Origin: an uncultured Gemmatimonadales bacterium
GTDB lineage: Bacteria > Gemmatimonadota > Gemmatimonadetes > Gemmatimonadales > GWC2-71-9
Assembly (NCBI GenBank): GCA_963825055.1
Contig: CAWGSK010000013.1
Span: forward strand, 224,001 to 288,000
Direction of reading: 5' to 3'
DNA length: 64,000 nt
Part shown: one piece after another, positions 1 to 64,000 of the stretch
Layout: every line of letters begins with the position of its first letter
How positions within the stretch are numbered: the first letter of the stretch is position 1
Translations under genes and position numbers: made by a program
Notes under the pieces: generated by a model
Told to the model about the DNA's origin: nothing
Seen by the model: only the letters and a program-made list of their open reading frames with translations
Database searches by the model: none

Positions 1-912
1 GGTGTTTCGGAGCTCCAGCATCTCCGGAATCGTCTCGTCCCGGTTATCACGGCCGTACACCCCACGGTATACCAGGGCGGGCCCATCCGGCTGCATCCGG
101 AACACGCGCATGTCGCCCCAGTCGAGGAGCCGGTGGGCCAGCCGTTCCATCTCCGCGAAGGAATCCTGGAGGCTCAGGTTGCCGGCGATGACCTTCTCGC
201 GCACATGAACCTTGTTGAGCTCCTCCGCGCCGATGGCGTCCTCGAGGATCCGCTTGGTAAGCAGCCCGATCACACCGAGGACCAGCACGACCGTGAGCCA
301 GCCCAGCGGGCTCAGGCCGCGGACAGAGGCGACGAGGATCACCGACGCGGTGACCGTGAGGAGGTACGTCAGCAGTTCGTACCGCAGGATCACGAGCCGC
401 TCGTCGCTCTCCAGCTTCTCCCGGAAGAGAAGCGTGAAGTAGAACATCGAGCGGCTGGTGAAGAAGTACGCCGCGAGGAGGGTGAACGCCGCGGGCAGGT
501 AGTCCAGTGACAGGCTCTGCGCCCCGGTCAGCCGCAGGACCATGACGTAGATGCCGAACGCGGAGACGAACGCGGTCGCTTCCCGGCCGGCATTGATGAA
601 GCTCGCCAGGGTGGACTTCCGGACCCACAGGAGGTCGGCCAGGAGGACGCCGCCCCAGAGTGAGATCGCCACCGCGCCGGGTCCGAGCGTCACGGCACCG
701 ACCAGCGCGGGGACCCCGATCTGGGTGAGGTAGGCGTACTTGGTGAGGGAAACCTGCCCGCCCCGGAGGGCCACGACCCCGACCAGCAGGAGCAGCGTCG
801 GCAGCGGATTGGCGAGCCAGCTGGGATCGAGCAGCGCGGCGCCCACCACCAGGATCGGGCCGCCGAAGGTCAGCGCGCGCGCGTAGCCGTCCACCAGCTG
901 GCGAACCGTCAC
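1..912 (-). CDS. Multi-pass membrane sensor-like protein, probably followed by a GAF-like domain (partial, runs off the left edge)
   Basis: Not in the ORF track. My translation from a GTG overlapping the trpA stop (MTVRQLVDGYARALTFGGPILVVGAALLDPSW...) is open to position 1, with several hydrophobic segments then a soluble region (EELNKVHVREKVIAGNLSLQDSFAEMERLAHRLLDWGDMRVFR). Confidence 0.7.
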   Translation of the reverse strand, partial: MTVRQLVDGYARALTFGGPILVVGAALLDPSWLANPLPTLLLLVGVVALRGGQVSLTKYAYLTQIGVPALVGAVTLGPGAVAISLWGGVLLADLLWVRKSTLASFINAGREATAFVSAFGIYVMVLRLTGAQSLSLDYLPAAFTLLAAYFFTSRSMFYFTLLFREKLESDERLVILRYELLTYLLTVTASVILVASVRGLSPLGWLTVVLVLGVIGLLTKRILEDAIGAEELNKVHVREKVIAGNLSLQDSFAEMERLAHRLLDWGDMRVFRMQPDGPALVYRGVYGRDNRDETIPEMLELRNT

Positions 913-1703
913 GCCGCCTCCGTCAGTCCGTCCAGCGCCCCGCGAAGCTCGCGCAGGAAGCCGAGCCCCGCGTCGGCTCCGCCGCGATCGAGCCTGTCCA
1001 CCAGCGCGCTGCCCACGACCACGCCGTCCGCCAGCCGCCCCACCTGCCGGACCTGGGCGGCGGTGGAGATTCCGAACCCGACGGCCACCGGCAGCGTTGT
1101 GTGGTGCCGGACCCGCGCGATGGACTCCGCCAGCGCCGGGTCCAGCCCCGGGCTCGCTCCGGTTACGCCGAGGCGGGCGATGAGGTACAGGAACCCGGTG
1201 GCGTCCCGGGCGATGTCGGCAAGCCGTGCGTCGCTCGTGGTCGGCGCCACCAGCCGGATCAGGTCCAGCGGGCTGTCGCGGATGGCGGTTTCCGTCTCGT
1301 GGTCCCGGCCCGCGGGCAGGTCGGTCAGCAGCAGGCCCGCGACCCCGAGGCCCGCCGCATCGGCCAGGAAGCGCCCCAGACCGTACTGAAGGATGGGATT
1401 GAGGTAGCTGAACAGCACGACGGGACAGGACGGGGGCGAGTCTGCAAGGAGGTCGAGCGTGGCCTCGAGCGTCATCCCTCGCGCCAGCGCGTCATGCGCG
1501 GCGCGCTGGATCACGGGGCCATCCGCCAGGGGGTCACTGAACGGCACGCCGAGTTCGAGCACATCGGCCACCTCTCCGGCGGCCCGGAGGACCGCCCGCG
1601 TCACTTCGCGATCCGGATGGCCCGCGGTCACGTACGGGATGAGCGCGGGTCGCCCCTCCGACCGCAGGCGCTGGAATCGCCGCTGGAGCCGACGGTCAGA
1701 CAA
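909..1703 (-). CDS. trpA: Tryptophan synthase alpha chain
   Basis: ELGVPFSDPLADGPVIQ, GVTG, VGFGIS and ADGVVVGSA motifs. Confidence 0.97.
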   Translation of the reverse strand: MSDRRLQRRFQRLRSEGRPALIPYVTAGHPDREVTRAVLRAAGEVADVLELGVPFSDPLADGPVIQRAAHDALARGMTLEATLDLLADSPPSCPVVLFSYLNPILQYGLGRFLADAAGLGVAGLLLTDLPAGRDHETETAIRDSPLDLIRLVAPTTSDARLADIARDATGFLYLIARLGVTGASPGLDPALAESIARVRHHTTLPVAVGFGISTAAQVRQVGRLADGVVVGSALVDRLDRGGADAGLGFLRELRGALDGLTEAA

Positions 1704-3153
1704 AGTAGTCGCCGACCGTAAGGCCGTACCGGTCCGGATTGGTCACCTTGACGATAGAGCGAACGTAGCCTCCCAGTCCATCCTCCTCGGCCAGGTTCCA
1801 CGGCTGGCCCGGTGCCGCCACCACGGCGCCATCCACGTCGATGGCGATCCGGATGAGCGGCCGGTTCAGGCGCTCGGAATCGGGATTGGTCGCGGCGACG
1901 ATGGCGATCTCGAAGGTATCGAGGATGACGCACGTCCCGACCGGGTAGATCCCGATCATGTTGATCATGGCCTTCACGATGATCGGGTCAAGACCCCGCC
2001 GGGGATTCTCCCACATCTCGCGCAGCACCTCGTCCGGCTGGATCGGCACCGTCTGGTAGGAGCGTCGCGTCGTGGCGGCGTCAAATCCATCGGCCACGGA
2101 AACGATGCGCGAGAACAGGCCGAGCTCGCGCTCGCGGATCGTGCGCGGATAGCCCGTCAGGTCCGTCTTCATGTGGTGCTCGTGAGCCACCAGGATGGAC
2201 CGCTGCGGGATTTCGCCGTAGCTCCGCATCTCGAACAGCGTCAGCGCACCGAGCCACGGGTGCTGCTGCATCAGCAGCCACTCGGACTCGTCCAGGCCAC
2301 CGGCCTTGTTCAGGATTTCGAGCGGGATGCGTGCCTTGCCGATGTCGTGCAGGAGCGCCGCGAGGCCGAGGTCATACAGCTGGATCCGGTTGAAGCCCAG
2401 CTTCTTCCCCAGGGCCACGGAGAAGATGCAGACGTTCACCGAGTGCGCGAAGGTGTACTCGTCGTAGTCGCGAATCGTGGTCAGGCCGATGAGCGACGTC
2501 TCGTTGTTGAGCACCTGGTCGACGATGCCCTGGAGCACCCGCTTCACCTTCTTGAGGCTCGCGGTGCGTCCCATCCGGACGCTGTTCACGACTTCCTTGG
2601 TCACCGCGACGCCCTGGGCGTACACCCGCTTCGCCGCCTCACGGGCCTCCTCGTCCTCGTCGAGCGAGTCGGCCGTCTCGACCAGCGGCTCAACGTCCAG
2701 GTGCCGGACGTTGCCCTGGTCGAGACGCAGCCGGAGCTCCGCGTAGCGGTCCTGCGGTGCCTCGCGCTCCACCAGGCTCAGCAGGAGGCTGATGAAGATC
2801 TGCCATTCGCGGCGCTCGATGCCGGGCCGGATCCACAGCGTCCCGACCTGGAAGGAGCGCAGCGTCGTGAGGATGTAGCTGAAGGAGGCGTAGTTGTCGA
2901 GCTCGAGCCGGAGCCGGGTGGAATTAATGAAGATGAAGTCGCCCGACAAGCGGATCTCGATATCCTCGCCCTCGTCGGACAGCAGGCTGCTGGCCGCGGT
3001 CTGGAGGTCGTCCAGCGCCTTTTGCGGGGTCGGGTTCTCGATCGGATAGAGCTTGAGGCTCCGGAGCCCGGCATAGAACGCGAGCAGGAGCCCGCGCCCG
3101 CTCTGGCGGAGCGCGCCTTCGCTCCCCGCAGGCCGCCCGCCGGCCTCGGTCAC
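1696..3153 (-). CDS. HD-GYP domain protein (putative cyclic-di-nucleotide phosphodiesterase)
   Basis: YTFAHSVNV, LLHDIGK, HPWLG, HEHH..GYP and VADGFDA motifs. Confidence 0.9.
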   Translation of the reverse strand: MTEAGGRPAGSEGALRQSGRGLLLAFYAGLRSLKLYPIENPTPQKALDDLQTAASSLLSDEGEDIEIRLSGDFIFINSTRLRLELDNYASFSYILTTLRSFQVGTLWIRPGIERREWQIFISLLLSLVEREAPQDRYAELRLRLDQGNVRHLDVEPLVETADSLDEDEEAREAAKRVYAQGVAVTKEVVNSVRMGRTASLKKVKRVLQGIVDQVLNNETSLIGLTTIRDYDEYTFAHSVNVCIFSVALGKKLGFNRIQLYDLGLAALLHDIGKARIPLEILNKAGGLDESEWLLMQQHPWLGALTLFEMRSYGEIPQRSILVAHEHHMKTDLTGYPRTIRERELGLFSRIVSVADGFDAATTRRSYQTVPIQPDEVLREMWENPRRGLDPIIVKAMINMIGIYPVGTCVILDTFEIAIVAATNPDSERLNRPLIRIAIDVDGAVVAAPGQPWNLAEEDGLGGYVRSIVKVTNPDRYGLTVGDYFV

Positions 3154-4850
3154 TGGCGCATCTCCCGGAGGCCCTTCACGGCCGCATTCCGGACCAGGAG
3201 TTCCTTGTCCTGGCGCACCTGCTCGAGGATTTCGCGCGCCTCGGGCGATCCGAGCCGGGCCAGGGCCATGGCCGCGCAGGCACGGGTCTCCGGTTTTTCC
3301 TTCCGGCTGAAAAAGCCCCGGGGCAGGAGCATGTCACGCAGGACAGGTACTGACGGCGGACCGGCAATCAGTGCGTACGCCTCGAAAAAGGCCATCCGCT
3401 CGGTGAGATCCGCCTGCCGCAGCGCCCGTCCCTTCACGGCCTGCTCCACTTTCGGCAGCACGCTGCGGTAGCCCCTGGCCCCGAGGGCCTTGATTGCGGC
3501 CACGCGGACCTCCCGCTCGGGATCCTCGATCGCCTGCTCGAGCTGGGACATCGCGCCGGGCGAGCCGATCTCGGCCAGGGCCCGCGCGGTCGCCGAGCGA
3601 ATGGCCGGCTCCGGATTCTGCATGGTCAAGCCCAGCCCCTGAACCGCGCCCTGCAGCTTGAGGCGCCCCGCCAGATCAATGGTACCCGCCAGGGCCGGTG
3701 AATCCGGCTGGCCCAGGAGACGCACGACCTCGCCTGGATTGCCGCCGGCGAGCCGTTCCGCGGAAGCCACCAGAAGGTCGCGCATGGTGTGCGAGGTGAT
3801 CCGCGGGAGCCAGACCATGATGGTCTCGAGCGCCTCCGGACGCAGCTCCCGGAACAGCTCGCCCAGGTCCGCCTCGCTCGGCGCGGCAATGGCCTCGTCC
3901 ACCGCCTGGAGGAGCTGGGTCAGGACGGTCGGGCGGCTCAGCATCGCACGGAACTGCTCCAGGTGCTGCAGCTGCTCCTCGCCCAGCGACTTGCTGCGCT
4001 GCCGGATGACACGCAACTCGGTCAGGACCATCGCCACCGCACGGAATTCTGCCGCGTTGAGCAGGTTCGGGAGCAGCGCCTCGAGGATCCCGAGCACCTC
4101 GGCGGTCACCGCGGGTTCGGGCTGAATCTCAAGCATGTCCAGCAGGATGTTGAGCGTCTGTGCCCGGTGGTTCGTGGCGTATTCCTGCGCCAGCAGTTCC
4201 GCGACGTGGCGAACCTCCGCTTCGTCCAGGAAGTACAGCGTGGAATCGAACTCCTCGACATCCACGATGCCGGCGTCGCGGGGAGCCGCCTCTTCCCGCA
4301 CCTGCTGCTGCCGGGCATCGGTGACCTCACCGGCATTTGCCTCCTCCGCGGACACCCCGGTTTCCGAACGGCTCGGCAGGCCGGACTCGAGGGGCTCGGT
4401 GAGGAAATCGGTGAAGCGATACCGGATCAGCTGGAAGTCCTGCGCCCAGAGCAGCGTCCCGAGGTCGTCATCGGCGTCGGCCGGGAGGCTCCGCACCTGG
4501 CGGACGACCTCGAGGAACCGGAGCACCTCCTCGCGCTCCGCCCCCTGGTCGAACGTCAGGACCCGCATGCCGTCCTTGAACAGCGTCCACGCCAGGCTCT
4601 CCGACTTGGAGTGGCCGCCGTACACGACGGTATCGTCCCAGGTGAAGTCAGTCTCCGCCACCACGAGCGTCAATTCGGGCAGGTTTTCCCAGATCGGCAC
4701 GAAGGCACTGGCCAGGTTGTCGCCCGCACGCTGGTACATGGGGTTGTTCGGGAGGTACATCTGGAACGCCTTGAGCGCGCGGATCAGCGCGCGAATCAGC
4801 TCCTCGACGGCCGGGGCGCCGAATTCAGCGGCGGTCTTCGATGATGTCAT
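3150..4850 (-). CDS. HEAT-repeat protein
   Basis: C-terminal HEAT/PBS-like repeats (IRSATARALAEIG, VRVAAIKALG, TRACAAMALARLG); ATG at 4850 overlaps the trpB TGA. Confidence 0.85.
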   Translation of the reverse strand: MTSSKTAAEFGAPAVEELIRALIRALKAFQMYLPNNPMYQRAGDNLASAFVPIWENLPELTLVVAETDFTWDDTVVYGGHSKSESLAWTLFKDGMRVLTFDQGAEREEVLRFLEVVRQVRSLPADADDDLGTLLWAQDFQLIRYRFTDFLTEPLESGLPSRSETGVSAEEANAGEVTDARQQQVREEAAPRDAGIVDVEEFDSTLYFLDEAEVRHVAELLAQEYATNHRAQTLNILLDMLEIQPEPAVTAEVLGILEALLPNLLNAAEFRAVAMVLTELRVIRQRSKSLGEEQLQHLEQFRAMLSRPTVLTQLLQAVDEAIAAPSEADLGELFRELRPEALETIMVWLPRITSHTMRDLLVASAERLAGGNPGEVVRLLGQPDSPALAGTIDLAGRLKLQGAVQGLGLTMQNPEPAIRSATARALAEIGSPGAMSQLEQAIEDPEREVRVAAIKALGARGYRSVLPKVEQAVKGRALRQADLTERMAFFEAYALIAGPPSVPVLRDMLLPRGFFSRKEKPETRACAAMALARLGSPEAREILEQVRQDKELLVRNAAVKGLREMRQ

Positions 4851-6049
4851 CAGCCGGCTCCCTGCCGGGCGGCCACCTGGGCCACGTCCTTGTCGCCCCG
4901 GCCGCTCAGGCACACCAGCACATGCGCATCGGCGGGCCATGCACCGCGCTGCTGCTCGAGCCAGGCGAAGGCGTGGGCCGTTTCCAGCGCGGGGATGATC
5001 CCCTCGAGCCGGCTCACCCGGCCGAAGGCCGCAAGGGCATCGGCGTCGGCGACGGAGACATAGCGCACCCGCTCCATATCCCGGAGCCAGCTGTGCTCGG
5101 GCCCGACCCCCGGGTAGTCGAGTCCGGCCGCGACCGAGTGCGCCGCCGCCACCTGCCCGTCGTCGTCCTGCAGCAGGTAGCTGAGGCAGCCATGCAGCAC
5201 GCCGGGCCTTCCGGCGGAGAGGGTGGCGGCATGGTGCCCGCTGGCCGGACCGTCGCCGGCGGCCTCGACGCCAACCAGTGACACCTCATCGTCACGCAGG
5301 AATCCGCTGAAGATCCCGATCGCATTCGAGCCACCACCGACACAGGCCACGATGGTGTCGGGCAACCGCTCGTACCGTTCGAGCATCTGGGCCCGCGCCT
5401 CAGTGCCGATCACGCTCTGGAAGTCCCGGACGATGCGGGGGAACGGTTCGGGGCCGACAACGCTGCCCAGGATGTAGTGCGTGTCGGGCACCCGGGTCAC
5501 CCAGTCGCGCAGCGCCTCATTCGTGGCGTCCTTGAGGGTCCGGGTTCCTGAAGTAACCGGCACGACCGTCGCGCCAAGCAGCTCCATGCGGTACACGTTC
5601 AGGGACTGCCGCTCGATATCCTCCGCCCCCATGTAGACCACGCATTCGAGCCCGAAGCGCGCGCACACCGTGGCCGTGGCCACGCCATGCTGTCCCGCCC
5701 CGGTTTCGGCGATGATCCGGCGCTTGCCCATCCGGAGGGCGAGGAGCGCCTGACCCACGGTGTTGTTGATCTTGTGGGCGCCGGTGTGGTTCAGGTCCTC
5801 GCGCTTCAGGATCACGCGGCAGCCGATCCGCTCGCCCAGGCGGGGCGCCTCGGTCAGGGGCGAGGGACGCCCGACGTATTCGCGGAGGACCTGTTCGTAC
5901 TCCGACCAGAAGGCGGGATCATTCCGCACGCCGTCGTAGAGGGCCGCGAGGTCGTCCAGCGCGGCCACGAGTGTTTCGGGCACATACTGGCCGCCATACG
6001 GCCCGAAGCGTCCCCGGGTCCCGGTTTCAGGCGGCGGAAGTACTGGCAC
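4850..6049 (-). CDS. trpB: Tryptophan synthase beta chain
   Basis: [28 protein letters not shown] (PLP lysine), [20 protein letters not shown] start chosen at 6049. Confidence 0.97.
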
Positions 6050-6668
6050 GCACAGCCTCCACGAAACGGCGGATACGCCCCGGGTCCTTGACCCCGGGAC
6101 GGAGTTCCACTCCTGAACTGACGTCGACGACTTCGGGTTGGACAGCATTAACCGCCCGGGCGACGGACGCCCGGGTGAGACCGCCGGCCAGGACCATCAT
6201 CCTGTTCCGCAGCCTGTGGCGTGCGGAGCGGGCAAGTCCCAAATCTAATGAAATACCCGCACCGCCGGGCAGGTTGGGCACCCGCGGCTCAACCAGCACC
6301 GCCGTTCCGGCCAGACCGGAGCCAAGCCCGGAGAGATCCCCCTCGCCCGCCAGCCGCACCACTCGCCACACCAGCAGCCCCTCGTCCTCCAGGCGCAGGG
6401 CCGCCGCATCGTCGTACGGCCCGTGCAGCTGGGCGCCCGCCAGTCCCATCCCATCACGCTCGCGCAGGATCACCTCCACCGTCGTCGTGGTATACACGCC
6501 GAGCACCGGAACCCCGTCGGAGGCCGCAACGACGTCACGGGTCTGCGCGGCGCTGGTGGCCCTCGGTCCGGCGTCGCGCACCACGCCGAGGAATCGGGCT
6601 CCGGCCATGACCGCGGCTCGCACGTCCGCGGCCCGCGTCAGGCCGCAGATCTTGACCTCAACGGCCAC
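6027..6668 (-). CDS. trpF: Phosphoribosylanthranilate isomerase
   Basis: VKICGLT, QLHG, LAGGL and VDVSSGVE motifs. Confidence 0.93.
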
Positions 6669-7443
6669 TTCGCGGCACCCCGCTGAGCTCCCGCAGCAGC
6701 GTTCCCGGCGACGACGCCCGGGAGAGCGCGGTACCGACGAGCACGGCATCAGCCCCGGCGGCCGCCGCCCGCTCCACGTCCGCTCTGGACGACATCCCGC
6801 TCTCCGCCACCGCGATCCGATCAGACGGAATGCCGTCCAGCAAGTCCCACGCAGCCGGGTCGGTCCGGAACGTTGTGAGGTCCCGGCTGTTGATGCCGAT
6901 CACCCGTGCGCCCGCCTCCAGGGCGGTGTCCAGCTCTGCCGCATCATGGGCCTCCACCAGCGCGGTGAGCCCCAGATCCGACGCACAGGCCTGGAGCGCC
7001 GCGAGCCGCGCCGGGCCGAGGGCGCGGACGATGAGCAGCACGCCGGAAGCCCCCCACGACCGCGCCTCCGCGATCTGCGCCTCGTGGAGGATGAAGTCCT
7101 TGCGCAACACTGGAACGCCCGCACTGCTGCTCACCTGCCGCAGATCGGCCCCACTTCCACCGAAATAGACCCCTTCGGTAAGCACCGAAATCGCCGAGGC
7201 ACCGTTGGCAGCGTATTCCCGCGCGTGGACCACGGGGTCGAGGTCGGCGGAAATCGTTCCCTCTGAAGGACTTCGCCGCTTGACCTCCGCTATGACTGCC
7301 ACCAGTGGCCCCGATAGTGCATTGACGAGGTCCGGCGGGTCCGGTGCAGCCCGGGCCGCCCGGAACATGGCCCTGGACTCGCGATCGAGGCCGGGCAGGC
7401 GGGCCCGCACGGTTTCGAGAATCTGGTCGAGATGATCCGCCAT
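6658..7443 (-). CDS. trpC: Indole-3-glycerol phosphate synthase
   Basis: VIAEVKRRSPS, ISVLTE, LRKDF, GINSRDL and AESG motifs. Confidence 0.95.
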   Translation of the reverse strand: MADHLDQILETVRARLPGLDRESRAMFRAARAAPDPPDLVNALSGPLVAVIAEVKRRSPSEGTISADLDPVVHAREYAANGASAISVLTEGVYFGGSGADLRQVSSSAGVPVLRKDFILHEAQIAEARSWGASGVLLIVRALGPARLAALQACASDLGLTALVEAHDAAELDTALEAGARVIGINSRDLTTFRTDPAAWDLLDGIPSDRIAVAESGMSSRADVERAAAAGADAVLVGTALSRASSPGTLLRELSGVPRSGR

Positions 7444-7444
7444 C

Positions 7445-7506
7445 TTGCCCTTCGGGACTCTTTCGGGTAGATTCAATTCGGGATCTATTCGGCCAGCATT
7501 GTTCGG
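7445..7506 (+). promoter_or_regulatory. sigma70-type lexA promoter overlapped by TTCGG direct repeats (candidate LexA operator)
   Basis: TTGCCC (7445-7450), 17 nt, TAGATT (7468-7473); TTCGG at 7451, 7462, 7477, 7488 and 7502. Confidence 0.65.
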
Positions 7507-7514
7507 AGGACAGC

Positions 7515-8123
7515 ATGCCGCTCACCAGGCGCCAGAGCGAAATCCTGACGTACCTCAGGTCATACATCGATGACCGGGGGTACGCGCCAAGCTTCGAGGA
7601 AATCGCCGAGCAGTTCAGTTACCAGTCGCTCGCCACCGTGCATGAGCACCTGACCAACCTCGAGCGCAAGGGCTACATCCACCGCACGCACAACGAGAGC
7701 CGGGCCATCGAGGTCCTGCCCCCCCGCGGCCTGGCCACGGCCACGGAAATCCCGCTCCTCGGCAAGGTCGCCGCCGGTACCCCCATCGAGTCCCTGATGC
7801 ATGAGGAGACCGTCGCCGTGCCGGACGAACTCCTCCCCCGGCGCGGCCCGAACTACGGCCTGCGGGTTCAGGGGGATTCCATGATCGAGGAGCACATCAT
7901 GGACGGAGACGTCGTCGTCGTGCACGGCCGGCAGGCTGCGGAGAACGGCGAGATGGTCATCGCGCTCGTAAACGGCTCCGAGGCCACGGTCAAGAAATTC
8001 TATCGCGAGACCGGCGGCTGGATCCGGCTGCAGCCGGCCAACGCCACCATGCAGCCCATGCGCTTCCAGGAGCGGGACGTCCTCATCCAAGGTGTCGTCG
8101 TCGGGGTCATCCGCAAGTACTGA
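7515..8123 (+). CDS. lexA: SOS repressor LexA
   Basis: N-terminal wHTH (LTRRQSEIL..GYAPSFEEI), VAAG cleavage site, GDSM serine and TVKK lysine; GGAGGA Shine-Dalgarno. Confidence 0.96.
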   Translation: MPLTRRQSEILTYLRSYIDDRGYAPSFEEIAEQFSYQSLATVHEHLTNLERKGYIHRTHNESRAIEVLPPRGLATATEIPLLGKVAAGTPIESLMHEETVAVPDELLPRRGPNYGLRVQGDSMIEEHIMDGDVVVVHGRQAAENGEMVIALVNGSEATVKKFYRETGGWIRLQPANATMQPMRFQERDVLIQGVVVGVIRKY

Positions 8124-8126
8124 GCG

Positions 8127-9176
8127 TCACACGGCGGTGTGGGGAGCGAGGGCCCGGATCCGGTCAAGCACCGCCCGGGCCCTTCCCGCATCCACCGCCG
8201 CCCGCGCGCGCTCCAGCGCCTCCTCGAACGGCATGTCGAGCGCGACGTACAGCGCCGCCGCCGCGTTGAGCAGGACCGCCGAGCGCGCCGGGCCGTCCCC
8301 ATTCCCACTGAAGACCGACTCGATCCGGCGGGCATTCTCCGCCGGTTCCCCCCCGGCCATCGGCCCCAGTTCCGGGCAGGCCTCGCCGTAGTTCGCGGGG
8401 TCGAGCGTCCATTTCTCGATCTTCCCCTTCCGGATCTCCCAGACACTGGTCCGCCCTGCCGGGCTGATCTCGTCCATGCCGACGTCTGCGTGGATTACCA
8501 GGGCGTGCACCGCACCGAGACGCGCGAAGCTCTGGGCGATGACGGCGCACCGCGAGCGGTCGGAGACACCCATGACCTGACGTCCCGCCCCCGCCGGGTT
8601 CACCAGTGGGCCCACCATGTTCATGACCGTGGTGACGCCGAGCGCGTGGCGCACCGGCGCGACGTGGCGCAACGCGGGGTGGTAGGCGGGAGCGAAGAGG
8701 AACATGAAGTTCGTGTCCTCCAGCACGCGCAGGGCTTCCGCCGGGGGCAACGCGATGTCCACACCCAGGGCTTCCAGCACGTCCGCCGAGCCACACCGTG
8801 ACGTTGCGCTCCGGTTACCGTGTTTGGCGACCCTCGCCCCCGCGCTGGCCGCGACCAGTGCCGCGGCCGTGGAGATGTTGAACGTGCCGACCGCGCCTCC
8901 CCCGGTGCCGGCGGTATCGACGAGTCCCTCCGCCCCGGGAACCTCGACCCGCACCATCGCCTCGCGGAGCGCCAGCGCCGCGCCCGAGATCTCGTCGGCG
9001 GTTTCGCCCTTCACCCGGAGGCCGAAGAGGAGGGCCGCCGTCTCTTCGGCTGAGGCGCCGCCGGCCATCAGAGTGCGGAAGGCGCCGACGGCTTCCTCCT
9101 GGTTCAGGGAATCACCCTGCCCCAGACGGTCGAGCGCCAGCCTGAGCGGCGCGATGGGAGTGGCTGGCTGCGACAC
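8127..9176 (-). CDS. trpD: Anthranilate phosphoribosyltransferase
   Basis: DTAGTGG, FNISTAA, KHGNRSATSRCGSADVLEALG. Confidence 0.96.
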   Translation of the reverse strand: MSQPATPIAPLRLALDRLGQGDSLNQEEAVGAFRTLMAGGASAEETAALLFGLRVKGETADEISGAALALREAMVRVEVPGAEGLVDTAGTGGGAVGTFNISTAAALVAASAGARVAKHGNRSATSRCGSADVLEALGVDIALPPAEALRVLEDTNFMFLFAPAYHPALRHVAPVRHALGVTTVMNMVGPLVNPAGAGRQVMGVSDRSRCAVIAQSFARLGAVHALVIHADVGMDEISPAGRTSVWEIRKGKIEKWTLDPANYGEACPELGPMAGGEPAENARRIESVFSGNGDGPARSAVLLNAAAALYVALDMPFEEALERARAAVDAGRARAVLDRIRALAPHTAV

Positions 9177-9289
9177 GAATCGTGGGGATTGAAGGGTTTG
9201 GGGGCGGGGCGGCCAGGCCGATGCCGCGCCCAGGCAAAACGTACCCGCCGAAAGGCTCTTTTGTCAATTCTGACAACGATTTGCGGTGC

Positions 9290-9318
9290 TTGCTCCGGTA
9301 CCCGTCCGCGGCTAGATT
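9290..9318 (+). promoter_or_regulatory. sigma70-type promoter of truA (probably leaderless)
   Basis: TTGCTC-17-TAGATT ending 7 nt before the GTG start. Confidence 0.5.
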
Positions 9319-9325
9319 CCGCGCC

Positions 9326-10105
9326 GTGACCAGGACCTTCCTCGCCCGCCTCCACTACGATGGAACGCGCTTCATCGGATGGCAGGTGCAGGCCGAAGGA
9401 CGGTCGGTACAGGGCGAGGTCGAACGGGTGCTGGCCCGCCTCGCCGGACACCCCGTCAGGGCGCATGCCGCCGGCCGTACCGACGCCGGCGTCCACGCCC
9501 TCGGGATGGGGGTGAGTTTCGCACTGCCGGCGCGCTGGTCCTCCGCGGAACTGGGCCGCGCGCTGAATGCGTTGCTCCCGGACGACTGCTGGGTTGCCTC
9601 GGTGACTCTCATGGCCCCGGGGTTCCACGCCCGGAAGAGCGCCGGCGGTCGGCGCTACCGCTACGTGATCGGGCTGGACCCGGCGGCGCGATCGCCGTTC
9701 CGGCGCCCCTGGGAATGGGACCTGTGCCGGCCACTGGAATTCGCCCTCCTCCGCGAGGCGGCCGCGGTGCTGCCGGGCCGGCACGACTTCCGGGCCTTTG
9801 CGATCCGGACGCCGGGAAAGCCGCACTACGCGTGCACGGTGCGCGAGGCGCGATGGGAGGAGCGGCCAGCCGGCATGGGCGTGCAGCTTGAGATCGCCGC
9901 TGACCGGTTCCTGCACCACATGGTGCGGTTCCTGGTGGCGACGATGGTCGATATCGCGCAGGGTCGGCGGCCGCCCGGCGACATGGCCGAGCTGCTGGCG
10001 CGGACCGACAATGCCGGGACGAGCGCCCCGGCGCCGGCGCGCGGCCTGTTCTTCCTGGAGGCGGACTATCCCGCGGACTGCTTCGCGGCGGAGGTGCTGA
10101 CATGA
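9326..10105 (+). CDS. truA: tRNA pseudouridine(38-40) synthase
   Basis: YDGTRFIGWQ, AGRTDAGVHA, FHAR, FLHHMVR, TSAPAPARGL. Confidence 0.95.
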   Translation: MTRTFLARLHYDGTRFIGWQVQAEGRSVQGEVERVLARLAGHPVRAHAAGRTDAGVHALGMGVSFALPARWSSAELGRALNALLPDDCWVASVTLMAPGFHARKSAGGRRYRYVIGLDPAARSPFRRPWEWDLCRPLEFALLREAAAVLPGRHDFRAFAIRTPGKPHYACTVREARWEERPAGMGVQLEIAADRFLHHMVRFLVATMVDIAQGRRPPGDMAELLARTDNAGTSAPAPARGLFFLEADYPADCFAAEVLT

Positions 10106-11544
10106 GGTGCCCGAGGGCGACATACCTGCTGGCCTGGAGCCTGGGCGTGCTCGCGCTCGCCGGATGCACATCCGGCGACGACGCCCCCGAGCTCCGCTCG
10201 TCACAGGCAGCCCTGCAGCAGCCCGTCACCGCCGCCGGGCGCCAGGCCCGCAGTGACACCGTCGCGGCCTCGCGCCGCACCGCCATCGTCACCGCGACGA
10301 GCCGGGTCGCGCCCGCCGTGGTCTCCATCAACGCCACCATGCGGCAGGCCGTCCAGGCCCGCTCGCCCTTCGATTTCTTCTTCGTGCCCGAGGGCCGCGA
10401 CCAGCTGGTGCGGAGCAGCGGCACCGGCTTCATCCTGCGCCCGGACGGCATCATCCTGACCAACCAGCATGTCGTGGCCAACGCCGAGCGCGTGGTCGTC
10501 ACGCTGCACGACGGCACCGACCTCCCTGCCCGCGTCCTCGGGGAGGACCCGGTCACCGACATCGCCGTGCTCAAGGTGGACCGGACCGGCCTCCCCACCG
10601 CCACCATCGGTCACAGCAACGATCTCATGATCGGGGAATGGGTCGTGGCGCTCGGCAATCCGTTCGCCTACCTCCTCGGCGACACGGAACCGACGGTGAC
10701 CGCCGGTGTGGTCAGCGCCGTGGGCCGCAACATCCTGCCCAATCGCGACCAGACCGGACTTTACCTGGACATGATCCAGACCGATGCCGCCATCAACCCC
10801 GGCAACTCGGGCGGTCCGCTGGTAAACGCCCTCGGCGAAGTGGTGGGCGTGAACAGCTCGATCTTCTCGCAGAGCGGCGGCTCGATCGGCCTGGGCTTCG
10901 CCATTCCCATCGAGCGCGCGGCACGGGTGGCTGACGAGATCGTGAAGTCAGGGCAGGTGCATCGGGCGTGGGCCGGTCTCGAGGTGGCCGGCCCCGAGAG
11001 CGCCGAGGACTGGAAGACCCAGGGCGGCGTGAAGGTCACCCAGGTGACACCCGGCGGACCGGCGGACCGGGCGGGCATCAAGGCGGGCCAGATCCTGGTG
11101 GAGGCGAACGGGCGCCCGCTCCGGAACTTCCTGGACTGGGAAGCCGCCCGACTGGACCTGAGTCCGGGCGACCGGATCGCGCTCCGCGTTCGCGAGGGCG
11201 CCCGGGTCGCGACCCGCACGCTTACGACGACAGGGCTTCCCACCGTCAGCGCCGAGCGGGTCAACGTGCTGAAGGGCCTGGACCTCGTCACGGTGACACC
11301 GGCGATCCAGGGCGAGCGCGGCCTCCGGGCGGAGCAGGGCGCGCTGATCATCGGGATCACCCCGGCCATTGCGCAGGCCACCGGCCTTCGCGAGGGCGAC
11401 GTGATCATTGCGGTCAACCGCACGATGGTCGGGAGCGCCGAGGAGGTGCGCGACATCCTCGACGCCGCGACGCCACGCCAGCTCCTCCGCGTCCATATCG
11501 AGCGCAACCGGCAGTACGCCTTCACCGACCTGGCCTTCCGATGA
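10102..11544 (+). CDS. HtrA/DegP-family serine protease with PDZ domains, lipoprotein-like signal
   Basis: TNQHVV, DIAVLK, TDAAINPGNSGGPL catalytic triad motifs; LAGC lipobox. Confidence 0.92.
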   Translation: MRCPRATYLLAWSLGVLALAGCTSGDDAPELRSSQAALQQPVTAAGRQARSDTVAASRRTAIVTATSRVAPAVVSINATMRQAVQARSPFDFFFVPEGRDQLVRSSGTGFILRPDGIILTNQHVVANAERVVVTLHDGTDLPARVLGEDPVTDIAVLKVDRTGLPTATIGHSNDLMIGEWVVALGNPFAYLLGDTEPTVTAGVVSAVGRNILPNRDQTGLYLDMIQTDAAINPGNSGGPLVNALGEVVGVNSSIFSQSGGSIGLGFAIPIERAARVADEIVKSGQVHRAWAGLEVAGPESAEDWKTQGGVKVTQVTPGGPADRAGIKAGQILVEANGRPLRNFLDWEAARLDLSPGDRIALRVREGARVATRTLTTTGLPTVSAERVNVLKGLDLVTVTPAIQGERGLRAEQGALIIGITPAIAQATGLREGDVIIAVNRTMVGSAEEVRDILDAATPRQLLRVHIERNRQYAFTDLAFR

Positions 11545-12980
11545 CCGACGACCGGTACCGCTCCCCGCTCGGCACCCGCTACGCGTCCCCTGCCATGCAG
11601 CGGCTCTGGGGCGCGCGGCATCGCGCGGGCCTCTGGCGGCGCCTGTGGGTCGCGCTCGCGGAAGCCGAGCGCGACCTCGGCGTCGCCATTCCCGACGAGG
11701 CCCTCGAAGCCATGCGCGCCCATCTCGACGACGCCGACCTTGATGCGGTCGCCGGGTACGAGCGGCGCTTCCGACACGACGTGATGGCGCATGTGCACGC
11801 CTTCGGCGACCAGGCTCCCGCGGCCCGGCCCTTCCTGCACCTGGGCGCCACCAGCGCCTTCATCGGGGACAATGCGGACCTGCTGGTGATCCGCGAAGCC
11901 CTGCGCCTCACGCTGGGCCGCCTGGTCGCCCTGCTCGACGCGCTCGAGGGATTTGCGCGAAAGCAGCGTGCCCTGCCCTGCCTCGCCTGGACGCATTACC
12001 AGCCCGCGCAGCTCACGACGGTCGGCAAGCGGGCCACGCTCTGGATGCAGGACTTCGGACTGGACGTCGAGGCCCTGGTCCACCTGCTCGAGACACTCCG
12101 GTTCCGCGGCTGCAAGGGCACCACCGGGACGCAGGCCTCGTTCATGGAGCTGTTCGGGGGCGACCACGAGAAGGTCCGTGAACTCGACCGTCGCGTTACC
12201 GCGGACATGGGATTCGCCGCGGCCTTCCCCGTCACCGGCCAGACCTATCCGCGCAAGCTCGACAGCAGCGTGCTGGGCGTGCTGAGCGGCATCGCGCAGT
12301 CCGCCGCAAAGATGGCGACTGACCTCCGGCTGCTGCAGCACGACGGTGAGGTCCTCGAGCCCTTCGAGACCGACCAGATCGGCTCCAGTGCGATGGCCTA
12401 CAAGCGGAACCCGATGCGGTGCGAGCGGATCTGCGCGCTCGCGCGCTTCGTGATCTCGCTCGAGGCCAACGGCGCGAACACCGCCGCGAGCCAGTGGCTC
12501 GAACGCACCCTGGATGACAGCGCCAACCGCCGGCTCTCGCTCCCGGAAGCATTCCTCGCGTCAGATGCCATCCTCATTCTCGCCACCAACGTCGCGGCCG
12601 GGCTCGAGGTGCGGGAGGGCGTCATCCACCGCCACGTGGCGGAGCAGATGCCCTTCATGGCGACGGAGCGATGGCTCATGCTCGGCGTGGCCGCCGGCGG
12701 CGACCGGCAGGCGCTGCACGAGGTGATCCGGCAGGAAAGCCACCGGACGGCCGCCGAGGTGAGCGAAGGGAAGCCTAACGCGCTGCTCGAGCGGCTTGGC
12801 AGGCATGCCGCGTTCGCGGGCGTCGGCACCACGGCCCTCCAGGCCGAGCTCGATCCGTCCCGCTACACCGGCCGGGCGGCGGAGCAGGTGGAGGAATTCC
12901 TCGGGGAGTTCCTGGCCCCCCTGCTCGACCGGGCACGCTCCATGGCCACCGATGCCGGCGCCGCCGAGGTGACCGTATGA
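11541..12980 (+). CDS. purB: Adenylosuccinate lyase
   Basis: HDVMAH, HLGATS, THYQPAQ, GSSAMAYKRNP. Confidence 0.95.
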   Translation: MTDDRYRSPLGTRYASPAMQRLWGARHRAGLWRRLWVALAEAERDLGVAIPDEALEAMRAHLDDADLDAVAGYERRFRHDVMAHVHAFGDQAPAARPFLHLGATSAFIGDNADLLVIREALRLTLGRLVALLDALEGFARKQRALPCLAWTHYQPAQLTTVGKRATLWMQDFGLDVEALVHLLETLRFRGCKGTTGTQASFMELFGGDHEKVRELDRRVTADMGFAAAFPVTGQTYPRKLDSSVLGVLSGIAQSAAKMATDLRLLQHDGEVLEPFETDQIGSSAMAYKRNPMRCERICALARFVISLEANGANTAASQWLERTLDDSANRRLSLPEAFLASDAILILATNVAAGLEVREGVIHRHVAEQMPFMATERWLMLGVAAGGDRQALHEVIRQESHRTAAEVSEGKPNALLERLGRHAAFAGVGTTALQAELDPSRYTGRAAEQVEEFLGEFLAPLLDRARSMATDAGAAEVTV

Positions 12981-13906
12981 GTCGCACCGGCACGCTCCGC
13001 GCCAGCACCCTCCCGCTCCCGCTCGTCCGTCGCGGGAAGGTCCGTGAGGTGTACGACGCCGGGAATGGAATGCTCCTGCTCGTGGCGAGCGACCGGGTCA
13101 GCGCGTTCGACGTCGTGATGCACGAGCCGATCCCGCGGAAGGGCGAGGTCCTGACACAGATGAGCGCGTTCTGGTTCGGCCTGCTCCGGGAGGTGGCGCC
13201 GAGCCATTTCCTGACGGCCGACACCGGGGAAATCCTCACCCACCTCCCCACCCTGGTGCCGCTTCGTGACCAGATCGCCGGCCGGAGCATGCTGGTCCGG
13301 CGCTCGGAGCCCGTCCCGTTCGAGTGCGTGATCAGGGGCTATCTCGCGGGCTCCGCCTGGGTGGAGTACCGGGACCGCGGGACACTCGCCGGGGAGCCGA
13401 TGCCCCGGGGTCTCGTGGAGTCGTCCCAGCTGCCGGTGCCCGTGTTCAGCCCGGCAACCAAGGCGGCCTCCGGTCATGACGAGAACGTCCCGCCGTCGGC
13501 GGTCGCCGAGGCGCTGGGGGCGAAGACCGCGGCCGCGCTCCGCGCGACGAGCCTCGCGCTGTACGAGGCCGGTCGTGCGCACGCCGCGGGCCGGGGGATC
13601 ATCATCGCCGACACGAAGTTCGAGTTCGGGCATGACGCGGATGGCAACCTGCTCCTGATCGACGAGATCCTGACGCCGGATTCCTCACGCTTCTGGCCCG
13701 CATCCGGGTACGAGCCCGGACGGACACAGGCGAGTTTCGACAAGCAGCCGCTTCGCGACTGGCTCGCCGGTCTCCGGCGCGAGGGGACATGGAACGGCGA
13801 GGCGCCGCCTCCCACACTGCCCCCGGAGGTCGTGCAGGCCACCAGCGACCGCTACCTCGACGCCTGCCGGCGGATCACCGGCCGGGCACTGGAGGCGCGC
13901 GCATGA
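12977..13906 (+). CDS. purC: SAICAR synthase
   Basis: RGKVREVY, SDRVSAFD, IADTKFEFG, TPDSSRFW, FDKQ. Confidence 0.96.
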   Translation: MSRTGTLRASTLPLPLVRRGKVREVYDAGNGMLLLVASDRVSAFDVVMHEPIPRKGEVLTQMSAFWFGLLREVAPSHFLTADTGEILTHLPTLVPLRDQIAGRSMLVRRSEPVPFECVIRGYLAGSAWVEYRDRGTLAGEPMPRGLVESSQLPVPVFSPATKAASGHDENVPPSAVAEALGAKTAAALRATSLALYEAGRAHAAGRGIIIADTKFEFGHDADGNLLLIDEILTPDSSRFWPASGYEPGRTQASFDKQPLRDWLAGLRREGTWNGEAPPPTLPPEVVQATSDRYLDACRRITGRALEARA

Positions 13907-14535
13907 CGCGGATCGCGCCCGAAGGATGGCCCTTCATCGCGGTGGCATGGCTCATCGCGATCGTGTTCGGCGTGTACCATATCTGGCTCGGGTTCCTGCT
14001 CTGGCTGCCCGTCGCCATCTGGGTGATGGCCTTCTTCCGGAACCCGGACCGCCCGGGGCCGCGTGGCGAGCACCTGGTGATCGCCCCCGCGGACGGCAAG
14101 GTCGTCAGTATCCGCCGGATCGACGAGCCCGGATTTCTGGGCGGCATGGCGCTCCGGATCTCGATTTTCATGAACGTTTTCGACGTGCACGTGAACCGCT
14201 ACCCCGCCAGTGGCACCATCGCATGGCGACAGTACACCCCCGGACGGTTCCTGAACGCCGCGGCGGAGAAGGCCAGCCAGGAGAACGAGCAGTCGTCGGT
14301 CGGCATCGCGAGCGCCCGTGGCCGGCTCATGGTGCGCCAGATCGCCGGCCTCGTCGCCCGTCGGATCGTGACCGATCATGGTGAGGGCGAGGCGGTGAGC
14401 CAGGGCGACCGCATGGGGCTCATCCGCTTCGGCTCACGGGTGGACGTCTTCCTGCCGGATGGCTGCAGCGCCCGGGTGGCCGAGGGCGAACGCACCCGTG
14501 CCGGGCAGACGGTCATCGCGGAGTGGGACGCGTGA
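13903..14535 (+). CDS. psd: Phosphatidylserine decarboxylase proenzyme
   Basis: FFRNP, APADG, SIFMNVFDVHVNR, FGSRVD self-cleavage motif. Confidence 0.93.
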   Translation: MTRIAPEGWPFIAVAWLIAIVFGVYHIWLGFLLWLPVAIWVMAFFRNPDRPGPRGEHLVIAPADGKVVSIRRIDEPGFLGGMALRISIFMNVFDVHVNRYPASGTIAWRQYTPGRFLNAAAEKASQENEQSSVGIASARGRLMVRQIAGLVARRIVTDHGEGEAVSQGDRMGLIRFGSRVDVFLPDGCSARVAEGERTRAGQTVIAEWDA

Positions 14536-15401
14536 GCCCGCGCCTCGGCCGCCGGAACATGCGGCGCGTAGTCGTGGTGATGCCGAGCACGTTCACGCTT
14601 GGCAACCTCTTCTTCGGGTTCTGGGCGATCGTCTCGGCCAGCCAGGGCAACTTCACCTGGGCGGGCTGGTTCATCGTCTTTGCCGGCCTGCTGGACATGC
14701 TCGACGGTCGGCTGGCCCGGCTGTCCAATACCGGCAGCCGCTTCGGCGCGGAGCTCGATTCGCTGGTGGACGCCATCAGCTTCGGCGTCGCCCCCGCCGT
14801 CGTCATGTACTTCCTCGAGTTCAGCACCGCCGGGCGGTTTGCCTGGCTGCTCTGCTTCCTGTACGTCGTGGCCGTGACCGCGCGGCTCGCCCGGTACAAC
14901 GTGCTGGCGCACGGCAAGCCGCATTCGCACTGGTTCGTCGGACTCCCCTCGCCGGCGGCCGGGCTCACCCTGGCGGTGTACTACCCGTTCAGCCAGACGC
15001 CGTGGTACCAGGCCTCCCTGGCCTACCTGCACCTCCAGCACCAGGGGCTCGTGTTCCTGATCCTGCTGGTGTCCCTGCTGATGGTGAGCAACGTGAAGTA
15101 CCCGAAGTTCCCGGGCATCGGCGTGCGCTCCCCTCGGGCCATTGCGGGGACCGTGTTCACGCTCGCCCTCCTGGTGGGTGGACTCACCTACCCGGAGTAC
15201 GTCCTCTTCCCCTTCGGCATTGCCTACCTCCTGTTCGGGATCGTCCGGGCCGTGGTGCTCGGCCTGCTCGAGCGGGGCGAGGACGACGACGGCGACGATC
15301 CCGACTCGCTGCCCGCCGAACTGGAGGACGAGGAAATCGCCGACGCCAACCCGGCCGAACCCGCATGGCCACCATCACCCCCGTCGAGGACCCAGGAATG
15401 A
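14532..15401 (+). CDS. pssA: CDP-diacylglycerol--serine O-phosphatidyltransferase
   Basis: DMLDGRLAR...FGAELDSLVDAISFGVAP CDP-alcohol phosphotransferase motif; next to psd; start uncertain (14532 or 14559). Confidence 0.9.
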   Translation: MSPRLGRRNMRRVVVVMPSTFTLGNLFFGFWAIVSASQGNFTWAGWFIVFAGLLDMLDGRLARLSNTGSRFGAELDSLVDAISFGVAPAVVMYFLEFSTAGRFAWLLCFLYVVAVTARLARYNVLAHGKPHSHWFVGLPSPAAGLTLAVYYPFSQTPWYQASLAYLHLQHQGLVFLILLVSLLMVSNVKYPKFPGIGVRSPRAIAGTVFTLALLVGGLTYPEYVLFPFGIAYLLFGIVRAVVLGLLERGEDDDGDDPDSLPAELEDEEIADANPAEPAWPPSPPSRTQE

Positions 15402-15649
15402 GTTTTCGTGTGCACATCCGCGTCGTACCCCGCGCCGGCCTGCTGGACCCGCAGGGCCAGGCCGTCGAGCACGCCCTGACGGCCCTCGGCTTCGACGAGG
15501 CGGAGGAGGTACGGATCGGCCGGGCCATCGAGCTGCAGGTGGACGCACCGACCGCCGGCGAGGCCGAGACACGTGCGCGCGCCATGTGCGACAAGCTGCT
15601 CGCCAACCCGGTGACGGAAGACTACTCCATCGCCGTGGAGCCGGCCTGA
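15398..15649 (+). CDS. purS: FGAM synthase subunit PurS
   Basis: LLDPQGQAV, KLLANPVTEDY. Confidence 0.93.
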   Translation: MSFRVHIRVVPRAGLLDPQGQAVEHALTALGFDEAEEVRIGRAIELQVDAPTAGEAETRARAMCDKLLANPVTEDYSIAVEPA

Positions 15650-16368
15650 TGCGCGTCGCGGTCATCCGCTTTCCCGGCAGCAACTGCGACATGGACACGC
15701 TCCAGGGCGCACGACGCGTGGGGGCGGAGGCATTCTTCGTCTGGCACCGTGAGACGAACCTGGGCAACGCGGACGCAGTGATGCTCCCGGGCGGTTTCAG
15801 CTACGGCGACTACCTGCGGAGCGGCGCCATCGCGCGGTTCAGCCCCGTCATGCAGGCCGTGCAGGAGCTCGCCGCGGCCGGCGGACCGGTGCTCGGCATC
15901 TGCAACGGGTTCCAGATACTCTGCGAGGCGGGCCTGCTGCCGGGCGCGCTGACCCGGAATGACCGCCTGACATTTGTCTCCCGGCCGGTAACCCTCCGGG
16001 TCGAGTCCACCGCCACGCCGTTCACCAGCGCGTATGCCCCGGGCCAGGTAGTGCGGATGCCGGTGTCGCACGGGGACGGGCGCTACGTCGCCGACGACCG
16101 GACGCTCGATATCCTCGAGGCCGAAAGCCGGATCGTGGTGCGCTATGTCAACCCGGACGGCAGCCCCGCGTCCGGCGACGCCAACCCCAACGGCTCCCTC
16201 CGCGACATTGCAGGAATCCGTAACGAGGCGGGGAACGTGGTCGGGCTCATGCCCCATCCCGACCGCGCCGCCGACCCTGGCCTGGGCCTGACCGACGGCC
16301 TCGGCTTCTTCCAGTCCCTCATGGCCCTCGACCCTGCCGGCGCGCGGCCGGCGGGTGCTGGCCGCTGA
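15649..16368 (+). CDS. purQ: FGAM synthase glutaminase subunit PurQ
   Basis: FPGSNCD, PGGFSYGDYLR, GICNGFQ, NPNGS, MPHPD. Confidence 0.95.
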   Translation: MRVAVIRFPGSNCDMDTLQGARRVGAEAFFVWHRETNLGNADAVMLPGGFSYGDYLRSGAIARFSPVMQAVQELAAAGGPVLGICNGFQILCEAGLLPGALTRNDRLTFVSRPVTLRVESTATPFTSAYAPGQVVRMPVSHGDGRYVADDRTLDILEAESRIVVRYVNPDGSPASGDANPNGSLRDIAGIRNEAGNVVGLMPHPDRAADPGLGLTDGLGFFQSLMALDPAGARPAGAGR

Positions 16369-16390
16369 CCACCCTGACCCCCAGAGACCG

Positions 16391-16705
16391 ATGAGCACGG
16401 ACAAGCCCAGCCGGAACGAAGACGAGTACTTCGCCAAGAAGGAGATGGAGATCCTCGCCCAGCAGCGCGCCGCGACCCGGGCCGCCGAGGAGGAGGCCGC
16501 GCGCGCGGAGTATTACATGCGCTGCCCCAAGTGCGGCGCGCCCCTCCGGACCGAGGAACTCCGCGGCGTCCAGGTCGACGGCTGCCCGGTGTGCCACGGC
16601 CTCTGGCTCGATGCCGGCGAGATCGACCAGCTCGAGGCGCGGGAGGACCGCGGCATGATCGGCCAGGTACTGCACGATCTCGTCTCCACCTTCCGCCACA
16701 AGTGA
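16391..16705 (+). CDS. Small zinc-ribbon protein (zf-TFIIB-like)
   Basis: EDEYF N-terminus, CPKCG and [13 protein letters not shown]; stop overlaps the purL start. Confidence 0.85.
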
Positions 16706-19014
16706 TGCAGTCCAGGACCGCGCCCACCCAGGCACACGCCATGCCGGGAGAGCCCGAGGTCACCCCGGCGCTCGTCCGCGAACACAACCTGAACGACCTC
16801 GAGTACGAGCGCATCGAGGCCCTGCTCGGCCGCACCCCCACGCTGACCGAACTCGGCGTCTTCTCGGCGTTGTGGTCCGAGCACTGCTCCTACAAGCACT
16901 CCCGCCCGATCCTCCGGACTTTTCCCACTGAGGGGCCCCAGGTCCTGCAGGGACCGGGCGAGAATGCGGGTGTGCTCCGGCTGCCCGCGGGCTGGGCGGT
17001 CGCGTTCAAGATCGAGTCCCACAACCACCCTTCGGCGGTCGAGCCCTACCAGGGGGCGGCCACGGGCGTCGGCGGCATCCTCCGCGACGTGTTCACGATG
17101 GGCGCGCGGCCGGTGGCGGTGCTCAACAGCCTCCGGTTCGGCCCGCTGGACCAGCCGCGGAACCGCTACCTGCTGGGCGGCGTGGTGCGCGGCGTCGGGG
17201 ACTACGGCAACTGCATCGGCGTTCCCACCCTCGGCGGCGAGGTGGACTTCGCGCCGGGATACAGCGGCAACCCGCTCGTCAACGCCATGTGCGTCGGCCT
17301 CCTCCGCGAGGAGGACCTGATCCGCGCCGCCGCCACCGGGGTCGGTAACGTGCTGCTGGCCGTCGGCGCCCGGACAGGTCGGGACGGCATCCACGGGGCC
17401 AGTTTCGCCAGCGAAGACCTCTCCGAGCAGAGTGAGGCGCGCCGTCCGCAGGTGCAGGTGGGCGACCCGTTCACGGAGAAACTCCTGCTCGAGGCGACGC
17501 TGGAGATGATCCAGTCCCGCCTCATCGTGGCCATCCAGGACATGGGCGCCGCCGGGCTCACCAGCAGTTCCGCCGAGATGGCGGCCCGTGGCGGAGTCGG
17601 CGTGGAGATCGACACGGCAGAGGTGCCGGTCCGCGAGCCGGGCATGACTCCCTACGAGATCCTGCTCAGCGAATCTCAGGAGCGGATGCTGGTCGTGGCC
17701 GAGCCGCACCAGGTTGAGGCGGTGCGCGCGGTGTGCTCGAAGTGGGAACTGGAGGCCCGTGCCATCGGGAAGGTGACCGATGACGGCCTCTTCCGGGTCC
17801 GCCACGGCGACCTGGTCGTCGCCGAGATCCCCGGGGTCCCGCTGGTGGAGGATTGTCCGGTGTACACGCCCGAGGCCCAGGAGGCGGAGGGCGTGCGCCG
17901 GCGCCGGGCGGCCCGGCCACCGCAGGATGGCCCGGACGTGGACCAGGCACTCCCCGCCCTGCTGGATGCGCCGAGCCTCGCGAGCAAGCGCTGGATCTAC
18001 GAGCAGTACGACTCCACCGTGCAGGCGGCCACGCTGATCGGCCCCGGCGGTGACGCGGGCCTCCTCCGCATCACCGATACGGACGCCGGGCTCGCCATCA
18101 CCACCGACTGCAATGCCCGGCTCCTGGCACTGGACCCCTACCAGGGCGGGAAGGCCGCCGTCGCCGAGGCGGCGCGAAACATCGCCTGCACTGGCGCAGT
18201 CCCGCTGGGCGTCACCGACTGCCTCAACTTCGGGAACCCTGAGCGGCCGGAGGTGTTCTATCAGTTCCGCGAGGCGTGTCGCGGCATCGCCGATGCCTGC
18301 CGTGCGTTCAACACCCCGGTCACCGGCGGCAACGTCTCGTTCTACAATGAGAGTCCGACAGGAGCGATCGATCCGACACCGGTCATCGGCATGGTCGGGT
18401 TGCTGGACAACATCGCACACGCTGTGGGCAGCCACTTCCAGGCCGAGGGAGACCACGTTGTCCTCCTCGGCCTGCCCGCGGCCGAACTTGGCGGGTCGGC
18501 GTACTGGGCGGAGCTGATGGGCTTCGTCGGCGGGACGCCCGCGCCGGTGGACCTGGAGGCGGAAGCGGCCCTTCAGCGGCTCCTGGCCGAGGCGGCATCG
18601 GAAAGGCTGCTTGCCTCGGCGCATGACCTCTCGACCGGTGGACTGCTCGTCACGGTGGCGGAGTCGGCCATGGGAGGCCCGTACGCCGAAGCCGGATTCG
18701 GCGTAAGGGTTTCACTGGATGCCATTCCCTGCCCCGAGGCCGCCGGCGATGCGGCCTTATCTTTCGGCGAGGGCGGAGCCGCAGCCGTCGTGAGTTGCCG
18801 GGGCGGCAGTACCGCCGCCCTGGAACGGCTGGCGCTGCGGCACGGTGTGCCAGTGCTGGAACTCGGCCTCGTCGGCCGGGCCGGAGGCACGATGGAAGTG
18901 CGCCGGGGCGGTCGCGCATGGTCCTGGTCGATTGGGGCCCTGCGCAAGACTTATTTCAATGCGATTCCCCGCCGGATGCGGGATGTCACCGCTGGGACGG
19001 CGGAGGGAGTGTAA
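16705..19014 (+). CDS. purL: FGAM synthase subunit PurL
   Basis: [47 protein letters not shown]. Confidence 0.97.
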
Positions 19015-19017
19015 GGT

Positions 19018-20408
19018 ATGTGCGGGATCATCGGCGTATCGGGCGTCAACGACGCCGCGAGGCTGGCCTACCTCGGCCTCTATGCGCTGCAGCACCGGGG
19101 GCAGGAGAGTGCGGGTATCGTCTCCATCGATGCGCGGGGCGACAGCCACGCGCATCGCGGCATGGGGCTCGTCTCGGAGAACTTCACCGAGCCGGTCCTC
19201 GCCGGACTCCCCGGCGACGTCGCGGTCGGGCACACGCGGTACTCCACGGCCGGAACATCCGTCCTGGCCAACGCCCAGCCCTGCTTCGTCAACTACCACG
19301 AGGGACGGCTAGCGCTTGCCCACAATGGCAATCTCACTAACGCCGTCGAGCTGAAGCGGGAACTGGTGGCTCGCGGGTCCATCTTCACGTCCAGCAGCGA
19401 CTCCGAAGTGCTCGTACACCTCATCGCCCGCTCGGAGGCGCCCACGCCGGAGGGCCAGATCCGCGATGCGATGGAGCGCGCCGAAGGCGCCTACTCCATG
19501 GTGCTGGCTGTGGGTCGCGACCTGTACGCCCTGGTGGACGGCCGGGGCTTCCGCCCGCTGGTGCTGGGCCGCCTGGGGCGCGGCGTGATCGTGGCGTCCG
19601 AGACCTGCGCACTGGACCTCGTCGGGGCAACCCTGGTCCGGGAACTGCAGCCGGGGGAGTTCCTCAAGATCAGTGACGGCGTCGTCACCGAACTCGAGCC
19701 GCTCGCGGCGCGCCCGGTGAGTCGCTGCGTTTTCGAGCTGGTGTACTTCGCCCGCCCCGACAGCACGATCTTCGGCGAGTCGGTGGACCGGGTGCGCCGC
19801 GAGCTGGGCCGCCAGGTGGCGCGTGAACACCCGGCGCCGGGAGCCGAGGTCGTTTTCAGCGTGCCCGACAGCTCCAATGCCATGGCACTGGGCTTTGCCG
19901 ACGAGTCCGGCCTCAAGCTGGAACACGGGCTCATCCGGAACCACTACGTCGGCCGGACATTCATCAACCCCACGCAGGCGATTCGCGTGGCCAAGGTCCG
20001 GATCAAGTTCAACCCGGTCCGCGAGGTCATCGCCGGCAAGTCCGTTGTGGTGGTGGACGACAGCCTGGTCCGCGGGACCACCAGCAAGGGGCTGGTCCAG
20101 ATGATCCGTGACGCCGGCGCCCGGAAGATCCACCTGCGGATCTGCAGCCCGCCCATCACCGGCCCCTGTCATTACGGGATCGACACGCCGACCCGTGAGG
20201 AACTGATCGGCGCCACGCATTCCATCGAGGAGATCCAGGAATTCCTCGGGGTGGACAGCCTGGGTTACCTCTCCCTGGAAGGCATGCTCCGTGCAGCAGG
20301 GAGCGTCGTTCCCTGGTGCCACGCCTGCTTCTCCGGGCAGTATCCCACAGACACTCCCGAAGACCTGGTGCGGCTGCGCCACAGTTCCCCACTCGTTGAG
20401 AGCCCCGC

Positions 20409-20412
<4 letters not shown>
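19018..20412 (+). CDS. purF: Amidophosphoribosyltransferase
   Basis: N-terminal MCG, LQHRGQ, GHTRYST, HNGNL, VVVDDSLVRGTT. Confidence 0.97.
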
Positions 20413-23068
<2,656 letters not shown>

Positions 23069-23072
<4 letters not shown>

Positions 23073-24382
23073 GTTCGCTGTCTTCCGGCGGGCGCCACTG
23101 GCGCCCGCTCCTGTTTCTGCTCATGACGCTCGCCGCCCGGGCAGCGGCGCAGGCTCCCGCGCCACCCCTGCCAGGCGACGCGCTCACGATCTACCTCGTC
23201 ACCATCGGTGCGGGGACCCAGGTCTGGGAGCGGTTCGGCCATAACGCGATCCTCGTCCATGACCATCAGGCCGGCACGGACATCGCCTACAACTACGGGA
23301 TGTTCGACTTCAACCAGCCGCATTTCCTCGCGAACTTCGTGAAGGGACGCATGCGGTACTGGATGACGGGACGGAGCTTCTCCGCCGAGCTGCGCTTCTA
23401 CCGGCAGGAGAACCGGTCCATCTGGCTGCAGGAACTGGCGCTGGCGCCGGGGCAGCGGGCTGAGCTGCGCGATTTCCTGGAATGGAACGCGCGGGAGGAG
23501 AACCGCTTCTACCGCTACGACTATTACCGCGACAACTGCTCCACCCGTGTCCGGGACGCGATTGACCGCGTGATCGACCACCGCATCGCCAGTACCGTGG
23601 GCGTGGAGCCGTCCCGATCCACCTACCGCTTTCACTCCGCGCGACTGGTCGCGACCGACCCGGGTATCTACACGGGCATGATGCTGGGACTGGGCCATTT
23701 GGTGGACCGCCCGATCACCAGGTACGAGGAGATGTTCCTCCCGTTCGCCCTGCATGATTACGTGCGGAGGGTCAGCATCACGGGGCCCGATGGCGGGCAG
23801 CGGCCGCTGGTGGCCGGCGAGGACACACTCTACGTGAGCACCGCTGATCCGCCGCGCGACACCCCGCCACCCTGGTTCAGGTGGTACCTCACCGCGGGCC
23901 TCGCCGGGGGTCTCCTGCTCGCCGTCCTGGGCGCTCATTCCGCCGGCGGAACGTCGCGCCTCGCCTTCAGCACGCTGGCGGGGTTCTGGTCACTGCTCGC
24001 GGGCCTGGCCGGGCTGGGGCTCGCCTCGCTCTGGCTTTTCACCGATCACGCCGCCACCTACCGTAACGAGAACCTGTTCCAGTTCAGCCCGCTTTCGCTG
24101 GTACTCATGGTGCCGATCCTGCTCATGGCCCGGAGTGGCCGGCATGCCGACCGGATCGCGGCACGGGGAGCGGTCGTGGTCGCCGCCGTGGCCGCCCTGG
24201 GCCTCGTGCTCAAGGTCCTGCCCGGGCTCTATCAGGTGAACGGCGAGTTCATTGCACTCGCCCTCCCGATCCACGCCGGGATCGCCTGGGGCCTGGTGCG
24301 GGCCAACCACCGGCCGGCGGTCGAACGCCGGCGGCCGCTCACGCGCCGGAGCACCGACGGGACGGCGGGACAGGCCGCATGA
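23069..24382 (+). CDS. DUF4105/Lnb-like membrane protein (putative lipoprotein N-acyltransferase)
   Basis: Signal peptide, [30 protein letters not shown], then several C-terminal TM helices. Confidence 0.75.
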
Positions 24383-24412
24383 TTGCCCGGCGCGCAAGGG
24401 GTCGTGTAGCTT
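24383..24412 (+). promoter_or_regulatory. sigma70-type promoter of purEK
   Basis: TTGCCC-18-TAGCTT upstream of a GGAGG Shine-Dalgarno. Confidence 0.45.
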
Positions 24413-24452
24413 CCGCGCGCACCGTACCTGTCGCCCACATGGAGGTTGGACC

Positions 24453-24947
24453 ATGGCCGCACCCCTGATCGGCATCGTCATGGGCAGCGACTCGGACTGG
24501 GATGTGATGCGCCACGCCGTCGAGCAGCTCAACGCGCTCGGTGTGCCCTGCGAGCACCGCGTCGTATCCGCCCATCGTACCCCGGACCTGCTCTTCGAGT
24601 ATGCCGCCAGCGCCGCGGGCCGCGGCCTGCGAGCCATCATTGCGGGCGCGGGCGGGGCGGCGCACCTCCCCGGAATGCTGGCGGCCAAGACGACGCTCCC
24701 GGTCCTCGGCGTGCCCGTCCCCTCACGCCACCTTCAGGGCCTCGACTCCCTCCTGTCGATCGTCCAGATGCCCGGAGGCATCCCGGTGGCCACCTTCGCC
24801 ATCGGCGCCGCGGGGGCACGGAACGCCGCGCTCTTCGCCGCCGCCACCCTGGCCACGACCGACCCGGCCCTGGCCGAGCGCCTTCAGCGCTTCCGGACTG
24901 ACCAGACCGCCCGCGTGCTGGGTACGACTCTCCCCGACAAGCCGTGA
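24453..24947 (+). CDS. purE: N5-CAIR mutase
   Basis: [40 protein letters not shown]. Confidence 0.97.
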
Positions 24948-26065
24948 TCCGGCCGGGCGCCACCCTCGGCATGCTGGGCGGCGGACAGCTTGGTCGCATG
25001 TTCACCATGCGCGCACAGGCCATGGGCTTTCGGGTCGTCGTCCTGGACCCGGACCCCGACAGCCCCGCGGGGCATGTGGCCAACCGCCACCTCACCGCAG
25101 GGTACGAGGACGAAACCGCGCTCGAGGAAATGGCGCGGCTCGCCGCGGCCGCGACCGTCGAGTTCGAGAACGTCCCCACCAGGGCGCTCGAGTTCCTCGC
25201 GGCCAGAATCCCGGTCCGGCCGTCTGCTGCGGCCCTCCGCTCCGCGCAGGACCGGATCGAGGAAAAGACCTTCCTCTCGCATCATGGCTTCGCGACGGCC
25301 GCGTGGGCGCCGGTGCATTCGCGGGATGAACTGGACCAGTCCCTGCTTGAAGTGGGCGTTCCTGCACTGCTCAAGACGAGCCGGTTCGGTTACGACGGCA
25401 AGGGACAGGCCCTGGTCGACGGACCCGATGATGCCCACGCCGCCTTCCAGCGCTTCGGTGAACGGGCCTGTGTTCTGGAACGACGCCTGGACCTGGAGCG
25501 GGAGCTGTCGGTCGTACTGGCGCGCGGTGCGGACGGCAGTATCGCCGGCTTCCCGGTGGGCGAGAACGTCCACGTCAACGGCATCCTGGACACCACGACG
25601 CTTCCTGCCGGCGTCACGGCGGACCTGGCAGCAGAAGCACAGCGGCTCGCGGCCGGCGTTGCGGGGGCACTGGAATACGTGGGGGTGCTCGGCGTGGAGC
25701 TGTTCGTCGCGGATGGGGGGCGCCTCTATGTGAACGAGATAGCACCCCGCCCCCACAACAGCGGCCACTACACCCTGGATGCCTGCGTGACGGACCAGTT
25801 CGAGCAGCAGGTCCGTACACTCTGCGGGCTTCCACTTGGCGACCCGCGGCTGCTTACGCCGGTGTGCATGATCAACCTGCTGGGCGATCTCTGGAAGGAC
25901 GGCGAGCCACGATGGGAGAGGGCCCTGTCACGGCCCGGCGTGAAGCTCCACCTCTACGGCAAGCAGGAGGCTCGCCCGGGGCGGAAGATGGGGCATCTTA
26001 CCTGTCTGGCCGGGACGGCGAAGGAGGCGCTGGCGACAGCGAGGGCGGCACGGGCGGATCTTTGA
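24944..26065 (+). CDS. purK: N5-CAIR synthase
   Basis: [38 protein letters not shown]. Confidence 0.96.
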
Positions 26066-26069
26066 GAAC

Positions 26070-26181
26070 GGGTATGGGGTATCGGGTAATCGGGTAATCG
26101 GGCCGGAGTTTAACGGTCGAGATGGATGAGAGTCCGAGCGTTATCCTTCCCGACTCCCGATTTCCGATTCCCGATTTCCGG
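26070..26181. repeat. Paired tandem-repeat locus A (GGGTA(A)TC-like left arm, TTCCCGA-like right arm)
   Basis: gggtatg gggtatc gggtaatc gggtaatc after the purK stop; ttcccga ctcccga tttccga ttcccga tttccgg at about 26148-26181. Confidence 0.8.
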
Positions 26182-27409
26182 CCGCCGCCTGCTCCTCCAC
26201 GAGTTCCCTGACCCCGTCCACCAGCCGCTCAACCTCCTCATCGTTCGTATAGCACGCGCATCCCGCCCGGACCACACCATCCTCACCGACACCCAGCCGC
26301 TCGATGACGGTAAGGGCATAGAAGTCGCCGTGGGAAACGTACACACCCCTCCTGGCAAGGCCGCGGGCGATCGACGGCGGGCTGAGCGTCTTCGACGTGA
26401 AGGAGACCGTGGGCGTGCGCGCGGCGTCCAGGCCCGGACCATGGCAGGTAATACCGTCAATCCCCGACAGGCCGCTCCACATCTTCCCGAACAGCCGCTT
26501 CGCCTGCTCATGGAGACGGCCGTACGAATCGGCCAGGCGATCGCGCCGGCTGGAACCGGACCCGAGCGACGCGAGGAAGTCGACGGCGGCCGCCGCGCCC
26601 ACGATACCCTCGTGGTTCTGGGTGCCCGTCTCCATCCGCTCCGGGGCGGTATCGGGAGCCGGCAGGAGCTTCGGGACATCCAGGCTCTCCAGCAGCTCAT
26701 GCCGCCCGAACAGCACTCCGATGTGCGGGCCATAGAACTTGTACGGCGAGCAGGCGAGGAAGTCGCACCCGATCTCCTCGACATCCACCAGCACGTGCGG
26801 CGCGTAATGGACGGCGTCCACGAAGGTCAGGATCCCCGCCTCGTGCGCCTGCCCACAGATCGCCCGGACATCCGTGATGGTGCCGAGGGCGTTCGAGGCC
26901 GCGCCGATGGCCAGCAGGCTTGCACGCTCCTCCAGGGCCGCCTGCAGGTCCTCCTGATCCAGCATCCCGGTTTCGGGGTTCATCCGCACCCGCCTGATAC
27001 GAACCCCGCGCTCCCGCGCGAGCGCGTGCCATGGAGCCACGTTCGCGTGATGGTCCAGCTCGGTCACGATGACCGTATCCTCCGGCCCCCACCCCCGGCC
27101 CAGGGCCCGGGCCAGGTGGAACGTCAGCGTGGTCATGTTCGCCCCGAACGCAATTTCGTTCGGCGCCGCGTTCAGGAACTCCGCCATGGTCTTCCGCGCC
27201 GACCCGAGCAGGGCATCGGTCTCGATGCTGGTCGGGTAGAGCCAGTGGGTATTGGCGTTGTGGTGGAAGAGATAGCGGGTGATGGCGTCGCCCACTTCAC
27301 GAGGCACCTGCGTCCCCCCGGGACCGTCGAAATAGGCGACCGGGTAGTGTTCGTGGCGACGCTCAAGGGCCGGGAACCGCTCACGAAGCGTGCTGACGTC
27401 GAGGGTCAT
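26141..27409 (-). CDS. Cysteine desulfurase-like class V aminotransferase
   Basis: YFDGPGGTQVP, ELDHHANVAPW, VDAVHYAPH, CSPYKFYGPH, METGT. Confidence 0.9.
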   Translation of the reverse strand: MTLDVSTLRERFPALERRHEHYPVAYFDGPGGTQVPREVGDAITRYLFHHNANTHWLYPTSIETDALLGSARKTMAEFLNAAPNEIAFGANMTTLTFHLARALGRGWGPEDTVIVTELDHHANVAPWHALARERGVRIRRVRMNPETGMLDQEDLQAALEERASLLAIGAASNALGTITDVRAICGQAHEAGILTFVDAVHYAPHVLVDVEEIGCDFLACSPYKFYGPHIGVLFGRHELLESLDVPKLLPAPDTAPERMETGTQNHEGIVGAAAAVDFLASLGSGSSRRDRLADSYGRLHEQAKRLFGKMWSGLSGIDGITCHGPGLDAARTPTVSFTSKTLSPPSIARGLARRGVYVSHGDFYALTVIERLGVGEDGVVRAGCACYTNDEEVERLVDGVRELVEEQAAAGNRESEIGSREG

Positions 27410-27459
27410 ACCGGAATTAAGCACCGCCGGCACCGGTCGGTAACCCCCGCCATAAGTCC

Positions 27460-27489
27460 TTGCCAAGCAATGGGGTAAGCGCCTATCTT
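27460..27489 (+). promoter_or_regulatory. sigma70-type promoter of ssrA
   Basis: TTGCCA-18-TATCTT, 8 nt before the mature tmRNA 5' end. Confidence 0.6.
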
Positions 27490-27497
27490 ACGGGCAC

Positions 27498-27858
27498 GGG
27501 GGCGACTGGCTTCGACGGGTTCGTTGAAGGCATCGCTGCGTGCCCAGGTCCAGGTTCCTGGTTAAACCGTCTGGAACGCTTTAATTGCCAACTCTGAACT
27601 GGCACTGGCCGCGTAAGCTGAGCTAAGCTCGCTTCACGCGCCTTCGTTGACCGGAGCCCGCCTGGGGCGCCGCCAACGAATCGAAAATCCGGGCTGGTGA
27701 GCCGCGATACCTCGACGCGGTAAACGAGATCTCAGAGGTTGGTCTGCCGGCAGGTCGGTTCGTCACCGGCCGGTGGATGAAGCAGAAAGATGAACCTACG
27801 CACGTAGATGCGGTCCCGGATGCATACTCGGACCAGGGTTCGATTCCCTGCGCCTCCA
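27498..27858 (+). ncRNA. ssrA: tmRNA; tag peptide (A)ANSELALAA at 27587-27616; CCA not fully encoded
   Basis: 5' GGGGGCGACTGGCTTCGAC, 3' GGTTCGATTCCCTGCGCCTCCA T-arm/acceptor with a G3.U pair; tag ORF ends LALAA-TAA. Confidence 0.96.
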
Positions 27859-27874
27859 CTGAACCTCAAAAAGC

Positions 27875-28029
27875 GTGAACGGTAAACGGTGAACGGTGAA
27901 CGGGCGTACCCGTGACCGCTCACCGTTGTCTTATGTACCTCCGGCTGCCATCGACCCACGCCCGCCTTCCCGGTGCCAGACCCATCCCGTTCACCGCTCA
28001 CCGTTTACCGTTCACCGTCTACCGTTCAC
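27875..28029. repeat. Paired heptamer locus B (GTGAACG x4 / CGTTCAC x6, inverted)
   Basis: Left arm 27875-27902, right arm 27988-28029; the GGDEF gene stop lies inside the last unit. Confidence 0.9.
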
Positions 28030-29444
28030 GCCGTCTCGACTCGGTTCCTTCCCCCCTGCTTCGCGGCATACAGCGCCCGGTCCACCTGGCCCATCAGGTT
28101 GTCCGGGCTCACGGTTGTGCCGGGACAGGCCGCGACCCCCAGCGATGCGGTGATCGCCCATGCACGCCCCTCCCACGCCCAGGCCGTGCCCTCGAGCGTG
28201 GCCCGGATCCGCTCCGCCAGTTCCCGCCCCTGCTCGACGTCCGCGCCTGGCAGCCACACCGCCATCTCCTCACCACCCAGCCGCCCTGCCGCATCGCCGT
28301 CGCGGATCTGTGACTGAAGGATGCGCGCGACCAGCTGCAGCGCAGCGTCTCCCGCCGGATGGCCCAAGGTGTCATTCAGGCTCTTGAACCGGTCGAGGTC
28401 CAGCATCACCACCGAGCCCTCCCGGGCGCCCACCCGCTGCATGACCTGCTCGAATCCCCGGCGGTTGAGCAGGCCCGTGAGCGGGTCACGGATGGAATCA
28501 TCCATCGCGCGCCGCGCACTGAGCCCTGCCCGCAGGCGCGGTCCGGCGGCGGCCAGTGCCCGCGTGAGTTCCGCCCGGGGCTCGCCGCTCGGCGCGCGGC
28601 CGGAGTGCACGCGCACCGCGACGGCCCCGACCGCCTCGCCCTTGTCCATGACCGGCAGGACCATCGCGCGCGCCGGCGATCGCCGATCCGACACCACGCC
28701 ACCCAGGGGATCGAGCGCCCAGTGCGGTGCGTCCCCGGGCGCCGACATGGCGCGCGCAAGGGCGCTGTCCGCCGTCACCGTGGAGTTCAGCTGACGCCGG
28801 TCGGAGCGCAGTGCAACCCCCATCACCGTGAGGCCCGCCGGCCGGGGCAGCGCCACGATGGCCTCGGCGTCGAAGATCCGCTCGATCTGGTGGGCCAGTC
28901 GCATCGCGATGCTCTCCAGCGACTCGCCGGCCTGGTCCTGGGCAGGGCGGAGCGGGGCAAGAACCGCCTCGCGCTCCCGCAATTCGAGGAAATCCGCCAG
29001 ATCCGAGCGCGCGGTCTCGAGCCGCGCGGCGTCGGACGATGGGAGGAGCAGCGCCGCGCGAAGGCCGGTTCCCCCGACGACGACCAGGGTCCCACCCCCG
29101 ATCCGCTCAATCGCCGGAGGCTCTATCGACCGGACCCGGTCCGCCACCCCGACGGTCCGCGAACCCGGAACCGTGGCGGTGGCCTGTGTCGCGCCGTCAT
29201 CGCCCACAAGCCAGGCCGCGAGACCATCGTTGGCCCGAACGATCCAGCCGAGCTGGCGGTCGTCCGTCTCGACCGAAGCCGCGGTGCCTCCCGGCATGGC
29301 GCTGCGAACGGTAAGACCGGCGGCGAACCCCGCCAGGAGGAGGCCGGGGACGTACAGAATGGACGGGAGACCGGAGAGGGCCAGCGCAAGGAACAACGCC
29401 CCGGCCACACCGCACCAGAGCGCCACGGAGCGACTGCGGGTCAT
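28026..29444 (-). CDS. Membrane-anchored diguanylate cyclase (GGDEF) with a GAF-like middle region
   Basis: DPLTGLLNRR, DLDRFKSLND, GHPAGD, RDGD I-site, RLGGEEM, AKQGGRN. Confidence 0.9.
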   Translation of the reverse strand: MTRSRSVALWCGVAGALFLALALSGLPSILYVPGLLLAGFAAGLTVRSAMPGGTAASVETDDRQLGWIVRANDGLAAWLVGDDGATQATATVPGSRTVGVADRVRSIEPPAIERIGGGTLVVVGGTGLRAALLLPSSDAARLETARSDLADFLELREREAVLAPLRPAQDQAGESLESIAMRLAHQIERIFDAEAIVALPRPAGLTVMGVALRSDRRQLNSTVTADSALARAMSAPGDAPHWALDPLGGVVSDRRSPARAMVLPVMDKGEAVGAVAVRVHSGRAPSGEPRAELTRALAAAGPRLRAGLSARRAMDDSIRDPLTGLLNRRGFEQVMQRVGAREGSVVMLDLDRFKSLNDTLGHPAGDAALQLVARILQSQIRDGDAAGRLGGEEMAVWLPGADVEQGRELAERIRATLEGTAWAWEGRAWAITASLGVAACPGTTVSPDNLMGQVDRALYAAKQGGRNRVETA

Positions 29445-30208
29445 GGGGCTGGCGACGACCTCGCCCCCTGGATGATCCGGCTCGCCGCCATCGCGGCACC
29501 GAAGCCGTTGTCAATGTTCACCACGGTGAGGCCGGCCGCGCAGCTGTTCAGCATGCCGAGGAGTGCCGCAAGGCCCTGGAAGGAGGCACCATATCCCACG
29601 CTCGTGGGGACGGCGATGACCGGTGCGGCCACCAGGCCACCCACCACGCTCGGCAATGCGCCCTCCATGCCCGCAACCACGATCAGCACCGCCGCCTCAT
29701 GCAGACGCTGGCTCGCCGCCATCAGCCGGTGCAGGCCGGCGACGCCCACGTCCACCAGCGGCTCGGCGCGGAGCCCGAAGGCCCGCGCCGCCTCGAGCGC
29801 CTCCTCCGCCACCGGCAGGTCACTCGTGCCGGCGGAGATGACCAGCACCAGCGGGCCTTCAGGAGCCGCACCCTCGGCGGCGAAGGCGAGCGTCCGGGCG
29901 AGCGGATTCCACCTCACCCCGGGCACCCGCTCGCGCACCGCATTGGCCTGGGCCTCCGTCACGCGCGTCACGAAGAATGCGCCCTGCGCCGCCACCAGGC
30001 GGGTGCAGATGTCGGCGACCTGATCTACCGTCTTGCCGCCCCCGTAGACGACCTCGGGCTGCCCCTGGCGGAGCGCCCGGTGGTGGTCCAGGGTGGCGTA
30101 ATCGAGTTGTTCGGAAGGGAAATGCCGCAGCCGTTCCAGCGCGTCGTCCGCGGAACAGCGGCCCGCCGCGACATCGGCGAGAAGCTCCCGAAGCCGGTCG
30201 GGGTTCAC
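29441..30208 (-). CDS. larB: Nickel-pincer cofactor biosynthesis protein LarB (PurE-like)
   Basis: DHHRALRQGQPEVVY, AGTSDLPVAEE, DVGVAGLHR, AGMEGALPS, PTSVGYG, VVNIDNGFGAA. Confidence 0.9.
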   Translation of the reverse strand: MNPDRLRELLADVAAGRCSADDALERLRHFPSEQLDYATLDHHRALRQGQPEVVYGGGKTVDQVADICTRLVAAQGAFFVTRVTEAQANAVRERVPGVRWNPLARTLAFAAEGAAPEGPLVLVISAGTSDLPVAEEALEAARAFGLRAEPLVDVGVAGLHRLMAASQRLHEAAVLIVVAGMEGALPSVVGGLVAAPVIAVPTSVGYGASFQGLAALLGMLNSCAAGLTVVNIDNGFGAAMAASRIIQGARSSPAP

Positions 30209-31188
30209 GCGACCTGGGCGACCGGCGCCAGGTACTCCAGGAAGATGGCTTCGGCCTCGGCCATGGACTCCACCTGGAAGAGGCGCTGCCGGAGTGCCGC
30301 GGCCCCCGGCAGGCCCTTCGTGTACCAGCCGAAGTGCTTGCGGAACTCCACCACGGTCTTGCGGGAATCGCCCTGAAGCGTGAGCGCCAGGCGCGCGTGC
30401 GCCAGGGCCACGGCAAACCGCTCCCCGGCATCCGGGGCGTCCGGCAGCGGACGATGGTCCAGCAAGGCGCGCCCGTCCCGGAAGATCCATGGATTCCCGA
30501 ACGACCCGCGGCCGATCATGATTGCCGCGCAGCCGGTGCGTGCCCGCATCCGTGCGATGTCATCGCCGGTCTGGATATCGCCGTTGCCGATCACGGGAAT
30601 GTCGAGCGCGTCCACCACCGCGGCGATCTCATCCCAGCGGGCCTCACCGGAGAACATCTGGGTCCGGGTACGGGCATGCAGCGTGAACGCCCTGGCCCCG
30701 GCATCCTGCATCCGGAGCGCGATCCCCACCGGGTCCCTGGAATCCTCGCTCCAGCCGCTTCGCGTCTTCACCGTGACCGGCAGGTGGGTCGCCGACACGC
30801 AGGCGCGGATGATCCGCTCGACCAGGTCCATGTCCCGGAGACAACCCGAGCCCCCGTTGCGCTTCACGACCTTCTTCACGGGACACCCGAAGTTGATGTC
30901 CACGAAGTCCGGCTCGTAGGTCTCGGTCACGATCGCGGTGGCCCGGGCCATCGCATCCGGGTCGGCGCCGTAGATCTGGACCCCGATCGGGCGCTCCTCC
31001 TCCTCGAACTCGGCCCCCTCCAGCGTGCGCCGGATTCCGCGACGGATCGCCTCCGAACTCAGGAACTCGGTCATGACCACATCCGCCCCGAGCCGGCGGG
31101 AGATTCGCCGGAACGGGGCTTCTGACACGCCAGCCATCGGCGCGAGGATCAGGGGGCACTCCACCCCCGTGAAGTAGGGCAACTGCAT
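30205..31188 (-). CDS. dusB: tRNA-dihydrouridine synthase (DusB-like)
   Basis: LAPMAGVS, DINFGCPVKKV, VTVKTRSGW, LHART, IGNGDI, MIGRG. Confidence 0.92.
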   Translation of the reverse strand: MQLPYFTGVECPLILAPMAGVSEAPFRRISRRLGADVVMTEFLSSEAIRRGIRRTLEGAEFEEEERPIGVQIYGADPDAMARATAIVTETYEPDFVDINFGCPVKKVVKRNGGSGCLRDMDLVERIIRACVSATHLPVTVKTRSGWSEDSRDPVGIALRMQDAGARAFTLHARTRTQMFSGEARWDEIAAVVDALDIPVIGNGDIQTGDDIARMRARTGCAAIMIGRGSFGNPWIFRDGRALLDHRPLPDAPDAGERFAVALAHARLALTLQGDSRKTVVEFRKHFGWYTKGLPGAAALRQRLFQVESMAEAEAIFLEYLAPVAQVA

Positions 31189-31194
31189 GTCACG

Positions 31195-31223
31195 AAAATA
31201 CTTGGGGCGGCCAGAAGGGGCAA
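31195..31223 (-). promoter_or_regulatory. sigma70-type promoter of dusB (probably leaderless)
   Basis: TTGCCC-17-TATTTT on the minus strand, ending 6 nt before the ATG. Confidence 0.55.
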
Positions 31224-31340
31224 TGGAACGGGACGGGCGTCACCGACAACATGGGTGGTGCGGGCCTATAGTGCAGGCTGACGATATGCCCGCCTCGGCA
31301 CCGCCTGGCTCCCTGGCGGTACCCGACTCGAGGAGCGACG

Positions 31341-32393
31341 GTGAAGCGCAACCTGTCCATGGTGCTGGCCACATCCTTCGTGATCCTGGGAGTGGTCGCC
31401 TTCCCTCCGCTCTACTTTCTCCACACGATGAGCCGCCCCCGCATGGTGGCCACCAAGCTCGATCCCAACTGGCTCTATGCCATGGGACTGCCCGCCGTCA
31501 GCCTCGAAGTGGAGAAGGACCCGGTCGTCCGTTCCCTCCGCGGGTCGATTTTCCACGTGACCAGGGGTGACATCTTCCGGTTCCTGCAGAGCCACTTCAC
31601 ACCCGCGGACGTCAGCTTCAAAGCGGTCGAGATCCACCAGTCGGTGCTCGACGGACTCCGGCAGTATCCCGGCAGCCTGAGCTTCTACGTCTCCGTAAAC
31701 GAGGAGAAGAAGGTGGTACTGCCTGACGTCCATGGCTTCTTCCAGCGGAAGCTGGATGCCCGGGAGGAATGCGGGGTAGGAGGATTCCTGGACATCGCCT
31801 GGATGGGGCTCAAGAGCCTCTTCGGCGAGAAGCAGTCCGCGATCGAGACCCTGCAGGACCTGCCCCACTGCGATCCCTCGGGCGCCGTGGAGAACAAAAT
31901 CCTGAATGCGGTGGACGAGGGCGTCGCCGAGTTCCGGCGGGTAAGTCGAGACTCGATCAGGGTCACGCCCTCCATCAGCATGAAGGCGAGCCGACGTATC
32001 CGGAGCGCACTCGCGGCGGGCCGATGGTGGGGCCTGCTTGTCGCGGTCATGCTCGGCATCCTGACCGCGCTCGCCTGGCTCAACCGCGAGGACCGGCACC
32101 TCCTCTTCCGGCGCACCGGGACCACGCTGCTGCTCACGGGCCTGGTACTGCTCGTCGTCTCCTTCCCGTGCATCTGGATGATCCGCGACCTCGACATCCC
32201 CGGCATGATCCTGTGGGTGGAACATCCACCCATCTCGGAGGGCACTGGCCAATGGCTCGGCCTGGTCTTCTACGTGGTCAAGAGCGCCGCGCAGGCAACC
32301 AATCGAGACCTGGTCCTGGTGGGAGGGGTACTGGCGGTGGCGGGGGGAGGGCTGGTGGGGGTGGGGTGGCGGAAGGCAGTGACTAGTGACTAG
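31341..32393 (+). CDS. Hypothetical membrane protein (N-terminal TM, soluble domain, about three C-terminal TMs)
   Basis: 350-aa ORF filling the gap between dusB and guaA; no motif recognised; stop supplied by the GTGACTA repeat. Confidence 0.7.
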   Translation: MKRNLSMVLATSFVILGVVAFPPLYFLHTMSRPRMVATKLDPNWLYAMGLPAVSLEVEKDPVVRSLRGSIFHVTRGDIFRFLQSHFTPADVSFKAVEIHQSVLDGLRQYPGSLSFYVSVNEEKKVVLPDVHGFFQRKLDAREECGVGGFLDIAWMGLKSLFGEKQSAIETLQDLPHCDPSGAVENKILNAVDEGVAEFRRVSRDSIRVTPSISMKASRRIRSALAAGRWWGLLVAVMLGILTALAWLNREDRHLLFRRTGTTLLLTGLVLLVVSFPCIWMIRDLDIPGMILWVEHPPISEGTGQWLGLVFYVVKSAAQATNRDLVLVGGVLAVAGGGLVGVGWRKAVTSD

Positions 32394-32518
32394 TGACTAG
32401 TGACTAGTGACTAGTGGCAAGTGGCAAGTGGCAAGTGGCAAGTGGCAAGTGGCAAGTGGCAAGTCGAGGGTGACGAGTCTGCTTCGCCACTCACTACTCA
32501 CCACTCGCCACTCGCCGT
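32379..32518. repeat. Paired heptamer locus C (GTGACTA x5 + GTGGCAA x7 / TCRCCAC-like x5)
   Basis: Perfect tandem units 32379-32462; degenerate inverted arm 32484-32518 next to the guaA stop. Confidence 0.95.
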
Positions 32519-32519
32519 C

Positions 32520-34076
32520 CTACTCCCACTCAATCGTCGCCGGCGGCTTGGAGCTCACGTCGTAGACGACCCGGTTCACACCGTCCACCTCATTGGCGAT
32601 CCGGCTGGAGATCCTCGCCAGTACATCCGCCGGGAAGGGAAACCAGTCCGCCGTCATGCCGTCCCGGCTGGTAACGGCGCGGAGAGCGACCACCTGGTCG
32701 TAGCTCCGGTCATCGCCCTGCACACCGACCGACCGGATCGGGAGCAGCACGGCGAACGCCTGCCAGATGTCGTCGTACAGGCCGGCGGTCTGGATCTCCT
32801 CGATGTAGATACTGTCAGCCTTGCGGAGCATGTCCAGGTGCGGTCGGGTGACCTCGCCCAGGATCCGGATGGCGAGCCCTGGCCCCGGGAACGGGTGCCG
32901 GCCGACCATCTCCTCGGGCAGCCCGAGCTCCCGGCCCACCTGCCGCACCTCATCCTTGAACAGCTCCCGCAACGGCTCGATCAGCTTGAAGGGAAGCCGT
33001 TCGGGCAGGCCACCGACGTTATGGTGTGTCTTGATGGTCACCGACGGCCCTCCCGTGGGAGACACCGACTCGATCACGTCCGGGTAAAGCGTTCCCTGCA
33101 CGAGGAACCCCACATCGCTGCCGACCTTCCGGGCCTCCGTCTCGAACACGTCGATGAAGGTGTGGCCGATACGGCGTCGCTTTTCCTCAGGATCGGAGAT
33201 CCCCTCCAGGGCCGTCAGAAACTGGTCGGTCGCGTCCACCACGCGCAGGTCGATCCCGAGGTGACGGCGGAAGGTGGACTCCACCTGGGTCCGCTCGTGG
33301 AGCCGCAGCAGGCCATGGTCCACGAAGATGCAGGTGAGCTGGTCGCCGACGGCCCGGTGGACCAGGGCCGCCGCCACCGACGAATCCACTCCCCCCGAGA
33401 GACCGCAGATCACGCGACGATTCCCCACCATGGCCCGCACCTTCTCCACCTCGGTCTCGATGAAGTGTCCCGGTGTCCAGTCCGGGGCGCAGCCGCAGAT
33501 ATTGAAGAGGAAGTTCTGGAGCAGCTCCCCACCGCGGGGCGTGTGGGCTACTTCCGGATGGAACTGGAGGCCGAACAGCGGCCGGCTTTCGTGCCGGAAG
33601 GCCGCGACCGGGCAGTTGTCACTCGCGCCCGTCACCACGAACCCCGGCGGTGCCGTGTCCACGTGGTCTCCGTGGCTCATCCAGACCGGCGTCTCCTCAC
33701 CGGGCTCGAATCCCTCGAACAGCGGCCCTGCCTCGAGGACCTGGAACTCGGCACGTCCATACTCGCGGCGGCTCGCGCGCACGACCGTTCCTCCGCTCAG
33801 CTGCGCGATCAGTTGCATCCCGTAGCAGAGGCCCAGGATGGGCACGCCGAGTTCCAGGAGGGCAGGATCGGCGGTCGGGACATTCTCCCCGTAGACCGAG
33901 TTCGGCCCGCCGGAAAGGATGATGCCCTGCGGCGCCCAGTCGCGGATCCAGTCCAGCGTCCGGGAGGGTGGATGGATTTCGGAGTACACGTGCGCCTCGC
34001 GCACCCGGCGCGCGATCAGCTGGGTGTACTGGGCGCCGAAGTCGAGAATCAGGATTCCAGGGGGATGGTCGGGCAT
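32520..34076 (-). CDS. guaA: GMP synthase (glutamine-hydrolysing)
   Basis: [41 protein letters not shown]. Confidence 0.98.
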
Positions 34077-34081
34077 CAGGC

Positions 34082-35401
34082 TCAGGAAAATGGGTTCAGG
34101 GTCTCGCCGCACATCAGGTCATCTACCGTCTCGCGGGCCCGGACCACCGCGTGGCGTCCAGCATCCACCAGGACTTCCGCCGCGCGCGGACGGGCGTTGT
34201 AGTTGGAACTCATCACGAATCCGTAGGCGCCCGCACCGAGCAGCGCGATCTGGTCGCCCCGCTGGAGCGGCGGGAGCGGACGGTCCAGGGCCAGGAAATC
34301 GCCGGTTTCGCAGACCGGGCCCACGACGTCCATCGGAGACGCCGCACCATCGCCGCCCGCGATGGCGACAATCTCATGGTGGGCCTGGTAGAGCGTCGGC
34401 CGCATGAGGTCGTTCATGCCCGTGTCCACGATGACGAAGTCCTTCCCGCCGGCGTGCTTGCGGTAGATCACCGTCGCCAGCAGGACACCCGCACTCCCCA
34501 CCAGGAACCGGCCGGGTTCCATGTAGACCGTGAGCCCCGATTCGCGGAGCGGAGGGATGATCTCGCGGGCAAAGGCCCCGAGGTCCATGCCGGGTGCATC
34601 GCGGTAGGGAATCCCGATGCCGCCGCCGATGTCCAGTACCTCGATGGTGTCCACGCCGGTCGCGCGAATGTCGGTAACGAGGTCCAGCAGTTTCCGGATG
34701 CCCTGCAGGTACGGTCCGGCGCTGGCGAGCTGGCTGCCGAGGTGCATCGCGATGCTGGTGAGTGTCAGCCGGGGATGCGCCGCCACCCGGGCCGCCGCCG
34801 TGGGAACCTGGTCGGCGGGGATCCCGAACTTGATGCCGCTCTGACCGGTGGAGATGTACGGGTGGGTTGCCGCAGTCACGTCGGGGTTCACCCGTATGCC
34901 CAGCGCAACAGGCCCGGACCCACTCCGGGCCATGGCTTCCAGGGCCGTCAGTTCGGCCATGCTCTCCACGTTGATGTGGCCCACCCCGTGCCGGATCGCC
35001 AGGGCGAGCTCGGCGTCGGTCTTCCCCACCCCGCTGAACACGATACGATCCGCCGGGAACCCCGCCGCCAGGGCCCGCTGGAGTTCCCCGCCGCTCACGA
35101 TGTCCGCCCCGGCGCCGAGGCGCTGCAGGACATCCAGCACCGCGAGGTTCCCGTTGGCCTTCACCGCGTAGCAGATCTGGTGCGGGACGGCCTCCAGCGC
35201 CTGGTCGAGTGCCGCGTAGCGCTTCCGGATGGCGTCGGCGCTGTATACGAAGGCAGGGGTGCCCACTTCCCGCGCGATCGCGGCCAGGGACACCCCACCC
35301 ATGTGCATCACACCGTTCACCCGCTCGAGACCGGCATCGGCCAGCAGCACGTCCATCGGCGTCACCGTGGCCGGCGCGGCGGCTGGAGGAGCTCCTGCCA
35401 T
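34082..35401 (-). CDS. lysA: Diaminopimelate decarboxylase
   Basis: [39 protein letters not shown]; start uncertain (35401 or 35356). Confidence 0.95.
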
Positions 35402-36849
35402 CAATAGGCCCGCGCCCAGACGGCCTCGGCCTGGCTGGGCCGCCCGCACCACATGCAGCTATCGGGGGGAGTGGCACTCCGGAACTCCTCGTCCGGGAGC
35501 ACTCGCACGGTGGCTTTCGTCTTCTCCTTGATCTCCGCCTCGCATCCGGCGTCACCGCACCAGCCGCCGTAGGCGAACCCGCCACCGGACTCGATGTAGT
35601 CGACGAACTCATCTTTTGAGAGCCCGCGGCGGCTGTTCGCCTCGCGGCGTTCCCGGGCCGCACTCAGCAGATTCGCCTGCATGCGCTCGACCTCGCCGGC
35701 CATCCGTTCCCCGACCCCCTCGAGCGGGACGGACTCCTTGTCCCCACCGGTCCGGCGCGCGAGCATCGCCGTGCCGGCGGCCAGGTCACGTGGCCCCAGC
35801 TCGAGCCGGAAGGGAGCGCCGCGCGCCTCCCATTCCCAGTACTTGGCACCGGGCGTCATCCCCTCGCGGTCGTCCACGTGGGCACGAAGTCCCGCCGCCT
35901 TGAGTTCGCCCCGCAGCTTCTCGGCCGCCTCCAGCACCGACATGCGGTCGGCATCCTTGCGGTAGATGGGCACCACCACCACCTGGTACTGCGCCAGCTT
36001 CGGAGGACAGATCAGGCCCTTGTCGTCGCTGTGGGTCATCACCAGCGCGCCCACCAGCCGGGTCGACACGCCCCACGACGTGCTCCAGACGTGATCGATG
36101 CCCCCCTCGGCAGTCTGGAACGTGGTATCGAACGCCTTCGCGAAGTTCTGGCCCAGGAAGTGGCTCGTGCCGGCCTGGAGCGCGCGGTTGTCCTGCATGA
36201 GCGCCTCACAGGCATAGGTGCGGACCGCCCCGGCAAACCGCTCGCTGTCCGTTTTCAGGCCCGTCAGTACCGGCATCGCCATCCACTCTTCCATGAACGT
36301 GCGGTACACCCCGAGCATCCGGCGGGTCTCCTCCTCGGCCCCGACGGCATCCGCGTGGGCCGTGTGGCCCTCCTGCCAGAGGAACTCCGTCGTGCGGAGA
36401 AAGAGCCGGGTCCGCATCTCCCAGCGGACCACGTTGGCCCACTGGTTCAGCAGTACCGGGAGGTCGCGGTAGCTCTGGATCCACTTCGCCAGCATCGCGT
36501 AGATGATCGTCTCGGAGGTGGGGCGCACGACCAGCGGCTCCTCCAGTTCCCTGCCACCACCGTGCGTGACCACCGCGGTTTCGGGCGCGAATCCCTCGAC
36601 GTGCTGGGCTTCCTTCGCGAGAAAGGACTGCGGGATGAACAGGGGGAAGTAGGCGTTCTGGTGTCCGGTCTCCTTGAACATTGCGTCCAGCGCGCCCTGC
36701 ATCTGCTCCCAGATGGCGTACCCGTTCGGACGGATGACCATGCAGCCGCGCACCGGACTGTAGTCCGCGAGCTCGGCGCGCATGATGACATCGTTATACC
36801 AGGCGCTGAAGTCCTCTGCCCGGGGTGTGATTGCCTTGTCGTCAGCCAT
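35401..36849 (-). CDS. proS: Proline--tRNA ligase (archaeal/eukaryote-like type)
   Basis: [37 protein letters not shown]-terminal AY. Confidence 0.96.
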
Positions 36850-36854
36850 GGAAA

Positions 36855-36936
36855 GTCGAAGGTCGAAGGTCGAAGGTCGAACGCTCTCTGCCCCTGCCTG
36901 CTGCCTGCTGCCTTATTGCCCGCTGCCTACTGCCCG
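36855..36936. repeat. Paired heptamer locus D (GTCGAAG x4 / CTGCCTG-like x6; arms not complementary)
   Basis: Fills most of the hisS-proS spacer; hisS stop inside a CTGCCTA unit. Confidence 0.9.
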
Positions 36937-38210
36937 TTGCGTACAACTCGCTCCGTCATCCTGCTCATGATCTCGTCGGCCGGGACGGCGTGCTGCTCGT
37001 TGGCCTGGAGGTCCTTGAGCATCACGCGGCCGGCGGCCCGGTCGTCGGGGCCGATCACGATCGCGTGGCGTGCGTTGCGGGCATCGGCGAGCTTCAGCTG
37101 CTTGCCGATGTTCTGGCCGCCAAGGGTGTACTCGACGCGGATACCCGCGTCCCGCAGCTCGTGTGCGAGGGCAAGGACGCTGGGAAGGTCCTCACCGGTT
37201 ACAGCTGCCACGAAGACGTCACAGCCCGCGGCCGCCTCCGGCAACAGGCCCCGGTCCTTCAGCAGTTCGCCGAGCACCACGTCGCCGAAGCCGAAGCCGA
37301 CAGCGGGAAGGTCCACCCCGCCCAGCGCCCCGGCGAGGCGGTCATAGCGCCCGCCGCCGCAGATGGCCCGGAGTTCGCCCTTCGCGTCGAAGAGTTCGAA
37401 GACGGTGCCGGTGTAGTACGCCAGGCCACGGACGATTTTCGGATCCACCAGAAGGAACTCGCCAAGCCCCATCGCCCGGAGCGCCTCGAGCACCTTCGTG
37501 AATCGCTGGCCCGCCTCGCTCGCCATGGCACCGTCAGGGATGGCGCCCCCGACGAATGCTCTCACCGCGTCACGCTGCGGCTGTTCCAGGCCGGCGTCGG
37601 CCAGCACGGCAAGGGAATGGGCCTCGTCGACGCGTTCCCACTTGTCGATGGCGTGGTAGGCAGCATCCAGTCCATCGCCCGAAATGCCCGCCTCGGAGAG
37701 CATCTGGTTCAGCAGGGCGCGGTCGAACAGCCGAACCCGGAAATCCTCCGGCCCGAACCCGAAGGCCCGCATCACGTCGATCGCCAGCGCGATGACCTCG
37801 GCGTCCGCCAGGGGCCCGGGCTCGCCGATCAGGTCGCAGTTCAGCTGGAAGTGCTCGCGGAGACGGCCGCGCTGCTGGCGTTCGTAGCGGAAGAGCTGCG
37901 GAATGCTGAACCAGCGGATGGGCTTCTTGAGCCCGTTGGCGCGCGCCGCCACCATCCGCGCCAGGGTCGGGGTCATCTCGGGCCGGAGGGCCACCTCCCG
38001 GTTTCCCTTGTCGGTGAACGCGTAGAGCTGCCCCACGATCTCCTCGCCGCTTTTCGCCGTGTACAGTTCCAGCGGCTCCAGCGGCGGACCGTCGTACTCC
38101 TCAAAACCGTAGCACCCGGCCACCCGGCGCCAGGTCTCGAAGATGTGCGCGCGAAGCGCGAAGTCGTCGGGGTAGAAATCGCGAAAGCCCGGCAGGGCAC
38201 GGGGTTGCAT
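36927..38210 (-). CDS. hisS: Histidine--tRNA ligase
   Basis: LRPEMTP, FRYERQQRGRLREHFQ, VRGLAYYTG, GGGRYD. Confidence 0.96.
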   Translation of the reverse strand: MQPRALPGFRDFYPDDFALRAHIFETWRRVAGCYGFEEYDGPPLEPLELYTAKSGEEIVGQLYAFTDKGNREVALRPEMTPTLARMVAARANGLKKPIRWFSIPQLFRYERQQRGRLREHFQLNCDLIGEPGPLADAEVIALAIDVMRAFGFGPEDFRVRLFDRALLNQMLSEAGISGDGLDAAYHAIDKWERVDEAHSLAVLADAGLEQPQRDAVRAFVGGAIPDGAMASEAGQRFTKVLEALRAMGLGEFLLVDPKIVRGLAYYTGTVFELFDAKGELRAICGGGRYDRLAGALGGVDLPAVGFGFGDVVLGELLKDRGLLPEAAAGCDVFVAAVTGEDLPSVLALAHELRDAGIRVEYTLGGQNIGKQLKLADARNARHAIVIGPDDRAAGRVMLKDLQANEQHAVPADEIMSRMTERVVRNGQ

Positions 38211-38216
38211 GGGCAG

Positions 38217-38245
38217 AAGATAGCGGGAGCCCCCGGCCCAACCAA
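38217..38245 (-). promoter_or_regulatory. sigma70-type promoter of hisS (probably leaderless)
   Basis: TTGGTT-17-TATCTT on the minus strand, ending 6 nt before the ATG. Confidence 0.5.
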
Positions 38246-38260
38246 CCCGGGGAGCAGCAC

Positions 38261-38321
38261 AAGGTGAAGGGTCCCGTCCCGACGCCCTTCAGCTTTTCAC
38301 CCTTCACCTTTCACCCTGTCA
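38261..38321. repeat. Paired heptamer locus E (short AAGGTGAAGG / CCTTCAC-like x4)
   Basis: cttcagc ttttcac ccttcac ctttcac cctgtca ending in the folC stop; reduced inverted left arm. Confidence 0.75.
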
Positions 38322-39551
38322 GATCCCGCCCCATAGCTCCGCCATCACGTCACCCACCGTGTGAAAGCTCCCGGTCACCAGAATCGTCCCCGCGCCATCC
38401 TGGACCTCCCGGAGGGCGGCGTGGAAGTCCGGCTGGAGGGTCCACGCCGCCCGGGCAGGCGGGCGGTCGGTCCGGACCAGCCATTCGGCCAGCCACCCCA
38501 GGTCCCAGCCTCGACCGGCCGCGGTCGGGGCGCAGGTCAATATTCCCCGGTCGATCACGCGGTCCAGCTCGACCAGCATCCCGGGCCATTCCTTGTCCCC
38601 CAGGATGGAAACCAGCGCGTGGACGGGCCGGGGAACCGGGTCGGCCTCGAGGGCGTGGACCAGGGCCGAGACTCCGTCGGGGTTGTGGGCAACGTCGAAC
38701 AGCCACCGGCCCCGCCGGTCCAGGCGGCCGGCGACGGTGGTCCGACCGAAGGCCTGCTCTACCACCTCGAGCGATGGGCGCCAGCGCGGCGGCAGCGCCA
38801 TCAGCGCCCCGTAGGCGACGGCGGCATTCCGTCGCTGGTGTGGCCCGGCGAGCGCGAGCGGACCGGGCCAGAGGTACCCGGCCGGGAGCACCCGGATATC
38901 GGCCTCACCGCCACGCTCCCGGCAGGCGCGACGGGCCGCCTCCCGGAGTTCCTCCACCAGGGCGGGTTCGGTCTCCCCGATCACGAACGGCACACCGGGC
39001 TTGGCAATCCCGGCCTTCTCGCGGGCAATCTCGGGCAGTGTCTCACCCAGATACTTGTGGTGGTCCCGGGCGATCCGGGTCACCACGCTCACTTCGGGGG
39101 TGATGATGTTCGTGCTGTCCAGCCGGCCGCCGAGCCCGACCTCCACCACCGCGATCTCGACACCCCGGGCCGCAAAATCGGCGAATGCGATGGCAGTGGA
39201 GGCCTCGAAGAATGTGGCCTCCCGCTCACGGATCAGCGGCTCGAGCCGGCTGGTCCACATCGCCACGGCATCCTCGGTGATCGGCTGGCCGTCCACCATG
39301 ATCCGCTCGCGGAATGACACCAGGTGCGGCGAGGTGTAGAGCCCGGTGCGCCAGCCCGCCGTGCGGAGCGATTCCGCCATGAGCGCGGCCACGCTCCCCT
39401 TCCCGTTAGTCCCCGCAACATGAATGGTGGGATACACCAGGTGTGGCGACCCGAGATCCTCCACCAGCGCGGCGGTCGTCTCCAGCCCGAACCTGATGGT
39501 GGTGGTCCGGGGGAACAGAAAGTCGAGCGCCGACTGATAGGTCCTCACCAC
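38319..39551 (-). CDS. folC: Folylpolyglutamate/dihydrofolate synthase
   Basis: HVAGTNGKGS, YTSPHL..ERI, EVGLGGRLDSTN, DVAHNPDG. Confidence 0.95.
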   Translation of the reverse strand: MVRTYQSALDFLFPRTTTIRFGLETTAALVEDLGSPHLVYPTIHVAGTNGKGSVAALMAESLRTAGWRTGLYTSPHLVSFRERIMVDGQPITEDAVAMWTSRLEPLIREREATFFEASTAIAFADFAARGVEIAVVEVGLGGRLDSTNIITPEVSVVTRIARDHHKYLGETLPEIAREKAGIAKPGVPFVIGETEPALVEELREAARRACRERGGEADIRVLPAGYLWPGPLALAGPHQRRNAAVAYGALMALPPRWRPSLEVVEQAFGRTTVAGRLDRRGRWLFDVAHNPDGVSALVHALEADPVPRPVHALVSILGDKEWPGMLVELDRVIDRGILTCAPTAAGRGWDLGWLAEWLVRTDRPPARAAWTLQPDFHAALREVQDGAGTILVTGSFHTVGDVMAELWGGI

Positions 39552-39586
39552 GGGGCACCCGCCTGTCCGCAGGCTGCCTCAGACCT

Positions 39587-39682
39587 CACCACGAAGTGCA
39601 CGAAGGACACAAAGGAAAAGCCTGGATGAATGTTCCCTTCATGACGACCCATCACTTCGTGCCCTTCGTGGCCTTTGTGGTG
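39587..39682. repeat. Paired nonamer locus F (CACGAAGNN x3 / CTTCGTGNN x3, inverted)
   Basis: caccacgaagtgcacgaaggacacaaag ... cttcgtgcccttcgtggcctttgtggtg. Confidence 0.88.
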
Positions 39683-39702
39683 GGGCTGTTGCCATGGTCC
39701 AG

Positions 39703-39731
39703 AAAAAACGCCCCATGAACCATCAGGGCGT
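39703..39731 (-). terminator. Probable intrinsic terminator after accD
   Basis: Minus strand ACGCCC-TGATGGTTCATG-GGGCGT followed by a T run. Confidence 0.6.
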
Positions 39732-39755
39732 CTGAAACACGTTTCCATCACCCGC

Positions 39756-40625
39756 TCAGGCGTACTGCAGTTCGGGCACCTCCGGCTGGCGCTGCCCCTG
39801 CATGTGCCGCAGCAGGCGGGCGGTCGTCTCGCGCAGGCTGGCGCGGGGAACGACGTCGTCAATCTGGCCGTGGTCCAGCAGGAACTCCGCGGTCTGGAAC
39901 CCCGGCGGCAGGTCCTGCCCGATGGTCTGCTTGATGACCCGCTGGCCCGCGAACCCGATTACGGCCCCCGGCTCGGCGAGAATGACGTCACCCTGCATGG
40001 CGAAGGAGGCGGACACGCCGCCCGTCGTCGGATTGGTCAGGATGGAGATATACGGGATGGCGAGGCGCTTCAACTGGGCGATCATGGCGCTGGTCTTGGC
40101 CAGCTGCATGAGGGAGAGCACACCCTCCTGCATCCGGGCCCCGCCGGACGTGGAGACGATGACAAGGGGCAGCCGCTTCTCGGCTGAACGCCGGGCGAGC
40201 CGCGCGATCTTCTCGCCCACAACGGAGCCCATCGACCCGCCCATGAAGGCGAAGTTCATCACTCCCAGATTGTACGGAATCCCGTCCACCCGCCCCGAAC
40301 CGGTGAAGATCGCGTCCTGGTCACCCGACTTCCGGTACGCCGCCTCCAGCCGCTCGGGATAGTTCTCGAACGTCAGCGGGTCGCTCGAACGGAGGTTGGT
40401 GAACATCTCCTTCCATGACCCGGCGTCAGTCAGCAGCTCCACGTAGCCCGCCGCCGTGAACCGCCGGTGGTCCCCGCACTCCGGGCAGACGTTCAGGGCC
40501 TTCTCGAACCGCTCCCTGATATCGACATGCCCGCAGGCCTCGCACTTCTCCCACGCATCGACCGGGATTTCCAGTCGTTCACGCTGCGAGACGCGGGGTT
40601 TCCGCTCTTTCTTGAACCACGCCAT
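39756..40625 (-). CDS. accD: Acetyl-CoA carboxylase carboxyltransferase beta subunit
   Basis: WEKCEAC..CPEC zinc finger, FMGGSMGSVVGE, SGGARMQEG, PTTGGVSAS; start 40625 or 40634. Confidence 0.96.
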   Translation of the reverse strand: MAWFKKERKPRVSQRERLEIPVDAWEKCEACGHVDIRERFEKALNVCPECGDHRRFTAAGYVELLTDAGSWKEMFTNLRSSDPLTFENYPERLEAAYRKSGDQDAIFTGSGRVDGIPYNLGVMNFAFMGGSMGSVVGEKIARLARRSAEKRLPLVIVSTSGGARMQEGVLSLMQLAKTSAMIAQLKRLAIPYISILTNPTTGGVSASFAMQGDVILAEPGAVIGFAGQRVIKQTIGQDLPPGFQTAEFLLDHGQIDDVVPRASLRETTARLLRHMQGQRQPEVPELQYA

Positions 40626-40733
40626 AACAGCCATAGGCTCGGCATTGGGGGGAAGAGTGAGCCCCTAATCTGAGGGCTCAGGAGGACTCGCGCCAGACCT
40701 TGACGTGTAAGATGCTGAAATCAAATGACTTAT

Positions 40734-40928
40734 GGACAGGGCGGACAGGGCGGACAGGGCGGAAGGGCGGACGGGCGGACGGGCGGACGGGGCATCGGGA
40801 GTCGGGAGTCGGGAGGTCGAGAGGTCGAGAGGTCGCAGATAGGAGAACATCTTCCCTACTCCCTACTCCCAACTCCCTACTCACCACTCACCACTCGCCA
40901 TTTGCCACGGGCCACTGGCCACTCACCA
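40734..40928. repeat. Composite repeat locus G (stacked 9-, 8- and 7-mers / 11 in-register heptamers)
   Basis: GGACAGGGC x3, GGACGGGC-like x4, GTCGGGA x2-3, GGTCGAGA x2-3; right arm CTCCCTA>CTCACCA>CTGGCCA 40852-40928, 5 nt from the rodA stop. Confidence 0.93.
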
Positions 40929-40933
40929 CCCGT

Positions 40934-42175
40934 TCAAAGATCCGCATACCCGCTCATCCGACTGTCCCAGGCCACCCGGAGTGCCATTCCCAGGCAAAGG
41001 GCGCAGACCACCAGGAAGGACCCGCCATAGCTGAAGAACGGCAGCGGGATGCCGGTGATCGGCATGAGGTTCACCGTCATCCCCACATTTTCGAAGATAT
41101 GCGTGAACAGGAGGCCCAGCACACCGAAGACCAGGAGGCTGCTGAAGGGGTCGGTCGCCCGGCGGGCGATCCGGACCAGCACCAGGAACAGCCCGAAGAA
41201 GAGCGCAAGGGCAATGAAGACGCCCACAAACCCGAGTTCCTCGCCCACCACGGAGAAGATGAAGTCGGTATGCTGGGCGGGCAGGAAGGCGAGGCGTTTC
41301 TGCGGGCCCTCGAGGTATCCGTTGCCGAGGAGGCCGCCGGACCCGATCGCCACCTTCGACTGGATCGCGTGGTATCCGGCGTGGAGCGGATCAACCTCGG
41401 GGTTCAGGAAGGTGAGCAGCCGGTTCTGCTGGTAGGGCGCCAGCTTCCGCCAGAGCGGCATCGCGATGAAGCCCATCGCTACGTTCACCAGCCAGATCCC
41501 GACCCCCTCAACCGCGAAAGGCCGCCACACGAAAAGCAGGATCGTGAACAGGATCATCCAGCCGAGCCAGGTCCAGGTGTTGAACGCGAGCAGCAGGCTC
41601 AACACGGGCGAGGCCAGGAGAATCAGCAGCCAGGGCCGCACTCCCGCCCAGAACAGCATGGCGAACAGGATGCCGATGAAGACCAGGGCGCTCCCCAGGT
41701 CCGGCTGCTTGAGCACCAGCAGGAACGGAACCCCCGCGAGCAGGCAGGGCGCCGCCAGCTCGCGCAGCGTTGCGGGCGCCTCACGCCGTCCCGAGAGGTA
41801 GCGGGCGAGCATGAGGATCACGGCGATCTTCGCCAGTTCGGCGGGTTGGCCGATCTGGTGGCCGCCGATGGACAGCCAGCTCTTCGTGCCGGCCGCCGTT
41901 CCGGCGCCCGTGCCCACCACCAGAGTCACGAGCAGCAGCAGCAGCGCTACCCCGTAAGCGAATGGCGCCAGCCATTCCAGCAGCCGCGGGCTGACCCGGA
42001 ACATCACCCAGCCGGACACCGAGGCGATCCCGAGCCACATGAGCTGGCGCTTCCAGACGCCTGTGGCCTGGGTGGCGACATCGGTCTGTCCCGCCGAGTA
42101 GAGCACGAGCACGCCGTACAGGATCAGCCCGAAGACGAGGAGAAGGGTCGGACGGTCCACGCCAAGGCGCCGCAT
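40934..42175 (-). CDS. rodA: Rod shape-determining SEDS protein RodA
   Basis: QPAELAK, QPDLGSA, GYHAIQSKVAIGSGG, HTDFIFS, GIPLPFFSYGGS; own ATG at 42175. Confidence 0.95.
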   Translation of the reverse strand: MRRLGVDRPTLLLVFGLILYGVLVLYSAGQTDVATQATGVWKRQLMWLGIASVSGWVMFRVSPRLLEWLAPFAYGVALLLLLVTLVVGTGAGTAAGTKSWLSIGGHQIGQPAELAKIAVILMLARYLSGRREAPATLRELAAPCLLAGVPFLLVLKQPDLGSALVFIGILFAMLFWAGVRPWLLILLASPVLSLLLAFNTWTWLGWMILFTILLFVWRPFAVEGVGIWLVNVAMGFIAMPLWRKLAPYQQNRLLTFLNPEVDPLHAGYHAIQSKVAIGSGGLLGNGYLEGPQKRLAFLPAQHTDFIFSVVGEELGFVGVFIALALFFGLFLVLVRIARRATDPFSSLLVFGVLGLLFTHIFENVGMTVNLMPITGIPLPFFSYGGSFLVVCALCLGMALRVAWDSRMSGYADL

Positions 42176-42177
42176 GG

Positions 42178-44083
42178 TCAGCGGACCTCGGGGCGGAAGG
42201 TGGTGGGGGGGGCCCGGAGGGGCCCGGGGGCCGTGACCGACGGCGAGGGCGCCGGCTGGCTGTCGGGATGCAGCTCGAGGGGCCGGGGCGCTGAATCGAC
42301 CGGTACGTCCACCAGCGGCAGTCGCTTCGTGTCCACCACCGCGTCGGGGCCAACGATGTACCGCTTCGCGATCGCGCTGACGAAGGGGCCGACGTTCGAG
42401 CCGTGCTCCGCGAACTCCATGACCATGCCGATGACAATCTCCGGCTTGTCCGCGGGCGCGAAACCCCAGGAACCAGCCGTGGTCCTTGCCGTGGCTGTTC
42501 TGGGCGGTTCCGGTCTTGCCCGCCAGAACGAAATCCCGCTGCCGGCTCCGGGCGCCGGTGCCGCGCTCCACCACGGCCACCAGCGCCTGGCGGAGCTGCT
42601 CTGCCTGCTCGGGGCTGATCCCGAATTCCCGGGTCCGGTCGCTGGTCGGGTGCACGAGGTAGGGGATGTGCTCCACCCCGCCGTTCGCGAGGCCCTGGTA
42701 GAACCGTGTCATCCCGACCACGCTCTGGGTGTTCTCGCCCTGTCCAATCGCAAAGTTCATGACGACCGAGCCCGCGGTCCATCCGCGCGGGCCGTAGGCC
42801 TCGTCGAAGTAGGATACGCTCGCGGGGTAAATCGGGCTGATCTCGTGGGCAAGGTCGATTCCCGATCGCTCCCGGAACCCGAGCTGGACCCCCTCCTCCA
42901 GCACCGTCTCGAGGCCGAGCCGCGTGCCGAGCTGGTAGAAGTAGACGTCGCAGCTCTGGGTGATCGCCCCCGTGAGGTCCAGCGACCCGTGGCCTTCCTT
43001 CTTCCAGCAACGGAAATACCGGTTGCCGAACTGGATCCCTCCCCGGCAGGGGATGTCCATCCGCGATTTGATGTTGATCACCCCGCGCTTCAACCCCATG
43101 ACCGCCATGGCCAGCTTGAAGGGTGACGCAGGCGGATATCGGGCCTGGATCGCGCGGTTGAGGAGCGGATGCGCCGGGTCCTCGACCAGCTCCCGATACT
43201 CCCGGGCGGAGATGCCGCCGATGAAGGCGTTGGGATCGAAGGCGGGCGCCGAGTAGAGAGCCAGGACCTGGCCCTCGGGAGTCATCGCAACCATGGCGCC
43301 CCGGACACCCTCGGGCCAGATGCTGTCGGTGAACTGCTGGAGTTCCAGGTCGAGCGTCGTGTGGAGCGGTTCGCCCGGCACCGGCGGCAGGGGCGGCGTC
43401 ACGCCTTCCTCGCGCACCATCCGTCCCCGCGCGTCCACCTCCACGTACCTCACGCCGCGCTGGCCCCGCAGGATGGAGTCGTACTCCTGCTCCAGGCCGT
43501 ATCTCCCCACCTCGGTGCCCGGCTCGGCGCCGGGATACCGGTCCTTCTCGAGATCGGACTCCGAGACCTCGCTCACGTACCCCGCCACATGGGCCACGGC
43601 CCTGCCCGCGGGATAGAATCGCTTGGGCTCAGCCTGAACGACCAATCCCGGCAGCAGCATCCGGTGTTCCTCGAGTTTCGCGACCACATCGAGCGGCGCG
43701 TCACCCAGTACCTGCGCGGGCTGGTATACCGCCTGCCGGTACCGGCGGAGCACATCCTGGATGGCGTCGTCCTCCAGCGGGACAACGGTCGCAAAACGGC
43801 GGAGCACGGCCTCCAGTGAGTCCGCGTTGGTTGCCAGCAGTTTTACCGTGTAGCCGGGAACGTTTTCGGCCACGATCCTGCCGTTGCGGTCATAAATGAC
43901 GCCACGGGGGGCGGCGAGGGGGACAGCCCGCAGGCGGTTCTTCTGCGCCCGGAGCTGGTACTGGTCATGCTGGACGACCTGCGCCCGGAAGAACGCGACG
44001 GCCAGCACGAGGAAGGCCACGCCGAGGATGGCGCGGGCGGCCGTGGCGCGCTGGTGCATGCGGGTGGAGTGAAATTCGTTCAT
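42178..44083 (-). CDS. mrdA: Penicillin-binding protein 2; apparent +1 frameshift near 42461-42467
   Basis: APRGVIYDRNG, SPFK (SxxK), SCD, KTGT; C-terminus (FAPADKPEIVIGMVMEF...) continues in the frame of ORF 42178-42426. Confidence 0.9.
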
Positions 44084-44580
44084 TCCTCAAACCGCATTTC
44101 CAGCCATTCACGGAACACGATCAGCACGACCACCCCGGCCAGCGCCGTCGTCAGTGCCTGAAGCGGCGACCAGATCAGGAGCCGGCGCCAGAGATCGTGG
44201 GTCGAGGCCCCGCTCGCCACGAGGACGATCAGGTCGCGGATCCAGAGGCCGCCGGCAAAGACCCCGGCGCTCACGATCACATTGTCGGCGAAGAAGACAG
44301 CCCGGCCCCACGCCGCGAGGTACCCCACTACCGTGTGAGCCAGCACGCCGGCGCCAAAACGGGCCGGTGTCAGGCTGTCGCTCAGCAGGCCCACGAGGAA
44401 CCCCGCGATGGCCGCGTCGCCCGGCCGGCTCCGGATCGCGTACACCAGGAGCGCGATGAGCAGGAAGTCCGGCGCCGCACGGCCGGTGAACAGCCTCGGC
44501 CGGACATAGAAGTGCAGCAGCAGCAACAGCAGCAGCACCAGGAGCATCCGCCCCCGGCTCGAGATCCGGACGAGGGTCAT
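44080..44580 (-). CDS. mreD: Rod shape-determining protein MreD
   Basis: Hydrophobic protein with PDFLLI and GFLVGLLSD; between mreC and mrdA. Confidence 0.88.
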   Translation of the reverse strand: MTLVRISSRGRMLLVLLLLLLLHFYVRPRLFTGRAAPDFLLIALLVYAIRSRPGDAAIAGFLVGLLSDSLTPARFGAGVLAHTVVGYLAAWGRAVFFADNVIVSAGVFAGGLWIRDLIVLVASGASTHDLWRRLLIWSPLQALTTALAGVVVLIVFREWLEMRFEE

Positions 44581-45422
44581 GGCGTGCTGTCCCCCCGGAA
44601 GGCCCCATCCAGGGGAGGACGGTCCGTACCGGTCAGGATCATGACGTGCCGCACCGTGGCCGGGTTGGCCGCGGGGCGGAGCATGTACGAGCGCTGCCAC
44701 CCCTTCTCCTCCCGGCTCACGCCGAGCACCGTCCCGATCGGCAGGCCGCGGGGGAACACCCCGCCGAGCCCGCTCGCCACCACCGGCGTGCCGGGGGCAA
44801 TCGAGTCGCGGTAGGACACCCCGCGCAATTCGAGCAGGCCTTCCGCGTCAAACCCCGACGGGGCGGCCGCGACGATGCCGAACACGCTCGTGTCGCGGGC
44901 AAAGGCACTCACGCGGAACTCCGGATGGGCCCAGGTCATCGCGACGCTCCGGTCGCCCTCCACTGCACGAATCACCCCGAGCAACCCATCGGAGCTCACG
45001 ACGGGATCGAACATCTGGACCCCGCTTCCGGCACCGACGCTGAGGAGCAGTGTCTCGCCGTCGGTGGGCGTCGGCTGGTGGAGCACTTCCGCCGGTACCC
45101 AGGCCACGGTCAGCCGGCGACCGAGCCCGAGCAGGGAGCGGAGCGAGGCGTTTTCGGCTTCAAGGGAGGGATAGTCCTGCGCGACGAGGGCGATCGAGTC
45201 GCGCTGGGCGGCGACAGCCTCGAACCTGGCCCGGCTGGTGCGCGCCTCGATGGCGCTCTGCTGCATCCAGAGGAACGGAACCAGGACGGTGCTGCGGACC
45301 GCGCCGGCGACCTGGTCGCCGAGGCGCTGGGGAATGAACAGGGCCGTCACCGCGAGGAGGACGCAGAGCAGGAAGCTGATCGTATCCCGCCTGTAGCTGG
45401 AAGCGTCCGGCCCCATCGCCAT
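44577..45422 (-). CDS. mreC: Rod shape-determining protein MreC
   Basis: N-terminal TM, coiled coil (EAENASLRSLL), SGLGGVFPRGLPIG. Confidence 0.92.
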   Translation of the reverse strand: MAMGPDASSYRRDTISFLLCVLLAVTALFIPQRLGDQVAGAVRSTVLVPFLWMQQSAIEARTSRARFEAVAAQRDSIALVAQDYPSLEAENASLRSLLGLGRRLTVAWVPAEVLHQPTPTDGETLLLSVGAGSGVQMFDPVVSSDGLLGVIRAVEGDRSVAMTWAHPEFRVSAFARDTSVFGIVAAAPSGFDAEGLLELRGVSYRDSIAPGTPVVASGLGGVFPRGLPIGTVLGVSREEKGWQRSYMLRPAANPATVRHVMILTGTDRPPLDGAFRGDSTP

Positions 45423-45423
45423 C

Positions 45424-46461
45424 TCAGGTCGCTAGCACACTGCGGTATTTCTCGAAGTCGTCGAGAATCCGGCCGGCACCCCGGACGACGCACGTGAGCG
45501 GGTCCTCATCCACGTGGATCGGGAGCCCGGTCTCCTGTGACAGCAGCACGTCCAGGCCGCGGATCAGGGCGCCGCCCCCGGTCATGATGATGCCACGGTC
45601 GACGATATCGCTGGCCAGTTCGGGCGGCGTGATCTCCAGGGCGCGGCGCACCGCGTCCACAATCTGCTGGATCGGCTCCTGGAGCGCCTCGCGGATTTCA
45701 CTCGAGTGCACGCGCACCGTCTTCGGGATGCCGGAGACGAGATCCCGGCCCTTCACTTCCATCTCCTGCTCCTCGCCGACCGGCGCCGCGGATCCGATCC
45801 GGATCTTGATGCCCTCGGCGGTGGGTTCGCCCACGAGCAGGTTGTAGTTCTTCCGCATGAACTGCACGATCGCCTGGTCCAGTTCGTCGCCGCCGGTCCG
45901 GATGGAGGTGTCGCTCACGATGCCGGAGAGCGCGATGACGGCGATCTCGGTGGTGCCGCCGCCGATGTCGATCACCATGTTGCCGGTCGGGGTCTCGACC
46001 GGCAGTCCCACGCCGATCGCGGCCGCCATCGGCTCGGCCACCATCAGCACCTGCTTGGCACCGGCCGTCTCGGCGCTGTCCCGCACCGCGCGCCGTTCCA
46101 CCTCGGTGATCCCGGAGGGCACGCAGACGATCACCCGCGGCTTCACCTTGAACACGTGCTGGTCAATGATGCGCTTCAGGAAGTGGCGGAGCATCTTCTC
46201 GGTCACGTCGAAGTCCGCGATCACCCCGTCCTTGAGCGGCCGGACGGCGAGAATGCTGTCGGGCGTGCGCCCGAGCATGCGCTTCGCATCGAGGCCGAAG
46301 CCCATCGGCTTGCCGGTCGATTTCTCCAGCGCCACGACGGACGGCTCGTTGAGCACGATGCCCTCGCCCTTCACGTACACCAGGGTGTTGGCCGTGCCGA
46401 GATCCACCGCGATCTCGTTGGCGGGCAGGAGCGAGCCGAGTTTCGGGAAGGAAAACTTCAT
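45424..46461 (-). CDS. mreB: Actin-like MreB
   Basis: DLGTANT, RPLKDGVIADF, EPMAAAIG, DIGGGTTE, TGGGAL. Confidence 0.98.
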   Translation of the reverse strand: MKFSFPKLGSLLPANEIAVDLGTANTLVYVKGEGIVLNEPSVVALEKSTGKPMGFGLDAKRMLGRTPDSILAVRPLKDGVIADFDVTEKMLRHFLKRIIDQHVFKVKPRVIVCVPSGITEVERRAVRDSAETAGAKQVLMVAEPMAAAIGVGLPVETPTGNMVIDIGGGTTEIAVIALSGIVSDTSIRTGGDELDQAIVQFMRKNYNLLVGEPTAEGIKIRIGSAAPVGEEQEMEVKGRDLVSGIPKTVRVHSSEIREALQEPIQQIVDAVRRALEITPPELASDIVDRGIIMTGGGALIRGLDVLLSQETGLPIHVDEDPLTCVVRGAGRILDDFEKYRSVLAT

Positions 46462-46489
46462 CAGGAAGTCAGGGCGTCCATGGGGTGAT

Positions 46490-46518
46490 AACCTAACGTC
46501 TGGGAAGAGGGCCTACAA
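46490..46518 (-). promoter_or_regulatory. sigma70-type promoter of mreB
   Basis: TTGTAG-17-TAGGTT on the minus strand. Confidence 0.45.
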
Positions 46519-46549
46519 GCACGTGCAGGACGATTGCGCGGCCTGGCCG

Positions 46550-46996
46550 CTACCGGCCGGTGCTCCCGAATCCGCCGTGCCCCCGCGCGGTGTCCTCGAG
46601 GTCCGCCACGGGCTCGAATGCCACCTGCGCGACCCGGGCGAACACCATCTGTGCAATCCGCATGCCCCGCTCGACCCCGAAGGGCTCCGCGCCGAGGTTG
46701 ACCAGGGCGACCTTGACCTCCCCACGGTAATCGCTGTCGATCGTGGCCGGGGCGTTGGCCAGGGTCACGCCGTGACGGAGGGCGAGCCCCGAGCGGGGCC
46801 GCAGCTGGCACTCGTATCCTGCGGGGATGGCAAGGCGAAATCCGGTAGCGAACAGGCGCCGCCCGCCGGGCTCCAGGAGGCCTTCCTCGGCGCTGGCCAG
46901 GTCGTACCCGGCCGCGCCGGGGGTGCCCTGGACCGGCAGCGGGAGCCCCTCGCCGTGGGCCAGCCGGGAGATCCGTATGCCGAGCGGTTCAGCCAC
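46550..46996 (-). CDS. dut: dUTPase
   Basis: [38 protein letters not shown]. Confidence 0.96.
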
Positions 46997-48110
46997 CCTT
47001 GAGAACCGACTCCACGTCCACCAGCGGCAGCCCGAAGGCCTCGGCCACGCCGGGGTAGACCACCTTGCCCTCGACTACGTTGAGGCCGAGGCGGAGGGCC
47101 TTGTCGGCCCCGGAGGCCCGCTTCCAGCCGTCCCGCGCGAGACGAATGCCCCAGGGGAGGGTGGCGTTGGTCAGGGCAAGCGTGGAGGTGCGGGGCACGC
47201 CGCCAGGCATGTTGGCCACCGCGTAGTGCAGGATGCCGTCCACAAAGTACGTCGGGTTCTCGTGGGTAGTCGGCTTGATGGTCTCGACGCAGCCGCCCTG
47301 GTCCACCGCCACGTCCACGATGACCGTGCCGGGTTTCATGGTCTTGAGGTCCTCGCGCTTGACGAGGTGCGGCGCACGGGCCCCGGGAAGGAGTACCGCC
47401 CCGACCACGAGGTCGGCCTTGGCGATGGCCTCGAGGATGTTGTGCCGGTTGGAGTAGACGGTATCCACGTTGGCGGGGAGCACGTCGTCCAGGTACCGCA
47501 GCCGGTCGAGCGAGATGTCGAGAATGGTCACGTGCGCGCCCAGCCCCGCGGCCATCTTGGCGGCATTGATGCCGACCACGCCGCCACCGATGATGGCGAC
47601 CTCGCCCGGGGCCACGCCCGGCACGCCACCCAGCAGGATGCCGCTGCCCCCGAACACCTTCTCCAGGTACTTGGCGCCTTCCTGCACCGCCATCCGTCCG
47701 GCCACCTCGCTCATCGGCGTGAGCAGCGGCAGCTCGCCATTGGGAAGCTGCACCGTCTCATACGCGACCGCGATGGCCCCGGATTCGATCACCGCGCGGG
47801 TGAGCTTCTCGTCGGCGGCAAAGTGGAAGTAGGTGTAGATCAGTTGCCCTGCCCGCATCCGCGGCCACTCCGGCGCGATGGGCTCCTTCACCTTCATGAT
47901 CATGTCGGCCTTCGCCCAGACTTCATCGGCGGTCGGCAGGATCTTCCCGCCCACGGCCGCGTACGCCTCGTCGGGGAAGCCGCTGCCATCGCCGGCACCC
48001 TGCTCGATACAGACCGTGTGACCGGCCCCGGTGAGGGCCTCACACCCCGCGGGGACGAGGGCAACGCGGTTCTCGTTGGTCTTGATTTCCTTCGGGACGC
48101 CGATGATCAT
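46989..48110 (-). CDS. ald: Alanine dehydrogenase
   Basis: [39 protein letters not shown]. Confidence 0.96.
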
Positions 48111-48144
48111 GGCTCGCTCGGAAAGTAAATGGTCAATTCGTCGG

Positions 48145-49410
48145 TCAGGCGACGGCCCGCTCGGGGCCCAGCCGCATGATGGTCTGCCGGCCGGGAGCGA
48201 AGAACTCCGCCGACACGGCACGCACCTGTTCCACTGTCACTGCGTCGATCGCCCCGCGCAGCTCGTCGAGGCTCCGGTACCGGTCCTCGTGCAGGGCCAT
48301 CGCCGCAAGCCGGCTCATCCGGCTGCCCGGGCTTTCCAGCGCCAGCAGCACCTGTCCCTTCAACTGCTGCTTCCCCTCGTCCAGTTCGGCCTCTCCCAGC
48401 GCCTCGTCCGCCACGCGGGCATACTCCGCGAGGATGGCCTCGACCGCCTGGTCCGCCGTGGCCGGCTGGGTACCAACGTACACACCCGCAACGCCGGTCG
48501 CCCGGTGCAGGTTCTGGTAGGCGTAGATGGCGTAGGCGAGACCGAGTTCCTCACGGATCCGCTGGAACAGCCGGCTCGACATGCCGCCACCGAAGATATT
48601 CACGAGGATGGCGAGGGCAAACCGCCGTTCATCGCGATAGGGGAAGGTGTCGGTGGCAAGGACAATGTGGGTCTGGGCAGTGTCGCGCGGTTCGCGGTGA
48701 GCCCCGCCCCGCACCGCGGGCGCGGCGGCAACGGCAGGCACCGGCGCCCGGGACGCGCCGTCCGCAAACCAGCCCTCCAGCTCCAGCAGGCCCAGCAGCG
48801 CGTCATGGTCCAGGCTGCCGGCCGCCGCGATGACGCAATTGCCGGGGTAGTAGTTGTCCCGGTGGACGCTCCGGAGGTGTTCCGCCGTCAACCCGCCGAC
48901 GGTCTCCCTGGTACCGAGGATGGCGTGGCCGTAGCCGTGGGCGGGCCACATCTGCCGGGCCAGCAGGTCGAAGACCAGGTCGTCCGGGGTGTCATCCACC
49001 ATGTTGATCTCCTCCAGGACCACGTTCCGCTCGAGCTGGAGGTCGGCATCCTGGAGGAGGGGACGGCGCACGAGGTCGGTGAGGACATCCACCGCGCGGG
49101 GGAGGTCCTCGTCGACCACATGGGCCTGGAAGTTGGTGTAGTCGCGGCCGGTGTAGGCGTCGAGGCTGCCGCCCCGCACCTCGAGTTCCATCGCAATCTC
49201 GCGCGCGCTGCGGCGCTCGCTGCCCTTGAACACCATGTGCTCGAGCAGGTGGGACACGCCCATGATCGCGGGCGGTTCATGCGCGCTGGCGGTCCGGACC
49301 CAGACGCCGGCGGCCACCGAGCGAATGCCCGGCAGCCGTTCGGTCAGGATGGTGAGGCCGTTCGGGGCCACCGAACGGCGCACCCCGGTGTCGAGCTGCT
49401 CCGTATCCAT
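48145..49410 (-). CDS. M16-family zinc peptidase
   Basis: [10 protein letters not shown] inverzincin motif, [20 protein letters not shown]; downstream of pnp. Confidence 0.93.
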
Positions 49411-49417
49411 CGGCCGG

Positions 49418-51499
49418 CTACTCCTTGGGAAGGAGCGCCTTCCGGGAAAGCTTCATGCGGCCGCGATCGTCGACCTCGAGCAGCTTCACCTGGATTGTGT
49501 CGCCCTTCTTGACCACGTCTTCGGTCTTCTCGACCCTGGTGTGGGCGAGCTCCGAGATGTGCAGCAGCCCTTCCACGCCCGGAAGGATCTCGACGAACGC
49601 CCCGAAGGCCGTCGTGCTCTTGACCGGGCCCTCGTAGATCCTGCCCACCTCGGGCTCCGCCACCAGTGCCGCGACCATCTCGCGGGCACGCTGGCCGGCC
49701 TCGCCGCCCACGGCGGCGATGGTCACGAGCCCCGTGTCGTCAACGTTGACCTTGGCACCCGTCTGGTCCTGGATCCCGCGGATCGTCTTGCCCTTCGGGC
49801 CGATGATGTCGCCGATCCGGTCGGGCTTGATCTGGATGGTGATGATCCGGGGCGCGTAGGGCGACAGTTCCGGCCGCGCCTCGGCCAGTTCCTTCTTCAT
49901 GATCTTGAGGATGTGGAGCCGGCCCTTGCGTGCCTTCTCCAGCGCTTCCTCCATGATCGCGAGGTCGAGGCCCTGGATCTTGATGTCCATCTGGATGGAC
50001 GTGATCCCGCCCTCGGTCCCGGCGACCTTGAAGTCCATGTCACCCAGGTGATCCTCGCTGCCCAGGATGTCGGTCAGCACGGCGACCTTGTCGCCTTCCT
50101 TGATGAGGCCCATCGCCACGCCGGCGCAGTGCGCCTTCATCGGCACGCCCGCGTCCATCAGGGCGAGCGAGCCGCCGCAGACGGTGGCCATGGAGCTGGA
50201 CCCGTTGGACTCGAGCACCTCGCTCACCACGCGGAGCGTGTACGGGAAGCCCTCGTAGTCCGGCAGGAGCGGCTGCAATGCCCGCTCGGCCAGCGCGCCA
50301 TGCCCGATCTCCCGGCGGCTGGTGCCGCGGATGGGCCGCACCTCGCCGGTGCTGTACGGCGGGAAGTTGTAGTGCAGCATGAACGACTTGGTCGTCTCGC
50401 CGGCCACGTCGATGTTGTCGATCCGCTGCTCGTCATCCGACGTGCCCAGCGTGACCGCCACCAGGGCCTGGGTCTCGCCCCGCGTGAACAGCGCCGAACC
50501 GTGGGCCCGGGGAAGCAGGCCGGTCTCGATCGTGATCGGCCGGACCGTGTCCAGGTCCCGCCCGTCCACCCGCTCCCCCTGCTCCAGTACCTGGTTCCGC
50601 ATGGTCCGATACTCGATCGCATCCAGCTCCCCGTAGACATCCTTCATGTTCTCCGGGTAGAGCTCCTGCAGCTTGCCGATGACCTCGTCCTTCGCCGCCT
50701 TGAGCGCCGCCGCGCGCCCGGCCTTGTCCTTGGCATTGATGGACTTCGTGACCAGGTCCTCGGCCATGTCGCGCACCTTGGCGACCACGGCCTGGTCGGG
50801 CTCGGCGCGGTTCCACTCAACCTTCGCCTTGGCGCACTTCTTGATCAGCTTGTTCTCGAGGGTCACCAGCTCCTTGATGCCCTTCTGGGCCACCTTCAGC
50901 GCCGCCACCAGCTCCGTCTCGGAGATCTCGAGGGCGCCGCCCTCGACCATCATGATCGAGTCGGCCTGGCCCGCCACCGTGATGTCCACGGTGCTGAACT
51001 CGAGCTGCTGGAAGGTGGGATTCAGGATCCAGTTGCCATCAACCCGGCCCACCCGGACGGCCGCCACGGGGCCGTTCCACGGGATCTGGCTCAGGGAGAG
51101 CGCGAGCGAGGCGGCGACCACGCCGATCACGTCGGCGTCGTTCTCCTGGTCTGCCGACAGCACCGTCACGAAGATCTGGATCTCGTTCTTGAAGCCCTTC
51201 GGGAAGAGCGGACGCATCGTCCGGTCGATCACCCGGGCCGCAAGGATCTCGTGATCCGAGGGGCGGCCCTCCCGCTTGATGAAGCCACCCGGGATCCGCC
51301 CGGCGGCGTACGTCTTCTCGCGGTACTCGACCGTGAGCGGGAAGAATGGCAGCGTTGATTCCCTGGGGGACATCGTCACCGCGGCCAGCACGACCGTGTC
51401 GCCGAACTGGAGGAGCACCGACCCGGCAGCCTGCTTGGCGAGGCGCCCGGTCTCGAGGCTCAGCTTGCGACCGGCAAATTCTGTGTCAATCCGTTCCAC
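49418..51499 (-). CDS. pnp: Polyribonucleotide nucleotidyltransferase
   Basis: FFPLTVEY, GRIPGGF, RREIGHG, ESNGSSSMA, GDMDFKVAGT, KH and S1 domains. Confidence 0.98.
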   Translation of the reverse strand: MERIDTEFAGRKLSLETGRLAKQAAGSVLLQFGDTVVLAAVTMSPRESTLPFFPLTVEYREKTYAAGRIPGGFIKREGRPSDHEILAARVIDRTMRPLFPKGFKNEIQIFVTVLSADQENDADVIGVVAASLALSLSQIPWNGPVAAVRVGRVDGNWILNPTFQQLEFSTVDITVAGQADSIMMVEGGALEISETELVAALKVAQKGIKELVTLENKLIKKCAKAKVEWNRAEPDQAVVAKVRDMAEDLVTKSINAKDKAGRAAALKAAKDEVIGKLQELYPENMKDVYGELDAIEYRTMRNQVLEQGERVDGRDLDTVRPITIETGLLPRAHGSALFTRGETQALVAVTLGTSDDEQRIDNIDVAGETTKSFMLHYNFPPYSTGEVRPIRGTSRREIGHGALAERALQPLLPDYEGFPYTLRVVSEVLESNGSSSMATVCGGSLALMDAGVPMKAHCAGVAMGLIKEGDKVAVLTDILGSEDHLGDMDFKVAGTEGGITSIQMDIKIQGLDLAIMEEALEKARKGRLHILKIMKKELAEARPELSPYAPRIITIQIKPDRIGDIIGPKGKTIRGIQDQTGAKVNVDDTGLVTIAAVGGEAGQRAREMVAALVAEPEVGRIYEGPVKSTTAFGAFVEILPGVEGLLHISELAHTRVEKTEDVVKKGDTIQVKLLEVDDRGRMKLSRKALLPKE

Positions 51500-51535
51500 G
51501 TTGTTGGACCTTTGCGTCTGGTGAGCACACCAATG

Positions 51536-51572
51536 CGAAACGGGCGCCCCTGTGCTCTGCTGGGGCGCCCGG
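51536..51572 (-). terminator. Stem-loop between rpsO and pnp (terminator or processing site)
   Basis: CGGGCGCCCC / GGGGCGCCCG 10-bp stem followed by TTTCG on the minus strand. Confidence 0.55.
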
Positions 51573-51588
51573 CCTGGCTCGCGCGAGG

Positions 51589-51849
51589 TTAGTGACGGAG
51601 ACCGAGTTGATCGATCAGCTCACGGTACGTCTCGAGGTCGCTCTTGCGGAGGTAGGTCAGCAGCCGACGCCGCTGGCCCACCATCTTGAGCAGACCCCGA
51701 CGCCCGTGGTGATCCTTGGGGTGGGTCCGGAAATGATCCGTGAGGTAGTTGATGCGTTCCGTGAGGAGCGCGACCTGGACGCGGGCCGATCCCGTGTCAC
51801 CCTCGGTGCGGGCATGCTTCTCGATGACCGCCTGCTTGTCAAACCCCAT
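51589..51849 (-). CDS. rpsO: 30S ribosomal protein S15
   Basis: [36 protein letters not shown]. Confidence 0.98.
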
Positions 51850-51909
51850 CTCGCCACTTCCTCATCTGTTTACGCGAGCAGTGCTTAAGCGATTCTGTGA
51901 TAGCAGGGG

Positions 51910-51939
51910 AATGTAGCGGGAAACTGGGGGGTGGGGCAA
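51910..51939 (-). promoter_or_regulatory. sigma70-type promoter of rpsO-pnp
   Basis: TTGCCC-18-TACATT on the minus strand. Confidence 0.55.
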
Positions 51940-51961
51940 GGGGGATGGGGGGCGAGAGAGG

Positions 51962-52045
51962 GTGGCGAGTGGCAAGTGGCAAGTGGCAAGTGGCAAGTGG
52001 CAAGTGGCAAGTGGCAAATGGGGAGTGGGGAGTGGGGAGTGGCCA
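51962..52045 (+). repeat. Locus H left arm: 12 heptamers (GTGGCGA, GTGGCAA x7, RTGGGGA x3, GTGGCCA)
   Basis: Direct reading of the tandem array. Confidence 0.95.
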
Positions 52046-52129
52046 ACGCAAGGGGAAGGACGGGATGGATGGGTCCAGACCTCAGGAATTCGGTACGCTT
52101 CCCAGGCGCCCAGGGATGAACTTCCCATC

Positions 52130-52501
52130 ATGGAAGATCAGTCGAGGACAGGCTCCTACCAGGGCCTTGAGGCCTGGCGGGAAGCCATGGCCCTGGCGGA
52201 GTCTGTCTGGCAGGAAACCCGAACATTTCCCGCAGAAGAGCGCTACGTCCTGAGCCAGCAGCTCCGCCGGGCGGCCTCCTCGATTCCGGCCAATATCGCC
52301 GAGGGGTTCGGCCGGCGCAGCGGTGGAGACTACCGGCGTTTCCTGGCCATCGCCAACGGTTCGCTGAAGGAGGCGGAAACCCAGATTCTACTGGCGGCAC
52401 GCGTCGGTGTATTGCCGCCAGAAGTTGCGGATCGGATGGTCAAGAGAACGAACCGAATCGGACGACTGTTGCTTGGATTGTGTCGATCTCTGAAGCGATA
52501 G
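52130..52501 (+). CDS. Four helix bundle protein (23S rRNA IVS-protein / Avd-like family)
   Basis: SYQGLEAWREAM, FPAEERYVLSQQLRRAASSIPANIAEGFGR, FLAIANGSLKEAETQ; antisense to both neighbours. Confidence 0.92.
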   Translation: MEDQSRTGSYQGLEAWREAMALAESVWQETRTFPAEERYVLSQQLRRAASSIPANIAEGFGRRSGGDYRRFLAIANGSLKEAETQILLAARVGVLPPEVADRMVKRTNRIGRLLLGLCRSLKR

Positions 52502-52517
52502 GAACCCCTACCGCCGC

Positions 52518-52588
52518 TGGCCACTTCCCATTGGCCCACTTCCCACTCGCCATTTACCACTTACCACTTGCCACTTACCACTCGCCTA
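52518..52588 (-). repeat. Locus H right arm: about 10 units (TTACCAC/TTGCCAC/TTCCCAC), inverted relative to the left arm
   Basis: Last unit TCGCCTA contains the rseP stop codon. Confidence 0.92.
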
Positions 52589-53957
52589 TATCCCCACCAA
52601 CCTCAAAATGTCGTTCGAAAACACAAACACCATCAGCAGCACGATCATCACCAGCCCGACCGCCGTCAGGCGCTCCCGCACCTTGAGGCTGAGCGGCTTG
52701 CGCTGGACGGCCTCCGCCACCAGGAAGAGGAACTGACCGCCGTCCAGCACGGGGATAGGCAGGAGGTTCAGCACCGCGAGGTTCACCGAGATCAGCGCCA
52801 TGAAGGCGATGAAGACATCCCAGCCGAGCTGGGCACTCTGGCCGGCCATCTGCGCGATCGCGATCGGGCCGCCCAGCTGGCGGCCGCTCACCCGCCGGGT
52901 GGCGATCCCGCGCACGGTGCGCACGATGAGCGTGGACGCCGCGATGGTCTGATCGGTGCCTGCCGCGAGCGCGCCGCCCACGGAAAGGGCCCGGTGTTCG
53001 ATCCCCCGGTCCACGCCAATGCCGATCTGGCCCCGCTGTGTCTCCGAGCCGTCGGCCGCGGTGTCCGTGACCGCCTCCGGCACGAGGGTCAGGGTGGCGT
53101 GCCCGGAGGCCCGGCCGATCTCGAGCGACAGGGACTCGCCCGGATGGGGGCGGATCTTGCCGACCATGTCGTACCACTGGATCACCGGCTCACCGTTGAC
53201 GGCGAGGACGGTGTCGCCCCGCGCGAGGCCGGCCTTCGCCGCGGGGGAGCCGGGCTGGACCAGCCCGACCACCGCCGGCTGCCAGGGCTGCACCGCCTGC
53301 CCGAGCGCCAGCCGATCCTCCAGCGCATCGACGTGCACCGGAATGGTGACATCGGGCTTGCCGGCCCGCTGCACCACCACTTCGCGTCCCGGGTGCCGAC
53401 TGGAGCTCGGCATTCACGTCGTTCCAGTTCTCCACCGGCCGGCCGTTGATCGCCACGATGCTGTCGCCCGGCTGGAGCGCCGCGACCGGTTGCACCGACT
53501 CGGGGAGTCCCGCGGTGATCACCTCGCCCACCCGCGTGGTCGGCAGGATCTCCGCGCCCTTGATGAGCGCAATACTGGTGTAGGCCACCCACGCGAACAC
53601 GAGGTTCATGGTGACACCGGCCAGGATGACGATCATCCGCACCCAGACCGGCTTCGCCTCGAAGACCCGGTCCGGCGGCACCTGGGCGTTGTCCGCCCCG
53701 CCCTCCAGCACGCTGTTCGAGGTGTCCTCCTCCCGGCTCGCCATCTTCACGTACCCGCCCAGCGGAAGCCAGGAGACGGAGTACTCCGTCTCGCCCCGCT
53801 TCCGGGTGAGCCAGCGGATCGGGGCGCCCAGGCCCAGGGAGAACCGGTGCACCCAGATACCGGCCGCCTTGGCGGCCATGAAGTGCCCCGCCTCGTGCAC
53901 GAAGATGAGGACGCCCAGGACGACAATCAGGGCGGCCAGGCTGATCAGAAAGGTCAC
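52586..53957 (-). CDS. rseP: RIP metalloprotease RseP; apparent +1 frameshift near 53388-53393
   Basis: HEAGH and LPLGGYVKM in ORF 53190-53957; second PDZ and NLLPIPVLDGG in ORF 52586-53413. Confidence 0.9.
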
Positions 53958-55075
53958 GACAATACCTCGCGGGCCCGGGCGCGGGCCCAGGTGTCCGCAT
54001 CGCAGACGACGTCGAGCGACGTGGCGGGTTCCGGACGGTGCTCGTCCAGGACCCGGGTGATCGTCTCGACGATACGGGAAAACGGAACCTCGTGATTCAG
54101 GAAGGCGGCGACCGCCACCTCGTTGGCCGCGCTGAATACCGCGGGGGCGGTACCGCCGGCCCGCCCGGCCCCCACCCCAGCGGCGAACGCGCCGAAGACA
54201 TCCGTCCGCACCGGCTCGAACGTGAGCGCGGAAGCGGCCACCGGATCGAACCGCGGCACGCCCTGGTCGGGCAGCCGCCCCGGGTGGGTCAGGGCGTAGA
54301 GGATCGGGAGCTCCATGGTGGGAAAGCCGAGCTGCGCGATCACGCTGCCATCGCAGAACTCCACGAAGGCGTGCACGATACTCTGCGGGTGCACGACCAC
54401 CTCGAGCCGGTCGTAGGGCAGCCCGAAGAGGTGATGCGCCTCGATGACCTCCAGCGCCTTGTTCGCGAGCGTGGCGCTGTCCACCGTGATCTTGTCACCC
54501 ATGTTCCAGGTCGGGTGCTTGAGCGCGTCGGCCACGGTCGCCCGTCCCACCGCCTCGGCGCTCCAGTCACGGAACGGGCCGCCGGACGCCGTGAGGATGA
54601 GGCGCTCGAGCGCGGAATCCCGGCCCTGGAGGCACTGGAGCACGGCGCTGTGCTCGGAGTCCACCGGCACGAGTTCCCCGCCCCCCTCGCGCGCCGCCTG
54701 GAGCATCAGCTCACCAGCCAGCACCAGCGATTCCTTGTTGGCCAGGGCGACCCGCTTGCCCGCCCGGAGCGCCGCAAGTGTTGCCTCCAGGCCGGCAGCG
54801 CCCACCACGGCATTAACCACGATGTCCGCGTCCGGATGGGTGGCGGCCTCCACCAGGACGTCCTTCCCCTGGCGGATCCGGCCATTGCAGGCGGGGTCGG
54901 GCTCGACCAGGCCGGCCAGCGCCGGGCGCCATTCGGCCGCCTGCGCCTCGAGCAGCACGCGGTTCTTCCCCGCGGTGAGCGCGACCACGCGGAATGCCCC
55001 CGCGTGACGGCCGAGCACGGCCAGCGTGCTCCGCCCGATGGAGCCGGTGGAGCCGAGGATGGCCACCCCGCGCAT
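53954..55075 (-). CDS. dxr: 1-deoxy-D-xylulose 5-phosphate reductoisomerase
   Basis: ILGSTGSIG, LANKESLV, PVDSEHSA, LTASGGPF, HPTWNMG. Confidence 0.97.
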   Translation of the reverse strand: MRGVAILGSTGSIGRSTLAVLGRHAGAFRVVALTAGKNRVLLEAQAAEWRPALAGLVEPDPACNGRIRQGKDVLVEAATHPDADIVVNAVVGAAGLEATLAALRAGKRVALANKESLVLAGELMLQAAREGGGELVPVDSEHSAVLQCLQGRDSALERLILTASGGPFRDWSAEAVGRATVADALKHPTWNMGDKITVDSATLANKALEVIEAHHLFGLPYDRLEVVVHPQSIVHAFVEFCDGSVIAQLGFPTMELPILYALTHPGRLPDQGVPRFDPVAASALTFEPVRTDVFGAFAAGVGAGRAGGTAPAVFSAANEVAVAAFLNHEVPFSRIVETITRVLDEHRPEPATSLDVVCDADTWARARAREVLS

Positions 55076-55941
55076 CAGATGATCCCGAGGAGCTTGTACA
55101 GGAGGGCTGCGGTGGGCACCACGAAGTACAGTGAGTCGAGTCGATCCAGCACGCCGCCGTGCCCGGGGATCAGCGCGCTGGAGTCCTTCACCCCGGCCTC
55201 GCGCTTGAAGAGTGATTCTGCCAGGTCGCCCAGCTGGCCGATGACGGTCCAGATCCCGGCCAGCAGGAGGAGTTGCCAGAGCGGAATCACGACGCCGAAT
55301 GGCTCGAGGGCCAGCCGGCCGAAGAGTGGCGCCACCGCCATGCCGGCCACGATCCCGGCGATGGTGCCCGAGCGGGTCTTCCCGGGGCTCACGGTGGGCG
55401 CCAGCTTCGGGCCGCCCATCGCTTTGCCCCCGAACATCGCCGCCGTATCGCACACCCACGTCACGACGAGCGGGAAGAAGACCAGCCACGCGCCGCGCCA
55501 CGACTTGAGGCCGTCCTGGCTGTGGCGGATCACGATCAGGAACGCCGGCAGCAGGCCGGCGTAGAGCACGCCGAAGACCGTCACCGCCACCGCGCTGAGC
55601 GGCCGCTCGCCGGGCGCGCGGCGCAGCAGGGCCCACACCATCAGGCCCAGCAGCCACATGGCGCCGGCGTAGAAGCCGAAGGCCAGGATCCACCAGGAAC
55701 GGTCCAGCGCGGAGAGGGCGAGGTAGCCGACCGGGGCGAAGACGACCACCGTCAGCATGCCGAGTTCCTGGGCCGGCTCGATCCGCTGGCGCCGGGCGAA
55801 GTCGAACACCTCGCGGGTACCCAGAACGCCGGCGAAGGCCACGAGCGCGGCCAGGGGCCAGCCGCCGTAGAAAACCACGGCGAGGGCCACGGGGATGGCA
55901 ACGGCCGCGAAGAGCACGCGGCGGACCAGGTTGCTGTCCAT
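55075..55941 (-). CDS. cdsA: Phosphatidate cytidylyltransferase
   Basis: SPGKT, GDLAESLFKREAGVKDSSALIPGHGGVLDRLDS. Confidence 0.95.
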   Translation of the reverse strand: MDSNLVRRVLFAAVAIPVALAVVFYGGWPLAALVAFAGVLGTREVFDFARRQRIEPAQELGMLTVVVFAPVGYLALSALDRSWWILAFGFYAGAMWLLGLMVWALLRRAPGERPLSAVAVTVFGVLYAGLLPAFLIVIRHSQDGLKSWRGAWLVFFPLVVTWVCDTAAMFGGKAMGGPKLAPTVSPGKTRSGTIAGIVAGMAVAPLFGRLALEPFGVVIPLWQLLLLAGIWTVIGQLGDLAESLFKREAGVKDSSALIPGHGGVLDRLDSLYFVVPTAALLYKLLGII

Positions 55942-56678
55942 CAGGCCATGACGCGGCCGAACCGCCGGTCCCGCCGCTGGAAGTCCAGAATGGCCTCGAA
56001 GAGGTGCTGGCGGGTAAAGTCCGGCCACAGGACCGGGGTCACCCAGATTTCGGCGTAGGCCAGCTGCCAGAGGAGGAAGTTGGACAGGCGCATTTCGCCG
56101 GAGGTGCGGATGAGCAGGTCGGGGTCGGGCCAGGGCGCGGTGTAGAGTTCCGCTGCCACGGCGGCCTCGTCGATCTGCGCGGGGTCCAGCGTGCCCTCCG
56201 CCACGCGCTCGGCAAGGTGCCGGGCGGCGCGCGTCAGCTCGGCGCGGGAACCGTACGAGATGCAGATATTGAGGGCGAGCCGGGTGCCGCCGGCGGTGGC
56301 CGAGACGATGCGCTTGACCGCGTCGAGCGCGGCGGGGCTCAGGCGCGAGAGGTCGCCGAGCATGCGGACGGCGACGCCCTGGGCGCAGAGCTCATCCACC
56401 TCGCGGGCGATGTACTCCTGCAGCAGCGCCATCAGGGCGTCGATCTCCTCGGGCGGCCGCTGCCAGTTCTCCTGGCTGAACGCGAAGAGTGTCAGCACCT
56501 CCACGCCCGCCGCCAGACAGCCCTCGACCACCTCGCGCACGGCCTTCATGCCCTCCTGGTGCCCGAGCGGGCGGGGGAGGGAGCGGGTGCGGGCCCAGCG
56601 GCCGTTCCCGTCCATGATGATCGCGATATGGGCCGGTACCGCCCCGTTGACGCGAACGCGCTCCAGCAGGTCTTCCAT
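55941..56678 (-). CDS. uppS: Undecaprenyl diphosphate synthase
   Basis: HIAIIMDGNGRW, FSQENW, DLLIRTSGEMRLSNFLLWQ. Confidence 0.97.
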   Translation of the reverse strand: MEDLLERVRVNGAVPAHIAIIMDGNGRWARTRSLPRPLGHQEGMKAVREVVEGCLAAGVEVLTLFAFSQENWQRPPEEIDALMALLQEYIAREVDELCAQGVAVRMLGDLSRLSPAALDAVKRIVSATAGGTRLALNICISYGSRAELTRAARHLAERVAEGTLDPAQIDEAAVAAELYTAPWPDPDLLIRTSGEMRLSNFLLWQLAYAEIWVTPVLWPDFTRQHLFEAILDFQRRDRRFGRVMA

Positions 56679-56682
56679 GCGG

Positions 56683-57237
56683 CTAGACTACCATGATCTC
56701 CGCTTCCTTCGCGGCCATGATTTCCTCGATCTGCCCGGTATGCTCGTCCGTGAGCTTCTGGACGTCCTTCTCCGCCCGGGTCTTGTCGTCCTCGGACACC
56801 TTCTCCAGCTTCTTGATGGCGTGCATCGCCTCGGTCCGGGCGTGCCGCACTCCAATCCGTCCTTCTTCGGCCAGCTTGTGCACCAGCTTCACCAGCTCGC
56901 GACGGCGCTCCTCGGTGAGCGCGGGAATGGGCACCCGGATGATGCCGCCCTGGCTGGCCGGGTTGAGCCCCAGGTCGGCGTCACGGATGGCCTTCTCGAT
57001 CGCCTGCGTGACGCCCTTGTCGAAGGGCTGCACCGTCAGCATCCGCGGCTCGGGCGCCGCCACGAGGGCGACCTGGTTGAGCGGCACGTGGCTGCCGTAG
57101 GCGTCGACGCGGACCAGGTCGAGCAGCTGCGGGCTCGCCTTGCCGCTCCGGATGGTCTGCAGCTCCCGCTTGGTGCTCTCGATCGCCTTGTGCATGGCTT
57201 CGCGGGCGTGCTGCACGACTTCGGGGATGGTGCTCAT
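56683..57237 (-). CDS. frr: Ribosome recycling factor
   Basis: [25 protein letters not shown]. Confidence 0.97.
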
Positions 57238-57950
57238 CGTACGATCGTCCCTACCCGGTCCCCCTGCAGGATCTGGTGCACGGCGCCGGGACGGTTGAGG
57301 TTGAAGACGATGATCGGCAGGTTGTTGCCCATGCAGAGTCCGAACGCGGTCGCGTCCATCACCGCGTACTGTTTGACGAGTGCTTCCTGGAAGGACAGCT
57401 CGGGCATGAACTCCGCTGAGGAATCCTTCCGCGGGTCAGCGGTGTAGATCCCGTCCACGTTGGTGCCCTTCAGGATCACCTCCGCCTCGATCTCCAGCGC
57501 GCGGAGGACCGCGGCGGTGTCGGTCGAAAAGTACGGGTTGCCCGTCCCGCCCGCAAAAATCACGAGCCGGCCCTTTTCCAGGTGGCGGATGGCGCGCCGG
57601 CGGATATACGGCTCCGCCAGCGATTCCATGCGGATCGCGGTCATGACCCGCGTATCCACGCCCCGCTTCTCCAGGATGTCCTGCAGCGCCAGCGCGTTGA
57701 TGACCGTCGCCAGCATGCCCATGTAGTCCGCGGCCACGCGATCGAGGCCCTCGCTGCTGGCCTTCGCGCCCCGCATGATGTTGCCGCCGCCCACCACCAC
57801 GCAGAGGCGGACGCCGCTCTCATGCACCTGCTTGAGCTCGTCCGCCAGCTGCTCGACCACGCGGTAATCGAGGCCGAACCCCTTTTCTCCCGCCAGGGCC
57901 TCCCCCGACAGCTTGAGCAGGGCGCGCTGGTAGGCCGGGGGCACGCTCAC
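57234..57950 (-). CDS. pyrH: UMP kinase
   Basis: [31 protein letters not shown]. Confidence 0.97.
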
Positions 57951-58552
57951 TCCTCGCCGATCTTGAACCGCGCGAAGCGCCGGACCGAAACGGCCTCGCC
58001 CAGCTTGCCGGAGATCTCCTTGATCATCTGGCCGACCGTCTTCGAATCGTCCTTGACGTACGGCTGTTCGGTCAGGGCGCGCTCCGCGATGAACTTGCGG
58101 ATCTTGCCCTCCACGATCTTGCCCCGCACGGCCTCCGGCTTGCCCTCCGCCACCACCTGCTCCTCGGCGATCCGCCGCTCGCGGGCCACGAGGTCCTCGG
58201 GCACGTCCCCGGGCGCCACCGCGATCGGGTCGGCGCTGGCCACGTGGAGCGCGAGATCGCGCGCCAGGGCCTGGAAGTCATCCGTGCGCGCCACGAAGTC
58301 GGTCTCGCAGTTCAGCTCGAGCAGCACGCCCACCTGCTGGTTGTGGTGGATGTAGCTCACCACCACACCCTCGCCGGCGCTGCGCCCGCTCCGCTTCTCC
58401 GCCTTGGCGATGCCCTTCTTGCGGAGCAGCTCGCCCGCCTTGTCCAGGTCGCCGCCGCTCTCTTCCAGTGCGCGCTTGCAATCCATCATGCCGGCGCCGG
58501 TGCGCTGGCGCAGTTCGCTGATGTCCTTTGTCGAAATCGTCGTGCTTGCCAT
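57947..58552 (-). CDS. tsf: Elongation factor Ts (short form)
   Basis: [26 protein letters not shown]. Confidence 0.97.
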
Positions 58553-58639
58553 CGGTCCCTCTGGTGGATAGTAAGACCGCCGCCCCAGGCCGGGGGGCCG
58601 TGGAGCGGCGGTGGTGTCGTCGGCGCGGGCCCGGCCGGC

Positions 58640-59551
58640 TTACGCGTCCGTGTCGCCCGCGGGCGATGCTGCCGCCTCGGAATCGGCGCCTTCCCCGGCG
58701 TCCGCCTCCGCCGGTTCGTTCTTCATGCGGGCCGCGATCGCCTCCGGCTTCGGCCGCCGCTTCCGGCGGGGACGGCGACGGCGCCGCTCGGCGTCCACAT
58801 CGCCCTCGCTCCCGGCGTCGGTGCTGTAGGTCTCGGCCTCGACGTCCTCGGACTGCTCGCGCGCCGGGGCCTGCGCCCGTGCCTCGCGGATCGCGTCACC
58901 CAGCGCTCCGGTGATCAGCGAGACCGCCCGGATCGCATCGTCGTTGCCGGGAATCGGCACCGTGATCACGTCGGGGTCGGCGTTGGTGTCCACGATCGCC
59001 ACCACCGGGATCCCGAGCTTGTTCGCCTCGGCCACGGCAATCCGCTCCTTGCGCGCGTCCACCACGAACAGCGCGCCGGGCAGCCGGCCCATCTGCTTGA
59101 TGCCCTCGAGGTTGCGGCTCAGCTTCTCCCGCTCCCGCTCGAACAGCAGCTTTTCCTTCTTCGTGTAGTTCTCGAACTCGCCCTCGGCCTCGCCCTGCTC
59201 CAGCTCCTTGTACCGCCGGATCTGCTTCTTGATCGTCTGGAAGTTCGTCAGCATCCCGCCCAGCCAGCGCTCCGTCACCCAGTAGGCGCCGCAGTTCTGC
59301 GCCTCCGCCTGGACGATGCCCTTCAGCTGGCGCTTGGTGCAGACGAACAGGACGTTCTCGCCGCGCAGGATCACGCTGCGGAGCAGTTCCTCCGCCTTGC
59401 CGATCTGCCGGAGCGTCTTCTGCAGGTCAATGATGTAGATCCCCGAGCGCTCGGCGAAGATGAACCGGCGCATCTTGGGATTCCAGCGGCGGGTCTGGTG
59501 GCCGAAGTGGACTCCGGCTTCAAGCAGGTCGGTCAGTTGCGGCTGTGGCAT
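58640..59551 (-). CDS. rpsB: 30S ribosomal protein S2
   Basis: LLEAGVHFGHQ, RWLGGMLTN, DTNADP, PGNDDAIR. Confidence 0.97.
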   Translation of the reverse strand: MPQPQLTDLLEAGVHFGHQTRRWNPKMRRFIFAERSGIYIIDLQKTLRQIGKAEELLRSVILRGENVLFVCTKRQLKGIVQAEAQNCGAYWVTERWLGGMLTNFQTIKKQIRRYKELEQGEAEGEFENYTKKEKLLFEREREKLSRNLEGIKQMGRLPGALFVVDARKERIAVAEANKLGIPVVAIVDTNADPDVITVPIPGNDDAIRAVSLITGALGDAIREARAQAPAREQSEDVEAETYSTDAGSEGDVDAERRRRRPRRKRRPKPEAIAARMKNEPAEADAGEGADSEAAASPAGDTDA

Positions 59552-59585
59552 GCGAGTCCTGGTATCCTGTCTTCCTGGGGGTTTG

Positions 59586-59658
59586 TCGTCCATCGCCTTC
59601 ACCTGTCCGGCCCGAACCCCGAAGGGCACCCCGGGCCGCCATCCGGCGATGTGTGAGT
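59586..59658 (-). ncRNA. rpsB leader (t44/S2 autoregulatory element)
   Basis: CACACATCGCC...CCGGGGTGCCCTTCGGGGTTCGG...GGCGATGG in the rpsB 5' UTR resembles the E. coli t44 core as I recall it. Confidence 0.7.
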
Positions 59659-59699
59659 TGTCCTGCATCGGCAGGGGCGGGACTGCCCGCCCGCGCCGG

Positions 59700-60101
59700 T
59701 TACCGCTTGCTGAACTGGAACCGCTTCCGGGCGCCCGGACGTCCGGGCTTCTTCCGTTCCACGGCCCGCGGGTCACGCGTGAGGAGGCCGGCCGCCCGGA
59801 GTTTCGTCCGGTGCGTCTCGTCCGCCTGCACCAGCGCCCGGGCGATGCCGAGCCGGAGCGCGCCGGCCTGGCCGGTCATGCCGCCGCCATCCACATGCGC
59901 CTTCACGTCGAACGCGCCGAGCGTGTCGGTCGCGCCGAAGGACTGCTGGATGTGCTGCACCAGGGAGGGACGGGGGAAATAGTCCCCCAGGGTCCGCCCG
60001 TTGATGTCCCACTTGCCGGTGCCCGGCGTCAGGTAGACGCGCGCGACACTCGTCTTCCGACGGCCCACCGCGTTCCAGCGAAACTCGTTGCCAGCGCTCA
60101 T
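59700..60101 (-). CDS. rpsI: 30S ribosomal protein S9
   Basis: GRRKTSVARV, GGGMTGQAGA, RDPRAVERKK, QFSKR. Confidence 0.98.
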   Translation of the reverse strand: MSAGNEFRWNAVGRRKTSVARVYLTPGTGKWDINGRTLGDYFPRPSLVQHIQQSFGATDTLGAFDVKAHVDGGGMTGQAGALRLGIARALVQADETHRTKLRAAGLLTRDPRAVERKKPGRPGARKRFQFSKR

Positions 60102-60550
60102 GCGTTCACCTTCCGGGGTGCGATCTCGTACGGGGTCGGCTGCTGCGCCTCATGCGGGTGCTGCGCGCCGGCGTAGACCTTGAGCTTGCCGCGCAGGTGC
60201 TGCCGCGCCAGGGACGTCTTGGGGAGCATGCCGAACACGGCGCGGCGGATCACCCGGTCCGGGTGCTTCTCGAAGACCTCGCGGATCGGCACATGCTTCT
60301 CATGGCCCATGTAGCCGGTGTGCTTGAAGTGGGTCTTCTGCTCCATCTTCCGGCCGGTCAGCTTCACCTGTTCCGCGTTGATCACCACCACGAAGTCGCC
60401 CCCGTCCATATGGGGCGTAAAGGTCGGCTTGTGCTTGCCGCGAATGAGCTGCGCGACGACGCTCGCCAGACGGCCGAGCGGGACGCCCGCGGCGTCCACG
60501 ACATGCCAGTCGTGCGAAATGTCAGCCGGCTTGGCGGAATAGGTCTTCAT
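60098..60550 (-). CDS. rplM: 50S ribosomal protein L13
   Basis: WHVVDA, LGRLAS, GKHKPTFTPH, GMLPK, HPHEAQQP. Confidence 0.98.
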   Translation of the reverse strand: MKTYSAKPADISHDWHVVDAAGVPLGRLASVVAQLIRGKHKPTFTPHMDGGDFVVVINAEQVKLTGRKMEQKTHFKHTGYMGHEKHVPIREVFEKHPDRVIRRAVFGMLPKTSLARQHLRGKLKVYAGAQHPHEAQQPTPYEIAPRKVNA

Positions 60551-60610
60551 TGCTGCACGTCGCCCTGGGTTGAACTTGGGACTCCAAAATGAGTTATGGC
60601 ACAGACTCGC

Positions 60611-60640
60611 AAAATAGTCCGAGGCCGAGGGGTGGGTCAA
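60611..60640 (-). promoter_or_regulatory. sigma70-type promoter of rplM-rpsI
   Basis: TTGACC-18-TATTTT on the minus strand. Confidence 0.6.
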
Positions 60641-60651
60641 GGGACAGGACG

Positions 60652-60802
60652 GGCGGTCGGGCGGTCGGGCGGTCAGGCGGTCAGGCGGTCAGGCGGTCAG
60701 GCGGGCGGGCGGTCGTCGCCGGAGGCGACGGGATGCCGAGCAGCGGCTTCAGCCGCGTGGACAGAGAGGAACGACTCAACCCCGATACCCCATCCCCGAC
60801 TA
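60652..60802. repeat. Repeat locus I (GGCGGTC[A/G] octamer x8 / short CCCCGA-like arm at the accB stop)
   Basis: Octamers at 60652-60715; accccgataccccatccccga-cta at 60779-60802. Confidence 0.85.
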
Positions 60803-61297
60803 ACCAAACTCCACCAGCACCGCCCCCTTCTCCACCGCCTGCCCCCCGCGCACCAGGACCCTCGCCACGATCCCGTCCGCCGGGCTCCGGAGCTCGTTCT
60901 GCATCTTCATCGCCTCCAGGAGCACCAGCGGTTGTCCCGCTTTAACCTGTTGTCCTTCCTTTACTTCGACCTTCACCACCAGGCCGGGCATCGGGGCCGA
61001 GAGCTTCGCGGGACCTTTCGGGCCTTCCACCGCCCCGGTGAGGCTCCGGACATGGCGGGTCCGCTCGTCCACTACCTCAACCGGCCAGTGTTCCCCCAGC
61101 CGGCCGATCTGCCACGTCCCGCGACCGGTGGACGTCAGGGTCATCGTCACCGAGCGGTCGTCCAGGAGGAGGTGGCTCAGGGGAGTCCCGGGTACGGCGC
61201 CCAGATGGGCGCTCAGCTCCCGGCCATCAACCCGGACCCGGTCGCCCTCCACCTCCACCTCGATCTCCCGCCCGTTCAGGGTCACGAAATACTTCAC
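60800..61297 (-). CDS. Biotin carboxyl carrier protein
   Basis: APMPGLVV and LEAMKMQNE biotinylation motif. Confidence 0.92.
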   Translation of the reverse strand: MKYFVTLNGREIEVEVEGDRVRVDGRELSAHLGAVPGTPLSHLLLDDRSVTMTLTSTGRGTWQIGRLGEHWPVEVVDERTRHVRSLTGAVEGPKGPAKLSAPMPGLVVKVEVKEGQQVKAGQPLVLLEAMKMQNELRSPADGIVARVLVRGGQAVEKGAVLVEFG

Positions 61298-62526
61298 ACC
61301 GCCTCCAGGGCCGCCACGCTCTCCACGTGGGCGGTATTGGGGAACAGGTCGAAGCTCCGGAGCGCCCTCAAGGCATACCGGTCGGCGAGCCGGGCCAGGT
61401 CCCGGGCAAGGGTCGCCGGATCACAGGAAACGTAGACGACCAGGCGGGCCCCGCTCGCCGCGATCGCCTGGATGGCACCCTTCTCCATGCCGGTGCGGGG
61501 CGGGTTGGTGATCACCACATCCGGGGGCGAAAGGGTTCCGGCCTCGTCCTCCACCCGCCCGCGCACCAGCCTCGGCGCCGACGGGAAGGGACCGAGGCCT
61601 GCCAGGGTGCGGGAGGCGTGGGCCACGGCGTCCCGGTCCAGTTCCACGCTCTCCACCAGCGCGCCCGCGCGCGCCAGGAGCGCCGTCGTTTCCCCGATGC
61701 CGGCGTAGAGGTCCCAGACCCGCTCCCCGGCAACCGGCCCCGCCGCTTCGAGCGCCGCGCGCCGCACCCGGTCACCCATGGCGGGATGCACCTGCTCGAA
61801 CGCAAGCGCGGGAACGCCCTGCGCGGCGGCGGCGAGCGGGACGGCCGCCCCCTTCCCTGCCCTCCACCAGAGGGTCACACCTTCCGTCGCCATCAGCCGG
61901 GCCAGGTCACGTCCTGCCGACCCGGCCTCGCCTCCGGCTTCCACCACCAGGTGCCGTGCCCCGTCCCGGTCGAGCCGGAGCCGGATGCGGCCCGTCCCGG
62001 ACGGCAGCAGGTCGCGATGCGGCCGGAGCGCCGTCCAGATCCCGACGACTGCGGGATCGGTGATCGGGCATGTTCGCAGTTCGAAGACCTCGTCCGGGCG
62101 GTCATACCGGCGGAGGCCGATCGCTCCGCTCGCCCGGTCAACGGCCAGGGCAAGCCTGGTCCGGTATTCCCACTCCGCAGGCGACGCCTCGACGACGGGG
62201 TTCTCCACGTCAATCCGGCCCACCCGGCGCAGCGTCTCGCCGACCATCGCCGATTTCTCCCGGACCTGCGCGGGATAGGCGATGTGCTGGAGCTGGCACC
62301 CGCCGCACTCGTCTTCCGTGTAATGCGGGCAGGGTGGTTCGCGCCGGTCGGGACCGGGCTCCACCACGCGTCCCGCCCGCGCCCGGGCGAAGGAGCGCTT
62401 GACCTGGACGGCCGTCAGTTCGACGAGGTCGCCGGGAGCGGTACGGGGGACGAAGACGGTGCGGCCGTCGTCCATCCGGCCCACCCCATCGCCCCCCGAC
62501 GCGAGCCGGAGGATCCGGACGGTCAA
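61294..62526 (-). CDS. RNA m5U methyltransferase, RlmD/TrmA family, with TRAM domain
   Basis: CPHYTEDECGGC 4Fe-4S motif, DLYAGIG, NPPRTG, YVSCDPATLARD, DLFPNTAHVE. Confidence 0.9.
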   Translation of the reverse strand: MTVRILRLASGGDGVGRMDDGRTVFVPRTAPGDLVELTAVQVKRSFARARAGRVVEPGPDRREPPCPHYTEDECGGCQLQHIAYPAQVREKSAMVGETLRRVGRIDVENPVVEASPAEWEYRTRLALAVDRASGAIGLRRYDRPDEVFELRTCPITDPAVVGIWTALRPHRDLLPSGTGRIRLRLDRDGARHLVVEAGGEAGSAGRDLARLMATEGVTLWWRAGKGAAVPLAAAAQGVPALAFEQVHPAMGDRVRRAALEAAGPVAGERVWDLYAGIGETTALLARAGALVESVELDRDAVAHASRTLAGLGPFPSAPRLVRGRVEDEAGTLSPPDVVITNPPRTGMEKGAIQAIAASGARLVVYVSCDPATLARDLARLADRYALRALRSFDLFPNTAHVESVAALEAV

Positions 62527-64000
62527 CGGAGGGCGTCGGCCCGGGCGGCCCGCGCCCAGGCAGAGGCGCTGTCCGCGCCGGCGTTCACCGCGGGCTGGCG
62601 CAGTCGGCGCCGTTCATCCTCGGCCAGTGCGGCGGCGACAGCGAGGGCGAGCTGGTCGTCGGGATCGGGGGCGGGAGCGAGCAGGTCGGCACGGCGGTCG
62701 AGGAACTGGGTGTCGATCTCGCCGCGCTGAAACGCCCCGTCCCGCATCAGGCGCCGATGGAAGCCCTGGCTGGTCGCCACGCCACTGATGATGAGCTCGT
62801 CGAGCGCGCGGCGCATCCGGGCCACGGCGGCGGCGCGATCCGGCGCCCAGACGACGAGCTTGGCGAGGAGCGAGTCGTAGTAGAGTGTCACGTCGTTGCC
62901 CGTCTCGATCCCGCCGTCCCAGCGTACGCCCGGGCCGGCCGGCGGCCGCAGGTAGGTGACCCGTCCAGTGGTGGGGAGGAACCCGCCGGCGGGGTCCTCG
63001 CTGGTCAGGCGGCACTCGATGGACCAGCCGGCCGGCTCCCGCTCGCCTGCCGGCACCGTCATCGGCAGGCCCGCGGCGATCCTGAGCTGCTCGCGCACCA
63101 GGTCCACGCCGTACACCATCTCGGTGACCGGGTGCTCGACCTGGATCCGCGTGTTCATCTCGAGGAAGTAGAAGCTGCCGTCGTCACCGAGGAGGAACTC
63201 GCAGGTCCCCGCCCCGCGGTAGCCGACCGCCTGCGCAGCCGCGACGGCCGCCTCACCCATCCGCCGGCGAAGTTCCGGCGTGACGGCCGGCGACGGAGCT
63301 TCCTCAACCAGCTTCTGGTGGCGGCGCTGCACCGAGCACTCCCGCTCCCCCAGGTGCACCACGCGCTCATGGTCCGCCAGCACCTGGATTTCCACGTGCC
63401 GGGGCCGCTCGATGTACTTCTCGACGTAGACGCTGCCGTCACCGAACGCCTTGAGCGCTTCGGACGATGCCGCTTCGAGGGCCCGGGCGAGTTCCCCCGG
63501 CTCGTGGACCAGGCGCATCCCCTTGCCGCCGCCACCGGCGGACGCCTTCACCACCACCGGAAACCCGATATCCCGCGCGATCCCCTCGACCGACTCCGCT
63601 CCCGCCGCTGCCACCGTCGTCCCGGGCACGATCGGCACGCCCGCCTCGTCCATCCGGCGCCGCGCTTCCGTCTTGTCACCCATCGCCCGGATGGCGGCGG
63701 CAGGCGGACCGACAAACGTGAGTCCGGCCTCCGTCACCGCGTCGGCAAACTCCGCGCGCTCGGCCAGGAAGCCGTAGCCCGGATGCACCGCCTCCGCGCC
63801 GGCGTGGCGCGCCGCGTCGATCAGGCGGTCGATCCGCAGGTAACTCTCGGCGGCGGGAGCGGGGCCGAGGGCAATGGCCAGGTCGGCGGCTTTCACGTGG
63901 GGACTGGTGCGGTCCGCCTCGGAATAGACCGCGACGGCCTCGAGGCCCTCCTCGTGACAGGCCCGGATGATGCGAAGGGCGATTTCCCCGCGATTGGCGA
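62523..64000 (-). CDS. accC: Biotin carboxylase (partial, start beyond the right edge)
   Basis: ANRGEIALR at the window edge, HPGYGFLAE, GGGGKGMR, ERECSVQRRHQK, EMNTRIQVEHPVTE. Confidence 0.93.
   Translation of the reverse strand, partial: ANRGEIALRIIRACHEEGLEAVAVYSEADRTSPHVKAADLAIALGPAPAAESYLRIDRLIDAARHAGAEAVHPGYGFLAERAEFADAVTEAGLTFVGPPAAAIRAMGDKTEARRRMDEAGVPIVPGTTVAAAGAESVEGIARDIGFPVVVKASAGGGGKGMRLVHEPGELARALEAASSEALKAFGDGSVYVEKYIERPRHVEIQVLADHERVVHLGERECSVQRRHQKLVEEAPSPAVTPELRRRMGEAAVAAAQAVGYRGAGTCEFLLGDDGSFYFLEMNTRIQVEHPVTEMVYGVDLVREQLRIAAGLPMTVPAGEREPAGWSIECRLTSEDPAGGFLPTTGRVTYLRPPAGPGVRWDGGIETGNDVTLYYDSLLAKLVVWAPDRAAAVARMRRALDELIISGVATSQGFHRRLMRDGAFQRGEIDTQFLDRRADLLAPAPDPDDQLALAVAAALAEDERRRLRQPAVNAGADSASAWARAARADALR

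Follow-up and report, generated by a model that had tools for sequence, protein, structure and literature searches.

In REP/REPIN-RAYT systems and MITEs, one master gene is flanked by its own repeats, and many gene-less derivatives lie between genes. In the IVS of Coxiella, as presented in the section of PMC4990558 devoted to it, S23p is preceded by heptamers, all within terminal inverted repeats. The start of XCC0516, a solved homologue of the protein family discussed below, is overlapped in Xanthomonas by a GGGAATC array (PMC4692102, supplement file 2, row 27), and the same family, PF05635, is described in part of PMC10053308 as a structural homologue of DGR Avd. The separate parts are already in print, to judge from the relevant portions of PMC4990558 and PMC4692102, and no paper linking the PF05635 gene family to dispersed arrays was found in a search of openly accessible literature. 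Here, paired repeats dispersed in a Gemmatimonadota-like genome resemble what a small mobile cassette would leave behind on losing its gene, an origin that may account for a class of bacterial repeats long without explanation.

The window analyzed is a stretch of 64,000 nt. It contains the nine loci listed in the initial annotation, each with a purine-rich arm on the left, a pyrimidine-rich arm on the right and a period of 7, 8, or 9 nt. That shared architecture held, but the arms are not unrelated sequences; usually they are each other's reverse complement. Arms were found at all loci, but 60652 keeps no more than a degenerate remnant of its right arm, and 38261 of its left. One bracket, at positions 51960 to 52585, is filled. 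Its left (purine) arm, at 51960 to 52043 on the plus strand, contains approximately 12 copies of the 7-mer GTGGCAA/GTGGGGA (TRF score of 108), and its right (pyrimidine) arm, at 52511 to 52585 on the same strand, consists of CCACTTR/CCACTCG and is flush with the rseP TAG at 52586 to 52588. As recognized initially, the spacer is a complete four-helix-bundle gene of 123 codons (52130 to 52501, plus strand), antisense to the rseP-rpsO operon, whose product matches TIGR02436 (E value of 3e-33), PF05635 (4e-34), and the structure 2GSC of XCC0516 (7e-27). The GC3 of this gene is 0.72, and that of the resident cargo genes is 0.67 to 0.77, versus a genome median of 0.86. Folded together, the two arms gave −112 kcal/mol, a long stem from terminal inverted repeats. 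The tmRNA was the sole Rfam match in the window, and the cassette lies outside rRNA, between rseP and rpsO; a scan of 51800 to 52700 for sigma-70 promoters and terminators returned nothing. Judged by spacer length alone, all 8 of the family genomes in which rpsO directly follows rseP lack the whole insert. Among public sequencing runs, no RNA run was listed as containing this DNA. Contigs of four DNA runs were compared over 35600 to 53500, and in run X1 a joint linking 52007 to 52552 would skip the cargo. It may come from another locus with the same units, because a second joint inside the right arm has the same depth value; run X1 is possibly the source sample, and the joint was kept out of the evidence.

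The other brackets differ in how well their arms match. At 26069 to 26180, between the convergent purK and a cysteine-desulfurase-like gene, an empty bracket has matched 7-mer arms (TCGGGTA and TTCCCGA; fold z of −5.9), and its right arm (26147 to 26180) lies within the last codons of the desulfurase-like gene and is translated as its tail. The empty bracket at 27875 to 28029 is situated between the tmRNA 3' end and the stop of a GGDEF gene, with matched GTGAACG and CCGTTCA arms (z of −7.3) whose unit is that of resident cassette L008. At 32378 to 32517, an empty bracket ending 2 nt before the guaA stop has a composite left arm of AGTGACT and then AGTGGCA, a right arm of TCGCCAC/TCACTAC (z of −7.9), and the units of cassettes L002 and L003. 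The arms at hisS-proS (36851 to 36944; GTCGAAG and CTGCCTR; z of 2.6) are unmatched, enclose no gene, and have the hisS stop inside the right one; brackets of other units, read by eye, occur at this junction in 3 of 29 relatives. At folC-hisS (38260 to 38322), the left arm of an empty bracket is a short remnant, and the right arm, TTCACCC, overlaps the folC stop (z of −3.5). The empty bracket at 39586 to 39685 is of the GxxExxY type, with three copies of the 9-mer CACGAAGnn and their exact inverse; arms of this family also stand on either side of the GxxExxY gene L119, and a similar bracket is present at accD-folC in relative L577. A composite empty bracket at 40734 to 40929, ending 4 nt before the mrdA-rodA stop, has GGACAGGGC, TCGGGAG, and GTCGAGAG on the left and TCCCTAC, TCACCAC, and TCGCCAT on the right (z of 0.1). 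The last bracket, at 60647 to 60800, has a left 8-mer arm, GGCGGTCR, the unit of cassettes L004 and L005, and a degenerate, mixed right arm abutting the accB stop (z of 0.6). The loci at 26070, 27875, 32379, 38261, and 39587 folded much better than mononucleotide shuffles (z of −3.5 to −7.9), and those at 36855, 40734, and 60652 showed no such advantage because their arms come from different families. A stop codon is touched or nearly touched at eight of nine loci, as first reported, the exception being 39587, some 70 nt from the accD stop. The first 26 kb indeed contains no bracket, but this is not special, since 28 of 118 26-kb windows genome-wide are free of pairs. Core genes are unbroken, as claimed, but their ends can be rewritten, with 30 gene ends having at least 14 nt inside an arm.

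All eight PF05635 genes in the genome lie between matched inverted arms, each with its own unit; the copies are 34 to 77% identical, have different units, stand in either orientation, and all have protein-coding neighbors. One of the two GxxExxY genes is bracketed in the same way. At homologue loci with full flanks, at least one arm was found in 244 of 285 cases (6 after shuffling) and both arms in 181, and the two arms agreed within 1 base in 147 of 189 cases, with 7.0 expected. Unit likeness tracks protein identity (a mean difference of 2.1 bases at 65 to 80% identity and 4.0 bases below 45%), which is explained by coinheritance. A residue-to-base code was considered and rejected: peaks of raw mutual information were diffuse and confounded by kinship, and among 87 independent protein pairs, with modest power and crude unit phasing, no alignment column predicted a unit change (best corrected P of 0.27), so self-recognition gains no support beyond coinheritance. 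A complex of four cargo-protein copies was predicted with a score of 0.38, versus 0.02 for the best control, the mark being one reached by 21 of 30 pairs of solved structure and by none of 23 single chains, with at least 90% of contacts agreeing between runs and a pLDDT of at least 67. This score counts as likeness only, because a similar pentamer has already been solved. The ESM Atlas held PF05635 clusters only, and viral contigs gave a single 17-residue match in a search sensitive to close relatives only. Candidates for other cargo were discarded: long gaps between arms contained genes of the host, a GIY-YIG unit that has palindromes of its own, or, where the arms are unmatched, an uncharacterized open reading frame. 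A TANNNT word was likewise considered as an internal promoter, but 28 of 206 arms facing a start and 32 of 289 arms facing a stop carry it at their inner edge, so that it is a word internal to the element and at most a candidate promoter.

Intergenic arrays with periods of 7, 8, and 9 nt number 313, 138, and 76 genome-wide, versus 0, 0, and 0 in three dinucleotide shuffles. Among 506 loci, 261 pairs run from purine to pyrimidine and 1 is reversed. A dozen unit families of 7 to 9 nt coexist in the one genome, and gene-less arms differ by no more than 1 base from a unit flanking a resident gene in 456 of 628 cases (96.5 expected), comprising 281 of 435 7-mer arms (84.5 expected) and 175 of 193 8-mer arms (12.0 expected). 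For some 50 arms made of ATCGGGT/ATCGGGG, the genome contains no cargo gene flanked by the same unit. Across 120 family genomes, array load followed PF05635 copy number (rho of 0.51), and at least 20 array matches were found in 1 of 20 gene-less versus 45 of 100 gene-bearing genomes. That polymerase slippage produced the arrays as ordinary long simple-sequence repeats, next to genes that play no part, is scarcely credible: copy number clearly varies by slippage, which has also been held responsible for a 7-nt excess in bacteria (as summarized in the pertinent part of PMC4679880), but slippage does not account for the polarity, the matched inverted arms around 147 of 189 genes, the units shared with resident cassettes, or the tie of load to gene count. 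It survives solely as a source of length variation and, as a full explanation, failed the tests of fixed polarity, cargo enrichment, and presence/absence polymorphism by which the initial annotation had set the loci apart from ordinary microsatellites. The same tests bore out its proposal of filled and empty forms of one dispersed element: polarity is fixed genome-wide, PF05635 and GxxExxY genes are the cargo, and filled, empty, and absent states occur at orthologous sites.

The position of the brackets at gene ends invites another reading, a host system acting on RNA, in which the arms would be mRNA hairpins or binding arrays setting processing, stability, or termination and the cassette gene would encode an autoregulated factor. 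The binding protein would be ring-shaped, comparable to TRAP or Hfq. An arm lies within 25 nt of a stop codon in 142 of 178 pairs, and pairs are enriched at convergent junctions (118 of 351, versus 216 of 2,256 co-oriented); also in favor are the long-lived atpD-atpC bracket, the excision of the Coxiella IVS by RNase III (in the IVS section of PMC4990558), and the frequent coincidence of repeats with start or stop points of Xanthomonas transcripts (in the array section of PMC4692102). However, we regard this system as rather unlikely. On the transcribed strand, G-U and A-C counts were 54:59 in co-oriented empty brackets, 245:237 in filled cassettes, and 43:49 at atpD-atpC, and the sense strand was the better folder in only 56 of 131 cases; with neither a G-U bias nor a sense-strand advantage, the common 3'-end RNA signal suggested initially is unsupported. 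Moreover, 21 of 178 pairs lie between divergent genes, most relatives have no bracket at the same junctions, and at three of the nine window loci the arms do not pair. Proximity to stop codons is real, but active stop-codon targeting was overstated, because arm-free co-oriented and convergent junctions have a median of only 9 to 18 nt and many units carry their own stop codons. The proximity may be passive. Register with the host stop was observed in 76 of 121 cases for units that carry a stop codon (31.1 expected) and in 9 of 91 for units that carry none (8.3 expected).

At gene junctions, the gene and its arms come, go, and are exchanged together as a block, and they do so in either orientation. 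Among 70 Mesorhizobium alleles of nuoC-nuoD, 26 are filled, with four arm types, 38 have a gap of 0 to 9 nt, and 6 have other small inserts; the states are mixed on the flank tree, and none of the 70 is an empty bracket. Before an rppH-like gene, 1 of 30 Mesorhizobium genomes has an empty bracket made of the genome's own cassette unit, which supplies the stop and replaces, rather than encloses, the native spacer. The atpD-atpC bracket is kept in 25 of 30 Mesorhizobium genomes, a persistence that hints at a host function. Four window junctions that are empty in this genome, the rodA-accD rows having been left out of the comparison because of misplaced stops, showed no filled allele in the relatives checked. 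No target-site duplication was evident at the Mesorhizobium junctions, and in this genome, where element ends are fuzzy, there was no excess over shuffled pairs (at least 6 nt at 8 loci, with 9.4 expected). Empty-bracket spacers are mostly unique and do not match the linkers of resident cassettes; 150 of them gave one cluster of 13, which is another, nested repeat, and 14 pairs, many of them duplicated contig regions. Such features would also arise if the arms were written de novo, that is, if a junction broke, both ends were extended with the purine-strand unit in a telomerase-like manner (the cassette protein acting as guide for some polymerase), and the ends were rejoined, which would yield the fixed polarity, the hybrid or composite makeup of arms, the uniqueness of spacers, and the lack of target duplication that are observed. 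This route appears improbable, given that the search for a co-occurring reverse transcriptase gene proposed initially produced no PF00078 match in the 87%-complete genome, arms match in 75 of 178 empty pairs, three times the 23.9 expected from independent choice, arm-plus-inner-tail halves are common to nonhomologous loci, as copying would leave, and the new Mesorhizobium allele replaced its spacer.

The brackets are probably the termini of a small, selfish, IVS-type gene cassette, located outside rRNA, together with its empty derivatives. The cassette would consist of a purine-strand tandem arm, the four-helix-bundle gene, and an inverted arm, and a second lineage would carry a GxxExxY nuclease gene as cargo with units of 8 to 10 nt. 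Some 250 gene-less brackets would descend from cassettes by loss of cargo between the inverted arms, a descent we infer rather than trace, since their spacers are unique and unmatched to resident linkers. Slippage would change copy number, recombination between arms would give hybrid and composite brackets, and some brackets may move without the gene. We propose that the fixed polarity is inherited from a symmetric element and that brackets are flush with stop codons mostly because this is the sole harmless position; arms with TAG or TGA in the unit would often take over the host stop. The encoded oligomer most likely binds its own tandem units, and this putative binding, together with host repair and recombination or with GxxExxY cutting, would spread the cassette. 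As for a catalytic mobilizer, the cassette contains no transposase gene, and the best Y1_Tnp and GIY-YIG genes of the genome carry their own, different palindromes; one palindrome unit of the kind carried by its two Y1_Tnp genes is nested near an 8-mer arm. These elements rewrite the stop codons and C termini of core genes and make operon junctions accessible to additional insertions. Two old puzzles, the role of the widespread four-helix-bundle ("23S IVS") protein and the hundreds of 7-nt arrays in many bacteria, become one testable system. Every gene is accompanied by candidate binding sites of its own, giving eight gene-unit pairs in one genome, and cognate versus noncognate binding is therefore directly testable.

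Compared with the ORF-bearing 23S rRNA IVS (Coxiella S23p and Leptospira, in the sections of PMC4990558 that treat them), the cassettes share the protein family, the terminal inverted repeats, the tandem heptamers just before the start codon, and a sporadic, horizontally acquired occurrence. They differ in lying between protein-coding genes and not in an rRNA gene, and in their eight copies, differing units, either orientation, and about 250 gene-less brackets. The Xanthomonas GGGAATC and Nostoc GGGGAYT arrays, in the portions of PMC4692102 describing them, are likewise intergenic 7-mers with the purine strand just after or over stop codons, and X. campestris has 70 cases of convergent pairs; however, they are described as having one unit per genome, read as G-quadruplex or regulatory DNA, and the main text does not mention XCC0516 or a four-helix protein, whereas here a dozen families of 7- to 9-nt units coexist and are linked to cargo genes. 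STRR and LSSR of cyanobacteria, which are cited in passages of PMC4692102 and PMC4679880, are intergenic 7-mer arrays of the same comparison class. With its dispersed intergenic 7-nt arrays, convergent pairs, and purine strand by stops, this genome fits the paired heptamer array class, which is descriptive and has no known mechanism. The Beggiatoaceae TAACTGA unit (PMC4679880, in its passages on the repeat) has forward-strand stops in all frames, overlaps gene ends, and was proposed to be carried by mobile elements, but it is described as direct repeats ahead of start codons, only one case being inverted, and the text does not link it to the four-helix-bundle family. With REP/REPIN-RAYT systems and MITEs, the cassettes share a master gene, its own repeats, and intergenic gene-less derivatives; they differ in having no transposase in the cassette, no target duplication, and tandem-array arms in place of short palindromes. 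In addition, internal sequence lacks the uniformity among copies expected of MITEs, and the RAYT-like (Y1) gene of this genome has palindromes other than the arms. The DGR parallel drawn initially holds for the homology to Avd and for nothing beyond the protein, given the lack of a reverse transcriptase match in the genome, the absence of one in the cassette, and no visible template/variable repeat pair in the 640-nt insert. More tentatively, PF05635 and GxxExxY genes could be the master genes of undescribed transposase-free mobile elements, in which each encodes a small protein that acts on its own tandem unit and gives rise, at gene junctions, to hundreds of brackets without genes. If so, the 7-nt repeat excess of the STRR, Xanthomonas, and Beggiatoa arrays, the ORF-bearing rRNA IVS, and perhaps the Avd subunit of DGRs would have one origin.

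The bracket phenomenon is real. All nine loci claimed for the window by the initial annotation, each with a purine-rich tandem arm on the left, a spacer, and a pyrimidine-rich arm on the right, were found in the sequence as described. The window spans positions 224001 to 288000 of contig C13. Across the whole genome (3.53 Mb, 68% GC, 87% complete, and 6% contaminated), TRF reported 381, 151, and 95 arrays of periods 7, 8, and 9, respectively, and at most 32 of every other period. Our own detector gave 313, 138, and 76 intergenic arrays for these periods and none in three dinucleotide shuffles, with gene positions taken from our own hexamer gene caller (3,169 genes) and not from curated annotation. 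A strict scan returned 183 purine-then-pyrimidine loci among 443 and no pure reverse. The fixed polarity noticed in the window extends genome-wide, as a word-based scan of 506 loci gave 261 purine-first pairs versus 1 reversed, in addition to 240 single arms; the reversed pair lies where a filled cassette (one with a gene between its arms) ends beside another bracket. Plain slippage, in which the arrays would have arisen as ordinary repeats, is highly improbable as their explanation. Duplicated regions of 97 to 100% identity (contigs C6/C12, C21/C12, C14/C8, C29/C5, and others) fit the 6% contamination, and 254 of the 261 pairs are left once exact duplicates are removed. Nearly all of the closest homologs of one cargo gene are from Gemmatimonadota.

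Stop-codon targeting had also been proposed, and the nearness of arms to stops was borne out: in 142 of 178 pairs, at least one arm was no more than 25 nt from a stop. The median distance from an outer arm end was 4 nt to a stop (n = 217) and 51 nt to a start (n = 139). Among junctions, 118 of 351 convergent, 216 of 2,256 co-oriented, and 60 of 354 divergent ones carry arms. This nearness does not require active targeting, since arm-free co-oriented and convergent junctions have a median length of just 9 to 18 nt. Of 196 cases with a stop-containing unit, 100 overlap the end of the gene; for 76 of 121 such units the register agrees with that of the stop, versus 31.1 expected. Units lacking a stop show no register and begin 0 to 10 nt past the stop in 74 of 137. 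TAG is the stop of 232 of the 517 genes at junctions with arms versus 262 of 1,102 at arm-free junctions (gaps of at least 20 nt), and the excess is also present with stop-less units (74/137). In the window, the arm at 32378 supplies the stop of a 350-amino-acid open reading frame (31341 to 32393, plus strand) with a strong coding score and no Pfam match, and another bracket starts 13 nt after the tmRNA gene. Elsewhere, an apparent 5S rRNA gene, read by eye (C12:389564-389870), is flanked by a bracket on both sides.

The genome carries eight PF05635/TIGR02436 four-helix-bundle genes (34 to 77% mutual identity), including the window copy at 52130 to 52501 on the plus strand. Each of the eight is preceded by a purine arm and followed by the inverse of that arm, with a unit that differs from gene to gene. 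One of two GxxExxY genes, L119, is flanked by three-copy 9-mer arms of the family found empty at 39587, and in the other, L120, a bracket of that family comes after the gene. Both of the gene types initially named for an enrichment test between arms occur as cargo. Beyond this genome, 285 PF05635 loci with full flanks, a nonrandom sample made up of the best 80 hits from three queries together with family and Mesorhizobium loci, had at least one arm in 244 cases (6 when shuffled) and both in 181. Purine-rich arms made up 186 of the 222 upstream and pyrimidine-rich arms 183 of the 225 downstream. GxxExxY loci had arms in 34 of 75 cases (1 shuffled), a count from a detector that missed short degenerate arms among the displayed examples; their periods were 8 to 10, save one of 5, and never 7. 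All nine cargo genes at co-oriented junctions in the genome are antisense to the host operon; both orientations occur in the wider lineage (antisense to sense, 8:3 and 21:13 by rough strand calls), and the orientation in Mesorhizobium is sense.

The gene-less brackets have their units and distribution in common with the cassette. Arms within one base of a flanking unit of a resident gene numbered 281 of 435 for 7-mers (84.5 with shuffled units) and 175 of 193 for 8-mers (12.0), and the common 9-mers resemble one-base expansions of an 8-mer and are present in the right arms of two PF05635 cassettes (L004 and L005). Across 120 genomes of the family, the number of matches to two degenerate array patterns increased with PF05635 count (Spearman 0.51, with kin not independent), with medians of 0, 6, 14, and 33 for 0, 1 to 2, 3 to 5, and at least 6 genes; genomes G014 and G083, marked unpublished, were used here alone. 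Arms matched in only 75 of 178 empty pairs versus 147 of 189 filled cassettes, and therefore empty brackets have been reshuffled. No uniform spacer was found among the empty brackets of the genome. Half-elements recur among nonhomologous brackets (e.g., C15:155894, C17:57938, and C13:99650): an arm and a short inner tail, whose end is a TAYCTTC-like word, are joined to differing partner arms.

Filled, empty, and absent states, the comparison proposed initially, were all seen among relatives. At rseP-rpsO, 8 of 29 relatives keep rseP directly ahead of rpsO with a gap of about 95 to 185 nt and no array, the window has about 640 nt extra beginning at the base after TAG, and L030, L032, and L037, which belong to another family, have at the rseP stop empty brackets, read by eye, with other units. 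At hisS-proS, two-armed brackets of other units occur in 3 of 29 relatives and a lone arm in about 3, and most have overlapping or near-touching genes. No filled alleles were found in relatives at the four window junctions compared, which are empty here. Since the genome has no same-genus relative, Mesorhizobium was taken for close comparisons. Of 70 nuoC-nuoD alleles, 40 of them chosen for one particular gene ending so that the filled share is not a frequency, 26 were filled (four arm types), 38 had a 0- to 9-nt gap, and 6 had other small inserts. Filled alleles begin at the nuoC stop and mostly retain the native spacer ahead of nuoD. In a flank tree, filled and gap alleles are sisters, as are different cassette types (L152/L153, 100/100; L209/L218, 95/98; bootstrap not settled). 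An empty bracket upstream of an rppH-like gene (named from sequence) in 1 of 30 Mesorhizobium genomes has the unit of the cassette of that genome, G137, and provides a new stop. An empty bracket is present at atpD-atpC in 25 of 30 genomes, with units differing among species. Both atpD-atpC (L470 and L494) and nuoC-nuoD (L158, L165, L183, L212, L215, and L219) also take up arm-less small open reading frames and are therefore general insertion hotspots.

The cassette gene and its arms are one heritable unit, gained and lost at gene junctions in either orientation. Brackets and cassettes are probably a selfish cassette and its derivatives. Cargo loss, slippage, and recombination between arms would give rise to the empty brackets; cassettes may spread among relatives via allele exchange through conserved flanks. 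That the arms are synthesized de novo is doubtful; the suggested reverse transcriptase had no match in the 87% complete genome. A host RNA-level system is less doubtful but still unlikely. For the common 3'-end RNA signal put forward initially, the transcribed strand showed neither a G-U excess nor a folding advantage, in a test weakened by the register ambiguity of periodic arms. No residue-to-base code was found between cargo protein and unit. The brackets of the genome showed no excess of target duplication.

Other small elements seem to accumulate in the brackets. Nested in them, at C3:91060-91720 and in about 13 spacers, is a second family of repeats (GTCATY...ATGAC palindromes) accompanied by a GIY-YIG gene; next to an 8-mer arm at C3:21452 lies a RAYT-like gene that has palindromes of its own. 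In the window, rseP (52586 to 53957) is in two overlapping reading frames, split near 53380 to 53420, each half matching Peptidase_M50 and PDZ, which may be an assembly error; mrdA (PBP2) and rodA form a single 1,049-amino-acid open frame (40934 to 44083) with both domains complete, which may be a true fusion or reflect a lost stop.

REP-RAYT or MITE systems behave similarly, but the brackets lack their transposase, palindromes, and target duplication. In a literature search covering few subscription journals, we found no paper uniting an IVS-type gene cassette with paired heptamer arrays. New here are a count of the empty brackets and their link to the resident genes, along with the three-state polymorphism and the negative findings for RNA pairing and for a recognition code. 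The ORF-bearing 23S rRNA IVS is alike in build and differs in the location of the cassette; the paper on that IVS describes heptamers ahead of S23p, terminal inverted repeats, and RNase III excision (PMC4990558). The product of XCC0516 from Xanthomonas, a pentamer (2GSC), is the best PDB match for the window cargo. XCC0516 is absent by name from the main text of Rehm et al., and supplement file 2 places X. campestris repeat 15 at 6 nt past bccP and over the start codon of this gene (PMC4692102). The array pairs published there for Xanthomonas agree with the empty bracket form described here.
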